A DNA stretch of 62,692 nt, filler included, from Globobulimina sp. (Eukaryota), in NCBI GenBank assembly GCA_003354225.1. It is 31 parts of 31 records of this genome, joined end to end, with 100 filler letters (N's around TTAATTAATTAA, not from the genome) between each part and the next. Parts side by side here need not be neighbours in the genome. Positions count along the whole stretch, not along the records: positions 30,396 to 32,321 come from PIVH01010527.1; positions 32,422 to 34,346 come from PIVH01010528.1; positions 34,447 to 36,371 come from PIVH01010529.1; positions 36,472 to 38,396 come from PIVH01010530.1; positions 38,497 to 40,421 come from PIVH01010531.1; positions 40,522 to 42,446 come from PIVH01010532.1; positions 42,547 to 44,471 come from PIVH01010533.1; positions 44,572 to 46,496 come from PIVH01010534.1; 23 more parts are not named here. One strand, 5' to 3'. The position numbers were made by a program, and so were the translations under genes. The notes under the pieces were generated by a model. The model did not search any database. It saw only the letters and a program-made list of their open reading frames with translations, and was not told where the DNA came from. Positions 1-62,692 of the stretch are shown here, piece after piece. Positions within the stretch are counted from its first letter, which is position 1; each line of letters opens with the position of its first letter.

Positions 1-259
1 ATTCATCATCAGCTGTATGCCAAGCAATCGATTTTATTTGTGGAAAATAATCAATATTGTACCAACTGTATTTGCAGTGCTACTATATATATTTATTCAA
101 ATTGATGGACCACCATTCATAATCCTTTCGGCGAGCTCTTTTGGATTAGACTCACTGATATGCAGTTTTTGTTGAAGTGACCTTGCATCTTTAAAGAGTT
201 TTTTACAATATTAGTATGGTTGAAGTTATATAATTTACAATATTAGTACTAGTATGGTA

Positions 260-1570
260 TCAATGTCGAACAAACATCGGCATATTTCTAATCGAATCAA
301 CCAAAAGCTCCAATCTAACTCTCCTTCGTTTCTCCCTCAATGTCTCAAACTGTGCCATTTCAAATGCAGCACCAAAATATCCACAAATTATCTTATCCCG
401 TTTTATTCGTTCTTTTGTCACAGCAAATATCCGCGGCCATCCATTCACCACAGCTGTTACATATTCGATATTTGCTTCCTTTTTATCCTGTTCAATCACA
501 GGTTTTACATACATTAATAAATGGTCCTCACCTGATCGATATGATTGATATCCAATCGCATCAATGATAAACTTGCCATTACCTTTTCGAATCTCATCAA
601 TTGCTTTTCTCATATCCAATATATCAGATTCATTTTCTTCATCATCATCATCATCATCCTCATCATCCTCTCCCTCCATCGACACGTTATTCCCGTCAAT
701 TTCCTCCACATCAATGTCTTGCTCAAATGCATATAAATTTGCCAATTCTTTCTTATTTGAATTATGATAAATATCCTCAAATTCTTGCTCAGTCATTAAA
801 AGTCCGTGATATTCGCCAATAACACAATTTTTAATTATATTCTCTGTTGCAAATAAAAATGTATTTGCCATATTATTGTCAACTCGGCTTTCCACAAAAT
901 CACCATTTGAATCTCGCTCATTGTCATTTCTTAAACAAAGTAAAACTTGTTGTTTTTCATAATTATAACGCACTCTGTTTTGATTATTATTATTATTTGG
1001 TTTGAGTGCCACAGCAATATACGGATCCGTACTGTTATTGCGTTGATTGACGAGGTTTTTGTTTCTTTTTATAAATGTTATAATTGCTTTTTTATACTGT
1101 TTATGATTTCTGTTTGTAATGTTTATATTGATTACGGTCTCAGCAAAGCCGGCCATTAATTTCTTTTTAATTTGTGCGAGTCCATTGGATGAGATACCAT
1201 TATTTTTATCAACGGGAATGCAATTATATTGTGGCTCAAATGAGGAGGTCGCTAATTTTTTTAATACATTCAATTTCTCTTTGAGTTCCGCTATTTGTTT
1301 TTTTAATTTTCTTATTTGAGCATCTTTGCTTTTTGAATCGCCCATTATCATTACATCATCATCGCCATCGCCCAATAAACTGTCAAAATCGCACGAACTG
1401 TGCGGTGAAATAAGAGGGAACCATCCGGCAAGTCTTTGGTAATATGGATGATTACGTGCTTCGTTTTCATCATCATCTGTGTTATGATTGTGATTATGAT
1501 TATTGTCTCTATTTAATCTTCGTCTTTTTTTCGGGGGTTGGCCTGATACGGTTGCTTTCGACATTGACAT
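260..1570 (-). CDS. SET-domain-like protein with a degenerate catalytic motif, N-terminal NLS and coiled coil
   Basis: SET-like blocks FLFATENIIKNCVIGEYHGLLMT, LYAFE, FIIDAIG, NIEYVTAVVNGWPRIFAVTKERIKRDKIICGYFG; the usual RFINH motif reads MYVKP. Confidence 0.7.
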   Translation of the reverse strand: MSMSKATVSGQPPKKRRRLNRDNNHNHNHNTDDDENEARNHPYYQRLAGWFPLISPHSSCDFDSLLGDGDDDVMIMGDSKSKDAQIRKLKKQIAELKEKLNVLKKLATSSFEPQYNCIPVDKNNGISSNGLAQIKKKLMAGFAETVININITNRNHKQYKKAIITFIKRNKNLVNQRNNSTDPYIAVALKPNNNNNQNRVRYNYEKQQVLLCLRNDNERDSNGDFVESRVDNNMANTFLFATENIIKNCVIGEYHGLLMTEQEFEDIYHNSNKKELANLYAFEQDIDVEEIDGNNVSMEGEDDEDDDDDDEENESDILDMRKAIDEIRKGNGKFIIDAIGYQSYRSGEDHLLMYVKPVIEQDKKEANIEYVTAVVNGWPRIFAVTKERIKRDKIICGYFGAAFEMAQFETLREKRRRVRLELLVDSIRNMPMFVRH

Positions 1571-1660
1571 TAAAAAAAGAAATTCGCAAAACCTTTAGCA
1601 ACAAAAAATCGCTTAAGACGGATAAAAAATCGCGTTTGTGAGAAAAATTCAGTTTAATAT

Positions 1661-1927
1661 TTATTGTTGAGATTTAGAATTTATTTGTTTAACAACTCTT
1701 TTCATATACGTTCTTCTTCCAGGATTTCTTTGGTCTTTTTCAAATTGTTGAATTACCAGTTTACAAAGTTCTGATCCGTCATTCCTTGCCCATGTCGAGT
1801 CAGCCTTTTTATATCCTTTCCATTTCATTAAATATTCGGTTTTTCCATTTTTAATTCTTTCACCATATATTTTTTCCACAAATCTTTGTTCTGTTTTTCT
1901 TCGTTTGCTTGGTGGACTTGCTGTTAT
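1661..1927 (-). CDS. Chromodomain protein, 5'-partial (frame open to contig end)
   Basis: RFVEKIYGERIKNGKTEYLMKWKGYKKADSTW matches the chromodomain consensus with F/W/Y aromatic-cage positions retained. Confidence 0.85.
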   Translation of the reverse strand: MTASPPSKRRKTEQRFVEKIYGERIKNGKTEYLMKWKGYKKADSTWARNDGSELCKLVIQQFEKDQRNPGRRTYMKRVVKQINSKSQQ

Positions 1928-2027
1928 NNNNNNNNNNNNNNNNNNNNNNNNNNNNNNNNNNNNNNNNNNNNTTAATTAATTAANNNNNNNNNNNNNNNNN
2001 NNNNNNNNNNNNNNNNNNNNNNNNNNN
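1928..2027. other. Artificial contig linker (44 N + TTAATTAATTAA + 44 N); first of 30
   Basis: The same 100-nt spacer starts at 1928, 3955, 5982, 8009, 10036, 12062, 14088, 16114, 18140, 20166, 22192, 24218, 26244, 28270, 30296, 32322, 34347, 36372, 38397, 40422, 42447, 44472, 46497, 48522, 50547, 52572, 54597, 56621, 58645 and 60669. The core has stops in all six frames, and the contigs between spacers shrink from 1927 to 1924 nt. Confidence 0.99.
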
Positions 2028-2747
2028 CGTGCCTTTATGTTTCCAAATTATTGGAAACATTCGGAAGAAATTTGGAGATATTCTGTATTAGCGCGTAAAA
2101 GAGATAACGTCGAGGAATGGAGTTTATTGGCACCGTGGATTGATTTGCGACACAATGCTCTGCGTAAACGAGATTATGGCTATGTGTTTTGGTTTGGTTT
2201 AATAAAATACCGCGTGAAGAGGAAGCCAAATTATTACATGTTAAATATTATTATTCCATTGTTCTTGATGATTGCCTGTGCCTTTGCTGTATTGCTACCA
2301 ATATGGATCGAGGAGAGTATATCTGATCGCTTGTCCTATTTAATTACATTATTATTGACTGTGGCTGCCTTTCAATTGGCAATATCAGACGTTTTGCCGT
2401 ATAAATCACAATTTACATTGATTGATAAATATTTTTTATTGGGCTATTTTATTTTGGCAGCATTGGTTCTCGAAGGAAGTTTGGCTGAAAGCTTTCCAAA
2501 TAACGCAGAGACGTTAGATATAATATTTGGTTGCGTTTTAGGCGCGTTATGGTGGGGCTACTCAATGGAATTTGTATTCAAATTTATAACATTCCGGGAA
2601 GTGAGTAATCGAGGTTTTGGCGCAATGTGTCGAGGAATTGGTGTTATATTACAGGGGCTGTTTTGTTGTGGGTTTTGGAGGGCGTTTGTTTGGGGGATTA
2701 TTGCTCTGTTAATCGTAGAAGGGACTATCGGACGAAACGCTGGATGA
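2028..2747 (+). CDS. Pentameric ligand-gated ion channel (Cys-loop family) transmembrane region, 5'-partial
   Basis: RVKRKPNYYMLNIIIPLFLM (pre-M1/M1), DRLSYLITLLLTVAAFQLAISDVLP (M2), FTLIDKYFL (M3). The C-terminus may continue in the 2627..2977 frame; I could not resolve the junction. Confidence 0.85.
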   Translation, partial: RAFMFPNYWKHSEEIWRYSVLARKRDNVEEWSLLAPWIDLRHNALRKRDYGYVFWFGLIKYRVKRKPNYYMLNIIIPLFLMIACAFAVLLPIWIEESISDRLSYLITLLLTVAAFQLAISDVLPYKSQFTLIDKYFLLGYFILAALVLEGSLAESFPNNAETLDIIFGCVLGALWWGYSMEFVFKFITFREVSNRGFGAMCRGIGVILQGLFCCGFWRAFVWGIIALLIVEGTIGRNAG

Positions 2748-3366
2748 GGATGGAAAAACATGAAGCGTCTTCGTGGGATCATGCTACCACATTAGCGGAA
2801 AAATCGGAAAAAGCTGAATTAGTTTTAGGAACAAATGGTGATATGTATGCATTGCGGAATGGTGATGTTAAAAACGGTGAATGTTATCAAGAGATTGATG
2901 GTACCGCAGATCCACAATATAATGACAAAAGTATATTGCAACGTAGAAGCAAATTGGTTGATATGCTAAATGTATAATCATGTGTATAGTACAAGTATAT
3001 AAATGGGTGAAAATTGATTTGAAATGTTTTTTTAAATCAGTTTAACAGTTTGAAACATTTGATACTTGTATTTTTAGGCAGTCTTATTAAGTTGGAAAAC
3101 ATTATAAAACGTTGCTGAAAACAATATCGTTTTTAAGAAAAGTGAGCCAGAAACGAAAATAACGATCCTTTCGTTTTACACATTTTACATTTCTGCCGTT
3201 TTACACTTTGTTTTACTTTTAATTTAATTTCATTTTACATAGTCATGAAATCCTTGCACTAAAACGTAAATAATTGTGTTACATAGAGAATTACATTAAG
3301 TTACAGTTAATTGGAGATAAAAAATGATACAATGCATTGGTTACCAATTACAAAAATTAAATAATA

Positions 3367-3861
3367 CTATTGCTTGTCATCGATGCTTATTGTTTCTTGT
3401 GTTGCTGTTTGTTGTGGAGCATTAAAATAAGCATCTAATTCTTTATCCAAATTCGAAGACATTGAGTTATTACGATCTGCGATATTTGGATTTTTCATAT
3501 TATATGCATCCAATTCACGATCTAAGGAGGCGGCGTCCAACACTCTCTTGTTCTTATTGTTATTCTTATTCTTATTAAAATTCCTATTCATATTATTGTT
3601 ATTATTCCTATTCTGATTCTTATTGTTAATATTATTAAATCTGCGATTATTATTATTAGCATTATTGAACGTATTCCTGTTATTATAATAATGCTGTCGT
3701 TTATTAGCAAGATATGCATTAAATTGTTGATTATTATTATTATTATATTCGTTATTTACATTGGAATGGTTTTGATATGCTGGCAATTGTCTGACTTGTT
3801 GTTGTTCTGTGTATTTGTTTGTAGAATGGATAGATTTTGCGAAAATGCGTATTTTCAACAA
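3367..3861 (-). CDS. CHTOP/FoP-duplication (ALY/Yra1 C-terminal-like) motif protein, 3' exon
   Basis: Asn/Arg-rich region followed by two LD(R/K)ELDAY motifs. Confidence 0.65.
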   Translation of the reverse strand: MLKIRIFAKSIHSTNKYTEQQQVRQLPAYQNHSNVNNEYNNNNNQQFNAYLANKRQHYYNNRNTFNNANNNNRRFNNINNKNQNRNNNNNMNRNFNKNKNNNKNKRVLDAASLDRELDAYNMKNPNIADRNNSMSSNLDKELDAYFNAPQQTATQETISIDDKQ

Positions 3862-4054
3862 AAAGAATCAACTTTGAGGTCGTTGGTACGGTGAATAATT
3901 GATAGTATTTCTGGTCGACGCATTTGATGTTCGATACGACTTATAACCATTTCCNNNNNNNNNNNNNNNNNNNNNNNNNNNNNNNNNNNNNNNNNNNNTT
4001 AATTAATTAANNNNNNNNNNNNNNNNNNNNNNNNNNNNNNNNNNNNNNNNNNNN

Positions 4055-4172
4055 TGGGTTTTGGGGATGGAGAGAGAGAATATTTGCGCCACAAACGCAG
4101 TTTAATAATTATTGTGGTGGCAAAGCAATGGGTTTTGGGGATGGAGAGAGAGAATATTTGCGCCACAAACGC
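4055..4172 (+). repeat. Direct duplication of about 45 nt at the contig start
   Basis: TGGGTTTTGGGGATGGAGAGAGAGAATATTTGCGCCACAAACGCA occurs at 4055 and again at about 4129. Confidence 0.9.
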
Positions 4173-4351
4173 ATATTTGCGCTTGGAGAAATAATAAATT
4201 ATGGCTTTGTTGCAATTGGTGGAGAAGGATTTTATGGAATTGCAATTAATATTGGCGGACAAGGAATTTATGGGTTTATTTGTGTTGCAATTGGTGGACA
4301 AGGTGTTGCAATAGAATAAAACCAAAGTCACTTTGGTTCAAGTTATTTTTG

Positions 4352-5769
4352 TTAATATGAAAATTGTTCATATAATGAATGATTTCCTTTCCATTTTCTC
4401 CATTGCATATTAATACAATTTTTAGCAACTATTGGTGGCACATAATGCTTCCATTTACTACAAGCTGCTTTTCCAAATAATATTACATCACCTGGATGTC
4501 TTCTAACAGTCATTCCAGAATATCGTGATGTTTTTACTTGACCACAAAAACCTAAATATGAATGACCCAAATCTTGATTTTCTAATGGTTCAAGACAAAT
4601 ATTTGCAGTCATTATCAAATCCTGATAAAAACCATCCTTTTCTGTGCTAATATCATTATGTGCACACAACGAGGCACCTTTATTGTATAAAATAAAATTA
4701 TTACATAATTTGCCAAATGGATCATCTTTAAACCAATACCAATTTTTACAAACATTAAATCCTTCAACTTGCGCGATGGTCAATAGATCTTTGTTATAAA
4801 AATATATATAAAAATATTTTTATAAAACAAAACATTTTTATAATTGAAAACGTTTTTATAACTAAGATTTATATTCAAATGGAGAGTTGTTTCACCTTCT
4901 GTAATTTCTAAATGTTTCTTTAAAGAAGAACCTGTGCCGTTGAACATTGTGTTTATTTTAAAATTTGTTTCATTTGTTTTCTTTTTCTCGCCCATACATA
5001 TATCCCAACTACGACCAGCATTATAATGAAAACGCCATTTTGAAGCATGCGTTGAAATACCGTCTACATCATATTTTTTCCTAAATGGTAATATTCCATG
5101 TTCTTTATAATAATTATAAGCTCCATAAACGTTTCTGTCAATAAATGGTTTATAAACGGATGGATTAAACATATTTTGAATAATTACAACATTTTCAAAC
5201 TGTGCTTCCGGAATATTTGCTGTAATAATGCTTATTTTTCTACTTCGGCAACCATTTCTTCCTAAACAATATTCCTTTGTTATTGGTTTCCAATTTCTTG
5301 ACAGATTATAAAAATTAAAATCATCAATTCTTGCTGCAAAAGCAGAATTTTCTGCATTTGTCCAGTTTCGTTGATCATGTTTATATAAACAATATAATGT
5401 TTGATTTATATCACGGAAAAATACATTGCCTTGAACCTCATAAAATGCTTCACATATTACTGTTTCAAATCGTTGTGGTGTTAAAGCTACATTTTTTAGC
5501 ATATTACACTCACATTGTGTACACATATGTGTATATTTTATACACCGCGGACAAAAATCAAAATTACAACATTCACAATTGTATTTAGGGATTCCAGTCC
5601 CAAATAATTTCCCACAACCACAACATTTTAGTTTCCAATTTTCTTTACTCATAATATAAGACTTATTGTTAAATATACCGCTCGGTTTTGTTTGTGTGAT
5701 ATTTTCATTTTCAGCAAAATATATTAATGGTTCGTTTACATTTTCAGCGGTATCAATATTTGCTGGCAA
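4352..5769 (-). CDS. Cys-rich zinc finger (ZZ-like) + AlkB-like 2OG-Fe(II) dioxygenase, two exons (intron 4789..4895)
   Basis: Exon 1 has CCGC...CECCNFDFCPRC...CTQCEC. A phase-1 GTGAAA...AAAG intron joins it in frame (LEITE-D-LLTIAQ) to exon 2, which has AHND (HxD), KWKHYVPP (distal His) and CINMQWR. Confidence 0.65.
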
Positions 5770-5981
5770 TGCAATAATATTTATGTTTCTCTCTTTTTCT
5801 TCGGAATTGTTTATTTTTTTTTTTTTTTTTGGTGGTTTTTTTTTAATTTTTTTTGTTTCGGGAATTTTTTTTTATTTTTTTTTTTTGATTTTTGTCCGCG
5901 GTGTATAAAATATACACATATGTGTACACAATGTGAGTGTAATATGCTAAAAAATGTAGCTTTAACACCACAACGATTTGA
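5465..5981. repeat. 99-nt inverted duplication (5465..5563 vs 5883..5981)
   Basis: The contig end is the reverse complement of coding sequence about 320 nt upstream, joined through a poly-T tract. Confidence 0.9.
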
Positions 5982-6217
5982 NNNNNNNNNNNNNNNNNNN
6001 NNNNNNNNNNNNNNNNNNNNNNNNNTTAATTAATTAANNNNNNNNNNNNNNNNNNNNNNNNNNNNNNNNNNNNNNNNNNNNTTTTAACTTAACATATTTA
6101 AATATTTAAGAATAAATATACTTTCGGGCTTTAAACAGTATTCAAAAATAATAATGACAAATTTGAAATTTCTGAACTATCTACTATTGTACAACAAAAC
6201 AGTTGGAATTCTTGAAT

Positions 6218-6250
6218 AAAATATCTTCTTTTGTTTGGAAAAGATATTTT
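6218..6250 (-). terminator. Stem-loop immediately downstream of ycf3
   Basis: AAAATATCTT (6218-6227) and AAGATATTTT (6241-6250) are perfect reverse complements just after the ycf3 stop. Confidence 0.5.
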
Positions 6251-6257
6251 CTAATTC

Positions 6258-6797
6258 TTAGAAGGAATCTTCTGAAATAATACGACCAGTTACTTTTAAC
6301 CAGTTTTGGGCACCTGGATAATTATCGGGTGCAAGTATAATCGCTTGTCGCCAATACTCTGCAGCCTTATCAAAAAATTCTTTTGCTAATTCTAAATATT
6401 CATCTTCTTGCATTTCGAGATCGCTATCTTGTGTTTGCATATTTAAAGCATTCAAACCTTGAGAATGATAAATAACCGCAATATTATTTAATGCTTGAGG
6501 TAAATTCGAATTTAATTCAAGCGCTTGATGATAATACTCAAGCGCTTGTGAATAATTACCATTATTTCCATAAATTAAACCAATATTATACAAAGTATAG
6601 CTTCGATCATAAGGATCTTCCTCTAATTGAAGTGCTTCATAATAATTTTCTAAAGCTTCAGCATATTTACCATCAGATTGAGCTGACATACCGGCACGAT
6701 AATAAGAAAACGCTTCTTTCTCTTGTTTACTTGCAGGTAAAACTTTTAACAAGATATCAGCAATTACGGTAAATGTTTTATCGATAAAATTACTCAT
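6258..6797 (-). CDS. ycf3: Plastid photosystem I assembly protein Ycf3 (TPR), diatom type
   Basis: [77 protein letters not shown]; intronless. Confidence 0.98.
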
Positions 6798-7104
6798 CAG
6801 GATTATCTATTCCTTTCGATAGAATTTTAATTTTATTTATATAATAAACAATATTTAATAATATTGAGATAAATATTATTTAAGTATAGGCGATAAAATT
6901 AGAATTGCAAATATTTAATTATATTTTAATCGATTCATTCTGTCTACAAAATTGAGATTAATTTCATCCTGTACTTTTCACTAAATGGTTTTTTGTTAGA
7001 GTTTGATAAGATTTTTAAATTATATGAAGGAAATAATAAAAAATAGTTTATATTTATAAAAGTTAACATCGTACATTAAAGAATGATGCCAACTTTTAAT
7101 AAGT

Positions 7105-7323
7105 TTAAACTGAACTTTCTGCCACGAAAGGTAATAATGATAAAACACGTGCACGTTTGATTGCTTTCGCGATTTGACGTTGTTGTTGAACAGTTACTCC
7201 TGTTGCACGACGTGGAAGAATTTTACCTTGTTCAGTGATAAATAATTTTAATAAATCAATATCTTTGTAATCAATTTTTTGATTAATGCTAAGGGGTGAT
7301 AATTTTTGTTTTTGTGCAGCCAT
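7105..7323 (-). CDS. rps18: Plastid 30S ribosomal protein S18
   Basis: [51 protein letters not shown]. Confidence 0.98.
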
Positions 7324-7329
7324 GGTTAT

Positions 7330-7524
7330 TTATTTAATTTCTTTGTGTACTGTTGGTTTATTACAATGTTTACAGTATTTTTTAAGCTCTAATCGTTCAG
7401 GGTTATTACGACGATTTTTTTGGGTCGTGTATCGCGATACACCATTTGAACGTTTATTTGTATTAGATCGACATTCTGTACATTCTAATGTAATTAGAAT
7501 ACGAGTCCCTTTATTTTTTGCCAT
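7330..7524 (-). CDS. rpl33: Plastid 50S ribosomal protein L33
   Basis: [18 protein letters not shown]...[34 protein letters not shown]; directly upstream of rps18. Confidence 0.98.
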
Positions 7525-7724
7525 AAAGATTTATTTAAAATAATATTTTTTAAATACCATTTTGCCTAAAAATCTTTATCTTATCAAGGTTTTAGCTAAA
7601 AACTCTTAAAACTCTGAGAAAATAAAAAAATTATGCCAAAAACTTTCAATTTTACCAAAAATATATTATATTTTCTTGAATATTAAATATTAAATTAAAA
7701 ATTTATAGGATAAAAAATATTCTT

Positions 7725-8006
7725 ATGGCTAATAATAAGTCTGGAAAAAAACGGATTTTAATTAATGAAAGAAATCGTGTAGAAAATCGTTACTACAAAA
7801 GTTCTGTACGAACATTAACAAAAATGTTTTTACAAGATATTGAAGTTTACAAAACTTCACAAGATCCAAAAGACAAGACCGCTGCACAAAATAGTTTAAG
7901 TTCGGTTTATAGCTTAATCGATAAAGGAACTAAACGAAATGTCTTCCCAAAAAACACAGCTGCACGTAAAAAATCAAAGTTAGCTGCAAAATTAAAAGTT
8001 GTATAA
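7725..8006 (+). CDS. rps20: Plastid 30S ribosomal protein S20
   Basis: MANNKSGKKRILINERNRVENRYYKSSVRT...IDKGTKRNVFPKNTAARKKSKLA. Confidence 0.97.
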   Translation: MANNKSGKKRILINERNRVENRYYKSSVRTLTKMFLQDIEVYKTSQDPKDKTAAQNSLSSVYSLIDKGTKRNVFPKNTAARKKSKLAAKLKVV

Positions 8007-8113
8007 ACNNNNNNNNNNNNNNNNNNNNNNNNNNNNNNNNNNNNNNNNNNNNTTAATTAATTAANNNNNNNNNNNNNNNNNNNNNNNNNNNNNNNNNNNN
8101 NNNNNNNNAAGCG

Positions 8114-9096
8114 ATGCAAATTATAAATCAATTATTAAATCAATTGTCGCCCAATGATGAATGTAAATGTTATCATAATGCAACAAATCTAACCCCGTTG
8201 CCAGATGTCCAAGTGTTGTCAGAGCGTGTTATTTGTGTTTTAGGTCAAAATCCAAGCAGTATGACACTGCAAGGCACAAACACATATATAATTGGGACTG
8301 GTAAAAGGCGCTTTATAATCGATACTGGAGAAGGAGTTGCTTCGTATATAAAAATATTAAAACAAGCAATGAAAGATAGTGATACGGAATCAATTAAAGG
8401 AATAATATGCACGCATTGGCATTATGATCATATTAAAGGAATTGCGAGTATTCGTAAGGAGTTTGGTTCAGACATTCCAGTTTGGTTTATATGAGATTAT
8501 GTAATTAAAATATAATTAATATTATACACAATTGAAAGATATATAAATATTGGAGTGATAGTATGGAATCTAAATTGGGTGTAAAGTTTATTAATGTTTT
8601 AGATAAACAAATATTTAAATGTGAAGGAGCAACATTGATCGCCCATTATACGCCTGGCCATTGTGATGATCATATTGCATTGGAATTGGTGGAAGAAAAT
8701 AGTATTTTTTGTGGTGATTGTATTTTGGGTGAAGGCAGCACAGTATTTAATAACTTATATTTATATATGTTATCTTTGAAACAATTATTAACATTTAAAT
8801 GTGATGCAATGTATCCGGGACATGGTCCAATGATAAAAGATGCACAGAACAAAATAAATCAATATATCAATCATCGGAATAACAGAGAAATACAAATACT
8901 TAATGCATTAAAGCAAAAACAAAAAGAAATGAATAAATCAATTGATTCATGGACAATATGTGATATTGTTTATGATAAAACACCGCAAAACCTGAAAAGA
9001 CACGCTCACCACAATTTAATACACCATTTACATAAATTGGTGATGGAGAAAAGGGTTAAAGAGAATGATGACAAGACATATTTGTTTGTTCAATGA
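8114..9096 (+). CDS. LACTB2-like metallo-beta-lactamase-fold protein, two exons (intron 8480..8538)
   Basis: VLGQNPSSMTLQGTNTYIIG, IDTG, THWHYDHIKG, TPGHCDDH, FCGDCILGEG, YPGHG, YINHRNNREIQI; a GTTTGG...AAAG intron restores the frame. Confidence 0.9.
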
Positions 9097-9193
9097 CCTC
9101 ATGAGTTGCGTAGCTAAGCTTAAAGTTCAGATACTAAAATAAAATTAATTACAGAGAAAAAAATGCATGAAAAATATCATCTGAAAATAAATA

Positions 9194-10035
9194 TCAGTCA
9201 TTCTGTATCAATCCAACCTCCATTTCAGTGACTGCTTTATTAATTTTACTTTGAGCAATGTTGATGCAACATTTTAAACAACATCGGTCCATTTTTTTAC
9301 ATAATGTTTGATAACATCCATTCGCGACATCAAGATTGAGATACATACAAAATGAAACAATAAAACATTGAATTGGCCAGATACACATTGCAATCCACCA
9401 CATATAATAATATATTCTAACATCTTTTTTAATTAATATAAAATGAAAAGGAATATCATTAGATATAAAAGCAACCATTTGAATCGATATCTGTGTTGAT
9501 ATTATAATGATAACGGCAATCACACAAAATTTATTTAAAACATTTAATAATGCCATTTGTCTGTCAATTAATACTGGTGAATTTTCGATATTTGATGTAG
9601 CCGAATTGCATCGCGATTTAGCTATTTGTTTTAATTCATCTCTATTTGAATCAACTATGACAGCAAATAATCTATTTATAAATAAATAAACCAAACAAAT
9701 GGATAGAAGTATATCAACGATCTGAGCAGTCCAATTAAAGACAATTATACAAACATTAAATGATTTTGCATTCAATAAGTTATTCAAATAAAGATGAGCT
9801 GATATAAACAATGATATATATGACAAAACAAATAATATGATTTGAATATATATTGCAAGAAATGTATATTTATTGATTGCATATGTTGTAAATTGAAATA
9901 CATTCTTTAATCTCTTTGCCAATAATAAATAAACAAACATTTGTGCAATGCACCAGGACAATATACTTATTTCTTGCAATAAATATTGTTGAGAAATAGA
10001 TGGTGATCCAAATAATGAATATAATTCAATTACTT
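9194..10035 (-). CDS. Multi-pass (GPCR-like 7TM) membrane protein, 5'-partial
   Basis: Five or six hydrophobic helices, a long loop after the helix ending YLFINRLF, and a Cys-rich tail (YQTLCKKMDRCCLKCC). Confidence 0.5.
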
Positions 10036-10135
10036 NNNNNNNNNNNNNNNNNNNNNNNNNNNNNNNNNNNNNNNNNNNNTTAATTAATTAANNNNNNNNN
10101 NNNNNNNNNNNNNNNNNNNNNNNNNNNNNNNNNNN

Positions 10136-10979
10136 ACGTACCTAAAGTAATGGTTGTGTCAAACATAGAAGATGATGATGATGATGATGAATTACATGAA
10201 ATGTAAACATTGGCTATTTCGACATTATTCAGATGAATGATATCAGCAGAAATTAAATGCGTCGATGCATTTGTTGTTTGCGAGCATGAAAATGAAATAT
10301 TTATAAATCTACAATTATAACAAGTAAATTGTGTCTCAATGTGGCCAGAATAGCCCAATACGGTCAAATATGTAAAATGATAATGGTCCAGCATCAAATT
10401 AACGAAATTTATTTTTGGTACAAAATCACTGGCAAAGAAATCGATTTGATCAAAAAATGCAACATAATTATTCTTTGTAATTGAATTGATAATATATGGA
10501 TTATCGCATATTGCTGGATACCAATCACGCATAGATTTGATATAAACATCATCGAATATAATGGTAAATTCGACTGGTTTTGGGTAACAATAGTAATTAT
10601 TATTCGCATCACAGAGACTGTCAAATATAGGCTGTTTCGGCAAACATGGATGATAATGAATATAATCAGTACGATTAGTGTTGTTATTGTTGGTAATATT
10701 GGTGTTTATCAGAGTATCAATGTATAATTGTATTTCTGTTTCATTTTGTCCATCGATAATGTAAATTGTGGAGACATTATTCGGTAAATCTAATAAAGTC
10801 GAACCAAAGTAAAATGTACCACATGGATTATCAAATGAGCCACAGCTAATATTTCAGTTATTTTCTGAATCTATACCATTTTTGGATACATAAACAAATG
10901 TGCTATTGTTTATGTCGAATGATTTACTCAATTTAAACACCGATGTAATAATAAAAAGGAAAACCAATACAAAAGCCAT
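10136..10979 (-). pseudogene. Secreted beta-helix/pectin-lyase-like protein, 3'-partial, with an in-frame TGA at 10854..10856
   Basis: ATG at 10979 gives a signal peptide (MAFVLVFLFIITSVF), then FVYVSKNGIDSENN*NISCGSFDNPCGT, continuing in frame into the 10643 ORF. Confidence 0.55.
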
Positions 10980-12161
10980 TGTCAAAAATTAAAAACGTTC
11001 TATAGTATATATTGTTTTTGAGGTAGCGCGAGCGCCAACCTACTTTAACACATAAATTTTGTCGACTGTTGCAGCACGATGACATACAACAAGAGAGAAT
11101 ATCAAAGGTAGATAGAGTGCAATATCCAATGAACAAACTCTCACAGAAAAAACTGTTTGATCCAGTTTCTGTTCAACCAGGTATGTAAAGAATACAAACA
11201 CACAAAATAACACAATTCAACAATACAAAGTCAATAAAAAAAAAGAAATATCAAGTTAGCACTTATTTAACACCTCCAGACGCAAAAAAACGCAAATTTT
11301 ATTGACTGCACATAATATATTATTATCATTAAATAATAAAGTTTTGATCTTTTTGTGTTGTGCATGTTTTGTCTGTCATCTAAATGAAGATTAAAACAAA
11401 ATGACATTTAAAAGCTCTGATTTTTGTATTTTTGTTGGTTTCAGTAATTCGTGGTATAATAATATCAAAAATGAGGATTAAAGATTTTTATTTTGTTTGC
11501 AGATCCTCAATTAAAGTTTTTGAAAAATGTTTTTTTGGCCTAGTAGCGAAGTAGAATGGTTTTTCTTGCACATTAATATTTTCTGAGTCATTGTAGTGAT
11601 TGTAGTTAACAGTATTAATATGTGGATTGTGTTGATAATTTTTGTTTAATTAATCTGTGGATGAATCATCATCATCATCTTAGTCGTCTTAATCAGACGA
11701 GGATTCATCCTCTTCACTGCTATCACTTTCACCCAAATCAAACATATTTATGTTTACTTCAATTGAAACGACAGGAATTGGAACTGCATGCTTTTCATTT
11801 TTGGTAAAAGTTTTGAAGCATTTTGTGCTAAAGTGATCTAGTTTAAGCATGTCGGTTTTAGCACTAGATAAGCACAGAAGAAAGGCAGGTAATAATAAAT
11901 TATATTAATATACATATACTGTATATAATTATTAAATTAACATAAACCCAAAGGTCCATTATCATCACTATCACCATCTAATCCAGCCCGTGTTGTTGCG
12001 AATAACCCCGCTCCCTCAACGATTGGAGCAGTGATTGGAACGCAAATATTTAATTCTGCATNNNNNNNNNNNNNNNNNNNNNNNNNNNNNNNNNNNNNNN
12101 NNNNNTTAATTAATTAANNNNNNNNNNNNNNNNNNNNNNNNNNNNNNNNNNNNNNNNNNNN

Positions 12162-13136
12162 TTTAACCAATAACATTTTAGCAATATAATCTTCATCAAA
12201 CCGTGGCTCAAAATGCATATATTCTCGAAATCGTTCTCTTTCATCATCTCTTTGTTTAATTAGTTTCTTATATTCATTTAACAGTGCATCATTCTCTCGT
12301 TCTCTCCATTCATTTAACTTTTCGCCATCGATGACTTTGCCACTATCATTTTCATCCACTAACCTTTGAATTAATGCATTTAATCCATTGTTTAACATTT
12401 TTGTATCATATTTTATATCACACTCATTATGTTTATTATTATCCACAATTTGCAACACATCGCCACTCATAAACTGCTCACTTAAATAGTCAGTGCGATA
12501 AATTCCACTTAAATAATCTTCAATTGATGCAATTAAATGTTTTGCTTCTTGTAAACGTACACATTTTGTATTAAACTTTGTTCCATCAATCAAAACATAC
12601 GCTTTGTCTTTATATGTTTCATCTGTTTCTATGCAAATATTTAATTCATTTAATGTACCAATACTTGATACTTCCCATCGTTTACGACTGCTTTGATCAA
12701 TTATATAAAATGTATTTGTTTCTACATTTATAATGATAATAAAGGTCAGCCATTGCTCTTTATGATACATTATGATTCTTAGCATAAGCATTGAGGTTAA
12801 ATATACCACAAATATAAAAATACAAATAAGTGCTATCCATGACATTATTCTACCAATATACTCATTTTCTGTCATCAGCCATGATATAGCAAATAATATA
12901 GCCGTTAAACATAATAATATACATAAACATGTTTTGCATCGTGGTGTCCATCCATATATATTTTCATCCGATTTCAATATAAATTTCTTTCCTGATGGCA
13001 TTGTATCAGATGTTTGTCCACTTTCATTTGGTATTTCAATATCTGACTGTGACAGTAATACTGCATTTTCTGATTCATCATCTTCGTTAAAGTTCATCAC
13101 TATTGTTCGATTTCCGGCACTATTAACGATGATCAC
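12162..13136 (-). CDS. Hypothetical membrane protein (2 TM plus coiled coil), 3'-partial
   Basis: Long ORF with two hydrophobic helices; no family recognised. Confidence 0.5.
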
Positions 13137-13222
13137 CTCAGAGCACAGACACGGATAAATAAACTAAAAAAGTTAATTAAATAGTTTGACCGCCAATAGT
13201 TTGACCGCCAATAATTTGTTTA

Positions 13223-14087
13223 TCAAAGTTTCGAAACAATTTCCATTGTCTTGTAAGGATACAGTCTGTTATATTGATTCAACACTTTATACATTGTAGA
13301 ACCTTTTTTAGCACTCACCATAATTCTTTGCAAGAATGTTGGATCATTTTCTTTATCCACATCACATGCAACATCAGTCTCATCACCCAATTGGTCATAC
13401 AAATAGTCGCCATGCAGTACAGTCAGTATATCCTTATCAGGCCACCTCACTGCTAACTTGAATCGTAATATACAAACATCTCTCTTAAAATATGCATTTC
13501 TCCATTCATTCACCAAACATTTCTCAATAAAAATCAGTTGGTAAAACTCTGCTAATTGCATGCCTGTAACCATAGGGATTGTTGCATATTTTTTAATCTT
13601 ACGTGGTCCAAAAGCATCCTGTATCTGAACCCAATCAATCCGAAAGATTTCCTTTCCCAAAGCATTAACAATCTGTCCATCACCATCACTATCACCATCT
13701 GTCGCAACCAATGCATCATTTTTATCAATTATTGCTAAATAAAAATGTGCGTCCCATCGTTTGGAAGTGCCCATCGCCAGAAACGGTGTTTGAATCCTTC
13801 CCCATGGAACCATGCATAATATATCAGGCACCATATCAATGGCTTTGAACAAAGCAATAAATTGATGGGAATCGTTCATTATTTTATATCTCCATTCAGT
13901 AACATCCAAATTATGACTCCTGTTGTCAAATATTGATGCTTTGATTGGATATAAGATATTTTTAGAGGCAGCAAAAGAATTTATTTCATTCTTCGAGCGA
14001 GCTAACAAAATGCCGGTTTCTTCAAACAATTCGCGTAATCCATTCAATCGAAACATAATGTCGTCGAAGGAAAAATGATATTTAGTA
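13223..14087 (-). CDS. Nudix hydrolase, NUDT19 (acyl-CoA diphosphatase)-like, 5'-partial
   Basis: Nudix box end LRELFEETGILLA; WRYKIMNDSHQF, PDILCMVPWGRIQTP, KRWDAHFYLA; ends in SKL (PTS1 peroxisomal signal). Confidence 0.8.
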
Positions 14088-14187
14088 NNNNNNNNNNNNN
14101 NNNNNNNNNNNNNNNNNNNNNNNNNNNNNNNTTAATTAATTAANNNNNNNNNNNNNNNNNNNNNNNNNNNNNNNNNNNNNNNNNNNN

Positions 14188-15350
14188 GCTGCCCAAGCAT
14201 TCTGTCAAGATTCCTGTGATTCCAATTTAGCGACTATTCAAGATGCAGCGCAATATGGATTGGCACGCTCTGTGATTAATAAATCAACCACTGATAATGT
14301 CTGGATTGGGCTGAAATACATGACAGATGATCATAATCATGGCGAATGGGCCTATTTGTGGATTGATCACACGCTCTTTAACTACACTCCTGCTAATTAC
14401 ACATGGACACAATTGCAACACCAATGCATTTGCATGTCACCAAATGGCGAATGGCAAGAACAAAATTGCTCGGTGCCACTATCATTTCTATGCAATAGCT
14501 GCTGGATGGATGAAAGTGAAGAAATGGAAACTAAAACAGTTTTAGCAATAGTTTTAGGAAGTGTTGGTTATTGTTTTTGTTGTATTGTCGTTGTTTTGTG
14601 GTGCCACAAAAACAAACCTTTCAGAGAGCAACTTCTCAGCTTAAATGACATAATGTACAACAAAGTAAAACGTACATTAAATGCCGGAGTTCCAGGCGCA
14701 GAAAAGGATGATAAGCTGACAGATTTAAGGAAAATAGCGTCTGCGTCAAATAGTGAAAAAGATATTAAAACAAGTATATTTATGTTATTTTTGTTTTTGT
14801 TTTTGTCATATTATGTGCAGAATATGTTTCATTTGTAGCTATGAGCGATGAAGGAAATGTTGATCAGGGAATGGTAGAAGGTGTACAAGCGGAGGGACAT
14901 ACACAGCTGACCAAAATTGAAAGTGCCGTTCATTTGGATGTCAATCCAGTTGGTGTTGATAATGACAATAATGAGAAAAAAGAAGCTGTAATATTGGATT
15001 GTATGTTGTCAGATGTTATGAAAATGTCAAGTTTGGATCCAAATAAAATAGACGCAGTGTATTCGAATGAAGCAGAAAATAAAAACGAGAATGAATCAGA
15101 TTCAGATTCAGATACAGATAATATGTATCAGGAAGAGAATAATGCTGAAAAGGAAGAGGAGAAACCAAGAGAGGGAAATGATGCATATTTGAATCTAAAA
15201 GCAGGAGATGATAAGAATGTGCATATACCGGATGTAAAGTTATCGAAAATGGAGAGTTTAGCTATAGACACAAATGGAATGGAAGATGTGTTAGATAACA
15301 TAGAGGATATATTTAATGAAAATAATGAGAATGAGTCTGGGGACACATAA
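14188..15350 (+). CDS. C-type lectin domain type I membrane protein, 5'-partial (intron 14774..14838)
   Basis: AQAFCQ..LATIQD..VWIGL..WID..CICM..GEWQEQNCSVPLSFLCN, then a TM helix and an acidic tail; the GT-AG intron joins the two ORFs in frame. Confidence 0.8.
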
Positions 15351-15552
15351 TTACAGTGAATCATTCATGCAATTGTTGTTATTGTATAATTATATCTATA
15401 TTCAAATTATTCAGCTGTAGCGCGATCATACGTTTATTTTTTTGATTGTCACGATTCTGTTTCTATGAATTTCAAAAAAACGGAAAAATTAAAATGTTCG
15501 CGGTAAAACAATAACATTGAATAACAACAAAAAAAACCCAAAAAAAAACAAT

Positions 15553-16113
15553 ATGAGTCATGGCAATCGACACCAAAGTGTTGCTTCCGGCTCAACAACG
15601 GGCGCACACGAATATTCAACATTTTCTACATCAACCATTCGTCTGCCCAGACTTGATGATTATAAAAATAAAGTGTGCAAATACTGCTGTTTTTTATGCC
15701 GCTTATCATCGTCATTGATATTGCATCCTGTTGGTCCATTCCGTTGCTCGTTTGATATGGTTGTCATGTTGTTATTAATCTATACATCCATTGAAATACC
15801 GTATATTATGTCATTTGGAGAATCTGCAAACAGTAAATATATTGGTTTATTTGTGGACTGCTTTCTGTTCATTGATATCATTTTGAACTTTCAGACGGCA
15901 TATTTCGATAAATATGACCGATTGCGGTTAGTAACAAATAAAAAACGTATTTGTAAAAACTATTTGCGAACCTGGTTCATTATCGATGCAATAACCTGTA
16001 TCCCATTCGAATTAATCCCAAACGAACAGAATTATCATTATATCAAAGCACTTCGCGTATTTAGATTCTTTCGTATTATTAAAATATTACGTTTTCTAAA
16101 GTTGCTGCGAACA
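15553..16113 (+). CDS. EAG/HCN/CNG-like voltage-gated cation channel (S1-S4), 3'-partial
   Basis: ILHPVGPFRCSFDMVVMLLLIY, VDCFLFIDIILNFQTAY, ICKNYLRTWFIIDAITCIPFE, S4 LRVFRFFRIIKILRFLKLLR. Confidence 0.9.
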
Positions 16114-16213
16114 NNNNNNNNNNNNNNNNNNNNNNNNNNNNNNNNNNNNNNNNNNNNTTAATTAATTAANNNNNNNNNNNNNNNNNNNNNNNNNNNNNNN
16201 NNNNNNNNNNNNN

Positions 16214-16665
16214 TTTTTATGTACGTTTGGAATTGAGGCAACTTTATTGTTTATTTTATGTGCGTGTCTGTGGTAATTTGGCGTTATTGTATTGCTTCGA
16301 GTGGAGGCATTCGATGCTGTGACAGTGGAGGCAGTTACATATCCTTCATGATATGATAATGATTCTGACGAATTTGAACGACATATATCTAATGGTACAT
16401 GATTAATATTACTGTTTGGTTTTATATTTGGTGATAACTGTTTTTTAATGTCTTTTGTTTTTTTGGCAGTTATTTTCGTTTTTCTCCGTGATTTTGTGGC
16501 AGGTTTTTTAATATTTATGTTTGATTTTGTAGAGAGTCTTGATTTGATGCGTTTGTGTTTATGTTGTAATTCTGTGTTTATGTCGGTGGTTGGTGCAGTT
16601 CCACCACATATTTGGGGAATGAATGATTTGATGTAGTCTTGTGGTGCGGGAGTAGTGTTTCCCAT
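16214..16665 (-). CDS. Hypothetical protein with possible N-myristoylation (MGNTT), 3'-partial
   Basis: Open frame starting MGNTTPAPQDY, basic and low-complexity. Confidence 0.45.
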
Positions 16666-16762
16666 GTTGTTGACATGCAAATTGCAAAAGTTAGTTCGTT
16701 TTTAGTAGTTTGTAGTTATTCGCTTTTAAAACCAGACATTCCTTTTTTTCAAACGCAACTTT

Positions 16763-17347
16763 TCATTTGAATTCGTTTTGTTGTTTCATGCAAAGATATA
16801 TCAATGAAAATGCAGCAGCTTTTGTTCCATCATTCAACAACAACCATCCAAAATTATCCATTTTACGATGATTTCTTACGCCATTTAAATATCCAAATGC
16901 ATTTAACACAATCAACAATTTCCACCATTTGGATGATTTATTTGCCTTTTCATTAAATGCAACAAATGAATAACATGCCCCAGCCATTAATATTACAAAT
17001 TGTAATAAACTGTCTTGTTTCTTGAATACAGCAGAGTTTGAAGGCGCTGTTTTATCCCATAACGGTATCACTGCGATGTCATACAATGCATTCCCAACTA
17101 AAAATGATTTAATATCTGATTGTGATAATGTATTTTGCCACCATTTAACACAAATATAACTAACTGATGAAACAGTCCACGTTTCTACAAATGAAACCAA
17201 AGTAATGTAACTTCGATAGATTGTTTTTGAACGTAACTCATCAATAACATAGCATTGGAGACATCTGTCGACGACGACATACGTATACTGTAAGTAAGTT
17301 TTGTTTAGCTTTTGTGACTCGCTTAATTTATTTAACCACCACTCCAT
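16763..17347 (-). CDS. Hypothetical multi-pass membrane protein
   Basis: 194-aa ORF with several hydrophobic segments; no family recognised. Confidence 0.5.
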   Translation of the reverse strand: MEWWLNKLSESQKLNKTYLQYTYVVVDRCLQCYVIDELRSKTIYRSYITLVSFVETWTVSSVSYICVKWWQNTLSQSDIKSFLVGNALYDIAVIPLWDKTAPSNSAVFKKQDSLLQFVILMAGACYSFVAFNEKANKSSKWWKLLIVLNAFGYLNGVRNHRKMDNFGWLLLNDGTKAAAFSLIYLCMKQQNEFK

Positions 17348-17569
17348 ATAAGAATCTATCGTTTAGTAACAAGACATGAATGATTTCAAAATGTAACTGA
17401 ACAATCGTAAAAACAAAAAAGTAGTTAAAATACAAAAAACAACAAACATAAAAAATGAACATGCAAAAAACAAATGTCCACTATACACTAAAACTAAAGT
17501 GATCAATTTTAACAAAGACATACACTAAAACTAATAAAGCGTATACACTATATACAAAAGTTAAAATAA

Positions 17570-18139
17570 TTAATCAAAACCAGTTTCTTCATCACCAGCT
17601 TGACCGCGGCCGGTATTTGCATCCCCATCATCACTTGACATATCTTCAGAATTTGATTTCATTTGCTTCAAATCAGCTGCTTCTATACTGTCCCCTGCAT
17701 GTTTATCAGTGGAAATACCAGCAACACCCTTTTCTTTTTTTGGTTTAATCACAAAACACCACAACAACAATATACAAATAATTAACGCAACAACAGCAGC
17801 AACAGAAATACCAGCAATAGCACCTTTTTGTTTATTTTGTTTTTAATTATATAAACTTATAAAGCAAATTGTATACAATATATACCTGTACTTAATGCGC
17901 CTTGGTCGTCGTTATCATCATCATCTGTGGTAGGCACGGTGCTGGGATGGGAGGTTGGTTCGACAGTTGGCTCAGTAGTTGGATTGGACGTAGGTTCCAT
18001 GGTTGGTTCTGTAGTTGGAATATACGTTGGCATAAAAGTTGGCTCCGCAGAGGGCATGGTGGGACTCATCGTATTATTTGCAATCGGAGCTAGAGTCTGC
18101 GTACAATTCTCACAGAAGGTGCCACCGCAAATATTTAAG
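17570..18139 (-). CDS. PT-repeat (PTxxPT) type I membrane protein, 5'-partial (intron 17824..17885)
   Basis: PTFMPTYIPTTEPTMEPTSNPTTEPT, spliced to the TM helix GAIAGISVAAVVALIICILLLWCF followed by a basic stop-transfer. Confidence 0.75.
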
Positions 18140-18239
18140 NNNNNNNNNNNNNNNNNNNNNNNNNNNNNNNNNNNNNNNNNNNNTTAATTAATTAANNNNN
18201 NNNNNNNNNNNNNNNNNNNNNNNNNNNNNNNNNNNNNNN

Positions 18240-20070
18240 ATCAGGAACTGGCGGTGTGGTCGCATCGAGACTGGCAGAGCAAAAACATAAAGTATTACTA
18301 ATTGAAGCTGGTCCTAACGATTTGACCTATTCCTGCGCCTATAATAATGCTACATGTATCGCTTCGCCATTCGGTGGTCTTATGGCTGGAACACCATTAC
18401 TTCCGTTCAAATCCAATTGGTGGTACAGTGGCGTCGACGCTTTCCGGTGGAAGGATGCTGTATCGATGCCGTCATATTGGAACTACAATAAAACATATTT
18501 GAATTTTACAGAAAACTTGTCTCGCGCTAGAATGTTAGGGGGCTGTTTATCCCATAACAGTCAAGTTTGGTAAAGAGGGAGTGTCCGCGATTTCGATTAT
18601 GTTTCATGGAAATATAAATTGCCAGATTGGTCATTTGAAAATGTATTGCCATACTTCCAGCGCTCCGAGAGATATTTTGGTGAAAATAAAACACTTCGCG
18701 GTGCAGATGGACCGATTCATTTAATGCCTAGAAATATACACAAATGGCAGTATCCAATGAATGCTTTATTTAATGCGGCTATACAATCCGGTCTGGAATA
18801 CAATAATCACCAAAATGGCCATTTCAGCCAAGTTGGAATCGGTTTCATTGAATCCAACATTGCAAAATATGAAAATGATACGTTTGGTTTGTTTAATACA
18901 ACGCATTATCGGTCATCCTCGGCACAATCATATATTCGAGATATTGGGATAAGATCTGTATATTTGACAGTTTGGTATAATACAACAGTTCAAAGGATAT
19001 TATTTGACGATAATAAGAATGCAGTCGGTGTCGAATATTATGATCCAAACAACTCTTCCAATTTAAGCTCAATGTATTGCAGCAAAGAAGTTATTTTATC
19101 GGCTGGCACCTATCAATCGCCTCAATTATTAATGCTATCCGGCATTGGACCATCTGAAGAATTGAATAAATTCAATATTACAGCAGTTTACACCAATAAT
19201 CATATTGGCAGATATGGTCAGAATCATCCGTACGGAGTGTACCGCACAGGTTTGAATATGTCATATTATGACAATATGGCTCATGAAAGACCTACAAAGC
19301 ATACAATATGGAACACATTATTAAATACAAGGGAATATTTCGATATTCCTGGAGGATTAATCATGTTTTTATCGTCTGGAAAATATGATCGTTTGGGATT
19401 GGATTATGCAGACATTCGATTATTACAAATGCAGACATCTGGTCCAGACAATGGCAGATTTGCAGTTTATATGGATCCAGCTATTTACTCCCAAAATTTA
19501 AGCATAAAATTGAAGAGTTTGGATGCCAGAATGTATCCGGACGTTTATCCAAATTATTATTCTGATTCGCGGGATTATGATCAAATGATGACTGCAGTAT
19601 TTGCGGTAAGAAATATATTATTTGGGCCAAATACGGACGAAAATATGTTTGTTGATGACCCATTTTGGAGCAACGCGTCATCCATTCAAGAATGGAGAGA
19701 TTTGATTTGGAAAAATGGCATTTCGGGAGCGCATCCTATAGGAACTGTTGCGATGGGATCGGATTCTGTTTATCCCGTTGATACTAAGTGTGCTTTAAAG
19801 GGAGTGCATAATTTACGGATTGTTGATGTTTCGATATGGCCTGAATCCACAAACAGTGGCACTATGTCTTTAGCACATATGATTGGTGAGAAATGTGCAA
19901 AACATATTATCGATGATCATAAAAATGATGGTGAAAGTTGGTGGGACAAAAATCAAATCTATGTTATCATCGCAATTATTGTAGTTTTATTGGTAATTGT
20001 GTCAATGATATTTATTGTATATAAATGTTATGTAAAAAATAAATCCAGCGTAGTGTTGATAGGTGGTTAG
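18240..20070 (+). CDS. GMC oxidoreductase (choline dehydrogenase/glucose oxidase family) with C-terminal TM anchor; in-frame TAA at 18571..18573
   Basis: SGTGGVVASRLAE..VLLIEAG (FAD binding), RARMLGGCLSHNSQVW*RGS, EVILSAGTYQSPQLLMLSGIGP, AHPIGTVAMG, LRIVDVSIWP...SGT...MIGEK. Confidence 0.9.
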
Positions 20071-20458
20071 AACACCATTTTGACACTTGTGCGTGGCTAC
20101 GTTTTCGATAACACTTTGCACTGATAACGCAACGGTGATAACGGATAACGTGATCACGACATGTGNNNNNNNNNNNNNNNNNNNNNNNNNNNNNNNNNNN
20201 NNNNNNNNNTTAATTAATTAANNNNNNNNNNNNNNNNNNNNNNNNNNNNNNNNNNNNNNNNNNNNGTACTAATATGCGTACCTCTTATCGGGAACACTAC
20301 TGTATACATTTTTTTTGTGATTATGAAATCTCACCTTCAAATCTCACAGTGAGATTAATAAATGAGATCATAAATAATATTGAACAATTATGAGATGTAA
20401 TTATGAGTAACAACATACATCATTAAAATAAAAATAACATCAACATCTTTTAAACATA

Positions 20459-21254
20459 ATGATTGACATCACAGAAGCAGACCAACTTTGTTCAATTATC
20501 CAAAAATATGAATCAACCCAATTCTTACGAAAAGCAGTATCTGCATCAATGATGATCGTAGTGGAAAGATTCTGTATTCAATATCATAAAGACATTAAAG
20601 GATTTTTAAAACGTATTAGCCGCAAAGTATGGTACATTAATGAGACAAAAAAACCAATGGGATGTGGAATCAAAACGAATCGATTGGCTTTCAAAAGGTA
20701 AAAATCTGTATAATTTGGAATGTGCAATGGAATCAAATATAATTGAATGGAAACAATTGGTGAAATATTCTGGTCTGGAATTATTACAATCCAGTATGGC
20801 AGCAACACATAAGATATTTGAAGAACGCGTGGCCAAACAAGAAAGAGATGATGCTGAAGCAAGAAAGAAGCTACTGGAGTATAATGCTACGGACCAAAAG
20901 GTGAATGAACAGAATGATGATACAGACGAAGTGGTCGAACAGAAAGAGGAGATTGCTATGGGCCAACAAGTGGTTGATGATGACGTGAATATGTTAAGTG
21001 AAAACATATCTGGTTTAGATTTGAATGAAAACGAAAATATTGAATTGAAAGAAAGATGTCAATTATTAAAAGAAGAAAATAAAATATTAAAAGATAAAGT
21101 AATTAAAATAAAAGAAGAAAATGAAATATTAAAAAAAGAATTAAAAAAATTTTCACCAAAAAATTTTGATGAAAAATTAAATTTTTTTCCATCAAATAAT
21201 TATTATGAAGAAAATAATTATGATGATTTGGATGGATCTGATTTTGAATTGTAA
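20459..21254 (+). CDS. Hypothetical coiled-coil protein, probably one gene split by a frameshift in an A-run near 20647-20653
   Basis: ORFs 20459..20701 and 20640..21254 overlap across GAGACAAAAAAACCAATGG; coiled-coil C-terminus. Confidence 0.4.
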
Positions 21255-21343
21255 AAAGTATGTAGTTAAATGTGGCTACTCATTGTTTATTTAAGAAGGG
21301 AAAACGAAATAAGTGTTAATTATTATTGTATCGTTGCGTGTTG

Positions 21344-21940
21344 CTATACTTTGGTGGCATCCGGTATACCTCCTCATACATCTCCACTATGACTTACTCA
21401 CAATGTTACTATACTTTGGTGGCATCCGGTATACCTCCTTCGTGTAGCTACTATGGATCGGTCGAGTCATTAATTGGTAACTAGTCTCTCCCCAAATTAT
21501 ACTCGAATCTTGTCTGTGTATGGTGACACTCCATTGTGGTGACGATCGTTTACACAGCTCGACGCGGACATTGGATAGAGATGATGCCTCATAATTGGGA
21601 GAAGGTGAACATGTCAACCTTTGGTGTCTATGCCGTAAGTAGCATAGTAGACCTCGAGTTTCAATGGTTTCTCTTATTCCATATACAATAATAGAACTAC
21701 TATATATACCCACACTTTCTTTCTGATTTTGACTTGTGGGAATATGTTTTGAGCACGAATGGTGATGGCGATGAACCAAGATAATTTTGAGCACAAATGG
21801 TGATAAATAATGAACCGAGTTAATTGTTGGTGAAATTATTGGTGAAATTGTTGGTGAAATTGTTGGTAAAATTGTTGGTGAAAATTGTTGGTAATTTGCG
21901 AAAAGGTGTGTCGAGGGCGAGGCGAGGCGAGGCGACGGGC
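21344..21940. repeat. Cluster of direct and tandem repeats
   Basis: CTATACTTTGGTGGCATCCGGTATACCTCCT x2 (about 21344, 21409); TTTTGAGCAC(G/A)AATGGTGAT x2 (about 21747, 21786); 12-mer TTGTTGGTGAAA x5-6 (21824-21891); GGCGA x4 (about 21916-21935). Confidence 0.85.
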
Positions 21941-22409
21941 CAGGCGAGCCAGTCCACCATCTTCCCCCACAGAATAAAACCGACCCGAATTTCTGTCTTC
22001 ACTCGTCACTAACTTGCAGATACATTTATAACTTGCAATTTATTATTTATCAATTTATTTAATTCAAATTTAACCTTTCCTCTCATCTCACAAATCATTG
22101 ACGTACCACCGGATAACATAATACCATCTGACAACATATCATTTATATCAACCAAATTGCTGCATTTATTGATGGAATCATATATTAATGANNNNNNNNN
22201 NNNNNNNNNNNNNNNNNNNNNNNNNNNNNNNNNNNTTAATTAATTAANNNNNNNNNNNNNNNNNNNNNNNNNNNNNNNNNNNNNNNNNNNNCTTAAAGGT
22301 TGTGTTTCATCGGGAACCATTAACATTTTATTATTAACCTATTTTCCTTCCGAATGTTGGTAAATAAAAATAGATCAAATTCCATTGTTTTTTAATTTGT
22401 ACATAAAAA

Positions 22410-24217
22410 ATGTTTACAACTAGTCCACTACGATTGAGCCTAATGCAGACAACAACACAAGAACAAACAGAGAAAGGAAGTCTTGTCACATTAGAAACAC
22501 CTGAACAACGAATGAAATCACCGACATTGACAGTGCCGCCCAACATATCCGTTACAGATTATGATGATTCTTCATCTCTATCCAGTTATGATAACAACGC
22601 TGAAATGACATCAGATTCATCAGATTGGGATTCATTGTCAGAAGAAATTGGCAATCCATCAGCAGGCCATATTGGCCACGCCCGATCCATGTCTTTAGCC
22701 TCATCCTATTTGCCCAGAAACCATAAAAAACAGAATCCAACACTTTCCATTCCCACATTTTCAAATCTACCAAGTCTCACAGAACAAGCACGGGATAAAA
22801 ATACTGATAACTATTCGCTGCACAGCAACACTCACAACAACGATTTAGATTTATTTTATCCATATCCCAACTTGCAATCATTGCTATTCTCGCAGTATTA
22901 TCCATACACTCTCAATGATTATAAAATCATTGACAACAATCACAATGAGATCAATTCCGATGAATATATTGCCTCCGATGATCCTGACGCAATCACAATG
23001 GATTGGTTTGATGTTGACTCTGTGGACAAATTCAAACAGTTTTTGTCCCAGTTACTAATGACGGCATCCTTTGGCATCGGCGAAGATGAAGTATATTTAA
23101 TGTGTAGCTCACCATCGCCACCATCTATTATACAACAGCTCCGTTTTGGAGTACTAACAGATGTATGCACTATTAATATGGATAGATTTGGGAGACGCTC
23201 GTTTTACTATAAACGTCAACAAAACTCGTCACTTTTCTATAATCATTCACGTCTACCCTCAGAATTGGACAATTTAGTGCTTAATGATGCGAATTTAGTC
23301 ACGTTTATAGAGGAAACGCCTTCGCCTATCACCATCAATGTGGATGACACAAATTATAGCAAACCGAGAATTTATGGTTACTCACCCATTGCACACCAAT
23401 ATCACCTCAAAAATTCTATAAACCGGAAAAAATCCGACATAGTGGCAATGAGTCCGATTCATGACGATTGGAGTCCCATTGCCATTGCACGCCCATTGCA
23501 AATAACTGCACATAATTTATTAGCACCACGTTCAAATAATTCAATTTTAAGCAAAAATGCGTTGCCAAATCTATCTAAAAAGGGCTCAAATTCAGCCAAT
23601 TTTCCATTTTCAAATATTAATTATACCAAAACGTATTTGTATACAAAGTCAAAAACAAATGAAAACGTGAGTGAAAATATTGGGATCATACATAAAATCA
23701 AAGGAAAACGTAAACAGATTATGAAAAATGTGCATGTGGACATTGCCAATGCACAGAAAGTTACGCTAAAACGTAGCAGGAAAAAAACACCCAATCGAAG
23801 GCCACCATCGATGCCCAAACCCACAGTTTCTGACAAAGTGAAACAAAAAATAAAACGCAAAAGAAATAAAAAACAATATAAAAAAAATAATGGAATGGTG
23901 ACAGAACAGGAATTCAAATCAATATCGTTGGCGGATATTATAAATCATAGTGATTTTGTGGATGCGGATAGTAATTATGAGATAGCTAAGACTGTGGCGC
24001 ATTATTTTGATGCCTTATTTAACGATACGGACACCGTGGTTGTATGCAGTGGTATTGACAAAGAGCCAGCTTTGTCATATTGGATAAAGAGCAGTGAATA
24101 TGTGAGAAAGTCGACTCTTTGCATTGGCGATGTGAGTAAAACATTATGTGTATACCGAGCATGTGGCCATACACAAGCAAAAGAGCCTATTATGTCACAA
24201 AAAGTGTTTGAGAAAAA
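22410..24217 (+). CDS. Hypothetical Ser-rich protein, 3'-partial
   Basis: About 600 codons open to the contig end, mostly low complexity. Confidence 0.6.
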
Positions 24218-24317
24218 NNNNNNNNNNNNNNNNNNNNNNNNNNNNNNNNNNNNNNNNNNNNTTAATTAATTAANNNNNNNNNNNNNNNNNNNNNNNNNNN
24301 NNNNNNNNNNNNNNNNN

Positions 24318-25877
24318 AATGATAATAATAATAATAATTCGACGCACCCAACACATTCAAGACAATTGCAATTACAATATGGGCCGCAAAGGCATAAAAA
24401 TGCCATTGTCCATAATAATATTATACCGCTATATGACATGCAAGAGACACAAACAAATATATTAATGTTGCAGTCATTTTCTGTGGACAATATGCCCATT
24501 TCTACAGTTTTAAGCAGTTCATCTGATGAAGAATTGGAAGAGTGTCATTATGAAAAAGAAGAAGAAGAAGAATTGGAACAAGAAGACGATGATGAAATGT
24601 GTTCTGTGAATTGGAATAATATCCGTTTGGGCGCATCGGTGATAAAACATGGCTGGGGCTTGGATATAAATAATGATCCTGACGAGGATGATGATGACAC
24701 CACCTTTGAGTTAGCATACCATACTCTCACAAAGCAAGGCTTGAATATTTATGAGATCCGCGCCGCGATTCGATTGATACGACAGCAGCCCGAACAAATA
24801 CCGCCATTGGAAACCTTCAACACATTAAGCATTAATCATAAGAGAATGATAAATAGTTCAATTAATCCTAAATTTATGCCTCAACAATGGCTGAAAGAGA
24901 AGAATTTAAATAATAACAATAATTCATCCGAATCAGAATCAGAATCATTAAGCAGTGGCCCAAGAACCTCATCGTTAGAAAATGAACTAAAACGAATGAC
25001 ATTAAAACAAGAAAACACAAATTCAGATATCGATTCCGATTCGGATTCGGATTCGCATTCGGATTCAGATGAAAATAACAATGAATACGAATATGAATAT
25101 AAACCAAAGCAAGCAATCAAAGGATACATAGATTTTTTTGATGATAATGAGACATCGAGTGAAGAGGAATCGCAATCCATTACAAAAAGTATAAAAGTCG
25201 AACAAATGTTTGATTTAATTGGATTAAAATCACCGCCAATTGAAAATATGCTCAATAATGACAATGACAACAATGAGAATACTGAGAATGATGCAAATGT
25301 AAATGGAGTACACAGAGTGAATAGAATAGGATTGGTGCAAAGTGCAAATGGTGAGCTTGTTATAATGGATAAAAAGGGAAACATTGTAGCTACACCAAAT
25401 GGTGTAAATGGTTTTGATGAGAATATAGATTTTTATCATCAAAGTAGTAGCGACGGAGAGTACTCTCAATATGAATACGAATATGAATATGACCATGAAT
25501 ATGAACATGAATTGGATGGTATTGGAGTATCGAGTTATATTTGTACAGACGGTGCGGATATGATTGATAATGATTGTATACCTCAAGTTATGTTAAAATA
25601 TTCAGCTGAAGGTACACTGAGTGATACAGGGAATAATTATAACAATAATCAGAGTAATAACCGGCTATCAAAGGTAAAAAATATTATGCATCATTTAAGA
25701 AATAATAATAATAAATTAGTAGGTTTAAAGAATTCTTTTCGTGGATTAACAATCAAAACCAATGTTAAATCAATATTTAAGAAAATGTCACCATCACCAA
25801 ACCACACACCTGATACTGACACATCACATAATATAAAACAAAACCAATTGCAATTTAATGATGATAAAACTGATTAA
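24318..25877 (+). CDS. Hypothetical acidic/Asn-rich protein, probably 5'-partial
   Basis: 503-aa ORF with SD, EY and poly-N repeats. Confidence 0.6.
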   Translation, partial: NDNNNNNSTHPTHSRQLQLQYGPQRHKNAIVHNNIIPLYDMQETQTNILMLQSFSVDNMPISTVLSSSSDEELEECHYEKEEEEELEQEDDDEMCSVNWNNIRLGASVIKHGWGLDINNDPDEDDDDTTFELAYHTLTKQGLNIYEIRAAIRLIRQQPEQIPPLETFNTLSINHKRMINSSINPKFMPQQWLKEKNLNNNNNSSESESESLSSGPRTSSLENELKRMTLKQENTNSDIDSDSDSDSHSDSDENNNEYEYEYKPKQAIKGYIDFFDDNETSSEEESQSITKSIKVEQMFDLIGLKSPPIENMLNNDNDNNENTENDANVNGVHRVNRIGLVQSANGELVIMDKKGNIVATPNGVNGFDENIDFYHQSSSDGEYSQYEYEYEYDHEYEHELDGIGVSSYICTDGADMIDNDCIPQVMLKYSAEGTLSDTGNNYNNNQSNNRLSKVKNIMHHLRNNNNKLVGLKNSFRGLTIKTNVKSIFKKMSPSPNHTPDTDTSHNIKQNQLQFNDDKTD

Positions 25878-26343
25878 TTTTATTATATACATATATTATA
25901 TATTTTGGGTGGTTTGTGTATACTTTACTCTTCGTGTGTTATTTGTTTTCGTTTTCCTTTACTGGTTAATAAATAAGTTTTATACCTCGTTTTGTTTTGG
26001 TTTTAAGAAATATCGACCAAAATTCACGGTAAATTGAACAGTTCGATTTTACATTTGAAAGCAACGTAGTATCACTAGTATGGATACCAAACCTTGAAAT
26101 GACGTACGGTACATATAAATTTAAAAGGGCGACTACAGGAGAGTGATTTGCCCAGAACTGGCTGCAAGTCGTCAAATTATTTAGGTTCAATTCCTTGTTT
26201 TTGGTTATTTTTCCAAATGTGCTCATTATTTCAATACAAATATNNNNNNNNNNNNNNNNNNNNNNNNNNNNNNNNNNNNNNNNNNNNTTAATTAATTAAN
26301 NNNNNNNNNNNNNNNNNNNNNNNNNNNNNNNNNNNNNNNNNNN

Positions 26344-27809
26344 ATAATGATGGTGATGGTGATGGTGATGGTGATGGTGATGGTGACGATGTTGTTGTTC
26401 CTCATATTATCGATGAATTACCAGATATTAATTATAATCATATTGGTACTGATATTGATGGAGTGTATGAGTTTGGTGTAAGATTTCTTTATTGGGAAAA
26501 ATATAAATTAAGTAAATACTATGTTTTCCCAAAATTTGCAGGCGGTTTAAAAGAAGAATTATTGGATCCAGAGAAAAATGAATTGTTCAAATTATCAGAT
26601 TGGCAAAGTGTTTATGATAAATCCATTATTTATTTGGATAGTTATCATGGCCGACATTTAGTTTGTAATAAAAGTCCCTTAGTTAATGATTATAAAATAA
26701 ATCTAAATCAAAGCTTGTCAATATTTCATATGATATCCTTAGTAATATATTGTAATTTTGATAAGTTACAATTTTTTATGAAAGAATCATTTCGTAAAAT
26801 AAGAAAGAATGAATCTTTGTTATCCATAAAAACTAGAAATGGAAGTTATGCCAATTGGAGCAAATTATTGCGAGAAAGTGTTGAAATTTATGGCAAATTA
26901 ATGAGAGATAATAAGGAAATGAAATTCTATCATGGAGTGGTCGGTGAATTTGTATTTCCGTCGACTGTGACAAAATTTTGTACACCAACATCATTTTCCG
27001 CCTCTTTAAGAGTGGCAGTGTCAGTGTCAGTGTCAAAAGGTATAATTGTTGAACTTGAAATGTATGATTTAGATGTTGCGTATTTTGATTGTCGATATAT
27101 ATCTCATCATAGTAATCAACAACAAGAGCATATAGTTTGTGGTGGATATCAATGCTTTATCATAACAAATATTATCTTAATTCGTTTGCAACATAATTAT
27201 AAACAATATTTAGATGCAATCAATATTATAATATCAGTAGTAAGCGGTCGGTTTATTGCCGACAAAATACCAATACCTCAACAAACAATCCAAATAATAA
27301 ACGCATTGATAAATTACTGTATGATATCAACCAAAGCAATTGCAAATCCATTCAAAATTCCGCAATATGTATTAAAGTTATTTAATTGTATTCGAATTAA
27401 TTGGAATAAAGAAATAAAAATATCACTCTCTCAGTTAAGAGATAAAAATTATTCTCAAATATTTGTTGATGATGGTGATGAAAAATGGGTAGATTTAGAT
27501 ATTATTACTAAAGTATTTGTTTCTTGCACAACAATTATAATTTGTGGCAAGTATGGAACTGATGACATTTTATTAGCCAATAAAACTTTGGATAAATTAT
27601 TTTTATTTTTATCAAATTTAAGCAGCAAATTAAATCAAATCATATTTGAAACACCAAATCAATCATTACTTAATGGACAAAATGTAGAACTTAAATACAA
27701 ATTAAAATTTGAAAAATTAAATTTTAGAATTAATTATCAAGAAACAAATAATGAAGGCATATCTTCAATATCTATTACAAAAACGGATATCAATGAAACA
27801 ATTCAGTAA
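26344..27809 (+). CDS. ADP-ribosyltransferase-fold-like protein (H-S-E variant), 5'-partial
   Basis: MKFYHGV...FCTPTSFSASLRVA...GIIVEL...FDCRYISHHSNQQQEHIV mirrors the R-S-E ART layout (YRG / STS / E-x-E); (GATGGT)x6 encodes a DG repeat at the start. Confidence 0.55.
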
Positions 27810-28420
27810 TAGTATTGGTTAGTTTCTTTCTAGTATTTTTATTTTATTTTTGGTTTTTTAGTGTGAAATCTTTCATTATATTTTTATACTCTTAGTTTCA
27901 ATCCATTTTAATCTGTTGAGTTTGCGACATTTTGTACAGATTTTTCAAAATGTCAATAAGGGGTTGTTCTTATATTGCGCAATATAAATTGAGACGTAGG
28001 ATGCTGGACCTGCGACCACTACGCTCCTTTATACTAATTTTCATAATCATTGTCATTCATGTTTTAGGATCAGTAGACTTTTGGAATTTTGTAACTTTGC
28101 GATTCTTCTGTCCCGCCGCAGATAGAAACGTTTCTCAAGGTTTTGAGCACGTTTTCTGTCAATCAGCAACGCATTTCTGTACATACGCAAAGTTCTAAAA
28201 GTCATGGAATTCCTAAAAACTACAATGATTATGAAAAGAAACTGAGCGACAATGATTTTGAAAATATGTNNNNNNNNNNNNNNNNNNNNNNNNNNNNNNN
28301 NNNNNNNNNNNNNTTAATTAATTAANNNNNNNNNNNNNNNNNNNNNNNNNNNNNNNNNNNNNNNNNNNNCAGATTTCCTGCATGTATACTGTAGTAAGGA
28401 ATGGCACTGTAATTTTTTCT

Positions 28421-30281
28421 TTTGGCAAATGCTGGCAACTTCTAAACCACACCTCCAACACCTCCACACCTCCTACACCTCCAACACCTCCAAACACTCC
28501 GCGTGGTGTAAACATTGAAAAGTTCTAAATAGCAGCACGAGAGTTGCAATTTTGTTGTTTGCTTGCGATCAACGTTGTGAAATTAGTCGCTTGCACGTTT
28601 TTAATCATAAATAATCGTATTAAATTAAAATTGGAACAATTATTTGAACAAAGAAATTGAAATATATTTAATTATGAGTGAAACTACAGAAACATCGAAA
28701 AGGGAGCGTTTTGTCACCGGAACATCACCAACTGTGTCTCCTGAAAGTAAACGGCAAAAATCTGAAGATGTAATAGATCTAACGACACCTCCTAAACAGG
28801 GTTAGTTGATATATAATTCATACATATTCGACCAAACACACCTATGTTGCTAAGAAATAGCTAAAAAAACGAAAATTTACATCATTTTTGCCTTTATTTC
28901 ACCGAAAAATACCAAATTTCGCGCTGAATTCCAAAAATCGCCAAATTTCGCGCTGCTTGTCACGGATTTCGCGGATTTTGAGGCCCTGCAGGTATGATCG
29001 TGTTTGTTTATAGGCACTGATTCATATTTGGGTTGCCCAATACATACATGGGCAGGGGGGATTTAACCAAACACCAAATTTGGAAAACGACCCCAAACTT
29101 TGTGGTCACCCGAAATTTTTGGCGATTTCGTATTCAGCGTTGAGTGATCAGTTACTGCTGAATTCGACCGGTGAAGGTCGATGGGTGGATGGTTTGTACA
29201 TACCTTCGGCATCAGAGGTTGCGGCTCTCTCTCCAAAGAAAAACTTCCCGCCCACCTGTGTTCACTCAACCATTTCACAATGGAAACAAATTTACTCTCT
29301 CATTTGTCAAAGATGTCTGGGCTGCTGGTTCCAAGGCTAAGGAATGCAAACATTGCAAAGTACATAAAATTATTATACATACTACATAAATACAAAATGG
29401 TACATATAAATTGTTTTAGACTTATTTCATTTTGGATCATCTTGTACCCCCAGAAGATCTGTGTTTAGTTCACAAAGAACGGATGCCTGTACCAGAAGCG
29501 CATGGCGGATTCCACTACACTTCAAAAGAAAATCCAGCTTTTTACTGCACTGTCGTTACAGCTGCATTATGCAGCGATATCCATATTTTCGTTCAAGCTG
29601 GGTTGAAATCTCTCCAATTGTTAAACAAAGACTGAACGAAATGCATAAAAATCATATCAAGGAACAATTAGGAATTGTTTTTATGTGTACATAGTTGTGT
29701 ACTTGATATATGTGAACATATTCGTTGTAATGTAGTCAGGTATAATCTAGTGTCTAGTGTGTATTCTTGTCTGTTGTTTCTTGAAAAGAACGAAAATTTA
29801 CTAATTTTAAATGCAAATGTTTATATTGTCATGAAGCATAAATGTATTTGTTGTTTGTAGAAAAAACGTATAACGTTTGTGATTCTGTATTGCTTCATTA
29901 TTTTCATTATTATATGGTTGGCGAAATTTTACTTTTTTCTTGGCGAATTTTCAAAATATTTATTTTGTTTGGATCATAAAAGTGTTGCTTAGTATAAATA
30001 AAATGTATTTGCGATTCTAATTTGCTTCATTTTTACTAAACACACATGAATTATTGCATGAATTAATTTTTTGTTTTGACGCAATTTTTATTTAAAAAAT
30101 AATATCCGATTTTGAATTTACCGCCATTTGGTTTATATCTTTGCCGTCGTTTAGTTGATATATTTTCACAGATTTGCGTATTTTATCACATACCGTAATT
30201 TGGTGTGGATTACGGTAGATTTAGTGTAGCTGGTGTAGTTGGTGTAGCTGGTGTAGTTAGTGTAGATTAGCATTTGCCAAA
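28421..30281 (+). mobile_element. Degenerate TIR DNA transposon with subterminal ACACC repeats and a disrupted PARP-type-ZnF-like gene
   Basis: TTTGGCAAATGCT (28421-28433) and AGCATTTGCCAAA (30269-30281) are inverted copies, each flanked inwards by ACACC/GGTGT arrays. Internal exons KECKHCK|TYFILDHLVPPEDLCLVHKER...HCRYSCIMQRYPYF carry frameshifts. Confidence 0.6.
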
Positions 30282-30395
30282 TAAAGTTGTTTTCTNNNNN
30301 NNNNNNNNNNNNNNNNNNNNNNNNNNNNNNNNNNNNNNNTTAATTAATTAANNNNNNNNNNNNNNNNNNNNNNNNNNNNNNNNNNNNNNNNNNNN

Positions 30396-30627
30396 CTTTT
30401 TTAAATGTTTTTATTTTTGTTATTTGTTTAATATCTTCATTTCCTCCATTACCTTGTTGTCCCTCCTCATTCGCACCAATAGAATACAATTCAAATGTTG
30501 TATATATTATATACTGGAATGCATGAATGACACTAATAATATCTCTATGGATGTATTGAGACCTAGATTTTCTAACATATCCACTTACTAATAATTGGGA
30601 CCGTCTTTTCCTGACAGCATTGTTCAT
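30396..30627 (-). CDS. RCC1-repeat protein with the N-terminal GYxR motif, 3'-partial
   Basis: LLVSGYVRK...IHRDIISVIHAF then LYSIGANEEGQQGNG (start of an RCC1 repeat). Confidence 0.7.
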
Positions 30628-30755
30628 GTTTTGTTAAAGGGCCGAAACTTAATTGTTGCTTAGACGTCACTTCCTTGGTGATATTGCAGTGAACATTTCT
30701 CTAAAATTAAACAAACACTCTCAAGAAGAAGAGGATGGATTTATTGTGTCTTTCA

Positions 30756-31382
30756 TCATAATCTGTTATTCTCTGCAGCTAATTTGACCAATTGTCGATT
30801 GAATGTGGCATTTTTTAGTATCGATACTTGTCGTTTTTGTCTTACCATATCAATGGCATCCAATATCCGCAGCTTTTCATATTTTATTAAATATCCAACA
30901 ACAATGGATACGGATCGGTTTACGCCACTCACACAATGCACCAATATCTTTTTATTTTCATTCCTACATTTTTCAATGAACTTAAATGACTGTTTTCCGT
31001 GTTTATCAATTATTGGATAGTCATTTTGATCAATGGCATTTATTACTTTTCTTTTGAAATTGTTTGGCCATTTGATTCGATTAAATTCCATTTCTAAGCC
31101 TTTACCTCCACAATTTAGAATTCTCTCAATGCCAATTCCATTTAATTTATCGATATCTTTAGCAAATTGATAGTTTGACACATATAAAAAACCAGCAATT
31201 ATTTCCGCAAAATCAATATTATCATTACAATTGTATTTGCTATTTATTTGTTTGACATATAATTGTATACTATCCGCAGTAACTTTTGGTTTCAATGATG
31301 CGTACCAAGTGTTTATAACAATACATCCAATTCCTATTCCTACGCATATTGTCGCAAGCTGAGTTAGCTGACTGTGTGACAT
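30756..31382 (-). CDS. Dual-specificity protein phosphatase with N-terminal TM/signal anchor
   Basis: EIIAGFLYVSN, GIERILNC, KKILVHCVSGVNRSVSIVVGYLI (HCx5R), KNATFNRQL. Confidence 0.93.
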   Translation of the reverse strand: MSHSQLTQLATICVGIGIGCIVINTWYASLKPKVTADSIQLYVKQINSKYNCNDNIDFAEIIAGFLYVSNYQFAKDIDKLNGIGIERILNCGGKGLEMEFNRIKWPNNFKRKVINAIDQNDYPIIDKHGKQSFKFIEKCRNENKKILVHCVSGVNRSVSIVVGYLIKYEKLRILDAIDMVRQKRQVSILKNATFNRQLVKLAAENNRL

Positions 31383-31439
31383 TATTAGACCACTCTTTGA
31401 ATTTGAAAAAACTAAAAGTTGTTTAGTCAGGTTTGCGTA

Positions 31440-31919
31440 ATGGACAGCCGCGCCAACTCTCTGTGTATTCTCGTTTTAGCATGCACATTACCAGCCGTTA
31501 TCGTTTTAACAAACACTAATTCATACATCCAAGGATTGGCATCATGTGTGGTTGGAGCATATTTAACATTTACCGTATATTTTATTTATTTAGCAAAAAA
31601 AGATGCTTGGTATTGGTATGTACTCTTAAGTACAAGGGACAGTGAAGAATTTGCCCGCTTAGTTCGGGCCCGGCGAGAATATATGTTTAATACATTACGG
31701 CCAGGTGGTAATATACCAGAAAGTTTATATCAAAGTATGGCACAATCATTGATGTTGTATTTTCTCCATCATTTAACAGCTGATCCGGCCCAAAATAACG
31801 TACCTGTTATAGACGACATTTATGATTTACAAAATGCGTGTTTCGGCCATGTGCTTTTTTCTATCGCGGCAAGCCATACAGCAGATATGCTCGTAATGGC
31901 TCTTGATGACTCTTATTAA
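31440..31919 (+). CDS. Hypothetical 2-TM protein
   Basis: ATG at 31440, two hydrophobic helices, divergent from the DUSP. Confidence 0.5.
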   Translation: MDSRANSLCILVLACTLPAVIVLTNTNSYIQGLASCVVGAYLTFTVYFIYLAKKDAWYWYVLLSTRDSEEFARLVRARREYMFNTLRPGGNIPESLYQSMAQSLMLYFLHHLTADPAQNNVPVIDDIYDLQNACFGHVLFSIAASHTADMLVMALDDSY

Positions 31920-32674
31920 TAAATAAATGTCTCTTATTAAGTAATTTATGTACATATAATTAATATAGATTCAATTAATAGTGATACATTAATGGACCTT
32001 TTTGATTTGTTTGTGATATTATGTATCATGTGCAAATCGTACCTAATTTGAGCTTGCTTGTCCAAATATTTAATTTTTAATTCTTTTTGATATTCTCTTT
32101 GTTTTTTTTTTGTTTTATTTTGATTAATTGAATTTAAATAAATAAGTAAACAATTATATTAATATACAGCAAAACAATTTCGCTTTTTCCGATGACTACT
32201 AGTAAATTCCCGACATTAGGCAGCATAGAAAAGTTATTCAATATCAGCAAGATTGAAGCAAAGAAATTGACGTTGAGATATTTTGCAACTCGCCAACGTG
32301 AGAAGGAATATATTTTGATGGNNNNNNNNNNNNNNNNNNNNNNNNNNNNNNNNNNNNNNNNNNNNTTAATTAATTAANNNNNNNNNNNNNNNNNNNNNNN
32401 NNNNNNNNNNNNNNNNNNNNNGAATTAAAACTGAACACAATGCTATCTACGATATTTAAATTAACAAACATTACAATGATAAGATAACACAACTTATTCT
32501 TTATAAACAACAAATATCCCTCTCCACTTAAAACAGCACAATCTGACCACCAAATTAACAAATTAATTATCATTAAAAAAAAAACAAAAAAAACAATCAA
32601 AAACAAATTAAATTACACAAAAAAAAGCCAACAAACAAATATTTATTTTTTATTATATAACAAAATAAAATATC

Positions 32675-34346
32675 TTAACTTTCAATGCGATTCAATCGTT
32701 CCGGGTGTACTCCGTTTAACTCATTACTTACTTCTTTCGTACTACTCTCCAACGTCGATATCGTTGTAGTTGTCGTTGTCTGCACGGCTGAATCCTCCCT
32801 CCTTCCTTTCCCTTTTCCTCTCCCCTCATCACTCTCATACTCACTGCTCTCGCTATCACTATCACTGTCACTCTCCGACTCCGACGACTCACTCTCACGG
32901 AACTTGCGTCGACTCCGCCTATCCCGGTCTCGCTCCCTCCGCCTCCCTCTCATATCCCTTCTATCCCGATACCGATCGCGGTAATCTCTCCTATGATTAT
33001 TGTACCGCATATCCCTGCGACCTCTGTAATTATTATACCCTCCGCGCCTTCCACCAAAATGTCCATTGTCGCCACGCGATATCACTCTCCTCCGATTATT
33101 GCCTCTCTCCTCCCTTCGATGCACACGCTCTCTATCACGCTCTCTATTTTTATGCAGTTCCCGCTCTTTCTCCTTCTCCTTCTCCTTCTCCCTATGTCTA
33201 TGCATTTGCCTTTCTTTCTCCTTCTCCTTCTCCGCTCTCTCACGCTCTGCTCTCTCTTTCTCTTTTTCTATCTGCGCCTTTTGCTGCTGCTCCGTATACA
33301 TTTTATACCGCTCCATTTCCTCCGCACCCAACGCCTTCACTCTCTGCTCATTCTGCTCCCTCTCATCGCCGCCCACAACCTGCCAAAACACAAACGGTTT
33401 ACACTGCGTCATATTGAACAGCTCGCTCGGTGTCTTACTCTTTCTTTTCAGGGCAACCCGCACCTTCTCCTCCTTCACCATACGAACGTCGCCGCTGCCA
33501 TGTCTCAGTTGTTTCGTATCAAACGATCGCGGTCTCTGCGCAGTGCCGCTTTTGCCATCACGCATATTATTATTCCCCTCCATGATAAACGTCATCGCCT
33601 CCACCATCTTCACGTGTTTTACCTGCAATTTCCCCGCATGGATCTGCGGGATATTGGGCGGGAAAAACGTGCCATTCATGCCGCCCTTGCATTTATCCGC
33701 ACTCTCTGACGAGACATAGATGACAAAGCAATGCGATTTGATCGCATTCATTCGGAAGGATTTGTACGCGCCGTATTTGTCCAATTCTTGCTGCACCTTT
33801 TTCGTTTGCAGCGGGCGGCGGAACCCATCGATGAATAAGGCACAGCCGGCCACAGTGTCCATTTTCTGACTGTCCGCAGTGTGCTTGATGTCATGTGAGC
33901 TGTCGTTTAAATCCATGTTTGTATCCACATCCACGTCGACGTCGGCTGCTTCTTCTTCGTCGCGTTGATGTGGCGGTATGTATAGCCGACTGGTGTCGGA
34001 TAACGAGGATTGAATCACAATCCTCGCTCCAACGCCAAAAGTGGCCGTTTTTGTGTGTTTGGGGGATTTTGGGGGTGATTGGGTCGGGGCGTTGTTTTCG
34101 GGATTGTTATCGGTGTTATTCAACCGGCGACGTTTATGAGATGGGTTATTCTCAGAATCTACCTCGAAATCGCGGACCGAGCGTTTTTTGGTGTGGTTGG
34201 TGGTGGCGATGGGTGCGGAGGCGGTGTTTGTGGGAGTATGGGACTTCGAATTTGAATTTGAATGAGATTTTTGTTGTTTTAATAGCTTTTCGCGTAATAA
34301 ACGAGCACGCATAGCGGCCAATTTTTTATCGCGGGCTTCGGCTTCG
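32675..34346 (-). CDS. Acinus (ACIN1)-like RRM + RSB motif + RS/RD-rich protein, 5'-partial
   Basis: RRM ALFIDGFRRPL...MNAIKSHCFVIY...MNGTFFPP; RSB-like PSELFNMTQCKPFVFW; long RE/RD tail. Confidence 0.8.
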
Positions 34347-34447
34347 NNNNNNNNNNNNNNNNNNNNNNNNNNNNNNNNNNNNNNNNNNNNTTAATTAATT
34401 AANNNNNNNNNNNNNNNNNNNNNNNNNNNNNNNNNNNNNNNNNNNNT

Positions 34448-35098
34448 ACTGTTCGTACTTATATAAGACGGTACCAGAATGCCAAAAACACTGATAAATG
34501 GATAGAACCTCTCAAACTGCGAGTTCATCATTATAACCGCACAGTTTCAAGAGTAACTGGACAGAAACCTATAGACATACTCAAAGATGGTGAAGCTGAT
34601 CAAGCTGCTTTTGATAAAATGTATGGCTCAGAGGAAAAAGATGAGAAAGAAGCCCCAAAGAAAGATGACCCCATTGTTGGAGACCATGTTAGACTATCAC
34701 GAATCAAAGGACAATTTGATAAAGAATCTGGACCTTCTGGAAACTATACCAGAGAATACTTCACTGTGAAAGATGTATCAAGAAGCCAGAAGATTCCCAT
34801 GTTTGGATTGAAAGATTCCAAAGGAAAAGCCTTGGAGGGCAGAGCCTATGGTGCTGAGATACAGAAAATCCATGTGGAACCAGAAAAAGACTTCTTCGAA
34901 GTATCAAAAGTATGGCGAAAGAAGAAAGTTCGTGGCAAACAAATGGCTCTAGTTTCATGGGTATGTTATCACTGATTCAGTCATATATTCAATCAATAGT
35001 TATTGCAGGTTGGATACACTAGAAGACATGATACTTGGATCCCTGTAACCGATTTGAAAACCTTGCAGCCAGATACTAGAAATATTGGACTTCAATAA
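34448..35098 (+). mobile_element. Polinton/Maverick-type rve integrase C-terminus + chromodomain, 5'-partial, intron 34961..35008
   Basis: TVRTYIRRY..NTDKWIEPL..YNRTVSRVTGQKP; VGDHVRLSRIKGQFDK..NYTREYFTV..LKDSKGKALEGRAYGAEIQ; spliced chromodomain FEVSKV..LVSW|VGYTRRHDTWIP. Confidence 0.85.
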
Positions 35099-35585
35099 CT
35101 ATTTATCATTCTTGTATTGTATGATTTACTGTGCGGTGTGCTTTGTGAAAATGCTCTTGACAATGCTTTCACATGTTTTTCAACGGTCTCAGTCTACAGA
35201 TAGCCAACGCTCTGGACCTAAAGGGATCACAATCAAAATTTTCCTGTACTGCTCTATCCCAACATTTTTCCTCTCAAGTGGCCTCACCTTCTTCATCGCA
35301 TCATTTTCCCATGGCAACTGTCAAATGCAAAACTGTACTGACATTATGGTTATGGATCAAATATCGGCTGAACTGGACATACGATACCCACTGCCTGATT
35401 CTTATGTGAGAAGTCTGACCATGAAGAACAACTCCGAAACTTATTTGCATTTCGAAGGAAAAGATATATGCCAATTGAAGACAATTCTGAAATCCTGCCT
35501 AACTTCTGATTGTTGGTACAAGAACCTTGGAAAAAGTGAAAGCACTGACTTATATAAAATGTTTGAAAAACTTGTACTTTGCTAA
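35085..35585 (+). CDS. Hypothetical ORF downstream of the integrase
   Basis: 166-codon ORF; start uncertain; no family recognised. Confidence 0.3.
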   Translation: MDFNNYLSFLYCMIYCAVCFVKMLLTMLSHVFQRSQSTDSQRSGPKGITIKIFLYCSIPTFFLSSGLTFFIASFSHGNCQMQNCTDIMVMDQISAELDIRYPLPDSYVRSLTMKNNSETYLHFEGKDICQLKTILKSCLTSDCWYKNLGKSESTDLYKMFEKLVLC

Positions 35586-35706
35586 TGAACAAACTTATTT
35601 GTCATGTTAGGTTTTATATGAATAAAATTGTATGTCAAACCAAGTAATCAAATTGAACAACACATAATCAGTAGCACAAGATTGTAACAATAAATCACAT
35701 TGAATA

Positions 35707-36371
35707 TTAATCCTTTTCGAGCCATCTCAATATAGCATGGGCTCCAGAGCTGTCTGCTCGGGGAAGAATCAATGTCATATCTTTGCCATTCTGCTCAGCT
35801 TCCCAGAGTCTACCTTCATTCTGCAATTTGCCCAACAATGTTTCCTTTGTTAATGGTTCTAAGGACTGACAGGTTTCACAGTTTGGTTGCCACCAACACT
35901 CCATGACATGATTGGCAAGTTCTAATTCCTTTCTTTCTTCATTGTGAAAATGTTGAATCATAAAGTCCATTATAACAGGGGTGAAAATGTCACTGATGAA
36001 TGGGATGTGCTGCACCACAAGATTTTCATCATCTCCATCAACGATCTCTGGCATTTCGTTATGAATATATCTCCTGAAGCTGCTTCGAACTAACTGATGA
36101 TCACTTATGGCATCGATGATCAGCTTTCGGTGCTTGGATATCTGTGCAGACATCGCCATATTGCATAAATGGTCTTTTATTTCATAAGGGGCCATACACT
36201 GCTCTTCTTCATCCATGTATTGGCAAGACAAGATGGTCGCATCATCAACCTGCAGAGATAATAGTAAAAAACCATATAGAGAATGCAAATGATGTTACCA
36301 TTTCTCTAGCTTCTTGTTCCAGAAAGTATATTATATCATTTTGATAAGTTTCTTCCACATTGCTTGGGCAT
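35707..36371 (-). CDS. Hypothetical protein, 5'-partial (intron 36250..36298)
   Basis: A GTAACA...CTGCAG intron joins YFLEQEAREM to VDDATILSC in frame; contains CETC. Confidence 0.55.
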
Positions 36372-36471
36372 NNNNNNNNNNNNNNNNNNNNNNNNNNNNN
36401 NNNNNNNNNNNNNNNTTAATTAATTAANNNNNNNNNNNNNNNNNNNNNNNNNNNNNNNNNNNNNNNNNNNN

Positions 36472-37405
36472 TGGCAAACCGCACAAATTAGATTTGAATG
36501 ACTGGAAAAAGGAGGAAGGCAAAGAAAAAGAAGAGAGAAAAGATCCATTTTATCGCAGTCGACCGGATGCTGCAACATTGGAAGAAAAAATTGTGGAAAA
36601 TATAATGAAGCGATGTATGCATTTTATATCCTCAAAAGTGATGGAAACCAAATATTTGTCGTTGTGTATTGTGGAAAGAAGTATATTTATTTTATCCTTT
36701 CGAAAGAAAATATTATTACCGATTATAGCAAGCTTTTGGAAATCATTTGTTTTTGTGATTGCGGAGAAGGATAAATCGATTATTTTAAAATGTTACGATG
36801 TTTTATTGGTTATTTGTAATCATTGCGGTGGTTTTATAAAAAGAAGGTTTGAAAATGATATCTGGCCATCGATGAGATATAATATCGAAATAAATTGGAA
36901 TATAATTAAAAAGAGGCTAAGTAACACTGATTTGGATCAAACCATCGAAGTTAAAGTAATTAATCAAATCTTAAAATGTTTAATATCATTGTTAACAGTG
37001 AATGGTAGTAAAAATAAAGAAGATATTGAGGATAAATTAAAAGTGAAAGATGTAGAAACTGTAAAAATAATGTTTTCCAAAATTGGCAATGAAGTTGTTT
37101 CCCAATTAATTCCTTTGTTGAATGATATTGAAATTCCAGTTGCTTTGGCTCAGAATGTAATAAATGTTTTAGTATTATTTGCCAATATTATCGATAAACA
37201 AATGATTTGGTTCAATTTATTTGTATTGGATCCAAAATATATGGCGAGTTATTATGAGAAAAACTATATAGATATTAAAAGACGTAGTAATTTGAAGAAT
37301 ATGCATCTGTTTAATTTGAAGCAATTTGTGACTGATAATGTGCGTGCTGCACCAAACCAAAACTTTCATTTGTATGTCCAAAAATTGATAAACTTGATTG
37401 AGTGA
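36472..37405 (+). CDS. TTI1 (TELO2-interacting protein 1)-like C-terminal HEAT region, 5'-partial
   Basis: IMKRCMHFISS...LLPIIASFWKSFV...CYDVLLVICNHCGGFIKRRFENDIWP resembles the TTI1 C-terminal motifs. Confidence 0.75.
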
Positions 37406-37440
37406 ACCTTTTCAGTTCAGTACTATTTTTACTTTAAACC

Positions 37441-37971
37441 ATGGCAGCAATACCTTTAGAAAAACTAAAGAAAATGCCAGATAAATACAAATATATTATA
37501 TATGGATATGTCAGGAATATTCAACAGATTTTACCTTCAGATGATAGCTTCTATTTCATTCCAGAATTGGTTAATTATATTATATTGCTGTATTATAAAA
37601 TTGTCGACACATTCGATGTTTGTGGAGATGAGCTTAAAATATCTGAGAATAAATCAACTGTCGCAACTGTCACAAATTCGTATGGGAAACGATCATGTTA
37701 CGGACAAATGAGCATTTTATCGACGAATTGTAGTGTTAATAAATGGGATTTAAAAATAAATTGCCTGGCTAAATTATTTGTTGTTGGAGTAGCATCAAAT
37801 AAAGAATGTGTCGATGATTTTACATCAAATAAAGAATCATTTAACTATGGATATAATGGCTTCAGTGGAGGCAAAGAATCAATGGGGAATTATCAATTTA
37901 ATGGAACAACGTATAGAAAGGGAGATATTGTATCCATTAAATTTACTTACCGTAGAGCATTTAGAAAATGA
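37441..37971 (+). CDS. SPRY/B30.2 protein with the N-terminal GYxR motif; SPRY truncated near 37940
   Basis: YIIYGYVR..FIPELVNYIILLYY; LKISENKSTV, KWDLKI, VVGVAS, YGYNGFSGGK, YRKGDIVSIK, then unrelated sequence. Confidence 0.75.
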   Translation: MAAIPLEKLKKMPDKYKYIIYGYVRNIQQILPSDDSFYFIPELVNYIILLYYKIVDTFDVCGDELKISENKSTVATVTNSYGKRSCYGQMSILSTNCSVNKWDLKINCLAKLFVVGVASNKECVDDFTSNKESFNYGYNGFSGGKESMGNYQFNGTTYRKGDIVSIKFTYRRAFRK

Positions 37972-38393
37972 GCTTTTTAAAACTAGTTATTAATAATCAA
38001 TCTGTTGTTTTACCCCAGAATGTAGTTATTCGGATGGTTTACAAGCTGCCTTATCCTTTTCTTAACAATATTCCTGCAGCTATTACTTATTGGTTTAATT
38101 TGCCGTCGAATGATATAAACGACAAGATTTTTAAACATGCGAACTATATTTACTTTAGTGAAAGTATTATCTCCTTAGATTGCTTCCTACATATTGGAAG
38201 TAAGCAATTAAAAGGAAGGTTATACTTAAAGGATGCCAACATTAAACTGTATAAAGCCTTTATCGTATTTAATGACCTGGTAGAAGTGCTTTCGACTAAA
38301 AAAATGAAGGAGGTAGCAAATGATAATATTTCTCTTGGAACTACAACCAACCACATTGTTGCCACAGCTAAAGCGCTCCAAAAAACTCCTTAA
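37968..38393 (+). CDS. Probable bacterial (Bacteroidota-like) phage structural/tail protein N-terminus
   Basis: ATGA start/stop overlap; MSFLKLVINNQSVVLPQNVVIRM..P..ITYWFNLPSNDINDKIFKHA resembles such phage proteins as I recall them (not searched). Confidence 0.4.
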   Translation: MSFLKLVINNQSVVLPQNVVIRMVYKLPYPFLNNIPAAITYWFNLPSNDINDKIFKHANYIYFSESIISLDCFLHIGSKQLKGRLYLKDANIKLYKAFIVFNDLVEVLSTKKMKEVANDNISLGTTTNHIVATAKALQKTP

Positions 38394-38496
38394 TCTNNNN
38401 NNNNNNNNNNNNNNNNNNNNNNNNNNNNNNNNNNNNNNNNTTAATTAATTAANNNNNNNNNNNNNNNNNNNNNNNNNNNNNNNNNNNNNNNNNNNN

Positions 38497-38699
38497 TGCA
38501 TCAAATGAAAAAACATCAAAGGGAGGAAATGCGGAAACAAAATATTTTGAGAGGATGCGTGGTTAAACCGATCAGAAATATGCATAAATTGAAAAAATTC
38601 TCAAGGAAACAATGGCGATCTGTCATGAAAGCATCGGTTGAGATCCATAATGCGAGAAATCGGGTCCGTAATACTTTTGTGCCAAGACAATTACAGTGA
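38497..38699 (+). CDS. CCDC86/Cgr1-like nucleolar protein C-terminus, 5'-partial
   Basis: RKQNILRGCVVKPIRNMHKLKKFSRKQWRSVMK resembles the Cgr1-family motif (VQVIRNPAKLKR..KKQLR). Confidence 0.55.
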
Positions 38700-38787
38700 A
38701 TTCAAAAAAAAAAACCTAAGTCAGCCTTGTATACTGTAAGCTAACTATGATTTAAATAGAAGTTGTTGTTGCTATTTGCAATGACAG

Positions 38788-39459
38788 CTACAATACTAAG
38801 TGGTATTCGAAACCGCACGTTTGAGCAGCAATAAAGGCATAATATGGTACATTTTTAATAATTGGCATAGCCCCTACTTTCTGATTATTTCTATAAAATG
38901 TCACCTCTCCGGCATCACAATCAACGCTAACTTTAATTACATCATTGACTTGCCATACATGAATAGTGTCTTGATCATCTGGAGGATTGCTAGTGTCATA
39001 ACTTGTAAATAATTGTCCATTGCCACAGTAACAATATAAATCTGCAGGTGCATAGGCGCACCATTTACTTTCAAATTGGCAAATGTCTGTGTTTGACATT
39101 ATACCAATTGCATCGCGAGGATTATGTGCCATTTGCACACATTTTATTTCAAATTCATTGATTCCTTTTAGAAACATGTTTGATGAACATGCTGTAATAT
39201 CATATCTTGAAGTATTAGTAACACCATTCCGTCTTAACACAGTTCCATTTTGCAATAAATATTGAGCATGAGATTCATGAATTATATCAAACGCAAAGAA
39301 TATATTTCCTAAAAATACTGCAATTACATCATTTAAATCCATTACATAATTCATATTATCGTTCATTTGCAATTGAAATATCATTAGTTGCATTTTGACA
39401 TAGCCGTCAATTAAATATTTCAATTTTTGTTTAAACGGTGGTGTCTGAAAAGATTGCAT
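38788..39459 (-). CDS. SPRY/B30.2 protein with the N-terminal GYxK motif
   Basis: YLIDGYVK..MDLNDVIAVFL; FLKGINEFEIKC, DAIGI, YCYCGNGQLF, WQVNDVIKVSVDCDAGEVTFYRN, YYAFI. Confidence 0.85.
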   Translation of the reverse strand: MQSFQTPPFKQKLKYLIDGYVKMQLMIFQLQMNDNMNYVMDLNDVIAVFLGNIFFAFDIIHESHAQYLLQNGTVLRRNGVTNTSRYDITACSSNMFLKGINEFEIKCVQMAHNPRDAIGIMSNTDICQFESKWCAYAPADLYCYCGNGQLFTSYDTSNPPDDQDTIHVWQVNDVIKVSVDCDAGEVTFYRNNQKVGAMPIIKNVPYYAFIAAQTCGFEYHLVL

Positions 39460-39515
39460 TTAATAGTTTACAGAGCGGTATCAGTTTTAGTAAAGTGCAA
39501 GGACATGTTTTCAGA

Positions 39516-40193
39516 TTAAATGACTTGATATTTAACATTATTGCTTTGTAAACCCATCATTGGATAGTATGTAATACTTGGTATAATATGTATGTTTTCT
39601 CCAATCTGTATATCATTTTTAAAGAAAGTGACCATCCATTTATTGCAATTCACACAAACTGTAATGATATCGCCTTTTTTCCATTTTGAATCAATTGGAT
39701 AATTTGATTTATTTAATTTTAATTTATTTTTTGTGTTTACACCATAAAATATTCCGCCACCACTCCAATAATAATATAAATTCCCTTCGACCATTGACCA
39801 AAACATATCATCTTTATTACAAGAGATTGTATTCGATGTTATTCCAATGCAATCACTCTTTGGTTGAACACATTTTATCCTAAATTCATTAATTCGATGT
39901 GATATTGATTGAGATGAACATATTATATATCTTGTATAAATTTTATGTATTTGTTCAGGTTGAGGTTTGACAATCAATTTACCATTTTCTTGAATGTGAT
40001 TCTTATATTTAGCTGGATATAAATCAAAATTCATATTCCAAATGTTATCCACATACGTCATTATCAGATTATTCAAACATTTTGGGTATACGCACGTAAT
40101 TGTAGACGTAGATGTAGTGTCATTCGCAACGACTGATGTCAATTTTTTCATATATCCATCCACCACTAACATTTTATCACGCAAACTGTCCAT
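39516..40193 (-). CDS. SPRY/B30.2 protein with the N-terminal GYxK motif (tandem paralog)
   Basis: LVVDGYMKK..YPKCLNNLIMTYV; INEFRIKC, DCIGI, YYYWSGGGIF, WKKGDIITVCVNCNKWMVTFFKN, YYPMM. Confidence 0.85.
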   Translation of the reverse strand: MDSLRDKMLVVDGYMKKLTSVVANDTTSTSTITCVYPKCLNNLIMTYVDNIWNMNFDLYPAKYKNHIQENGKLIVKPQPEQIHKIYTRYIICSSQSISHRINEFRIKCVQPKSDCIGITSNTISCNKDDMFWSMVEGNLYYYWSGGGIFYGVNTKNKLKLNKSNYPIDSKWKKGDIITVCVNCNKWMVTFFKNDIQIGENIHIIPSITYYPMMGLQSNNVKYQVI

Positions 40194-40692
40194 GAAAGAT
40201 CATGCACAAAAGGATGACTAGCTCAGTTCAAAAAAATCTTAATATCAGGGTTCTCACCTCTTAGACGACAAATGTTTAGGTTTAAAGCAATATATATAGA
40301 TCCGCATCAATGCCATAATGTAATACTTTAGAATAGGACCTGTTTGAAACACATTGTTTTTAAAATTACAGTTTGAATTCAAAACATTTCGTTTTTGAAA
40401 CACTGCCTGTTTATAGCCTATNNNNNNNNNNNNNNNNNNNNNNNNNNNNNNNNNNNNNNNNNNNNTTAATTAATTAANNNNNNNNNNNNNNNNNNNNNNN
40501 NNNNNNNNNNNNNNNNNNNNNAAAGCATACAATTTATGACCAAATTTACCTGATAAATCCTCTCCTGGTTTTTTTTTGTGATCATATTGTATGATTTTGC
40601 ATGATTTTGTATGATCCATTATCTCGGACGAGATCCCCTTCAAAAAAAAAAATCATACATTATGATCATTTGTATGATTCTTCCTCTTATAG

Positions 40693-41671
40693 GAGTTACC
40701 ACTGTAAGGCGTTGAAAGAGGTGAACCGCAAAAAGATGACAAAAACGAAGAAAGCGAACGATTTTAATCATTGTTTGAAAGCATTTGTGGGAAAAGGAAT
40801 TGATTCAAAAAAAGGGAAAGGATCAAAAAAACATCGTGGTATCTTATACAAACGCACCACGAAAATATTGCGAGATAGAAAGGAAGCATATCAACGGGGA
40901 GAGGTTGAGTTAGATGCGGCATATTATAGAGCCACGAGAGCTGAATTAAGCGCAATGTTAATTCATATGTGTTGGGGCCATGGCAAATGTCGTGAAGCCC
41001 CGTATAATAAATATACAAAAACGTATTGCCGCGCCAAACCTGGCGAGGTTTATCTATCTAAAAACTATTTGGATAAAAACAAAAAACCTTGCTCTTATCC
41101 GTCGAGTAAAGGTTTTTTTGAAGCTATGAATGGATATTTTATGGATTATTGCACCGATGATTTATTAGAGACATTATTTATTGCCTACAATTCCAATGTA
41201 AATGAATGTTATAATGGATTATTATGCAGCATATCGGACAAAAAAACACATATTTCATATAAGGATTATATCGGATATATAAATATTGCCATTGCATTAT
41301 ATAATGTTGGCGAAAAACAATCGGTTACGGATAGATTTGATTTGTTGAACACGAATGTAAATGAACGACAGGAATATATTATGCAGCGGAGGGAATTGGA
41401 GAGAAAGAAGAAAAGAATAAGAGAGCGTAGCAACGCTTATAAACAAAGAAGAAAGGATAAAAGGTTTGGAAAAAATGAAAATAAAAAAGAAAATGTATAT
41501 CAATCTTGCAAATATGGACATGAACAAAAAGAAGAGTCGCAACCACAGTCACAGTCGCCACCAAAAGGCAAAAAAGAGCTTGAGTGGAATTCAGACGATG
41601 AGGAATATTATAGATGGAAATATTGGATGTTATCCGCTGTTGAGCGGTTCAATGACAAAGCAAATGAATGA
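40693..41671 (+). mobile_element. Kolobok/Mutator-like DDE transposase, 3' exon
   Basis: DFNHCLKAF, HMCWGHGKC...YC, LLETLFIAYNSNVNECYNGLLCSISDK (catalytic Glu context), IAIALYNVG, basic tail; preceded by the acceptor TTATAG at about 40692. Confidence 0.7.
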
Positions 41672-43127
41672 TTTGTTTTTTTGTTTGTCAATATTTAAAA
41701 GTTTTCATCGGATTTTTGGGTTTTTTTTTTAAGACAGATTGATGTTTATCTTGCAGTGAGCACCCAAAACATCAAAAACACAAACGTTTGGATTTTTGGA
41801 CTCTGCCAGTATGGACGAAGACAGTCCTTACATTTTTTTTCGATTTTATGCATACAATTTTTTTTTCTATGCATTTTAATCATGTCAAAATTTAATTTTT
41901 TTCATCGAATTATGATGAATTTTATTAATCTGATTTTGTGTAAATGGTATTTACCATTTCGCTTATACTGCGCACAGAGCTTATTTATGATGTTATCTAA
42001 AACCTGTGAAAAAAAAATTAATCACTGGACACTTAAGTCTGATTAATTCGATGATTAAATGCTTGAATTTTGAGGTTTTTTCGGAATGATGATGCTTAAA
42101 CACAGTTGTGAAAAACAGCATATTTTGAGCATCTACTTTGAAGTCACTAGCAATGCGTTTTTAGTACTTTTTACGACAAAAAATGGAAATATCAAATATT
42201 ATGGATCGATTACCAATGAATATTTAAACACTTTAATCACATTTTCGCGGTTCTTGACAAGAAACTTCATTATTTACTCTTTCCATTTGTACATCTGACA
42301 ATATTTTGGATATGTAATCAAATATGCTCATTATGGTGGTTTGGCGGCGAAGGAGAGGCATTTTGCGTCGCCAGAAGCGATGCAAATAATTATAGGAGTT
42401 ACGGTGTCGGCGATGCAAATTCATCGCTTTGGAAGAAGACGGCTTCNNNNNNNNNNNNNNNNNNNNNNNNNNNNNNNNNNNNNNNNNNNNTTAATTAATT
42501 AANNNNNNNNNNNNNNNNNNNNNNNNNNNNNNNNNNNNNNNNNNNNTGAATAAATTGTACATCTCAAGACTCAATATGAGTGGTGCAGGTTTATGGTTTC
42601 AATATGTCATTTGTATTGGAGGGTTTATGTCTACAGTTTGGATTGCTATGACCTAGTTTATTACGCATTTCCTGATTTTTCATTATGTGAAAAATGTATG
42701 TGGATATTTAACTGTGTTGTAATGGGAATATGGAATTTTAATATGGCAGTGAGACACGTACGTACGTACAAAAAGTGTTATTCGTTTCTATTTGCAAGCT
42801 TAGGTTTGTTGTCAATAAAACGTTTTACTGCCTAGCTCTTTCCACAGAAACAGTGCGGTACTCAGTCATCCAGAGATATTCAAAGAAAAAATCCAAGGGA
42901 TGATCAGGTGTTACGTAATAAAAAAAACAATCCGAACCCGTAACTTAGTATTTCTAATTCGAAAACGTGCTCAAATATCATTCAAAAAAGCATTACCATG
43001 TAATCACAATTCATAATCAATACAATTAAACGTATCATTCTCATTCAAAAGTTATGTCCAATTATTTGATAAAAACAATGTATCCAATAAAAAAATAATC
43101 AATCAATCAATCAATGTATTCAATTCA

Positions 43128-43676
43128 TCACAGTTCCGATTTGGGGAAAGAGTCATTATTATTATTCCCGTTCGAGCCATCATTTGGTTGATTTGATTTC
43201 ATTTCCTGTTCCCATTCACGTGCCAATTCTTCATGCAATGTATTCTTTGCATGTTCCGCTTTGCATTGCAAATAATACGATCCACCCACTTTAGGATCAT
43301 TGTATTGAAATATGTCTTCAAAGTACTATACAGTACATAATGTTTTTAAGAAATTTCCAGAAAGTTCCAAATTGTGAAATGCGTTCTTCTATGTACTAAA
43401 CTTGCGTGATTTGTTCTGCTGTGTATGATTTATCCACATTTAGTATCTTCCTCGCTTGTGATGCATCCATTTTGCCCATGATTTTATTTGCTGCCTGTTT
43501 AGCTCCGGCGGATGTACTCTCTGTAACGTACATATGCATATATGTATCGTCAAACATTGGAGTATATAAATCGCGTAACTATGCTGTGCTTGTGCCAGTG
43601 CCTGAGTGAATGCGCGGACAAACACATTTCCAGCAGTAAACAATACTTGTGCTAGCAATCTTGCCCATGGAGCCAT
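43128..43676 (-). CDS. PAM16: Mitochondrial import motor subunit Pam16/Tim16, three exons (introns 43521..43579 and 43326..43401)
   Basis: Spliced product MAPWARLLAQVLFTAGNVFVRAFTQALAQA..KMDASQARKILNV..ITQ|YFEDIFQYNDPKVGGSYYLQCKAEHAKNTL matches the Pam16 J-like domain. Confidence 0.9.
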
Positions 43677-43743
43677 GGTATCTGTTTGATAATAAGGATA
43701 AAGTTTTTGTTTAATATCAGACTGTGCAGTACCATCGTTAATA

Positions 43744-44139
43744 ATGGCATCGGCTGCGCCAAGCAACCAATTATTTGAGAACCACCCACAGAGTTTAACT
43801 GATACGGTATGCTCAGGGTTGGGAAATATGAATGGATCGATTGATGCATTTGTTGAGATAGCAGACAATGAATCTGAAAATGAAGAAATATTAGAAATAT
43901 CAGCTACATTCTCATTGTTTCCATCGTATTGTGAATCGCCAGTAATTTATAATAATACAAAACTACGACAAAGTGTAACCTCACCAATACAATCATATTT
44001 ATCAACATTTATTTTTGATACAACAAATCATGAAAACGACACAAATCTAAAAACATTAACATTTGGAATGATCGACACCACAAATCCAACAAACGTAACA
44101 AAGCAAAATGGAATTAATGATAAAAAATGCAAAAAATAA
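43744..44139 (+). CDS. Hypothetical protein divergent from PAM16
   Basis: ATG start 67 nt from the PAM16 start; no family recognised. Confidence 0.4.
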   Translation: MASAAPSNQLFENHPQSLTDTVCSGLGNMNGSIDAFVEIADNESENEEILEISATFSLFPSYCESPVIYNNTKLRQSVTSPIQSYLSTFIFDTTNHENDTNLKTLTFGMIDTTNPTNVTKQNGINDKKCKK

Positions 44140-44571
44140 AACAATGTCAAATAAAGTATGGACTGACGACATTTTGGATTGAAATTCATTGAAAAGAACA
44201 TGCGATTTTTTAGACTCTATCTTTTATATTATATTTGTTTTGTAATTGTCACTGTAATAATTATATTTATACTTATATTTATTAAATTACACTTAAACCA
44301 TTTAACTGCACACATTAAAGCCCAATAAGTATTTTACGAAAATTCAATTATACATATCAAAACTAAAACAGGGACACCATGTTTTGCGTCCATTCGCACA
44401 GTGTGACTTTTTTTAAAAAAGACTGTTTATTGCAAAATCATGTCTTCGATCCCTTTTGTTTCAGAACCTGANNNNNNNNNNNNNNNNNNNNNNNNNNNNN
44501 NNNNNNNNNNNNNNNTTAATTAATTAANNNNNNNNNNNNNNNNNNNNNNNNNNNNNNNNNNNNNNNNNNNN

Positions 44572-46421
44572 CCTCAATGGATAATATTTTGGACGATTTT
44601 TATGACATTGATACCGATGAAGAGTTTGTACGCGGCAATGAACTTTGTATGGCACCAGCACCAACTATTGATAATGCGAATGAATGCCAAGATCAAGAAT
44701 TTGAGGAACCCATTGATGAAAGCTCAGAAAGTGATTCTTCGGATGAAGATGATAATGAAGAAGATAAGGCAAAATATGAGAAATATTTGACAGAGAATGA
44801 AATGGTTATATTTGAAGTCCCGTTGGATAATAATAGAACACGTAAATGGTTTATATATAAAAAAACGGCCGTTAATTTAGCATTAGCAACAGCTGAAATT
44901 ATTAAAGACATTAAATTCGAGAATTTCGCTGCGTCGAAAATGTCAATATTTCGGGTGCCATATGTTTCTGATTCGGGTACTAATAATAACATTTAAATCA
45001 AAAAAAAATCGAATTTAAATCGATAATAAATCACTTTGAAAAGATTTTTTTATTTATAAACGATTTAAATTCGATTAAAAATATGATTTAAACTTAATTT
45101 ATTTGCAGGATCAAATTATAAAAAATGCATTATGCGGACAATGCAACACGAATTTCAATGGTTTCCGTGTGATCTTCATTTCGCATCCACTATTTTACAA
45201 AGAAATTACAAATATATTTTAGCAAAATATCCAAAATGTGTTAAAATTGATAATGATATTGACAGAATAGTAACGAAAATTAATAAATCTGATCGGAAAA
45301 CATCAATGAATCCGACATTAAAATCCAAATCGAAAACACGTTTTTGGGACATTTTTGAGCAAAAATATGCATTTTGTAATAATGTTAATATGATTAAAGA
45401 GGTCTGGGAGTCGTTGGGAGGGGAGAAATTATGGGCTGGTTGTAAAAATAATTGGAATTTAACGCAAGCATTTTTAACAGTATTAGAAACGATAAAGATT
45501 TTTATGACTAGAATGGAGGCTGATTATAAATCAACATCGGATAAAATTATTTATTATGCGCTGAAATTAATTATTGGAGATTTAGATTGCATGAAGCAAC
45601 CAAGCAAATTTCCACTTCAAAAATATCATTTAACAAAAAAAGGTGATGAATATTTTTATAATTTGGTTCATCAAAGAAAATTAAAAAGAAACCTCAAAGA
45701 ACGATGGCTGCAAACTATTGATGATATCAAAGAAGACCTAGGAGTTGAATATGAATCAGATGATGCTAATGATCATGTAATGGATCCAAAAGGATTTTTA
45801 AAATCCGATGAATATAAAAAAATAAGTGCGAAAGTTGATGTATCACATATTTATTTAGATCCGGCCAAATTAAATAGAGGAAATACAGCAATTATTGAAT
45901 ATTTTTTACATCGTAGGAAAATTGAAATTTTTCAAAAATATATTTATGATCAATCAAATTGGTGCTGGATGGCTTTAATAGTAAATCCAATAAAATATCA
46001 ATTAGTTAGACATTGGGGCACTGAGGAAGTAATTGATATTAATTTATTTGGATTTAAAACGAGTAGAGATAAAAAACGATTTGAAGAGGAGCGTGTAAAT
46101 AACTTTAATGTATCAGAGATATTAGATAAGAAAATAAACATTTTGAAAAAAATAATTGATAAAATGAAAGATTTATATGATATTTTTACGGCTGAAAAGA
46201 AAATTAATTGGTTAAATGGGCAATATAAAAAATGGCAAATTCCTCCGGAATTTCGCAAGAAAAAGAAAAAAACAAATAGTAAAAAAAAAGAAGTGAAAGG
46301 AGCCAAAGGGATGCAGCAAGAGATGCAATTTTATATAAAGACAGTGATTGGGGCGATAGACCCTTATTCGATGTTAATTTCAATTTTGATGAAAATAGTA
46401 GTAGTAGTATGTAGTATGTAG
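44572..46421 (+). mobile_element. hAT-family transposase, internal fragment (intron 44977..45108; probably another intron near the 3' end)
   Basis: Spliced YVSDS|GSNY (DNxxN-like), WFPCDLHFAST (CxxH), SKTRFWD (TRW-like), WNLTQAFLTVLETIKIFMTRMEAD, MALIVNP. Confidence 0.75.
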
Positions 46422-46720
46422 TAGTACTACATTTAAAAAAAAAATAAAAAAAATATTTTTTTTCAATTTTTTTTTTACTATTCATTAATGAAGGTTNNNN
46501 NNNNNNNNNNNNNNNNNNNNNNNNNNNNNNNNNNNNNNNNTTAATTAATTAANNNNNNNNNNNNNNNNNNNNNNNNNNNNNNNNNNNNNNNNNNNNTTAA
46601 ATATAAATCTTTCCGTTGCTTATCCGACGTGAAACCCCGATCATCAAAAGCAAAAATGTTTAATTTTCATCCTTTAAGTTCACTGAAAAACTGTAAAGCA
46701 AGCTACAAACTCGAAGAGTC

Positions 46721-47804
46721 TCAATTGGCATCAAATACATTGGGAAATATTGTCAGTCCATTGACAGTGACCACTTCCATGCTCAATGTTATATAAAATG
46801 CATTGACTTTGCTTAACACATCAGATTCAAACAAAGGTTCCAAATATTCAAAGGTCACATTTTCTAAGAATGAGATTGTTCCTTCCCTTTGAATATTTTT
46901 ATAATTAGTTTTTAATATATATCTGACTGAAATTGTAGATATTTTTTCAGGTTTTTTATACAACGTTAATGCAATTTGAATTTTTTTGGTGTTGCTTAAT
47001 TTGTCATAGTCCATAGGTATTATCCATAGCCCCCAGTTATTATTATATTCATCAAATGTATCACTTAAAAACATTTGTTTGGTGCCTGCAGTTCTGAATT
47101 TTTTTATCATTATTTCATCAAAATCCCATTTAAAATTTAATTCTTTTTTCATTTTTATTGGTTTAAAATATGATAATGTGCCATCGCTATATTTGATGGA
47201 TAATATTTCAAAATAATAACTCAAATTTATACTTTGAAAATCCTCACATTTTAAGTACATAACATATTCGTAATAATGCCAATCATCGGAAGAAACAGCA
47301 ATATATGGCACCACATATCGAAAATGAGCATTGTTTTCAGCACAAAATACTTCGGAATAAATCGTGATTTTTTCAACTCCATTTGGTAAGAAAACATATA
47401 AATAAAATACTGTATCTTCATTTGTCTTATTTGGTTGCAAACTGCATTGCATTTTAACATCGTTTTCATAAAATATTTCTGTATATAACTGATTTTTTTT
47501 GTTATTATCTTTATCACAACGTGGCAAATTATAATATGGCTCTAATTCATTTACATCAACATTCCAATGTTGCACTTCATCGTAATATCTCAAACATATA
47601 TGCACTACATCTTGCGGCACAATATGAAAGGTACAATTTCGTACAAACCCATCTAGCAATAATTGCTTTAATAGCCATGATTCTGGTAATACTTGAAAGT
47701 ACAGTCCTATTTTATAGAATTAAGTTAACAATGACAGTCGATGACAGACAAAGCAACGTTAACATACTTCCAGGCGGTGCATTTTCTCGGGAGTCTTCTG
47801 CCAT
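46721..47804 (-). CDS. GFxR-motif protein with tandem MATH/TRAF-like domains (intron 47707..47767)
   Basis: MAEDSRENAPPG-R|LYFQV..LLLDGFVRNCTFHIVPQDVVHICLRYY; FKWDFD..MFLSDTFD..WGLWIIP..IQIALTL (MATH-like). Confidence 0.7.
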
Positions 47805-47840
47805 TGTTTAAATAGATCTTTTTGCTACTCTGACAATTAA

Positions 47841-48521
47841 ATGACCTCTAAACGAGAAGAAAAGTCCCCTCCAGGAAGTTGGTGTTGTTTATATTTATAT
47901 GTATTGTATTGTTCAAAATAAAAAGAAATTATATCTATATGTTGAGCAGGATTGCATTATCAAGTGACGCCTCAATCGGTGCAATTAAAACAATTATTGG
48001 TTGCTGGTTTTGTGAAAAATACTGCTCAATGTCTTGTACCATCAGATATCACAAGAATATGTGCTAAATTCTATGATGAAGTGATGTATTGGAATTTGGA
48101 TCGCAATGAATTGGAAAAATATTATAAATCAAACGAAATATTTACTGAAATATTTGAGATGAATGACATCAAATTGAAATGCAGCTTTTATTTGCATGGA
48201 TTTTTGCCCAAAGGGGTTGAAAAAGTAAGCATTTATTCAGAAGTATTCTGCACAGAGAATGAAGCACATTTTAGGTATGTTGCAACTTTAAAAAAGCTAC
48301 CTCCATTATTTCAAAATGACGCGTGGCTCCGAGAAGAATATGTTATGTATTTGAAATGTGAACAATTTCAATGCATTAATTTAGCTGTTTATTTTCAGAT
48401 TTTGTCCGTGAAATATACGACGCAGAAAACAGTGCATTTAATTTTAAACCAGTATTCATGAGCGGCAAAATATGTTTCACCTGGAATCTGAACGATGTCA
48501 TGATTAAACAATTGAGAAATG
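47841..48521 (+). pseudogene. Head-to-head paralog of the previous gene (intron 47878..47949), frameshifted near 48415, 3'-partial
   Basis: Same intron position (PPG-R|); shared YSEVFCxENxAHFRYV and EYVMYLKCE; homology continues in another frame (FNFKPVFMSGKICFTWNLNDVMIKQLR). Confidence 0.7.
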
Positions 48522-48798
48522 NNNNNNNNNNNNNNNNNNNNNNNNNNNNNNNNNNNNNNNNNNNNTTAATTAATTAANNNNNNNNNNNNNNNNNNNNNNN
48601 NNNNNNNNNNNNNNNNNNNNNTCGATAAGTGATTCAATTATCTGAGAAACGCTTTGCAAATCCAGAACAAATTTATAATTGAACCAAATGTATATATCGT
48701 TAAGTCCGAAATAATTACGTAATTTAAACCACAATACGTTTTGTTTTATATTTATTCATAACAATTTAATTTATATTTATTGTCCTAAAATTGGTAAA

Positions 48799-49863
48799 TT
48801 ACAACTTGGATCGTTTGTGTATGTCATGTTTTTTAAAGTGCTGTAATATCCAATCAGATGCTTTTGAGCATGCAACCAACGATTCCGGATAGAAATTAAC
48901 AATGGATGGTCCTACATGTAACATATATGGACTTATATCACATCTCACATCAACACCTGCAGTAAAAGCCTTTTCTGCACATTTCAGTGTATCATCCAAC
49001 AAAAGTTCCTCTGTTCCCGCAGTAAAATACATTGAACATAGACCATCAAATTTGCCATACATTGGCGAATATATTTCATTTTTTTTGTTATTGTAGCCAA
49101 TTGCATTCAACTCACCGTCTTTATTACCAACACTCCAATCTGCCAAATGATGCAATCTGGGATAACCCATCATCGCCTCACTTGTTTCATTTTCAACATT
49201 TGATTTGTTATCATTTGCTAAATTTGTCCACGGCGAGTTTAACCACACACAACTTGGTTGAGGCAAATCTCTATATTTACTCTCTCCATATTTCATGGAT
49301 TGCAATGCCAATAATATCATCCCACCACCAGCTGAATCACCAGTCATTGCAATTTTATTTGCAGAAACATCTAACACATTCAATAAATATTGATATAAAA
49401 GAATTAATTCATTCACAGCATATGGGAGTACATATTCCGGCGCTAATTTATAATCCAATAAAAAGATAATACATCCTGTAAGTTTTGATAATATCTCTGC
49501 AAAACCAAAATGTACATTACTTGCAAAAAGACAGTACCCTCCACCATGACATTCAATTATCGCACCATTACTTATATTTGATCCATTATATGCGACTCTA
49601 TGTACTTTAATGGGTTCATTGCCCTCAAACGGAATTGTAAAAGAAGATAGTTGACAATTTTGTGGGTTCTTCATGGAACCAGATTCGTGTAACTTCCTAT
49701 CTTCACACTCTCTACGAACATCATATAGACTTTTTTTCTTTTGCCAATCAGGTTTTGTTGAAACAAATCCTTTCACAAATTGTAGGTACTCGTCTGATGG
49801 CTTTGTTGCTGGTAAATAAGTAATATATGGTTTAAGTTCCATGCTCAACCACTCAAGTTTCAC
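48799..49863 (-). CDS. Alpha/beta hydrolase, hormone-sensitive lipase (family IV esterase) type
   Basis: HGGGY, DYKLAPEY, GDSAGG, SPW, ELLLDD, MLHV; ends in SKL (PTS1). The start may be the ATG at 49842. Confidence 0.93.
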   Translation of the reverse strand: MKLEWLSMELKPYITYLPATKPSDEYLQFVKGFVSTKPDWQKKKSLYDVRRECEDRKLHESGSMKNPQNCQLSSFTIPFEGNEPIKVHRVAYNGSNISNGAIIECHGGGYCLFASNVHFGFAEILSKLTGCIIFLLDYKLAPEYVLPYAVNELILLYQYLLNVLDVSANKIAMTGDSAGGGMILLALQSMKYGESKYRDLPQPSCVWLNSPWTNLANDNKSNVENETSEAMMGYPRLHHLADWSVGNKDGELNAIGYNNKKNEIYSPMYGKFDGLCSMYFTAGTEELLLDDTLKCAEKAFTAGVDVRCDISPYMLHVGPSIVNFYPESLVACSKASDWILQHFKKHDIHKRSKL

Positions 49864-49911
49864 ATTATCCTCACACTACGCACAAAACAATTTGGAAACA
49901 AACACTTTTAT

Positions 49912-50546
49912 TTATTTGCGACGATATAGAAAAATAGCAAATATAACAAGCATAAATGGTGCGGCACATTGAATTACAATTTTTTTCATCAAAACTTTGA
50001 CAGAATTAATAATCCATTGTTGTTGCCATTTTTTAAATTCATTCATAGTATTAATATGCGGAAATGTTTTATTTTTTGGTATTGGCTTATTTAAGAATTT
50101 ACATAATGGCTCCCATCCATCTTTCACATCAAATAGCAATAATTGTTGGGGAGGAACTTTTTTTTTAATAAATGCCAGCGGTACGTCATAATATTTTTTT
50201 TTGCAGTGTTGTTTATTGCTAACATTCAAATATTGTTTGCAATCATAATAATTTAAATAATATTGTCTTGCGGTTGACATATTGGAATCAAATAACGACA
50301 GGAATCTGACCCTATAATCACTATACAAAACTTTTATTATTTGCATATTACTTTTATACCATCCATCGAAATCACGTACATTTACAATAACTTTTGCATT
50401 TGGATATTGATCAAATATTTTATGCCAATAAAAGACCACTGGTGTATCCATAATGACATTACATTTAATAATTTGCAACCATTCATCAAAACTTACATGA
50501 GCATTCATCTTTAATTTATCCAAAATGTCATTTTTAACCCACCATT
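49912..50546 (-). CDS. Sulfotransferase-family (Sulfotransfer_4-like) protein with C-terminal TM, 5'-partial
   Basis: DTPVVFYW..YPNAKVIVNVRDFDGWYKS; VPPQQLLLFDVKDGWEPLCKFLNKPIP..FPHIN. Confidence 0.88.
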
Positions 50547-50800
50547 NNNNNNNNNNNNNNNNNNNNNNNNNNNNNNNNNNNNNNNNNNNNTTAATTAATT
50601 AANNNNNNNNNNNNNNNNNNNNNNNNNNNNNNNNNNNNNNNNNNNNCAGAGCAGAAGTATAAATAGGAATAAGTATATAAACTCCGCATTAATTACACAA
50701 AAAAAAATCCACTAAATCCCACATTTCTAATTCAAGAAAAAATCCACTAAATCAAAACCATTAAATCCCACAGTTAAGAATAATAAACAAATAATTAGCA

Positions 50801-51043
50801 ATGAAAAAAAGCATAACATTAATTATTTTGTTGTTTATTGGTGTTAACGTTGCAATGAGCTCGTACAAGTCAACTGAGTCAAGGGACCAGTCAAGTCCAG
50901 AAACATTACACCGATTCAAAGACAGAGCAATTTCTGGTAATGTATTGGCTGATCTTAACAATGAGGCAAGAGAATACTTCAGAGAGAGAGACTTATTTGA
51001 CAGGGTCATGAAGCAAATACTCCGCCGAGAAAGCAAAGATTGA
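50801..51043 (+). CDS. Small secreted peptide (80 aa)
   Basis: Signal peptide MKKSITLIILLFIGVNVAMS followed by a charged helical segment. Confidence 0.5.
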   Translation: MKKSITLIILLFIGVNVAMSSYKSTESRDQSSPETLHRFKDRAISGNVLADLNNEAREYFRERDLFDRVMKQILRRESKD

Positions 51044-51413
51044 ACAAAGATTTTAATTTGCGTGTTTAAATAGTACTAAATACATTAATTATTATAACAT
51101 TGTAAAGTTGGTTTTATGATGCCATTTTTTAATAATATTTAAATTAAAATGTTAAGTTTACCAACAACCAAAAACATATCGATGTAACATCTCACCAGTT
51201 CAGTTCTTGCAAAACAACCTCCTTTCTTCACCAATCAGAACACCACTTTCAATGCCTTTTTTCAATGCTCTTCTTAATGTCGCATTCGGATATTAAACGT
51301 ATGCAAAAGAGAAAAAAGCCATAATTCAGCTTATGGATTTGTTTGGGAATTTGCTGAAGCCTAAATAAATTGTTTTTGTGTCACTTCAAAATCGCGTTTT
51401 TTGAGAAAGGACC

Positions 51414-52364
51414 ATGTCAAACACTGTTCGTTTCAGAGTACGTGCACCAAATGGTTCACAAAAAGTACTCGATCCATTGCCATCATCCAGTACAATGGAA
51501 GAGTTACAAATAGCAATTATTAAAAAATTAGGATTAACAAATGTAAAACCAGCATGCATTCAAATAAAATACATATTTCCGCCAGCACAAATTATCTCAA
51601 ATATACAGAGTAATACAACATTATCATCAATAAAATTAAGCTCTGGCAATCTTATTATTTCTATCCTTGACACGCCACCAATAATTGCGCAAGCACAGAA
51701 GGAGAAAAAAGAAGAGAAGAAACAGTATAATAATAATATTAATGATGAAGCATATGATGGTACAATGGTTATACATGAAATTGAATCGGATAATTCATGT
51801 TTATTCAATGCAGTTTTATTTGTGGCAGAAGAAGGTGTAATAAATAAAGCAAAAGGAACAGAATTACGTGAGATTATCGCGTCCATCGTAATGAGTGATC
51901 CAATAAAATATAACAAGGCAATTTTAGGTAAGCCTACGAATGAATATATTTCGTATATAATGGATACAAATCATTGGGGCGGCAGTATTGAACTATCCGT
52001 CTTATCCTCTTATTATGAAATACAAATCAATGCCATTGATGTGGTCACATTAAATATGCATCGATTTGGTGAGAATAATAGCTTCAAACAATGTGTTTAT
52101 ATTATTTATGATGGCATACATTATGATGCATTGGTAATGAAATGTGAAAACAATAAAATTATTCATAAATTTGCAACCTCAAACGATTCTGTTTTAGCGC
52201 AATCATTAAGTATCGCGGCAGAAAGAAACTCACAAAAGAAATTCACGGATGTGTATAATTTTGGGTTATTGTGTAACGTTTGCAATACCAAATTAAAGGG
52301 ACAAAAGGAGGCACAAAAACATGCGGAAATTACTGGACATGCTCAATTTAGTCAATATCAATAA
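51414..52364 (+). CDS. OTU1: OTU1/YOD1 deubiquitinase (UBX-like + OTU + C2H2 ZnF)
   Basis: RFRVRAPNG; SDNSCLFNAV (catalytic Cys), WGGSIEL, YDGIHYDAL (His), CNVCNTKLKGQKEAQKHAEITGH. Confidence 0.95.
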   Translation: MSNTVRFRVRAPNGSQKVLDPLPSSSTMEELQIAIIKKLGLTNVKPACIQIKYIFPPAQIISNIQSNTTLSSIKLSSGNLIISILDTPPIIAQAQKEKKEEKKQYNNNINDEAYDGTMVIHEIESDNSCLFNAVLFVAEEGVINKAKGTELREIIASIVMSDPIKYNKAILGKPTNEYISYIMDTNHWGGSIELSVLSSYYEIQINAIDVVTLNMHRFGENNSFKQCVYIIYDGIHYDALVMKCENNKIIHKFATSNDSVLAQSLSIAAERNSQKKFTDVYNFGLLCNVCNTKLKGQKEAQKHAEITGHAQFSQYQ

Positions 52365-52671
52365 ACTTCATTTGTTGAACAAAACAGATTGATCTTTTTT
52401 TTGCCCTTCAGAAAACATCCGATATATCCGTCACCAAACAACACCACAATGTGTTTTCATATGTTTTAGAAATAGCAAAAAACCGACGAGGTAATTGTAA
52501 CGACAGTATTTGTTCGTAATACTATGCATTGAAACTCATCGCTGACTTAAATCAACGAACAATACATAATANNNNNNNNNNNNNNNNNNNNNNNNNNNNN
52601 NNNNNNNNNNNNNNNTTAATTAATTAANNNNNNNNNNNNNNNNNNNNNNNNNNNNNNNNNNNNNNNNNNNN

Positions 52672-54596
52672 AAATTTCAGAAAAAACGGCTTCTTATTGA
52701 TCGAGTTATAGACAAAAATCCATTGATGACGTCACTTCCGGTCGGTTTTCGAAAAAACTAATTGCAACAATTTTAGAGATCAAATACGGTCAATTCACTT
52801 CACCTAATGAGCAATCGATTTCAACTGGAAAAATCTGAAATTGGTTGAGATTGATCGAGTTATAGACAAAAAATCAACGATGACGTCACTTCCGGTCATA
52901 ACCACGAAAAATGTGCATTGGCCGATCTCAACCATATTACGGCCTTGCGCTGTCGCGCAAGCCATGATGTATGTATGTATGTATGTACCTAGAACGCGAA
53001 TGGTAATTATTATGCGGTGCTAGGCTCTAAATTGCTTCATGCTTCAAACATGTTCAGAAGTTGCTTCAACCCAATGCACCACGTAATTGCCTCAAACATT
53101 GGTCGATAACTTCAGGCCTTTTGAAGCAAGTGCATGCCAATTATCGTCATTTTGTTTCCATGTAACACATGGGCGTTGAACAGTTCTGTTATAGTTCCAA
53201 ATATGGATTATGTTTATAACCAGACTTAATTATTACAGGAGTGCTAAAATCTAATGTTAGTAGATATGTTCATGGTCACTACATGAGGCTGCTAAACAAC
53301 AAGGATGTATCCTCACTTCAAATGTTTCTTAATTTGAAGCAATCTCTTCACCAATACTGTCAAGAACAAGGCAACTTGCAGGTACATTAAGGGGACTTAA
53401 CACCTGCTGACCTCACACACATTCATTTATCCACTTTCCTGTTGTGTGTTGAGATGAGGACAACCCAATATAATTAGGGCTGGACCAATATAGGCCCGAA
53501 TAGGACGTTGGTCATCGATTTAGCAGCAACAATAATATTATTATTATTATATATTATCACACCTTCACCCCTCTAATTAATGGTTTGTGCCTGTGGTAAA
53601 TAATTTTGTTGTACAATTTCAGGGTGGTTGGTTCATGAAGGAACAAATTACACAGGTACGTTAATTATTTATTTTAATTTATTATTTTTTTATTTAATTT
53701 TATACGTGTCCGCCGTCGCAGAATGTGGGGACCCTTTAAGCCGTTTAAACAGTCTATCGTGTATCGTGAATTATATACACATATTCTATGTCTATTTACG
53801 AATAAGGCGCTATTTTTTGAGCCCAAAAAATGGTTTTTTGGCCGTTTTTCGCTCATAGACACTATAGTGTCAAAATTGACATTTTGGCGAAATTTTCCTG
53901 TGTGCTTATTTTTAATTTCGGTCAACTATTTGGTATTCTGCCATGTACTAAAACCTATTGGGTATACGAACGTACGTATACCCAATACTCAATGTGCCAT
54001 GTACTGTTATACAAGCCTTAGTCTGGTCTGCTTCTTGAGATCTCTCTGAGGTGTATAAGGTACAGTATGTCTGCAACAATGTCTGCAGGTACAGTATGTC
54101 TGCAAGGTATGTCCTGTCTAGGGTTCTGTCTGGTATTGTTCTAGTATGGTTCTAGTTTGTTTAGGTGGTCTGTTTTGTTTGAGGTCTGAGGTCTGGTCTG
54201 GTCCGTCCGTTTACGGTCTGTCTGGTCTGTTCTGTTTGATAATTAGGTCACTTCCGGTCGGTTTTGAAAAAAACTAAGAACAGATTTGGAATAATACACA
54301 CATAGTAAAATGGAGACACTAAACTTCTTTGGATCCCATATCTCGGGAAAGAATCGGCCGATCGAGCTAATTTTTTCTGTGGATAGTGTCATTGGTTGTG
54401 CAAAGTGTCAAGTAGATCAGGTTAGTGGTTCCTGAGATACGGGATATGCGACCTCTAATTATTGCGCACACACGGTTCTCTGTCATATAGATGTGCTCTG
54501 CTCTCCGGCGCCGACCCACATATGTGGGCTCGCGCTTCTGCGCTCACCACGATATGATTTAGTCTAAATAACATAGGCTCATTAAGTCTAAAAATC
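52672..54596. repeat. Non-coding contig with interspersed-repeat-like modules
   Basis: TTGATCGAGTTATAGACAAAAA x2 (about 52697, 52851); GTCACTTCCGGTC x3 (about 52731, 52886, 54247); GTCTG-rich simple repeat at 54020-54240; no credible ORF. Confidence 0.6.
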
Positions 54597-54696
54597 NNNN
54601 NNNNNNNNNNNNNNNNNNNNNNNNNNNNNNNNNNNNNNNNTTAATTAATTAANNNNNNNNNNNNNNNNNNNNNNNNNNNNNNNNNNNNNNNNNNNN

Positions 54697-55065
54697 TCCC
54701 ATAAGCTCCTCCTTTAAAATTGAAAAACTTATTTAAACAGAGTTCCTTTTTGGAGTCGTTATCAATCCAAATTCGATATTTTCGCCCCTGGTCTTCTTTG
54801 TGTTCGCCTGCGTCTCCACCTCCATAATGCCGCGACGAAATGCATCCCAAATCACGCAAATTCCAGGCCGAACCGTTTAGTTGTTCCAAACCGCTGCGGC
54901 TGGGCCGTTTACCATCCATCGCATCTATTATGTATGTACGTACTCATTTTATTTATCAATAATCAAATTCGTGCATACAAATCAACCTCTCGGAGAGATA
55001 TCGTCGTAGACATATGATGGCAGGGTCCGTCTAACTAAAAATAGAATGGTCGCTAACAATGCCAT
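54697..55065 (-). CDS. Hypothetical protein, 3'-partial (intron 54943..54986)
   Basis: MALLATILFLV...SPR-V|RTYIIDAMDGKR joined in frame by a 44-nt GT-AG intron. Confidence 0.45.
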
Positions 55066-55150
55066 TGTTGAGATGTATATTATATAGTAGATGAAGTAAA
55101 GGTTTTTAAATAACAATACTTTATTCTTACACCACTACGATTTGAACTGA

Positions 55151-56524
55151 TCAATTGCCCACAGTCAAATTCCATACTTGCGCAACTTGCGTATATGTAT
55201 CGTTTTTATTAACACTCCAACTAACCATTAACGACGAAGAATCTTTCCAATAATATCCACAATAATTGCCAATATAATTCGGTTTAAATTCGACAGCTAA
55301 AGTTGTCACATTTTCATTTTTATCGTTGCTTACAAGTTGTACCGAATATGATCCATTTTGCAGATCTATTAATTCATAAAAATATGCATTTAATTCCCAA
55401 CCATATTCAGATTCAATCATTGCAGAATTTGTTGATATTTCAACAAAAAACATTGACAATGAGACTAAAATAATGCCCTGTTCATAATTCCCGTCTATTT
55501 CATAAAACGCAAAGCTGTCTCCAATGCCAACATTGTTTGATTCGCTGTCAATAATAACACCACTTACTACTCCACCAAAATCATCGTCGGCAACGTAAGG
55601 AACCACATAACAGCAATTCCGATTCATTTCCATTACAATTGGCGGATATGTCTCTAAATATGGATTGCAAGAACCAGATGAACCGATCCTTGTGATATTG
55701 GTGGACCAAATACTAATTTGCTTTGAATTGTTATAATATCCACTCAATGCAAGCAAATCTATAACAGTATTGCCTATATTTTGAGTAAACAGCACCAAAA
55801 ATGAATTGATTACATCTGTTACACCGTCAATACTGAAATTTGAAACAATTACTGTTGGACCATTGCCGTAATCATATTTCATTGTCTTTGGTTTCTTTGA
55901 AATGCCATCCCATTGCCATTGATAAAAGAATCTATTTTTTTCAATATAGCTGCCCGTGGCTGATAACATCGTATATCGCATTTCATTGTATTCAGCTCCT
56001 TGATACAGCAAAAAAAATGTGCCATCATTAAAACAAGAGACACTCACTCCATTAATGCAAGAATTATATTGGTCACATCCAACAGGAATATTTGATGTCC
56101 ATTTAGTGAGTGCATTGATGAAAATTGAACAAACATTGTAATGACATTGGATAATATTTAATGAATATGGCGCAGTGCATACCGATGTTGGATGTGAAAT
56201 ATTTGCGATTGAAAACGGCAAACTTTGAGATAATTGTTTGTTATTCACACTGTTATATTGATCAAGATTATTGTCATAGATATCAGATAAGATGTCGTTT
56301 GCAGCAGATGTGATATAATAATATTGATCAGCAGAATATGGGTCGATATAATCTGATATTCCACAAAATGTTGAATACTGACTACTGTAATTTCCTTGCT
56401 TCGTCAACTGCGGTAACGATTTGTCACTTGTAGTATTTTCCAATTTAATTGTTGCACTCGAAGCGCAACACATGATTGTGATGAATGTGCTCACTGCAAT
56501 TATAATGTTGCTTGACATGTTCAT
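55151..56524 (-). CDS. Secreted hypothetical glycoprotein
   Basis: Signal peptide, many NxS/T sites, beta-rich composition; 457 aa. Confidence 0.65.
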   Translation of the reverse strand: MNMSSNIIIAVSTFITIMCCASSATIKLENTTSDKSLPQLTKQGNYSSQYSTFCGISDYIDPYSADQYYYITSAANDILSDIYDNNLDQYNSVNNKQLSQSLPFSIANISHPTSVCTAPYSLNIIQCHYNVCSIFINALTKWTSNIPVGCDQYNSCINGVSVSCFNDGTFFLLYQGAEYNEMRYTMLSATGSYIEKNRFFYQWQWDGISKKPKTMKYDYGNGPTVIVSNFSIDGVTDVINSFLVLFTQNIGNTVIDLLALSGYYNNSKQISIWSTNITRIGSSGSCNPYLETYPPIVMEMNRNCCYVVPYVADDDFGGVVSGVIIDSESNNVGIGDSFAFYEIDGNYEQGIILVSLSMFFVEISTNSAMIESEYGWELNAYFYELIDLQNGSYSVQLVSNDKNENVTTLAVEFKPNYIGNYCGYYWKDSSSLMVSWSVNKNDTYTQVAQVWNLTVGN

Positions 56525-56736
56525 TTTTTCCTTAAAACTTTTAATTTTTACAATTGTTGCTTGTCAACAATGTCTTTTAATTAATTCCATCATACAAAAA
56601 ATCAACAATGTAAGTTGCGANNNNNNNNNNNNNNNNNNNNNNNNNNNNNNNNNNNNNNNNNNNNTTAATTAATTAANNNNNNNNNNNNNNNNNNNNNNNN
56701 NNNNNNNNNNNNNNNNNNNNTTCTCAAACAAAAAAG

Positions 56737-57700
56737 TTATATTTGAAATTTCATATACAAAAAAAAAATTATTCTGTACAACTTGTTGTTATAAAAACTG
56801 AAAATGTAATAATTCGAATTCATAACTCCGTTATTCTGAGACATTGGAGCATTATCAATCAAAATGTTTATAATTTGGAGTATTATCCAATGCATATTGG
56901 CGCGTTTCTTGTTTACGTGTTTCATTTCGTTCCTGTTTGAATTATTTGATAAACACATCAACTCCCAACGATGTTTCATTAGTACAAAGTCGTCATCGTC
57001 GTACAGCTCCATAGCCACTTCTTCCTTCATTATCTTATCAAAAAACATGGGCAATTGGTCCGTAGTACGCAATAACACCCAATTCAACAATCCTTCATTT
57101 CGTAGGCTTCATCTCCGATGGCATAGCGGTGCGGCACTCCACCACTCATTGTAACGTTGGTGACATTGCCTGCCGAGCGGGAGTTGCTGGTGTTGGATAT
57201 CGACGTATTGGTGCCAAGGTTGACGTTGTCACTGCTGGAATATCCATCGTTTTTATGATGCCGCGAGTTGTATCGCTGTAATTGGTCGTAGATACTGGGT
57301 GGGCCATCGGGTGGCGATGGGTCTATGTTGATAATGGCAGGGTGGCGGACTACGTATAGTAACTCGCGTAGTTGATCGCGTATATATTGGTCCGAATGGA
57401 GGTACCATAACAGGATATAGCCTTCGATTAATATACGAATATGCGGCCACATTTCCCTCAGAGACAAGGCGTTGCGGACACGGTAAAATTCCTGGTTGAA
57501 GTGATGCGGATGCATTGCAGCGCACTCTCGTAATTATAATCCATTTATAACCATATCCATCGGATTTATTTGGACATTGGTTCCAACTGACCCACATAAT
57601 GCCTGCTTTAATTGATGTCTGACCTGAACGCGAACGTTGTTTCGACGGAAACAACGAACGCATGGTCCGACTGTCTGTATTACAGTGGTTGTGCAAAGAA
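56737..57700 (-). pseudogene. Disrupted hypothetical gene (in-frame TAA at 57534..57536, frame change near 57085)
   Basis: ORFs ending at 57534 and starting at 57515 are in the same frame (VINGL*LRECAAMHP); the next ORF overlaps in another frame. Confidence 0.4.
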
Positions 57701-57762
57701 AATAAAACATCAACAACATCAAAGTTTTGCGTAATCTTTTTTGCCGCCCCAGCTTAGCCTTG

Positions 57763-58644
57763 ATGGAGAGCACAGATCCGATAGCAAATAATACAATACC
57801 TTATATAATACCAAATGAATCCTCCTGTACGCATACACCAACCAAGAAACGAAAAGAATTCAAAAAAAGAGTAAATCATTACTTGTGCGACAATTTAAAT
57901 CGGGTATTATGTGAATTATATTTTTATTGCGAGCATGAATCGAATGCCATTCAATGTTCTGAAGTATTGAATATTTTATCTCAAGCATCGCTGCAATTTC
58001 ATCAATTAAATCGTCAATTAATTATATTGTCCAATGCAAGTATATTAAATACAAAATCCATTGCATGGAATGTCAGTTGTTTATCGCCGCAAAGAATTGA
58101 TTTTTGCAAATTTAATCAACAAAATAATTTTAAAGGCACACTGGCCAATGTTAAGAATATAGCAAATGTAGCAAATAAGAAAAATGACAGCAAAGTCAAT
58201 GATATTATAAATGAAAAAAAACAGTCGGAAATATCGCCAGCTTTTCAGATTAGAAATTCAGGCAATGAGAAAGCTAAAAAACCCAAAAAACCGAAAAAAA
58301 TAATCAAATGTTGGGCTGATTTTGACAGTGAATCTGATCTTGATTTTGAATCTACGAAAAGCGATGATGATGAACATGAATATGAAAAATATATAAAATC
58401 TGATATTCGGAAAAATGAATCATTGCAAAAAAATAAAAATGAAATTCGAACTGAAACTGAAATTGACGCCGAAGATCAAAAGGAAAATCCAAAGGAAAAC
58501 GAAAACGAAAATAAAAATAAAAATGGAAATGAAGAACAAATTCAGCAAAAAGAAATTGTGACAAATCATCAAAACGAAACAGAAAAAGAAGAAAAAGAGG
58601 ACGAAAAATCTGAAGAGCCGCAAAAAGAACAAAAATCCGCAGGA
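57763..58644 (+). CDS. SCAPER N-terminal domain protein, 3'-partial
   Basis: YLCDNLNRVLCELYFYCEHESNAIQCSEVLNIL...F..L...SIAWNV matches SCAPER_N (LFDNLRRAVDEIYxTCE...SLAWEV). Confidence 0.8.
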
Positions 58645-58744
58645 NNNNNNNNNNNNNNNNNNNNNNNNNNNNNNNNNNNNNNNNNNNNTTAATTAATTAA
58701 NNNNNNNNNNNNNNNNNNNNNNNNNNNNNNNNNNNNNNNNNNNN

Positions 58745-59140
58745 CGGTTCAAAGGACGGACGAACGAACGGACGGGTGGAAGGGTATGGAGAGAGCATCC
58801 TTGCTCAAACGTACGATTGGAGGCTCAACAGATGAAGGGACAGACAAACATAGAGTCGACGTGAATGACCTAAGAACGAAGAAACGAAGTGATGAAAGGA
58901 GGGACGAACCGACGATTTGCATATTGTACGTACGGACGGACGAATAGATGGACGATCGGATGGGTGCACGAACGAAACGATGAGTGGAACGGTGGGCAGA
59001 TGAGAGGACAGACAAACGTACAGACGAACTTACGGCGATATGTCGGCGTTTCTTGCCGATAAATCGGTGTTCGCCTACCGAGTATATCGTAATAAAGTAT
59101 CGGTGGGTGGAGCACCGATTTAACCGATATATCGGTAAGT
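58745..59140. repeat. GACG/GAAC degenerate tetranucleotide repeat followed by an ATCGGT/ACCGAT motif cluster
   Basis: GGACGGACGAACGAACGGACG-type runs at 58754-59030; several ATCGGT/ACCGA(T) motifs at 59056-59136. Confidence 0.65.
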
Positions 59141-60768
59141 GATAGGTGTTGTTGATATTTACAACTGCTTTAGTACTCGCAGTGCAGTTCAAAACTTGAC
59201 AAATGTTTAGAAATAGCAAATGATTTACAGAAACCATCTCTTCGCAACATGCAAAAACACACCTTAGAAATTAGTTTTAAGTTCAGTCGAGCTGTCAAAA
59301 TGGCTGGCGATTGGTTATTTAATAGGAGCGGCTTAATGCGCGAAAAGGGGTATTGTATAGCTTCTATTAATGTAATGTTACCTACTAACTGGTATTTGAT
59401 CTTTACAAGTTTTGTTCTATACCCGGAAAAGATTTATGTGATTCTAATTTTACTGTCAATTATCTTCTTGCAAAACGTGTCGTACTAGAGAATTTGTACT
59501 GTAACTTTTTGGAACTTGCGTATGTTTGCGAAGAAATCGTCACATTTTTTTAGTACTTTACTTTGCTTGCTATACAATCATCTATATTCTTGTGTCTTAA
59601 ATATGTATGTATGTAACGGTAAAAGGTCACGGATCAAACCCGTCGGCAGAGCTGGGAGAAGACATATGCGAGTGGTGTGCCACTCTATGCATTACATTAT
59701 TGCCAGTAGGAATAATATTACTTGTCGTTAATGATGAATTGGCTGAGCCGTTATTTGCACACAACAACCATCGATATTTTAATAGGTATTAACGTCGATA
59801 TAGCAACGAAATATCGCCGATTTTACCGTATCAATTATGACGTGACACCTAAGTTTTGGGCGTTATTTAAAAAATACAAAAAAAATTATTTTCCGTTGCG
59901 GCTTTAAGTGACTGCCAATAAAATAAATAATATTTTTTACTTATGCTGCTTACGTTTTCACAAACTACGCTTGTTGTTTTTAAGTTATGTCTTTACTTTT
60001 GGGTAGTAAAAATTACACTTAAACTATTTGTGGCGAAATTTAACTCAATTGTACACTAAATTTACCTTCATTGTCACGTCGTTTTAATTAATTCTGAACT
60101 ATTCGAGGAATACGAAAGTTACAGTAACCCGATATCTTTTGTGTTTATTTGCCATAACATGAGTTCGTTAAGTAAAAACGTTAAATATTTTTGTAAATTT
60201 TTTGATTATTATTTTTACTTGAGATTTATTGTAGTTTGGTTCCCTAATTGTAGTGAGTGCGGTAAGTGAATTATTACAACCGAGTTTCGGCGGGTTTCCT
60301 GGTACTTGCGTTAAACGATATAAAAGTATGACTGTGTTGGAAAATATTATCAGTGGCTGATTTCGTCGTTTTCAAATCGTTCTTGATATTGTTATCCATG
60401 GTTCGTCCGACAGTTCGTTATGATAAGCCTGACGTTTTGGACTTTTATGTCAATATTGCTGACGATCGTACTGCTATGGAATATGGCAAAGATCACATAC
60501 AGGAGTACATACTTAGACAATTCAATGTTTTTGGCGACATATTAACACTGATTTTTTTACGAAATAAACGAGGAATCAACCTAACATTGATGCTCTGACA
60601 ATTGGCATAGTACCGGTGGAGATCTATGAATTAGCCAATGAAACAGCCATTTCTCAATTTGCTAAAGGNNNNNNNNNNNNNNNNNNNNNNNNNNNNNNNN
60701 NNNNNNNNNNNNTTAATTAATTAANNNNNNNNNNNNNNNNNNNNNNNNNNNNNNNNNNNNNNNNNNNN

Positions 60769-61681
60769 ATACAATCACCTAAACCACAACAAGCAACCAG
60801 CACAGATACCCCCTCCTCCTCCACACCAACACCCGTATCAAAACAACCTCTATTTACAAATAACAGAGCAAAGCCCCAAGTCTCCCAACCACAGCCAATA
60901 AAATCTAAACCAAAACCAAAAGCACCATCATCAATATGGGAGCAACGCGCACAAAAACAAAAGGAAAAACAAAAAGCAATGTCAATCAATTCCGATAGCA
61001 CCAAAAAACGAAAAGAAAAACAAAAAGCAAAGTCCAGATCCACCAGAAACAAGTTTCCTGTGCAAAAGCGGAAAATGCCAGCAAATGAACCACATCATGT
61101 ACAAAAAGCTGCGTCATCATTACGCTCAAAAGGCGGCTATAAACCACGTAGAATTTCCCATTCGTATGACGCCAATCGGGTGGATATGACAAGAAAACAA
61201 TTGCTAACTACGCATAAACCGCAAATTGCAGCTAAACAGGAATCATTTCCGTCGTTACAACAGTCATTGTCTGCGAGTGCAAATAAGGAGAATAGGTTAA
61301 AGAAATCAGGTGGTTTTAGAGTGAGGAAAGTAGCGACTGTGTACGATCCGAATTCTGTAGATATGACAAAGAAACAGCAAGCACCCTTTGCATTGAATAA
61401 GAATAATTATAGCAATACGTTTACAGCACAGTCACAGTCACAGTCGCGTGGTGATAGTATTAGGTCTAAACCGTTTGGTGGCTTATCTTCCCGTTCAAAA
61501 GGATACCGAGCACAGTCGCGTGATAATAATGTTAGATCTAAACCGTTTGGAGGATCAGGTATAGTCACTGTTATTATTTAGCTATTCTGTGCCTTAATGA
61601 GTATATGATACAGTTGCATCCGTTCGAGCAGTTCAACCAATTCAATCAATACGACCACCGCCAATTCGCCCAGTGTGTTAA
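60769..61681 (+). CDS. Pro/Gln/Lys-rich protein with internal repeats, 5'-partial, with a short 3' exon
   Basis: Frame open from the contig start; YDANRVDMTRKQ/YDPNSVDMTKKQ and RSKPFGG x2; intron about 61559..61613, then VASVRAVQP...RPVC*. Confidence 0.55.
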
Positions 61682-61954
61682 AAGAATTTTAAAAATGCCA
61701 AATGACATTTATGTTGTGTTTTGACTTTACTATTATTTATATTATTTATTAATCTATTTCCAAAGTTTTTTATTTACCAACTAGCAGCAAAAGTTTTTTT
61801 TCCAAACATATGCGATTTTCCCATCTTGTTTAGATCTTTTTCAAGTGCTGAGAAATAAGTAATGAAATTAATCGTACATTCATGTTCAATAAATGAATGA
61901 CGAAACATATGCTCATGATTGTGACAATATTGAATCACTATAAATCGGCTCATA

Positions 61955-62692
61955 ATGTCTTCCGGTGTGGACAAAGCCTATTTAAAATCAAGAATTCGGG
62001 TTGGAAGTATCCATTCGAAATTAAATTACGATCGACTGGAAAAAGTCTTTCATTCCGATGATATCCCCCAAAAAATCAAAGACCGAGTCAATGCAATTCA
62101 GCAAATGAAAGAAGATCATTCGCCACAGTTATTTTGGAACAAATCAACATATTTATTAAAATCTGAAAAGGAGAACACAATCCCTCACAAATATACTTTG
62201 AATCCATCTCAGCCACAACCGTTGTTATCGCAAACTAAAAAATTCACAAGAGATAAATACAATTTATCTGAAACAAAAACGCTTCGCAAATCTTTATCCG
62301 CAAACAATTTGCATTATAATCCTGTAGAGCTACAATGGGGAACTACACAACTCAGAGATTTGTATTCGTATCATCTAAAATGTTCTGCCGAAGGGATACA
62401 AGAATGGGATCATTCGAACGTATTTGAGCATGCTTCAAAAGCGAATGAGAATAAAATGCACCACAACAACTATAAACTACTAACAATCAAAAATTATTTG
62501 AATCCCTCGCAAAGAGAGGAACAAAGAATGTATTCATTGCGCAAATATAAAGACGAAGATCGTAGAAATTATATACAAATGTTGGAGAAAGAAAAAATAG
62601 AAAAACGTTTATCGCAATCTTATAAAAGAAGCACTATGAAATTAAAGCCGTTTACTTCCGAAGACAAAAATGATATTTCTGCACATGTGAAG
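61955..62692 (+). CDS. Hypothetical protein, 3'-partial (absent from the ORF track because it has no stop)
   Basis: ATG at 61955 (MSSGVDKAYLKSRIRV) stays open for 246 codons to the window end. Confidence 0.6.
   Translation, partial: MSSGVDKAYLKSRIRVGSIHSKLNYDRLEKVFHSDDIPQKIKDRVNAIQQMKEDHSPQLFWNKSTYLLKSEKENTIPHKYTLNPSQPQPLLSQTKKFTRDKYNLSETKTLRKSLSANNLHYNPVELQWGTTQLRDLYSYHLKCSAEGIQEWDHSNVFEHASKANENKMHHNNYKLLTIKNYLNPSQREEQRMYSLRKYKDEDRRNYIQMLEKEKIEKRLSQSYKRSTMKLKPFTSEDKNDISAHVK

Follow-up and report, generated by a model that had tools for sequence, protein, structure and literature searches.

Our analysis points to a short module that heads small binding proteins in at least three foraminiferal genera and that is very probably both homologous and mobile between partner domains, being fused to SPRY, MATH and RCC1 domains. 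As judged by profile searches, the module is previously unannotated and belongs to no Pfam family. The window analysed, 62,692 nucleotides in all, consists of 31 Globobulimina contigs of ~1.93 kb each joined by N spacers, and EukProt entries under the name Globobulimina turgida match its proteins at 97-100% identity. An open-reading-frame reading of the window found all six segments where the initial annotation had placed them, in six proteins on four contigs (30396-32321, 36472-38396, 38497-40421 and 46597-48521), as follows.

30396..30627, minus strand: gene 1, an RCC1-repeat gene of which the contig end leaves only the 5' part (ORF; module ~30502-30603, residues 9-42)
37441..37971, plus strand: gene 2, a type-B module and a divergent SPRY domain (module ~37447-37623; a stop at 37971 shortens the SPRY)
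38788..39459, minus strand: gene 3, a type-A module and SPRY, 223 aa (module ~39295-39426; Pfam SPRY, module HMM)
39516..40193, minus strand: gene 4, a type-A module and SPRY, 225 aa (module ~40041-40163; module HMM, SPRY-only HMM)
46721..47804, minus strand: gene 5, a module and tandem MATH-like domains (module ~47558-47668; sequence reading, spliced joint); exon 1 47768-47804, intron 47707-47767, exon 2 46721-47706
47841..48461, plus strand: gene 6, a module and MATH-like domain, the divergently transcribed paralogue of gene 5 (module ~47985-48089); exon 1 47841-47877, intron 47878-47949, exon 2 from 47950

The module genes of the window thus include both tandem and divergent duplicates: genes 3 and 4 are tandem copies, with gene 4 lying 56 bp upstream of gene 3, and gene 6 is 51% identical to gene 5. 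The module genes are expressed and spliced. Genes 5 and 6 each have a 37-nt first exon followed by a phase-1 GT..AG intron; the spliced joint of gene 5 is present in contigs of public runs X8 and X2, and the GT..AG joint of gene 6 in contigs of public runs X7 and X8. Five extra bases at 48436 in the window, a difference seen against all four public runs, are the probable cause of a premature end of the gene 6 ORF. The earlier description of the motif as opening all six proteins does not hold for the two MATH genes, where the short exon precedes the module, so that it does not lie at the extreme N-terminus. The Pro of the motif is absent from gene 3 and the RCC1 gene.

In genes 2-4, the domain that follows the module is SPRY, as identified by Pfam match and by the B30.2/SPRY beta-sandwich fold. 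Gene 3, which is 97% identical to EukProt P0001, matches Pfam SPRY at E 3.9e-7 (30.6 bits vs. a cutoff of 26.3), and gene 4, which equals EukProt P0002 except for a 4-residue indel, falls slightly below that cutoff of 26.3 (E 1.2e-5, 25.9 bits) and matches the family SPRY-only HMM at E 9.6e-52. The SPRY of gene 2 has no Pfam match, and the SPRY-only HMM (E 3.7e-5) is the sole support for SPRY there; by BLASTP against outside proteins, only the module of this gene was alignable (E 2e-12, 6e-12 and 4e-8). The gene 1 fragment (77 aa) matches RCC1 (E 0.079) and WD40_RLD (E 0.021), both under the Pfam cutoff, and has three paralogues, P0003-P0005, that are 68-70% identical to it. One of these, P0004 (320 aa, with the 68-70% identity to gene 1 lying in its N-terminus), carries precomputed PF00415, PF13540 and PF25390 matches and has the architecture of module plus RCC1. 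Gene 5 matches Pfam MATH_2 at E 8.9e-4 (19.9 bits vs. a cutoff of 32) and aligns over its full length with P0158, a protein from Bolivina argentea in EukProt (BLASTP E 1e-8), in which the module is followed by two MATH_2 stretches (52.5 bits vs. the cutoff of 32). Gene 6 has no Pfam MATH match (PF22486, PF00917), and atlas leads linking to MATH/TRAF clusters scored <0.9.

The claim that one homologous module is fused to the three kinds of domain is borne out by HMMs trained on outside sequences, which recover the MATH and RCC1 genes as well as the SPRY genes. An HMM built from the N-termini of 90 outside SPRY-family proteins, with no window sequence in it, was scanned against 980 ORF pieces from the window and ranked the six ORFs 1-6, with E-values of 1.6e-12 (gene 3), 1.2e-6 (gene 4), 4.2e-4 (the RCC1 gene), 6.2e-4, 4.3e-3 and 0.023, the next non-member piece standing at 0.12. 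A second HMM, from the N-termini of 15 outside "type B" SPRY proteins only, gave E 1.4e-16 for gene 2, 1.8e-6 for gene 5, 6.1e-6 for gene 6, 3.5e-3 for the RCC1 gene, 0.044 for gene 4 and 0.1 for gene 3 over the same 980 pieces. With this second HMM, the modules of the MATH genes score 22-24 bits as against 8-9 bits for the type-A SPRY genes of the window. As judged from these scores, the MATH modules are nested within type-B SPRY diversity, which points to domain shuffling. A loose regular expression, G[YF][LIVMC][RK], has eight matches in the open frames of the window, six of which are the module; by itself it is insufficient to define the module.

The contrary view, that in a genome rich in AT the N-termini, being short and hydrophobic, resemble one another by chance or composition and share no ancestry, can draw on the fact that Gly is the sole invariant residue among the six window modules, and on the weak E-values (0.001-0.37) of a leave-one-group-out HMM test within the window only. 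In that test, the left-out members came top among the non-training pieces in three of the four groups, and in the fourth one noise piece stood above one member (E 0.0087 for the RCC1 gene, and 0.0011, 0.025, 0.19, 0.37 and 0.07 for genes 2-6). However, the HMM trained on 90 outside sequences places all six ORFs ahead of every other piece, with non-SPRY members reaching E ~1e-6 with outside-trained HMMs, the module always lies directly ahead of a globular domain, and the same fusion recurs in another species (P0158). We consider a chance origin extremely improbable, and it is effectively refuted by the two HMMs trained on outside sequences alone.

The module spans 40-60 residues and reads [LIV][LIV]xG[YF][IVM][RK], a variable loop of 5-25 residues, and then [YI]Pxx[LI]xx[IV][IC]xx[FY]. 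Helix 1 is amphipathic with the near-invariant core [LI][VI]xG[YF][IVM][RK], and helix 2 is Pro-capped and leads straight into the first strand of the SPRY, MATH or RCC1 domain. In an alignment of 95 sequences, the core shows G in 79/95, Y/F in 92/95, I/V/M in 79/95 and R/K in 70/95, and mean information is 1.46 bits per column in the module vs. 1.53 in the SPRY domain. On these alignment statistics, the module shows the conservation of a functional element. Type-A modules also share a subfamily-specific FLGNI..FD junction (family consensus ...FLGNIllrFD). An AF2 model of gene 3 (pLDDT 90.8, pTM 0.82) predicts a helix at 9-32, a loop and a helix at 41-53, with pLDDT 82-89 over the module block, followed by the SPRY sandwich, whose first strand is at 57-60. 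The SPRY fold of the model resembles TRIM9/67, RanBP9/10, Ash2L and SPSB2 at Z 15-19, and the fold matches include SPSB and GUSTAVUS-Elongin BC structures and a TRIM25 coiled-coil-PRYSPRY structure.

We also find that, as the initial annotation had supposed, the family is very large: a search with a module-plus-SPRY profile returned 590 cluster representatives at E<=1e-3, 147 of them at E<=1e-10. All 11 of the matches that bear an organism name are foraminiferal; the expectation that the family is lineage-specific is thus upheld as far as seen, and the module, seen so far only in Foraminifera, looks lineage-specific from these sequence matches. Most members are ~200-250 aa long and consist of the module and SPRY and nothing else, so that any output beyond binding must pass through the module. 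Other architectures in other species include the module with two MATH domains, SAP with the module and SPRY, and internal copies of the module, which always abut SPRY (residues 175-211 of 380 in P0013, 139-175 of 358 in P0090 and 435-469 of 676 in P0159). Some members carry SAP or chromo/Tudor-like N-terminal domains.

The earlier statement that the adaptor could be assigned to no named family also stands, as neither the six N-termini nor the 95 family members gave a Pfam match for the module, and the PDB gave no sequence relative. For the six N-termini at E<=10, there was no match to F-box, SOCS-box, BTB or any other family, and for the 95 members there was no F-box, SOCS_box, BTB, RIIa or Dpy-30 among 25 families listed of 48; these Pfam negatives are to be read with the fact that HMMER filters discard most matches with E > ~0.1. 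Among the same 25 families listed of 48, the only recurrent ones are SPRY (67 members) and DUF7693 (4 members). Sequence and profile searches of the PDB with the module returned no relative, and no PKA or DPY-30 chain.

In the F-box, a box of ~40-50 residues, the LPxE helix is the first of three. The resemblance to it proposed at the outset fails on architecture: the module consists of two helices and then the first SPRY strand, so that helices 2 and 3 of an F-box would not fit. PF00646 and its relatives gave no profile match in the Pfam searches above, and the Pro-capped helix at 41-53 runs into the SPRY strand at 57-60, a junction that the family consensus (...FLGNIllrFD) also displays. The parallel drawn with the SOCS box fares no better, since the module has an aromatic at the BC-box position expected to be small. 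The BC-box consensus is [STP]-L-x-x-x-[CSA]-x-x-x-[LIVA]; the best-conserved Leu (71/95) has Tyr/Phe at +4 (92/95), and an alternative register from a weakly conserved Leu three residues earlier has Val/Ile at +4, also not small. The BC-box consensus thus failed in both registers, and the SOCS box, as BC-box plus cullin box, had no profile match. BTB/POZ is an alpha/beta domain of ~95-120 residues, and was rejected for a module of 40-60 residues that is all-helical and has no BTB match. A divergent RIIa/Dpy-30-type dimerisation/docking domain, in which an X-type four-helix bundle serves to bind scaffold proteins by their amphipathic helices, would have a helix-turn-helix size similar to that of the module, and the N-terminus of PKA RII follows a pattern that resembles it, LLxGY... 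then PxD..F...YF. D/D domains have a tight inter-helix turn, as against the loop of 5-25 residues here, and neither the Pfam searches (the six N-termini at E<=10; 25 families listed of 48 for the 95 members) nor the PDB profile searches, which returned no PKA or DPY-30 chain, support such an origin, which we regard as highly improbable.

What might such a module do? We infer that it acts as an autonomous docking unit, that a common partner exists, and that this partner is linked to a ligase. The module would be a docking box through which many exchangeable target-binding domains share a single partner, most likely the adaptor of an E3 ubiquitin ligase, whether of the cullin-RING or another type, and the module proteins would form a large, fast-diversifying family of substrate receptors. 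E3 ligases repeatedly use SPRY, MATH and RCC1 domains for recognition, as in FBXO45, SPSB1-4, TRIMs, SPOP, TRAFs, FBXO24 and RCBTB. We count in favour of docking the homology of the module across partners, the recurrent fusions in other species, its conservation, the size of the family and the predicted structure. Cullins are described as present in Foraminifera (PMC11736642). Against docking to a ligase, we count that no known ligase box was found by Pfam or by PDB sequence, and that SAP and chromo/Tudor-like additions are atypical of ligase substrate receptors. Taken as a whole, including the ligase-type mechanism, the reading as a lineage-specific docking box is a tentative one. The fuller proposal is that Foraminifera made an adaptor box of their own, one with no sequence kinship to the F-box, SOCS box or BTB, and that it connects hundreds of fast-diversifying SPRY, MATH and RCC1 receptors to an E3 ligase, cullin-RING or other; these would constitute a new class of substrate receptor, with a possible role in innate immunity, prey handling or symbiont/kleptoplast management in giant single-celled organisms. 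This proposal is speculative, and we would call it possible but doubtful.

It is also conceivable, if rather unlikely, that the helix-loop-helix dimerises or trimerises the following domain for avidity, in the manner of TRIM and TRAF coiled coils. Some SPRY relatives that lack the module have a coiled coil in the same position, as in P0065 (TRIM_CC, E 1.6e-5) and, judged by eye from K/E-rich helical N-termini, P0075 and P0132, and we count this replacement against ligase docking as it hints at oligomerisation. The hydrophobic stripes on both helices (positions 13, 16/17, 20/21 and 25/26, and 42, 45/46, 49/50 and 53/54) are wide and fit bundle formation, and TRIM25 is among the fold matches. 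However, the conserved core (LVxGYIR) is contiguous, near-invariant and built on a Gly and an aromatic, unlike a heptad coiled coil, the helices are short (~19-24 and 13 residues), and the module is already confidently modelled in the monomer (pLDDT 82-89).

Alternatively, the two helices could form an intramolecular cap, packed against the beta-rich domain behind them and keeping it stable, with no partner of their own, an explanation we judge unlikely. Helix 2 aligns with the pre-SPRY helix of RanBP9/10 IUS-SPRY and SPSB2 (model ranges from 42-44) and may, on the model, belong to an extended SPRY fold; the module always directly adjoins its domain, internal copies, always glued to SPRY, included. 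Both points also weigh against ligase docking. The pTM of 0.82 suggests that the position of the module with respect to SPRY is fixed, and the subfamily-specific junction of type-A modules fits as well. A cap, however, would have to serve three unrelated folds (the SPRY sandwich, the MATH sandwich and the RCC1 propeller), fold-specific packing leaves unexplained why the GY[IV][RK] core persists across all the partner folds, and in gene 2 the module is far better conserved than its SPRY.

Among marine calcifiers and sediment dwellers, Foraminifera are a major group whose molecular cell biology is almost unexplored. A conserved, unannotated module on hundreds of small binding proteins marks a large protein-interaction system specific to the lineage. 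Should the module dock a ligase adaptor, the few boxes by which substrate receptors are defined (F-box, SOCS/VHL box, BTB and DCAF H-box) would be joined by a new one, and the family would suggest that a protist group possesses a large repertoire for regulated proteolysis or immunity. As an oligomerisation or structural element, the module would still be a new Pfam-grade domain that improves the annotation of foraminiferal proteomes. The module HMM offers a simple handle to count and classify the family in any foraminiferal genome or transcriptome.

Among known systems, FBXO45 (F-box plus SPRY) and FBXO24 (F-box plus RCC1) share with the module proteins a short helical box placed just ahead of a variable SPRY or RCC1 domain, and F-box receptors likewise form large, lineage-expanded families. 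F-box helix 1 (LPxEIxxxI) is resembled by [IV]Pxx[IL]xx[IV][IC]xx[FY], with which the module ends. However, there is no Pfam F-box match, only one helix lies between the Pro motif and the SPRY strand, and the module has a conserved upstream GY[IV][RK] helix that is absent from the F-box. SPSB1-4/GUSTAVUS have the same SPRY fold (Z 15-17 to SPSB2 and SPSB3; Foldseek matches include GUSTAVUS-Elongin BC, 2fnj) and a ~40-residue box made of a helix, a loop and a Pro-containing helix, but their SOCS box is C-terminal to SPRY, whereas the foraminiferal module is N-terminal. The module differs from SOCS-box/BC-box receptors more generally in having no Pfam SOCS_box match and in leaving L-x-x-x-[C/S/A] unmet, with Tyr/Phe instead. 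RanBP9/RanBP10 "IUS-SPRY" proteins, of the CTLH/GID E3 ligase, also have a helix directly N-terminal to SPRY, and alignments of the gene 3 model to 5jiu, 5jia and 5ji7 (Z 16.8-18.2) begin at residues 42-44, in helix 2. Helix 1 with its GY[IV][RK] core has no counterpart in these structural alignments, RanBP9 continues after SPRY with LisH-CTLH whereas the foraminiferal proteins end at SPRY, and the foraminiferal module also stands ahead of MATH and RCC1. Finally, TRIM (coiled coil plus PRYSPRY) and TRAF (coiled coil plus MATH) proteins form large, diversifying families with a helical element directly before the recognition domain. The module proteins differ from these in having no RING or B-box and in their short, loop-interrupted helices, with a contiguous motif and no heptads; yet in the foraminiferal relative P0065, a TRIM-type coiled coil precedes the same SPRY domain.

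All six open reading frames (ORFs) that the initial annotation had grouped by a shared N-terminal module were found at their places when the ORFs were read, in a 62,692-base window of 31 contigs of ~1.93 kb each, separated by N spacers, with a GC content of 26-40%. The module is a helix–loop–helix of 40-60 residues with the core [LIV][LIV]xG[YF][IVM][RK], followed by [YI]Pxx[LI]xx[IV][IC]xx[FY].

Module-bearing genes of the window (position, strand, content)
Gene 1: 30627, minus strand, start of an RCC1-repeat gene, truncated by the contig end
Gene 2: 37441, plus strand, module and divergent SPRY domain
Gene 3: 39459, minus strand, module and SPRY domain, 56 bp from its tandem partner gene 4
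Gene 4: 40193, minus strand, module and SPRY domain, in tandem with gene 3
Gene 5: 47659, minus strand, module and MATH-like domain, diverging from gene 6
Gene 6: 47952, plus strand, module and MATH-like domain, 51% identity to gene 5

The proteins of two of these genes are 97% and ~100% identical to Globobulimina turgida entries of EukProt (P0001 and P0002), so the DNA comes from this foraminifer or from a near relative. Pfam recognizes the SPRY domain of gene 3 (30.6 bits, cutoff 26.3), places that of gene 4 slightly below the same cutoff (25.9 bits), returns RCC1 matches below threshold for gene 1 and a MATH_2 match of 19.9 bits (cutoff 32) for gene 5, and gives no family for genes 2 and 6. 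Among outside relatives, P0004, whose N-terminus is 68-70% identical to that of gene 1, has RCC1 families, and P0158, a Bolivina argentea EukProt protein that aligns with gene 5 over its full length (E = 1e-8), passes MATH_2 at 52.5 bits in two stretches. For gene 2, an HMM of the SPRY domain alone, trained on family members from outside the window, matches the downstream part (E = 3.7e-5).

Neither MATH gene has an ATG adjoining its module; read from the DNA, both have a 37-nt exon 1 followed, at a codon position that the two genes share, by a phase-1 intron with GT..AG ends. GT..AG segments are skipped in contigs of public sequencing runs, 47878-47949 in runs X7 and X8 and, on the minus strand, 47707-47767 in runs X2 and X8; both match the introns exactly. 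This spliced form suggests that the contigs represent RNA, the kinds of run being guesses at best. Relative to all four runs, the window has 5 extra bases at 48436, which probably account for the early stop of gene 6, and at 48185-48191 it is shorter by 26 letters than runs X6-X8. The differences at both sites are assembly error or allelic variation, and they affect the frame of gene 6. The stop of gene 2, at 37971, falls within the SPRY domain; past it a clear SPRY C-terminus is found in no frame, the top local score (33, to the outside protein P0142) lies in a different frame at ~38130-38250, and an intron or a frameshift may follow the stop.

The remaining annotated genes are listed separately, and 12 of the 20 large window ORFs scanned against Pfam have no family at E <= 0.001. 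The 208-aa ORF adjoining the RCC1 gene carries, by eye, an HCxxGxxRS phosphatase signature and is probably a dual-specificity phosphatase. Only 36 bp, a very short intergenic gap, separate the end of the TTI1-like ORF from the start of gene 2 on the same strand.

Other genes of the window (coordinates, strand, content)
18619-20070, plus strand, GMC oxidoreductase, ordinary gene on another contig
30756-31382, minus strand, ORF with phosphatase signature
36494-37405, plus strand, match to the TTI1 C-terminal TPR domain (2e-27)
48799-49863, minus strand, alpha/beta hydrolase (Abhydrolase_3), ordinary gene on another contig
49912-50523, minus strand, sulfotransferase, ordinary gene on another contig
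51414-52364, plus strand, complete OTU1-type deubiquitinase architecture (UBX-like domain, OTU protease, C-terminal C2H2 finger), ordinary gene of the ubiquitin system, contig unlinked to the module genes
57727-58644, plus strand, SCAPER_N-containing ORF, ordinary gene on another contig

Within the window, the case for a shared module is weak. Glycine is the sole invariant residue of the six copies, and in leave-one-group-out HMMs built from the six genes only, the left-out members score E = 0.001 to 0.37, being the top non-training pieces in three of the four groups. The question is settled by two HMMs containing no window sequence, which were searched against 980 window ORF pieces. One was built from 90 outside N-termini and the other from 15 outside N-termini of type B, a module subtype with the pattern L.KLK.I...K..V.GFIR..Q.LLP.....YY.IP..I..I.L.YY, to which gene 2 belongs (genes 3 and 4 are type A).

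Matches of window ORF pieces to outside-trained HMMs (E, 90-sequence HMM; E, type-B HMM)
Gene 3: 1.6e-12; 0.1
Gene 4: 1.2e-6; 0.044
Gene 1 (RCC1): 4.2e-4; 3.5e-3
Gene 6 (MATH): 6.2e-4; 6.1e-6
Gene 2: 4.3e-3; 1.4e-16
Gene 5 (MATH): 0.023; 1.8e-6
Next-best window piece: 0.12; 0.59

Since the outside-trained HMMs match and their alignments span both halves of the motif, the SPRY, MATH and RCC1 proteins share a homologous module. Nesting of the MATH modules inside the type-B diversity of the SPRY modules points to domain shuffling. Neither HMM finds a further copy in the remaining 27 contigs of the window.

At E <= 1e-3, a profile of the window SPRY genes matches 590 cluster representatives, of which 147 reach E <= 1e-10 and 14 reach E <= 1e-30, bearing out the very large family that had been proposed. 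Most of the 150 matches listed are proteins of 200-250 aa aligned from the module onward, and the consensus of 93 listed members reads kl.yLVnGYIre.fl.......YPleLN.IIl.FLGNIllrFD, followed by SPRY. In most members, then, the module is the sole element beyond the binding domain. The proposed lineage restriction holds among the proteins that bear an organism name: 11 of 25 looked up, all from Foraminifera (Bolivina argentea 7, Globobulimina turgida 2, Nonionella stella 2), the other 14 being one MMETSP transcript and 13 ENA, Logan or NCBI records. The module HMM finds the module in 123 of the 160 fetched proteins (domain E < 0.01), a count that is partly true by construction because 90 of the 160 are its training set.

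Of 8000 candidates scored in a word-based search with 23 modules, 14 proteins reached E <= 10, including P0158 (module and two MATH domains) and P0159 (676 aa, module at 435-469, then SPRY). Where the protein is longer, the module lies inside it, always contiguous with SPRY.

Internal modules adjoining SPRY (protein, module residues, protein length)
P0013: 175-211 of 380
P0090: 139-175 of 358
P0083: 77-112 of 304

P0083 has an N-terminal SAP add-on (Pfam 2.3e-8), and P0013 has weak N-terminal chromo/Tudor-like matches. By eye, P0084, P0092, P0096, P0125, P0136, P0140 and P0146 join P0083 in a subfamily with a SAP-like segment ahead of module and SPRY, of which only P0083 is Pfam-confirmed, and P0014 and P0022 start with MGNSQ, a possible N-myristoylation signal. 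Some relatives have a coiled coil before SPRY and no module (P0065, TRIM_CC 1.6e-5). P0160, a module-like N-terminus with a long helical region, scores too weakly to add another partner class to the three (word search E = 6.2, module HMM 0.012). PDB sequence searches with P0159 and P0160 gave nothing useful and assigned neither the ~430-residue N-terminal part of P0159 nor the helical body of P0160. Against the ESM Atlas, a whole MATH gene yields MATH/TRAF/BACK clusters as leads, all scoring below 0.9, and the N-terminal 58 residues of P0158 yield no usable match.

For gene 3, AlphaFold2 with a 95-sequence alignment reaches pLDDT 90.8 and pTM 0.82, whereas an AlphaFold model from 5 sequences was too poor (pLDDT 44.6). 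The 95-sequence model runs from a helix (9-32) through a loop to a second helix (41-53), the first strand (57-60) and a beta sandwich, which is the SPRY domain (Foldseek E down to 1.5e-9). It aligns (VIA-align Z 15-19) with TRIM9/67, RanBP9/10, Ash2L, HERC1 and SPSB2/3. The alignments to the "IUS-SPRY" of RanBP9/10 and to SPSB2 start at model residues 42-44, so helix 2 matches their pre-SPRY helix, whereas helix 1 has a counterpart in neither. Judging by the high pTM, the helices may pack on the SPRY domain. Such packing bears on the possibility that the module is an intramolecular cap, a less probable but serious rival reading.

Module and SPRY are equally conserved (1.46 vs 1.53 bits per column), and conservation is lowest in the inter-strand loops of SPRY. 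The contiguous core among 95 sequences is L (71), V/I, any residue, G (79), Y/F (92), I/V/M (79) and R/K (70), and helix 2 is amphipathic (L42, I45/I46, F49/L50, I53). Gene 4 and P0002 differ by a 4-residue indel at 40100-40130, in the Thr/Ser-rich inter-helix loop of the module, a loop that tolerates length change.

The module is conserved and mobile, immediately preceding binding domains of three unrelated folds (SPRY, MATH and RCC1), and it would provide the family's common "output", most likely by docking to a shared partner. Self-association of the module is another serious rival, though a less probable one; full-length gene 3 modeled as two copies scored 0.00, which speaks neither for nor against binding. 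As for docking to a shared partner, SPRY, MATH and RCC1 are classic recognition modules of E3 ligases. A passage of one paper places cullins in Foraminifera (PMC11736642), and together with that recognition role this would tentatively make an E3 adaptor the likeliest partner. A literature search on foraminifers and cullins gave no title on this topic among the matches listed, and in the literature searched no paper pairs foraminifera, or Reticulomyxa, with the SPRY domain.

The initial annotation had likened the module to the F-box and the SOCS box, and had assigned it to no named family. The second point is upheld in the Pfam copy searched: the six N-termini match no family at E <= 10, and the only recurring families among those shown for 95 members are SPRY (67 members) and DUF7693 (4 members). 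Module profiles against PDB sequences give chance-level rows only (ceramide synthase E = 0.16, FliT E = 1). The proposed interpretation is upheld in part: the module, the size of the family and its lineage restriction stand, the ligase link is a candidate reading, and membership in the named boxes falls on anatomy, consensus, position and profiles. An F-box reading fails because only a single helix separates the Pro motif from the SPRY strand. A SOCS/BC-box reading fails on an aromatic residue where the BC-box consensus requires a small one, on N-terminal placement and on lack of a profile match. The RIIa docking domain, which the module resembles in pattern, finds support in no search result, and by eye the order or spacing of conserved residues misfits the consensus sequences of the IQ motif, LisH and the DCAF H-box. 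The SOCS box lies C-terminal to SPRY, and the foraminiferal module N-terminal to it. In joining a constant short module to variable recognition domains, the architecture follows a known style; the box itself is new.
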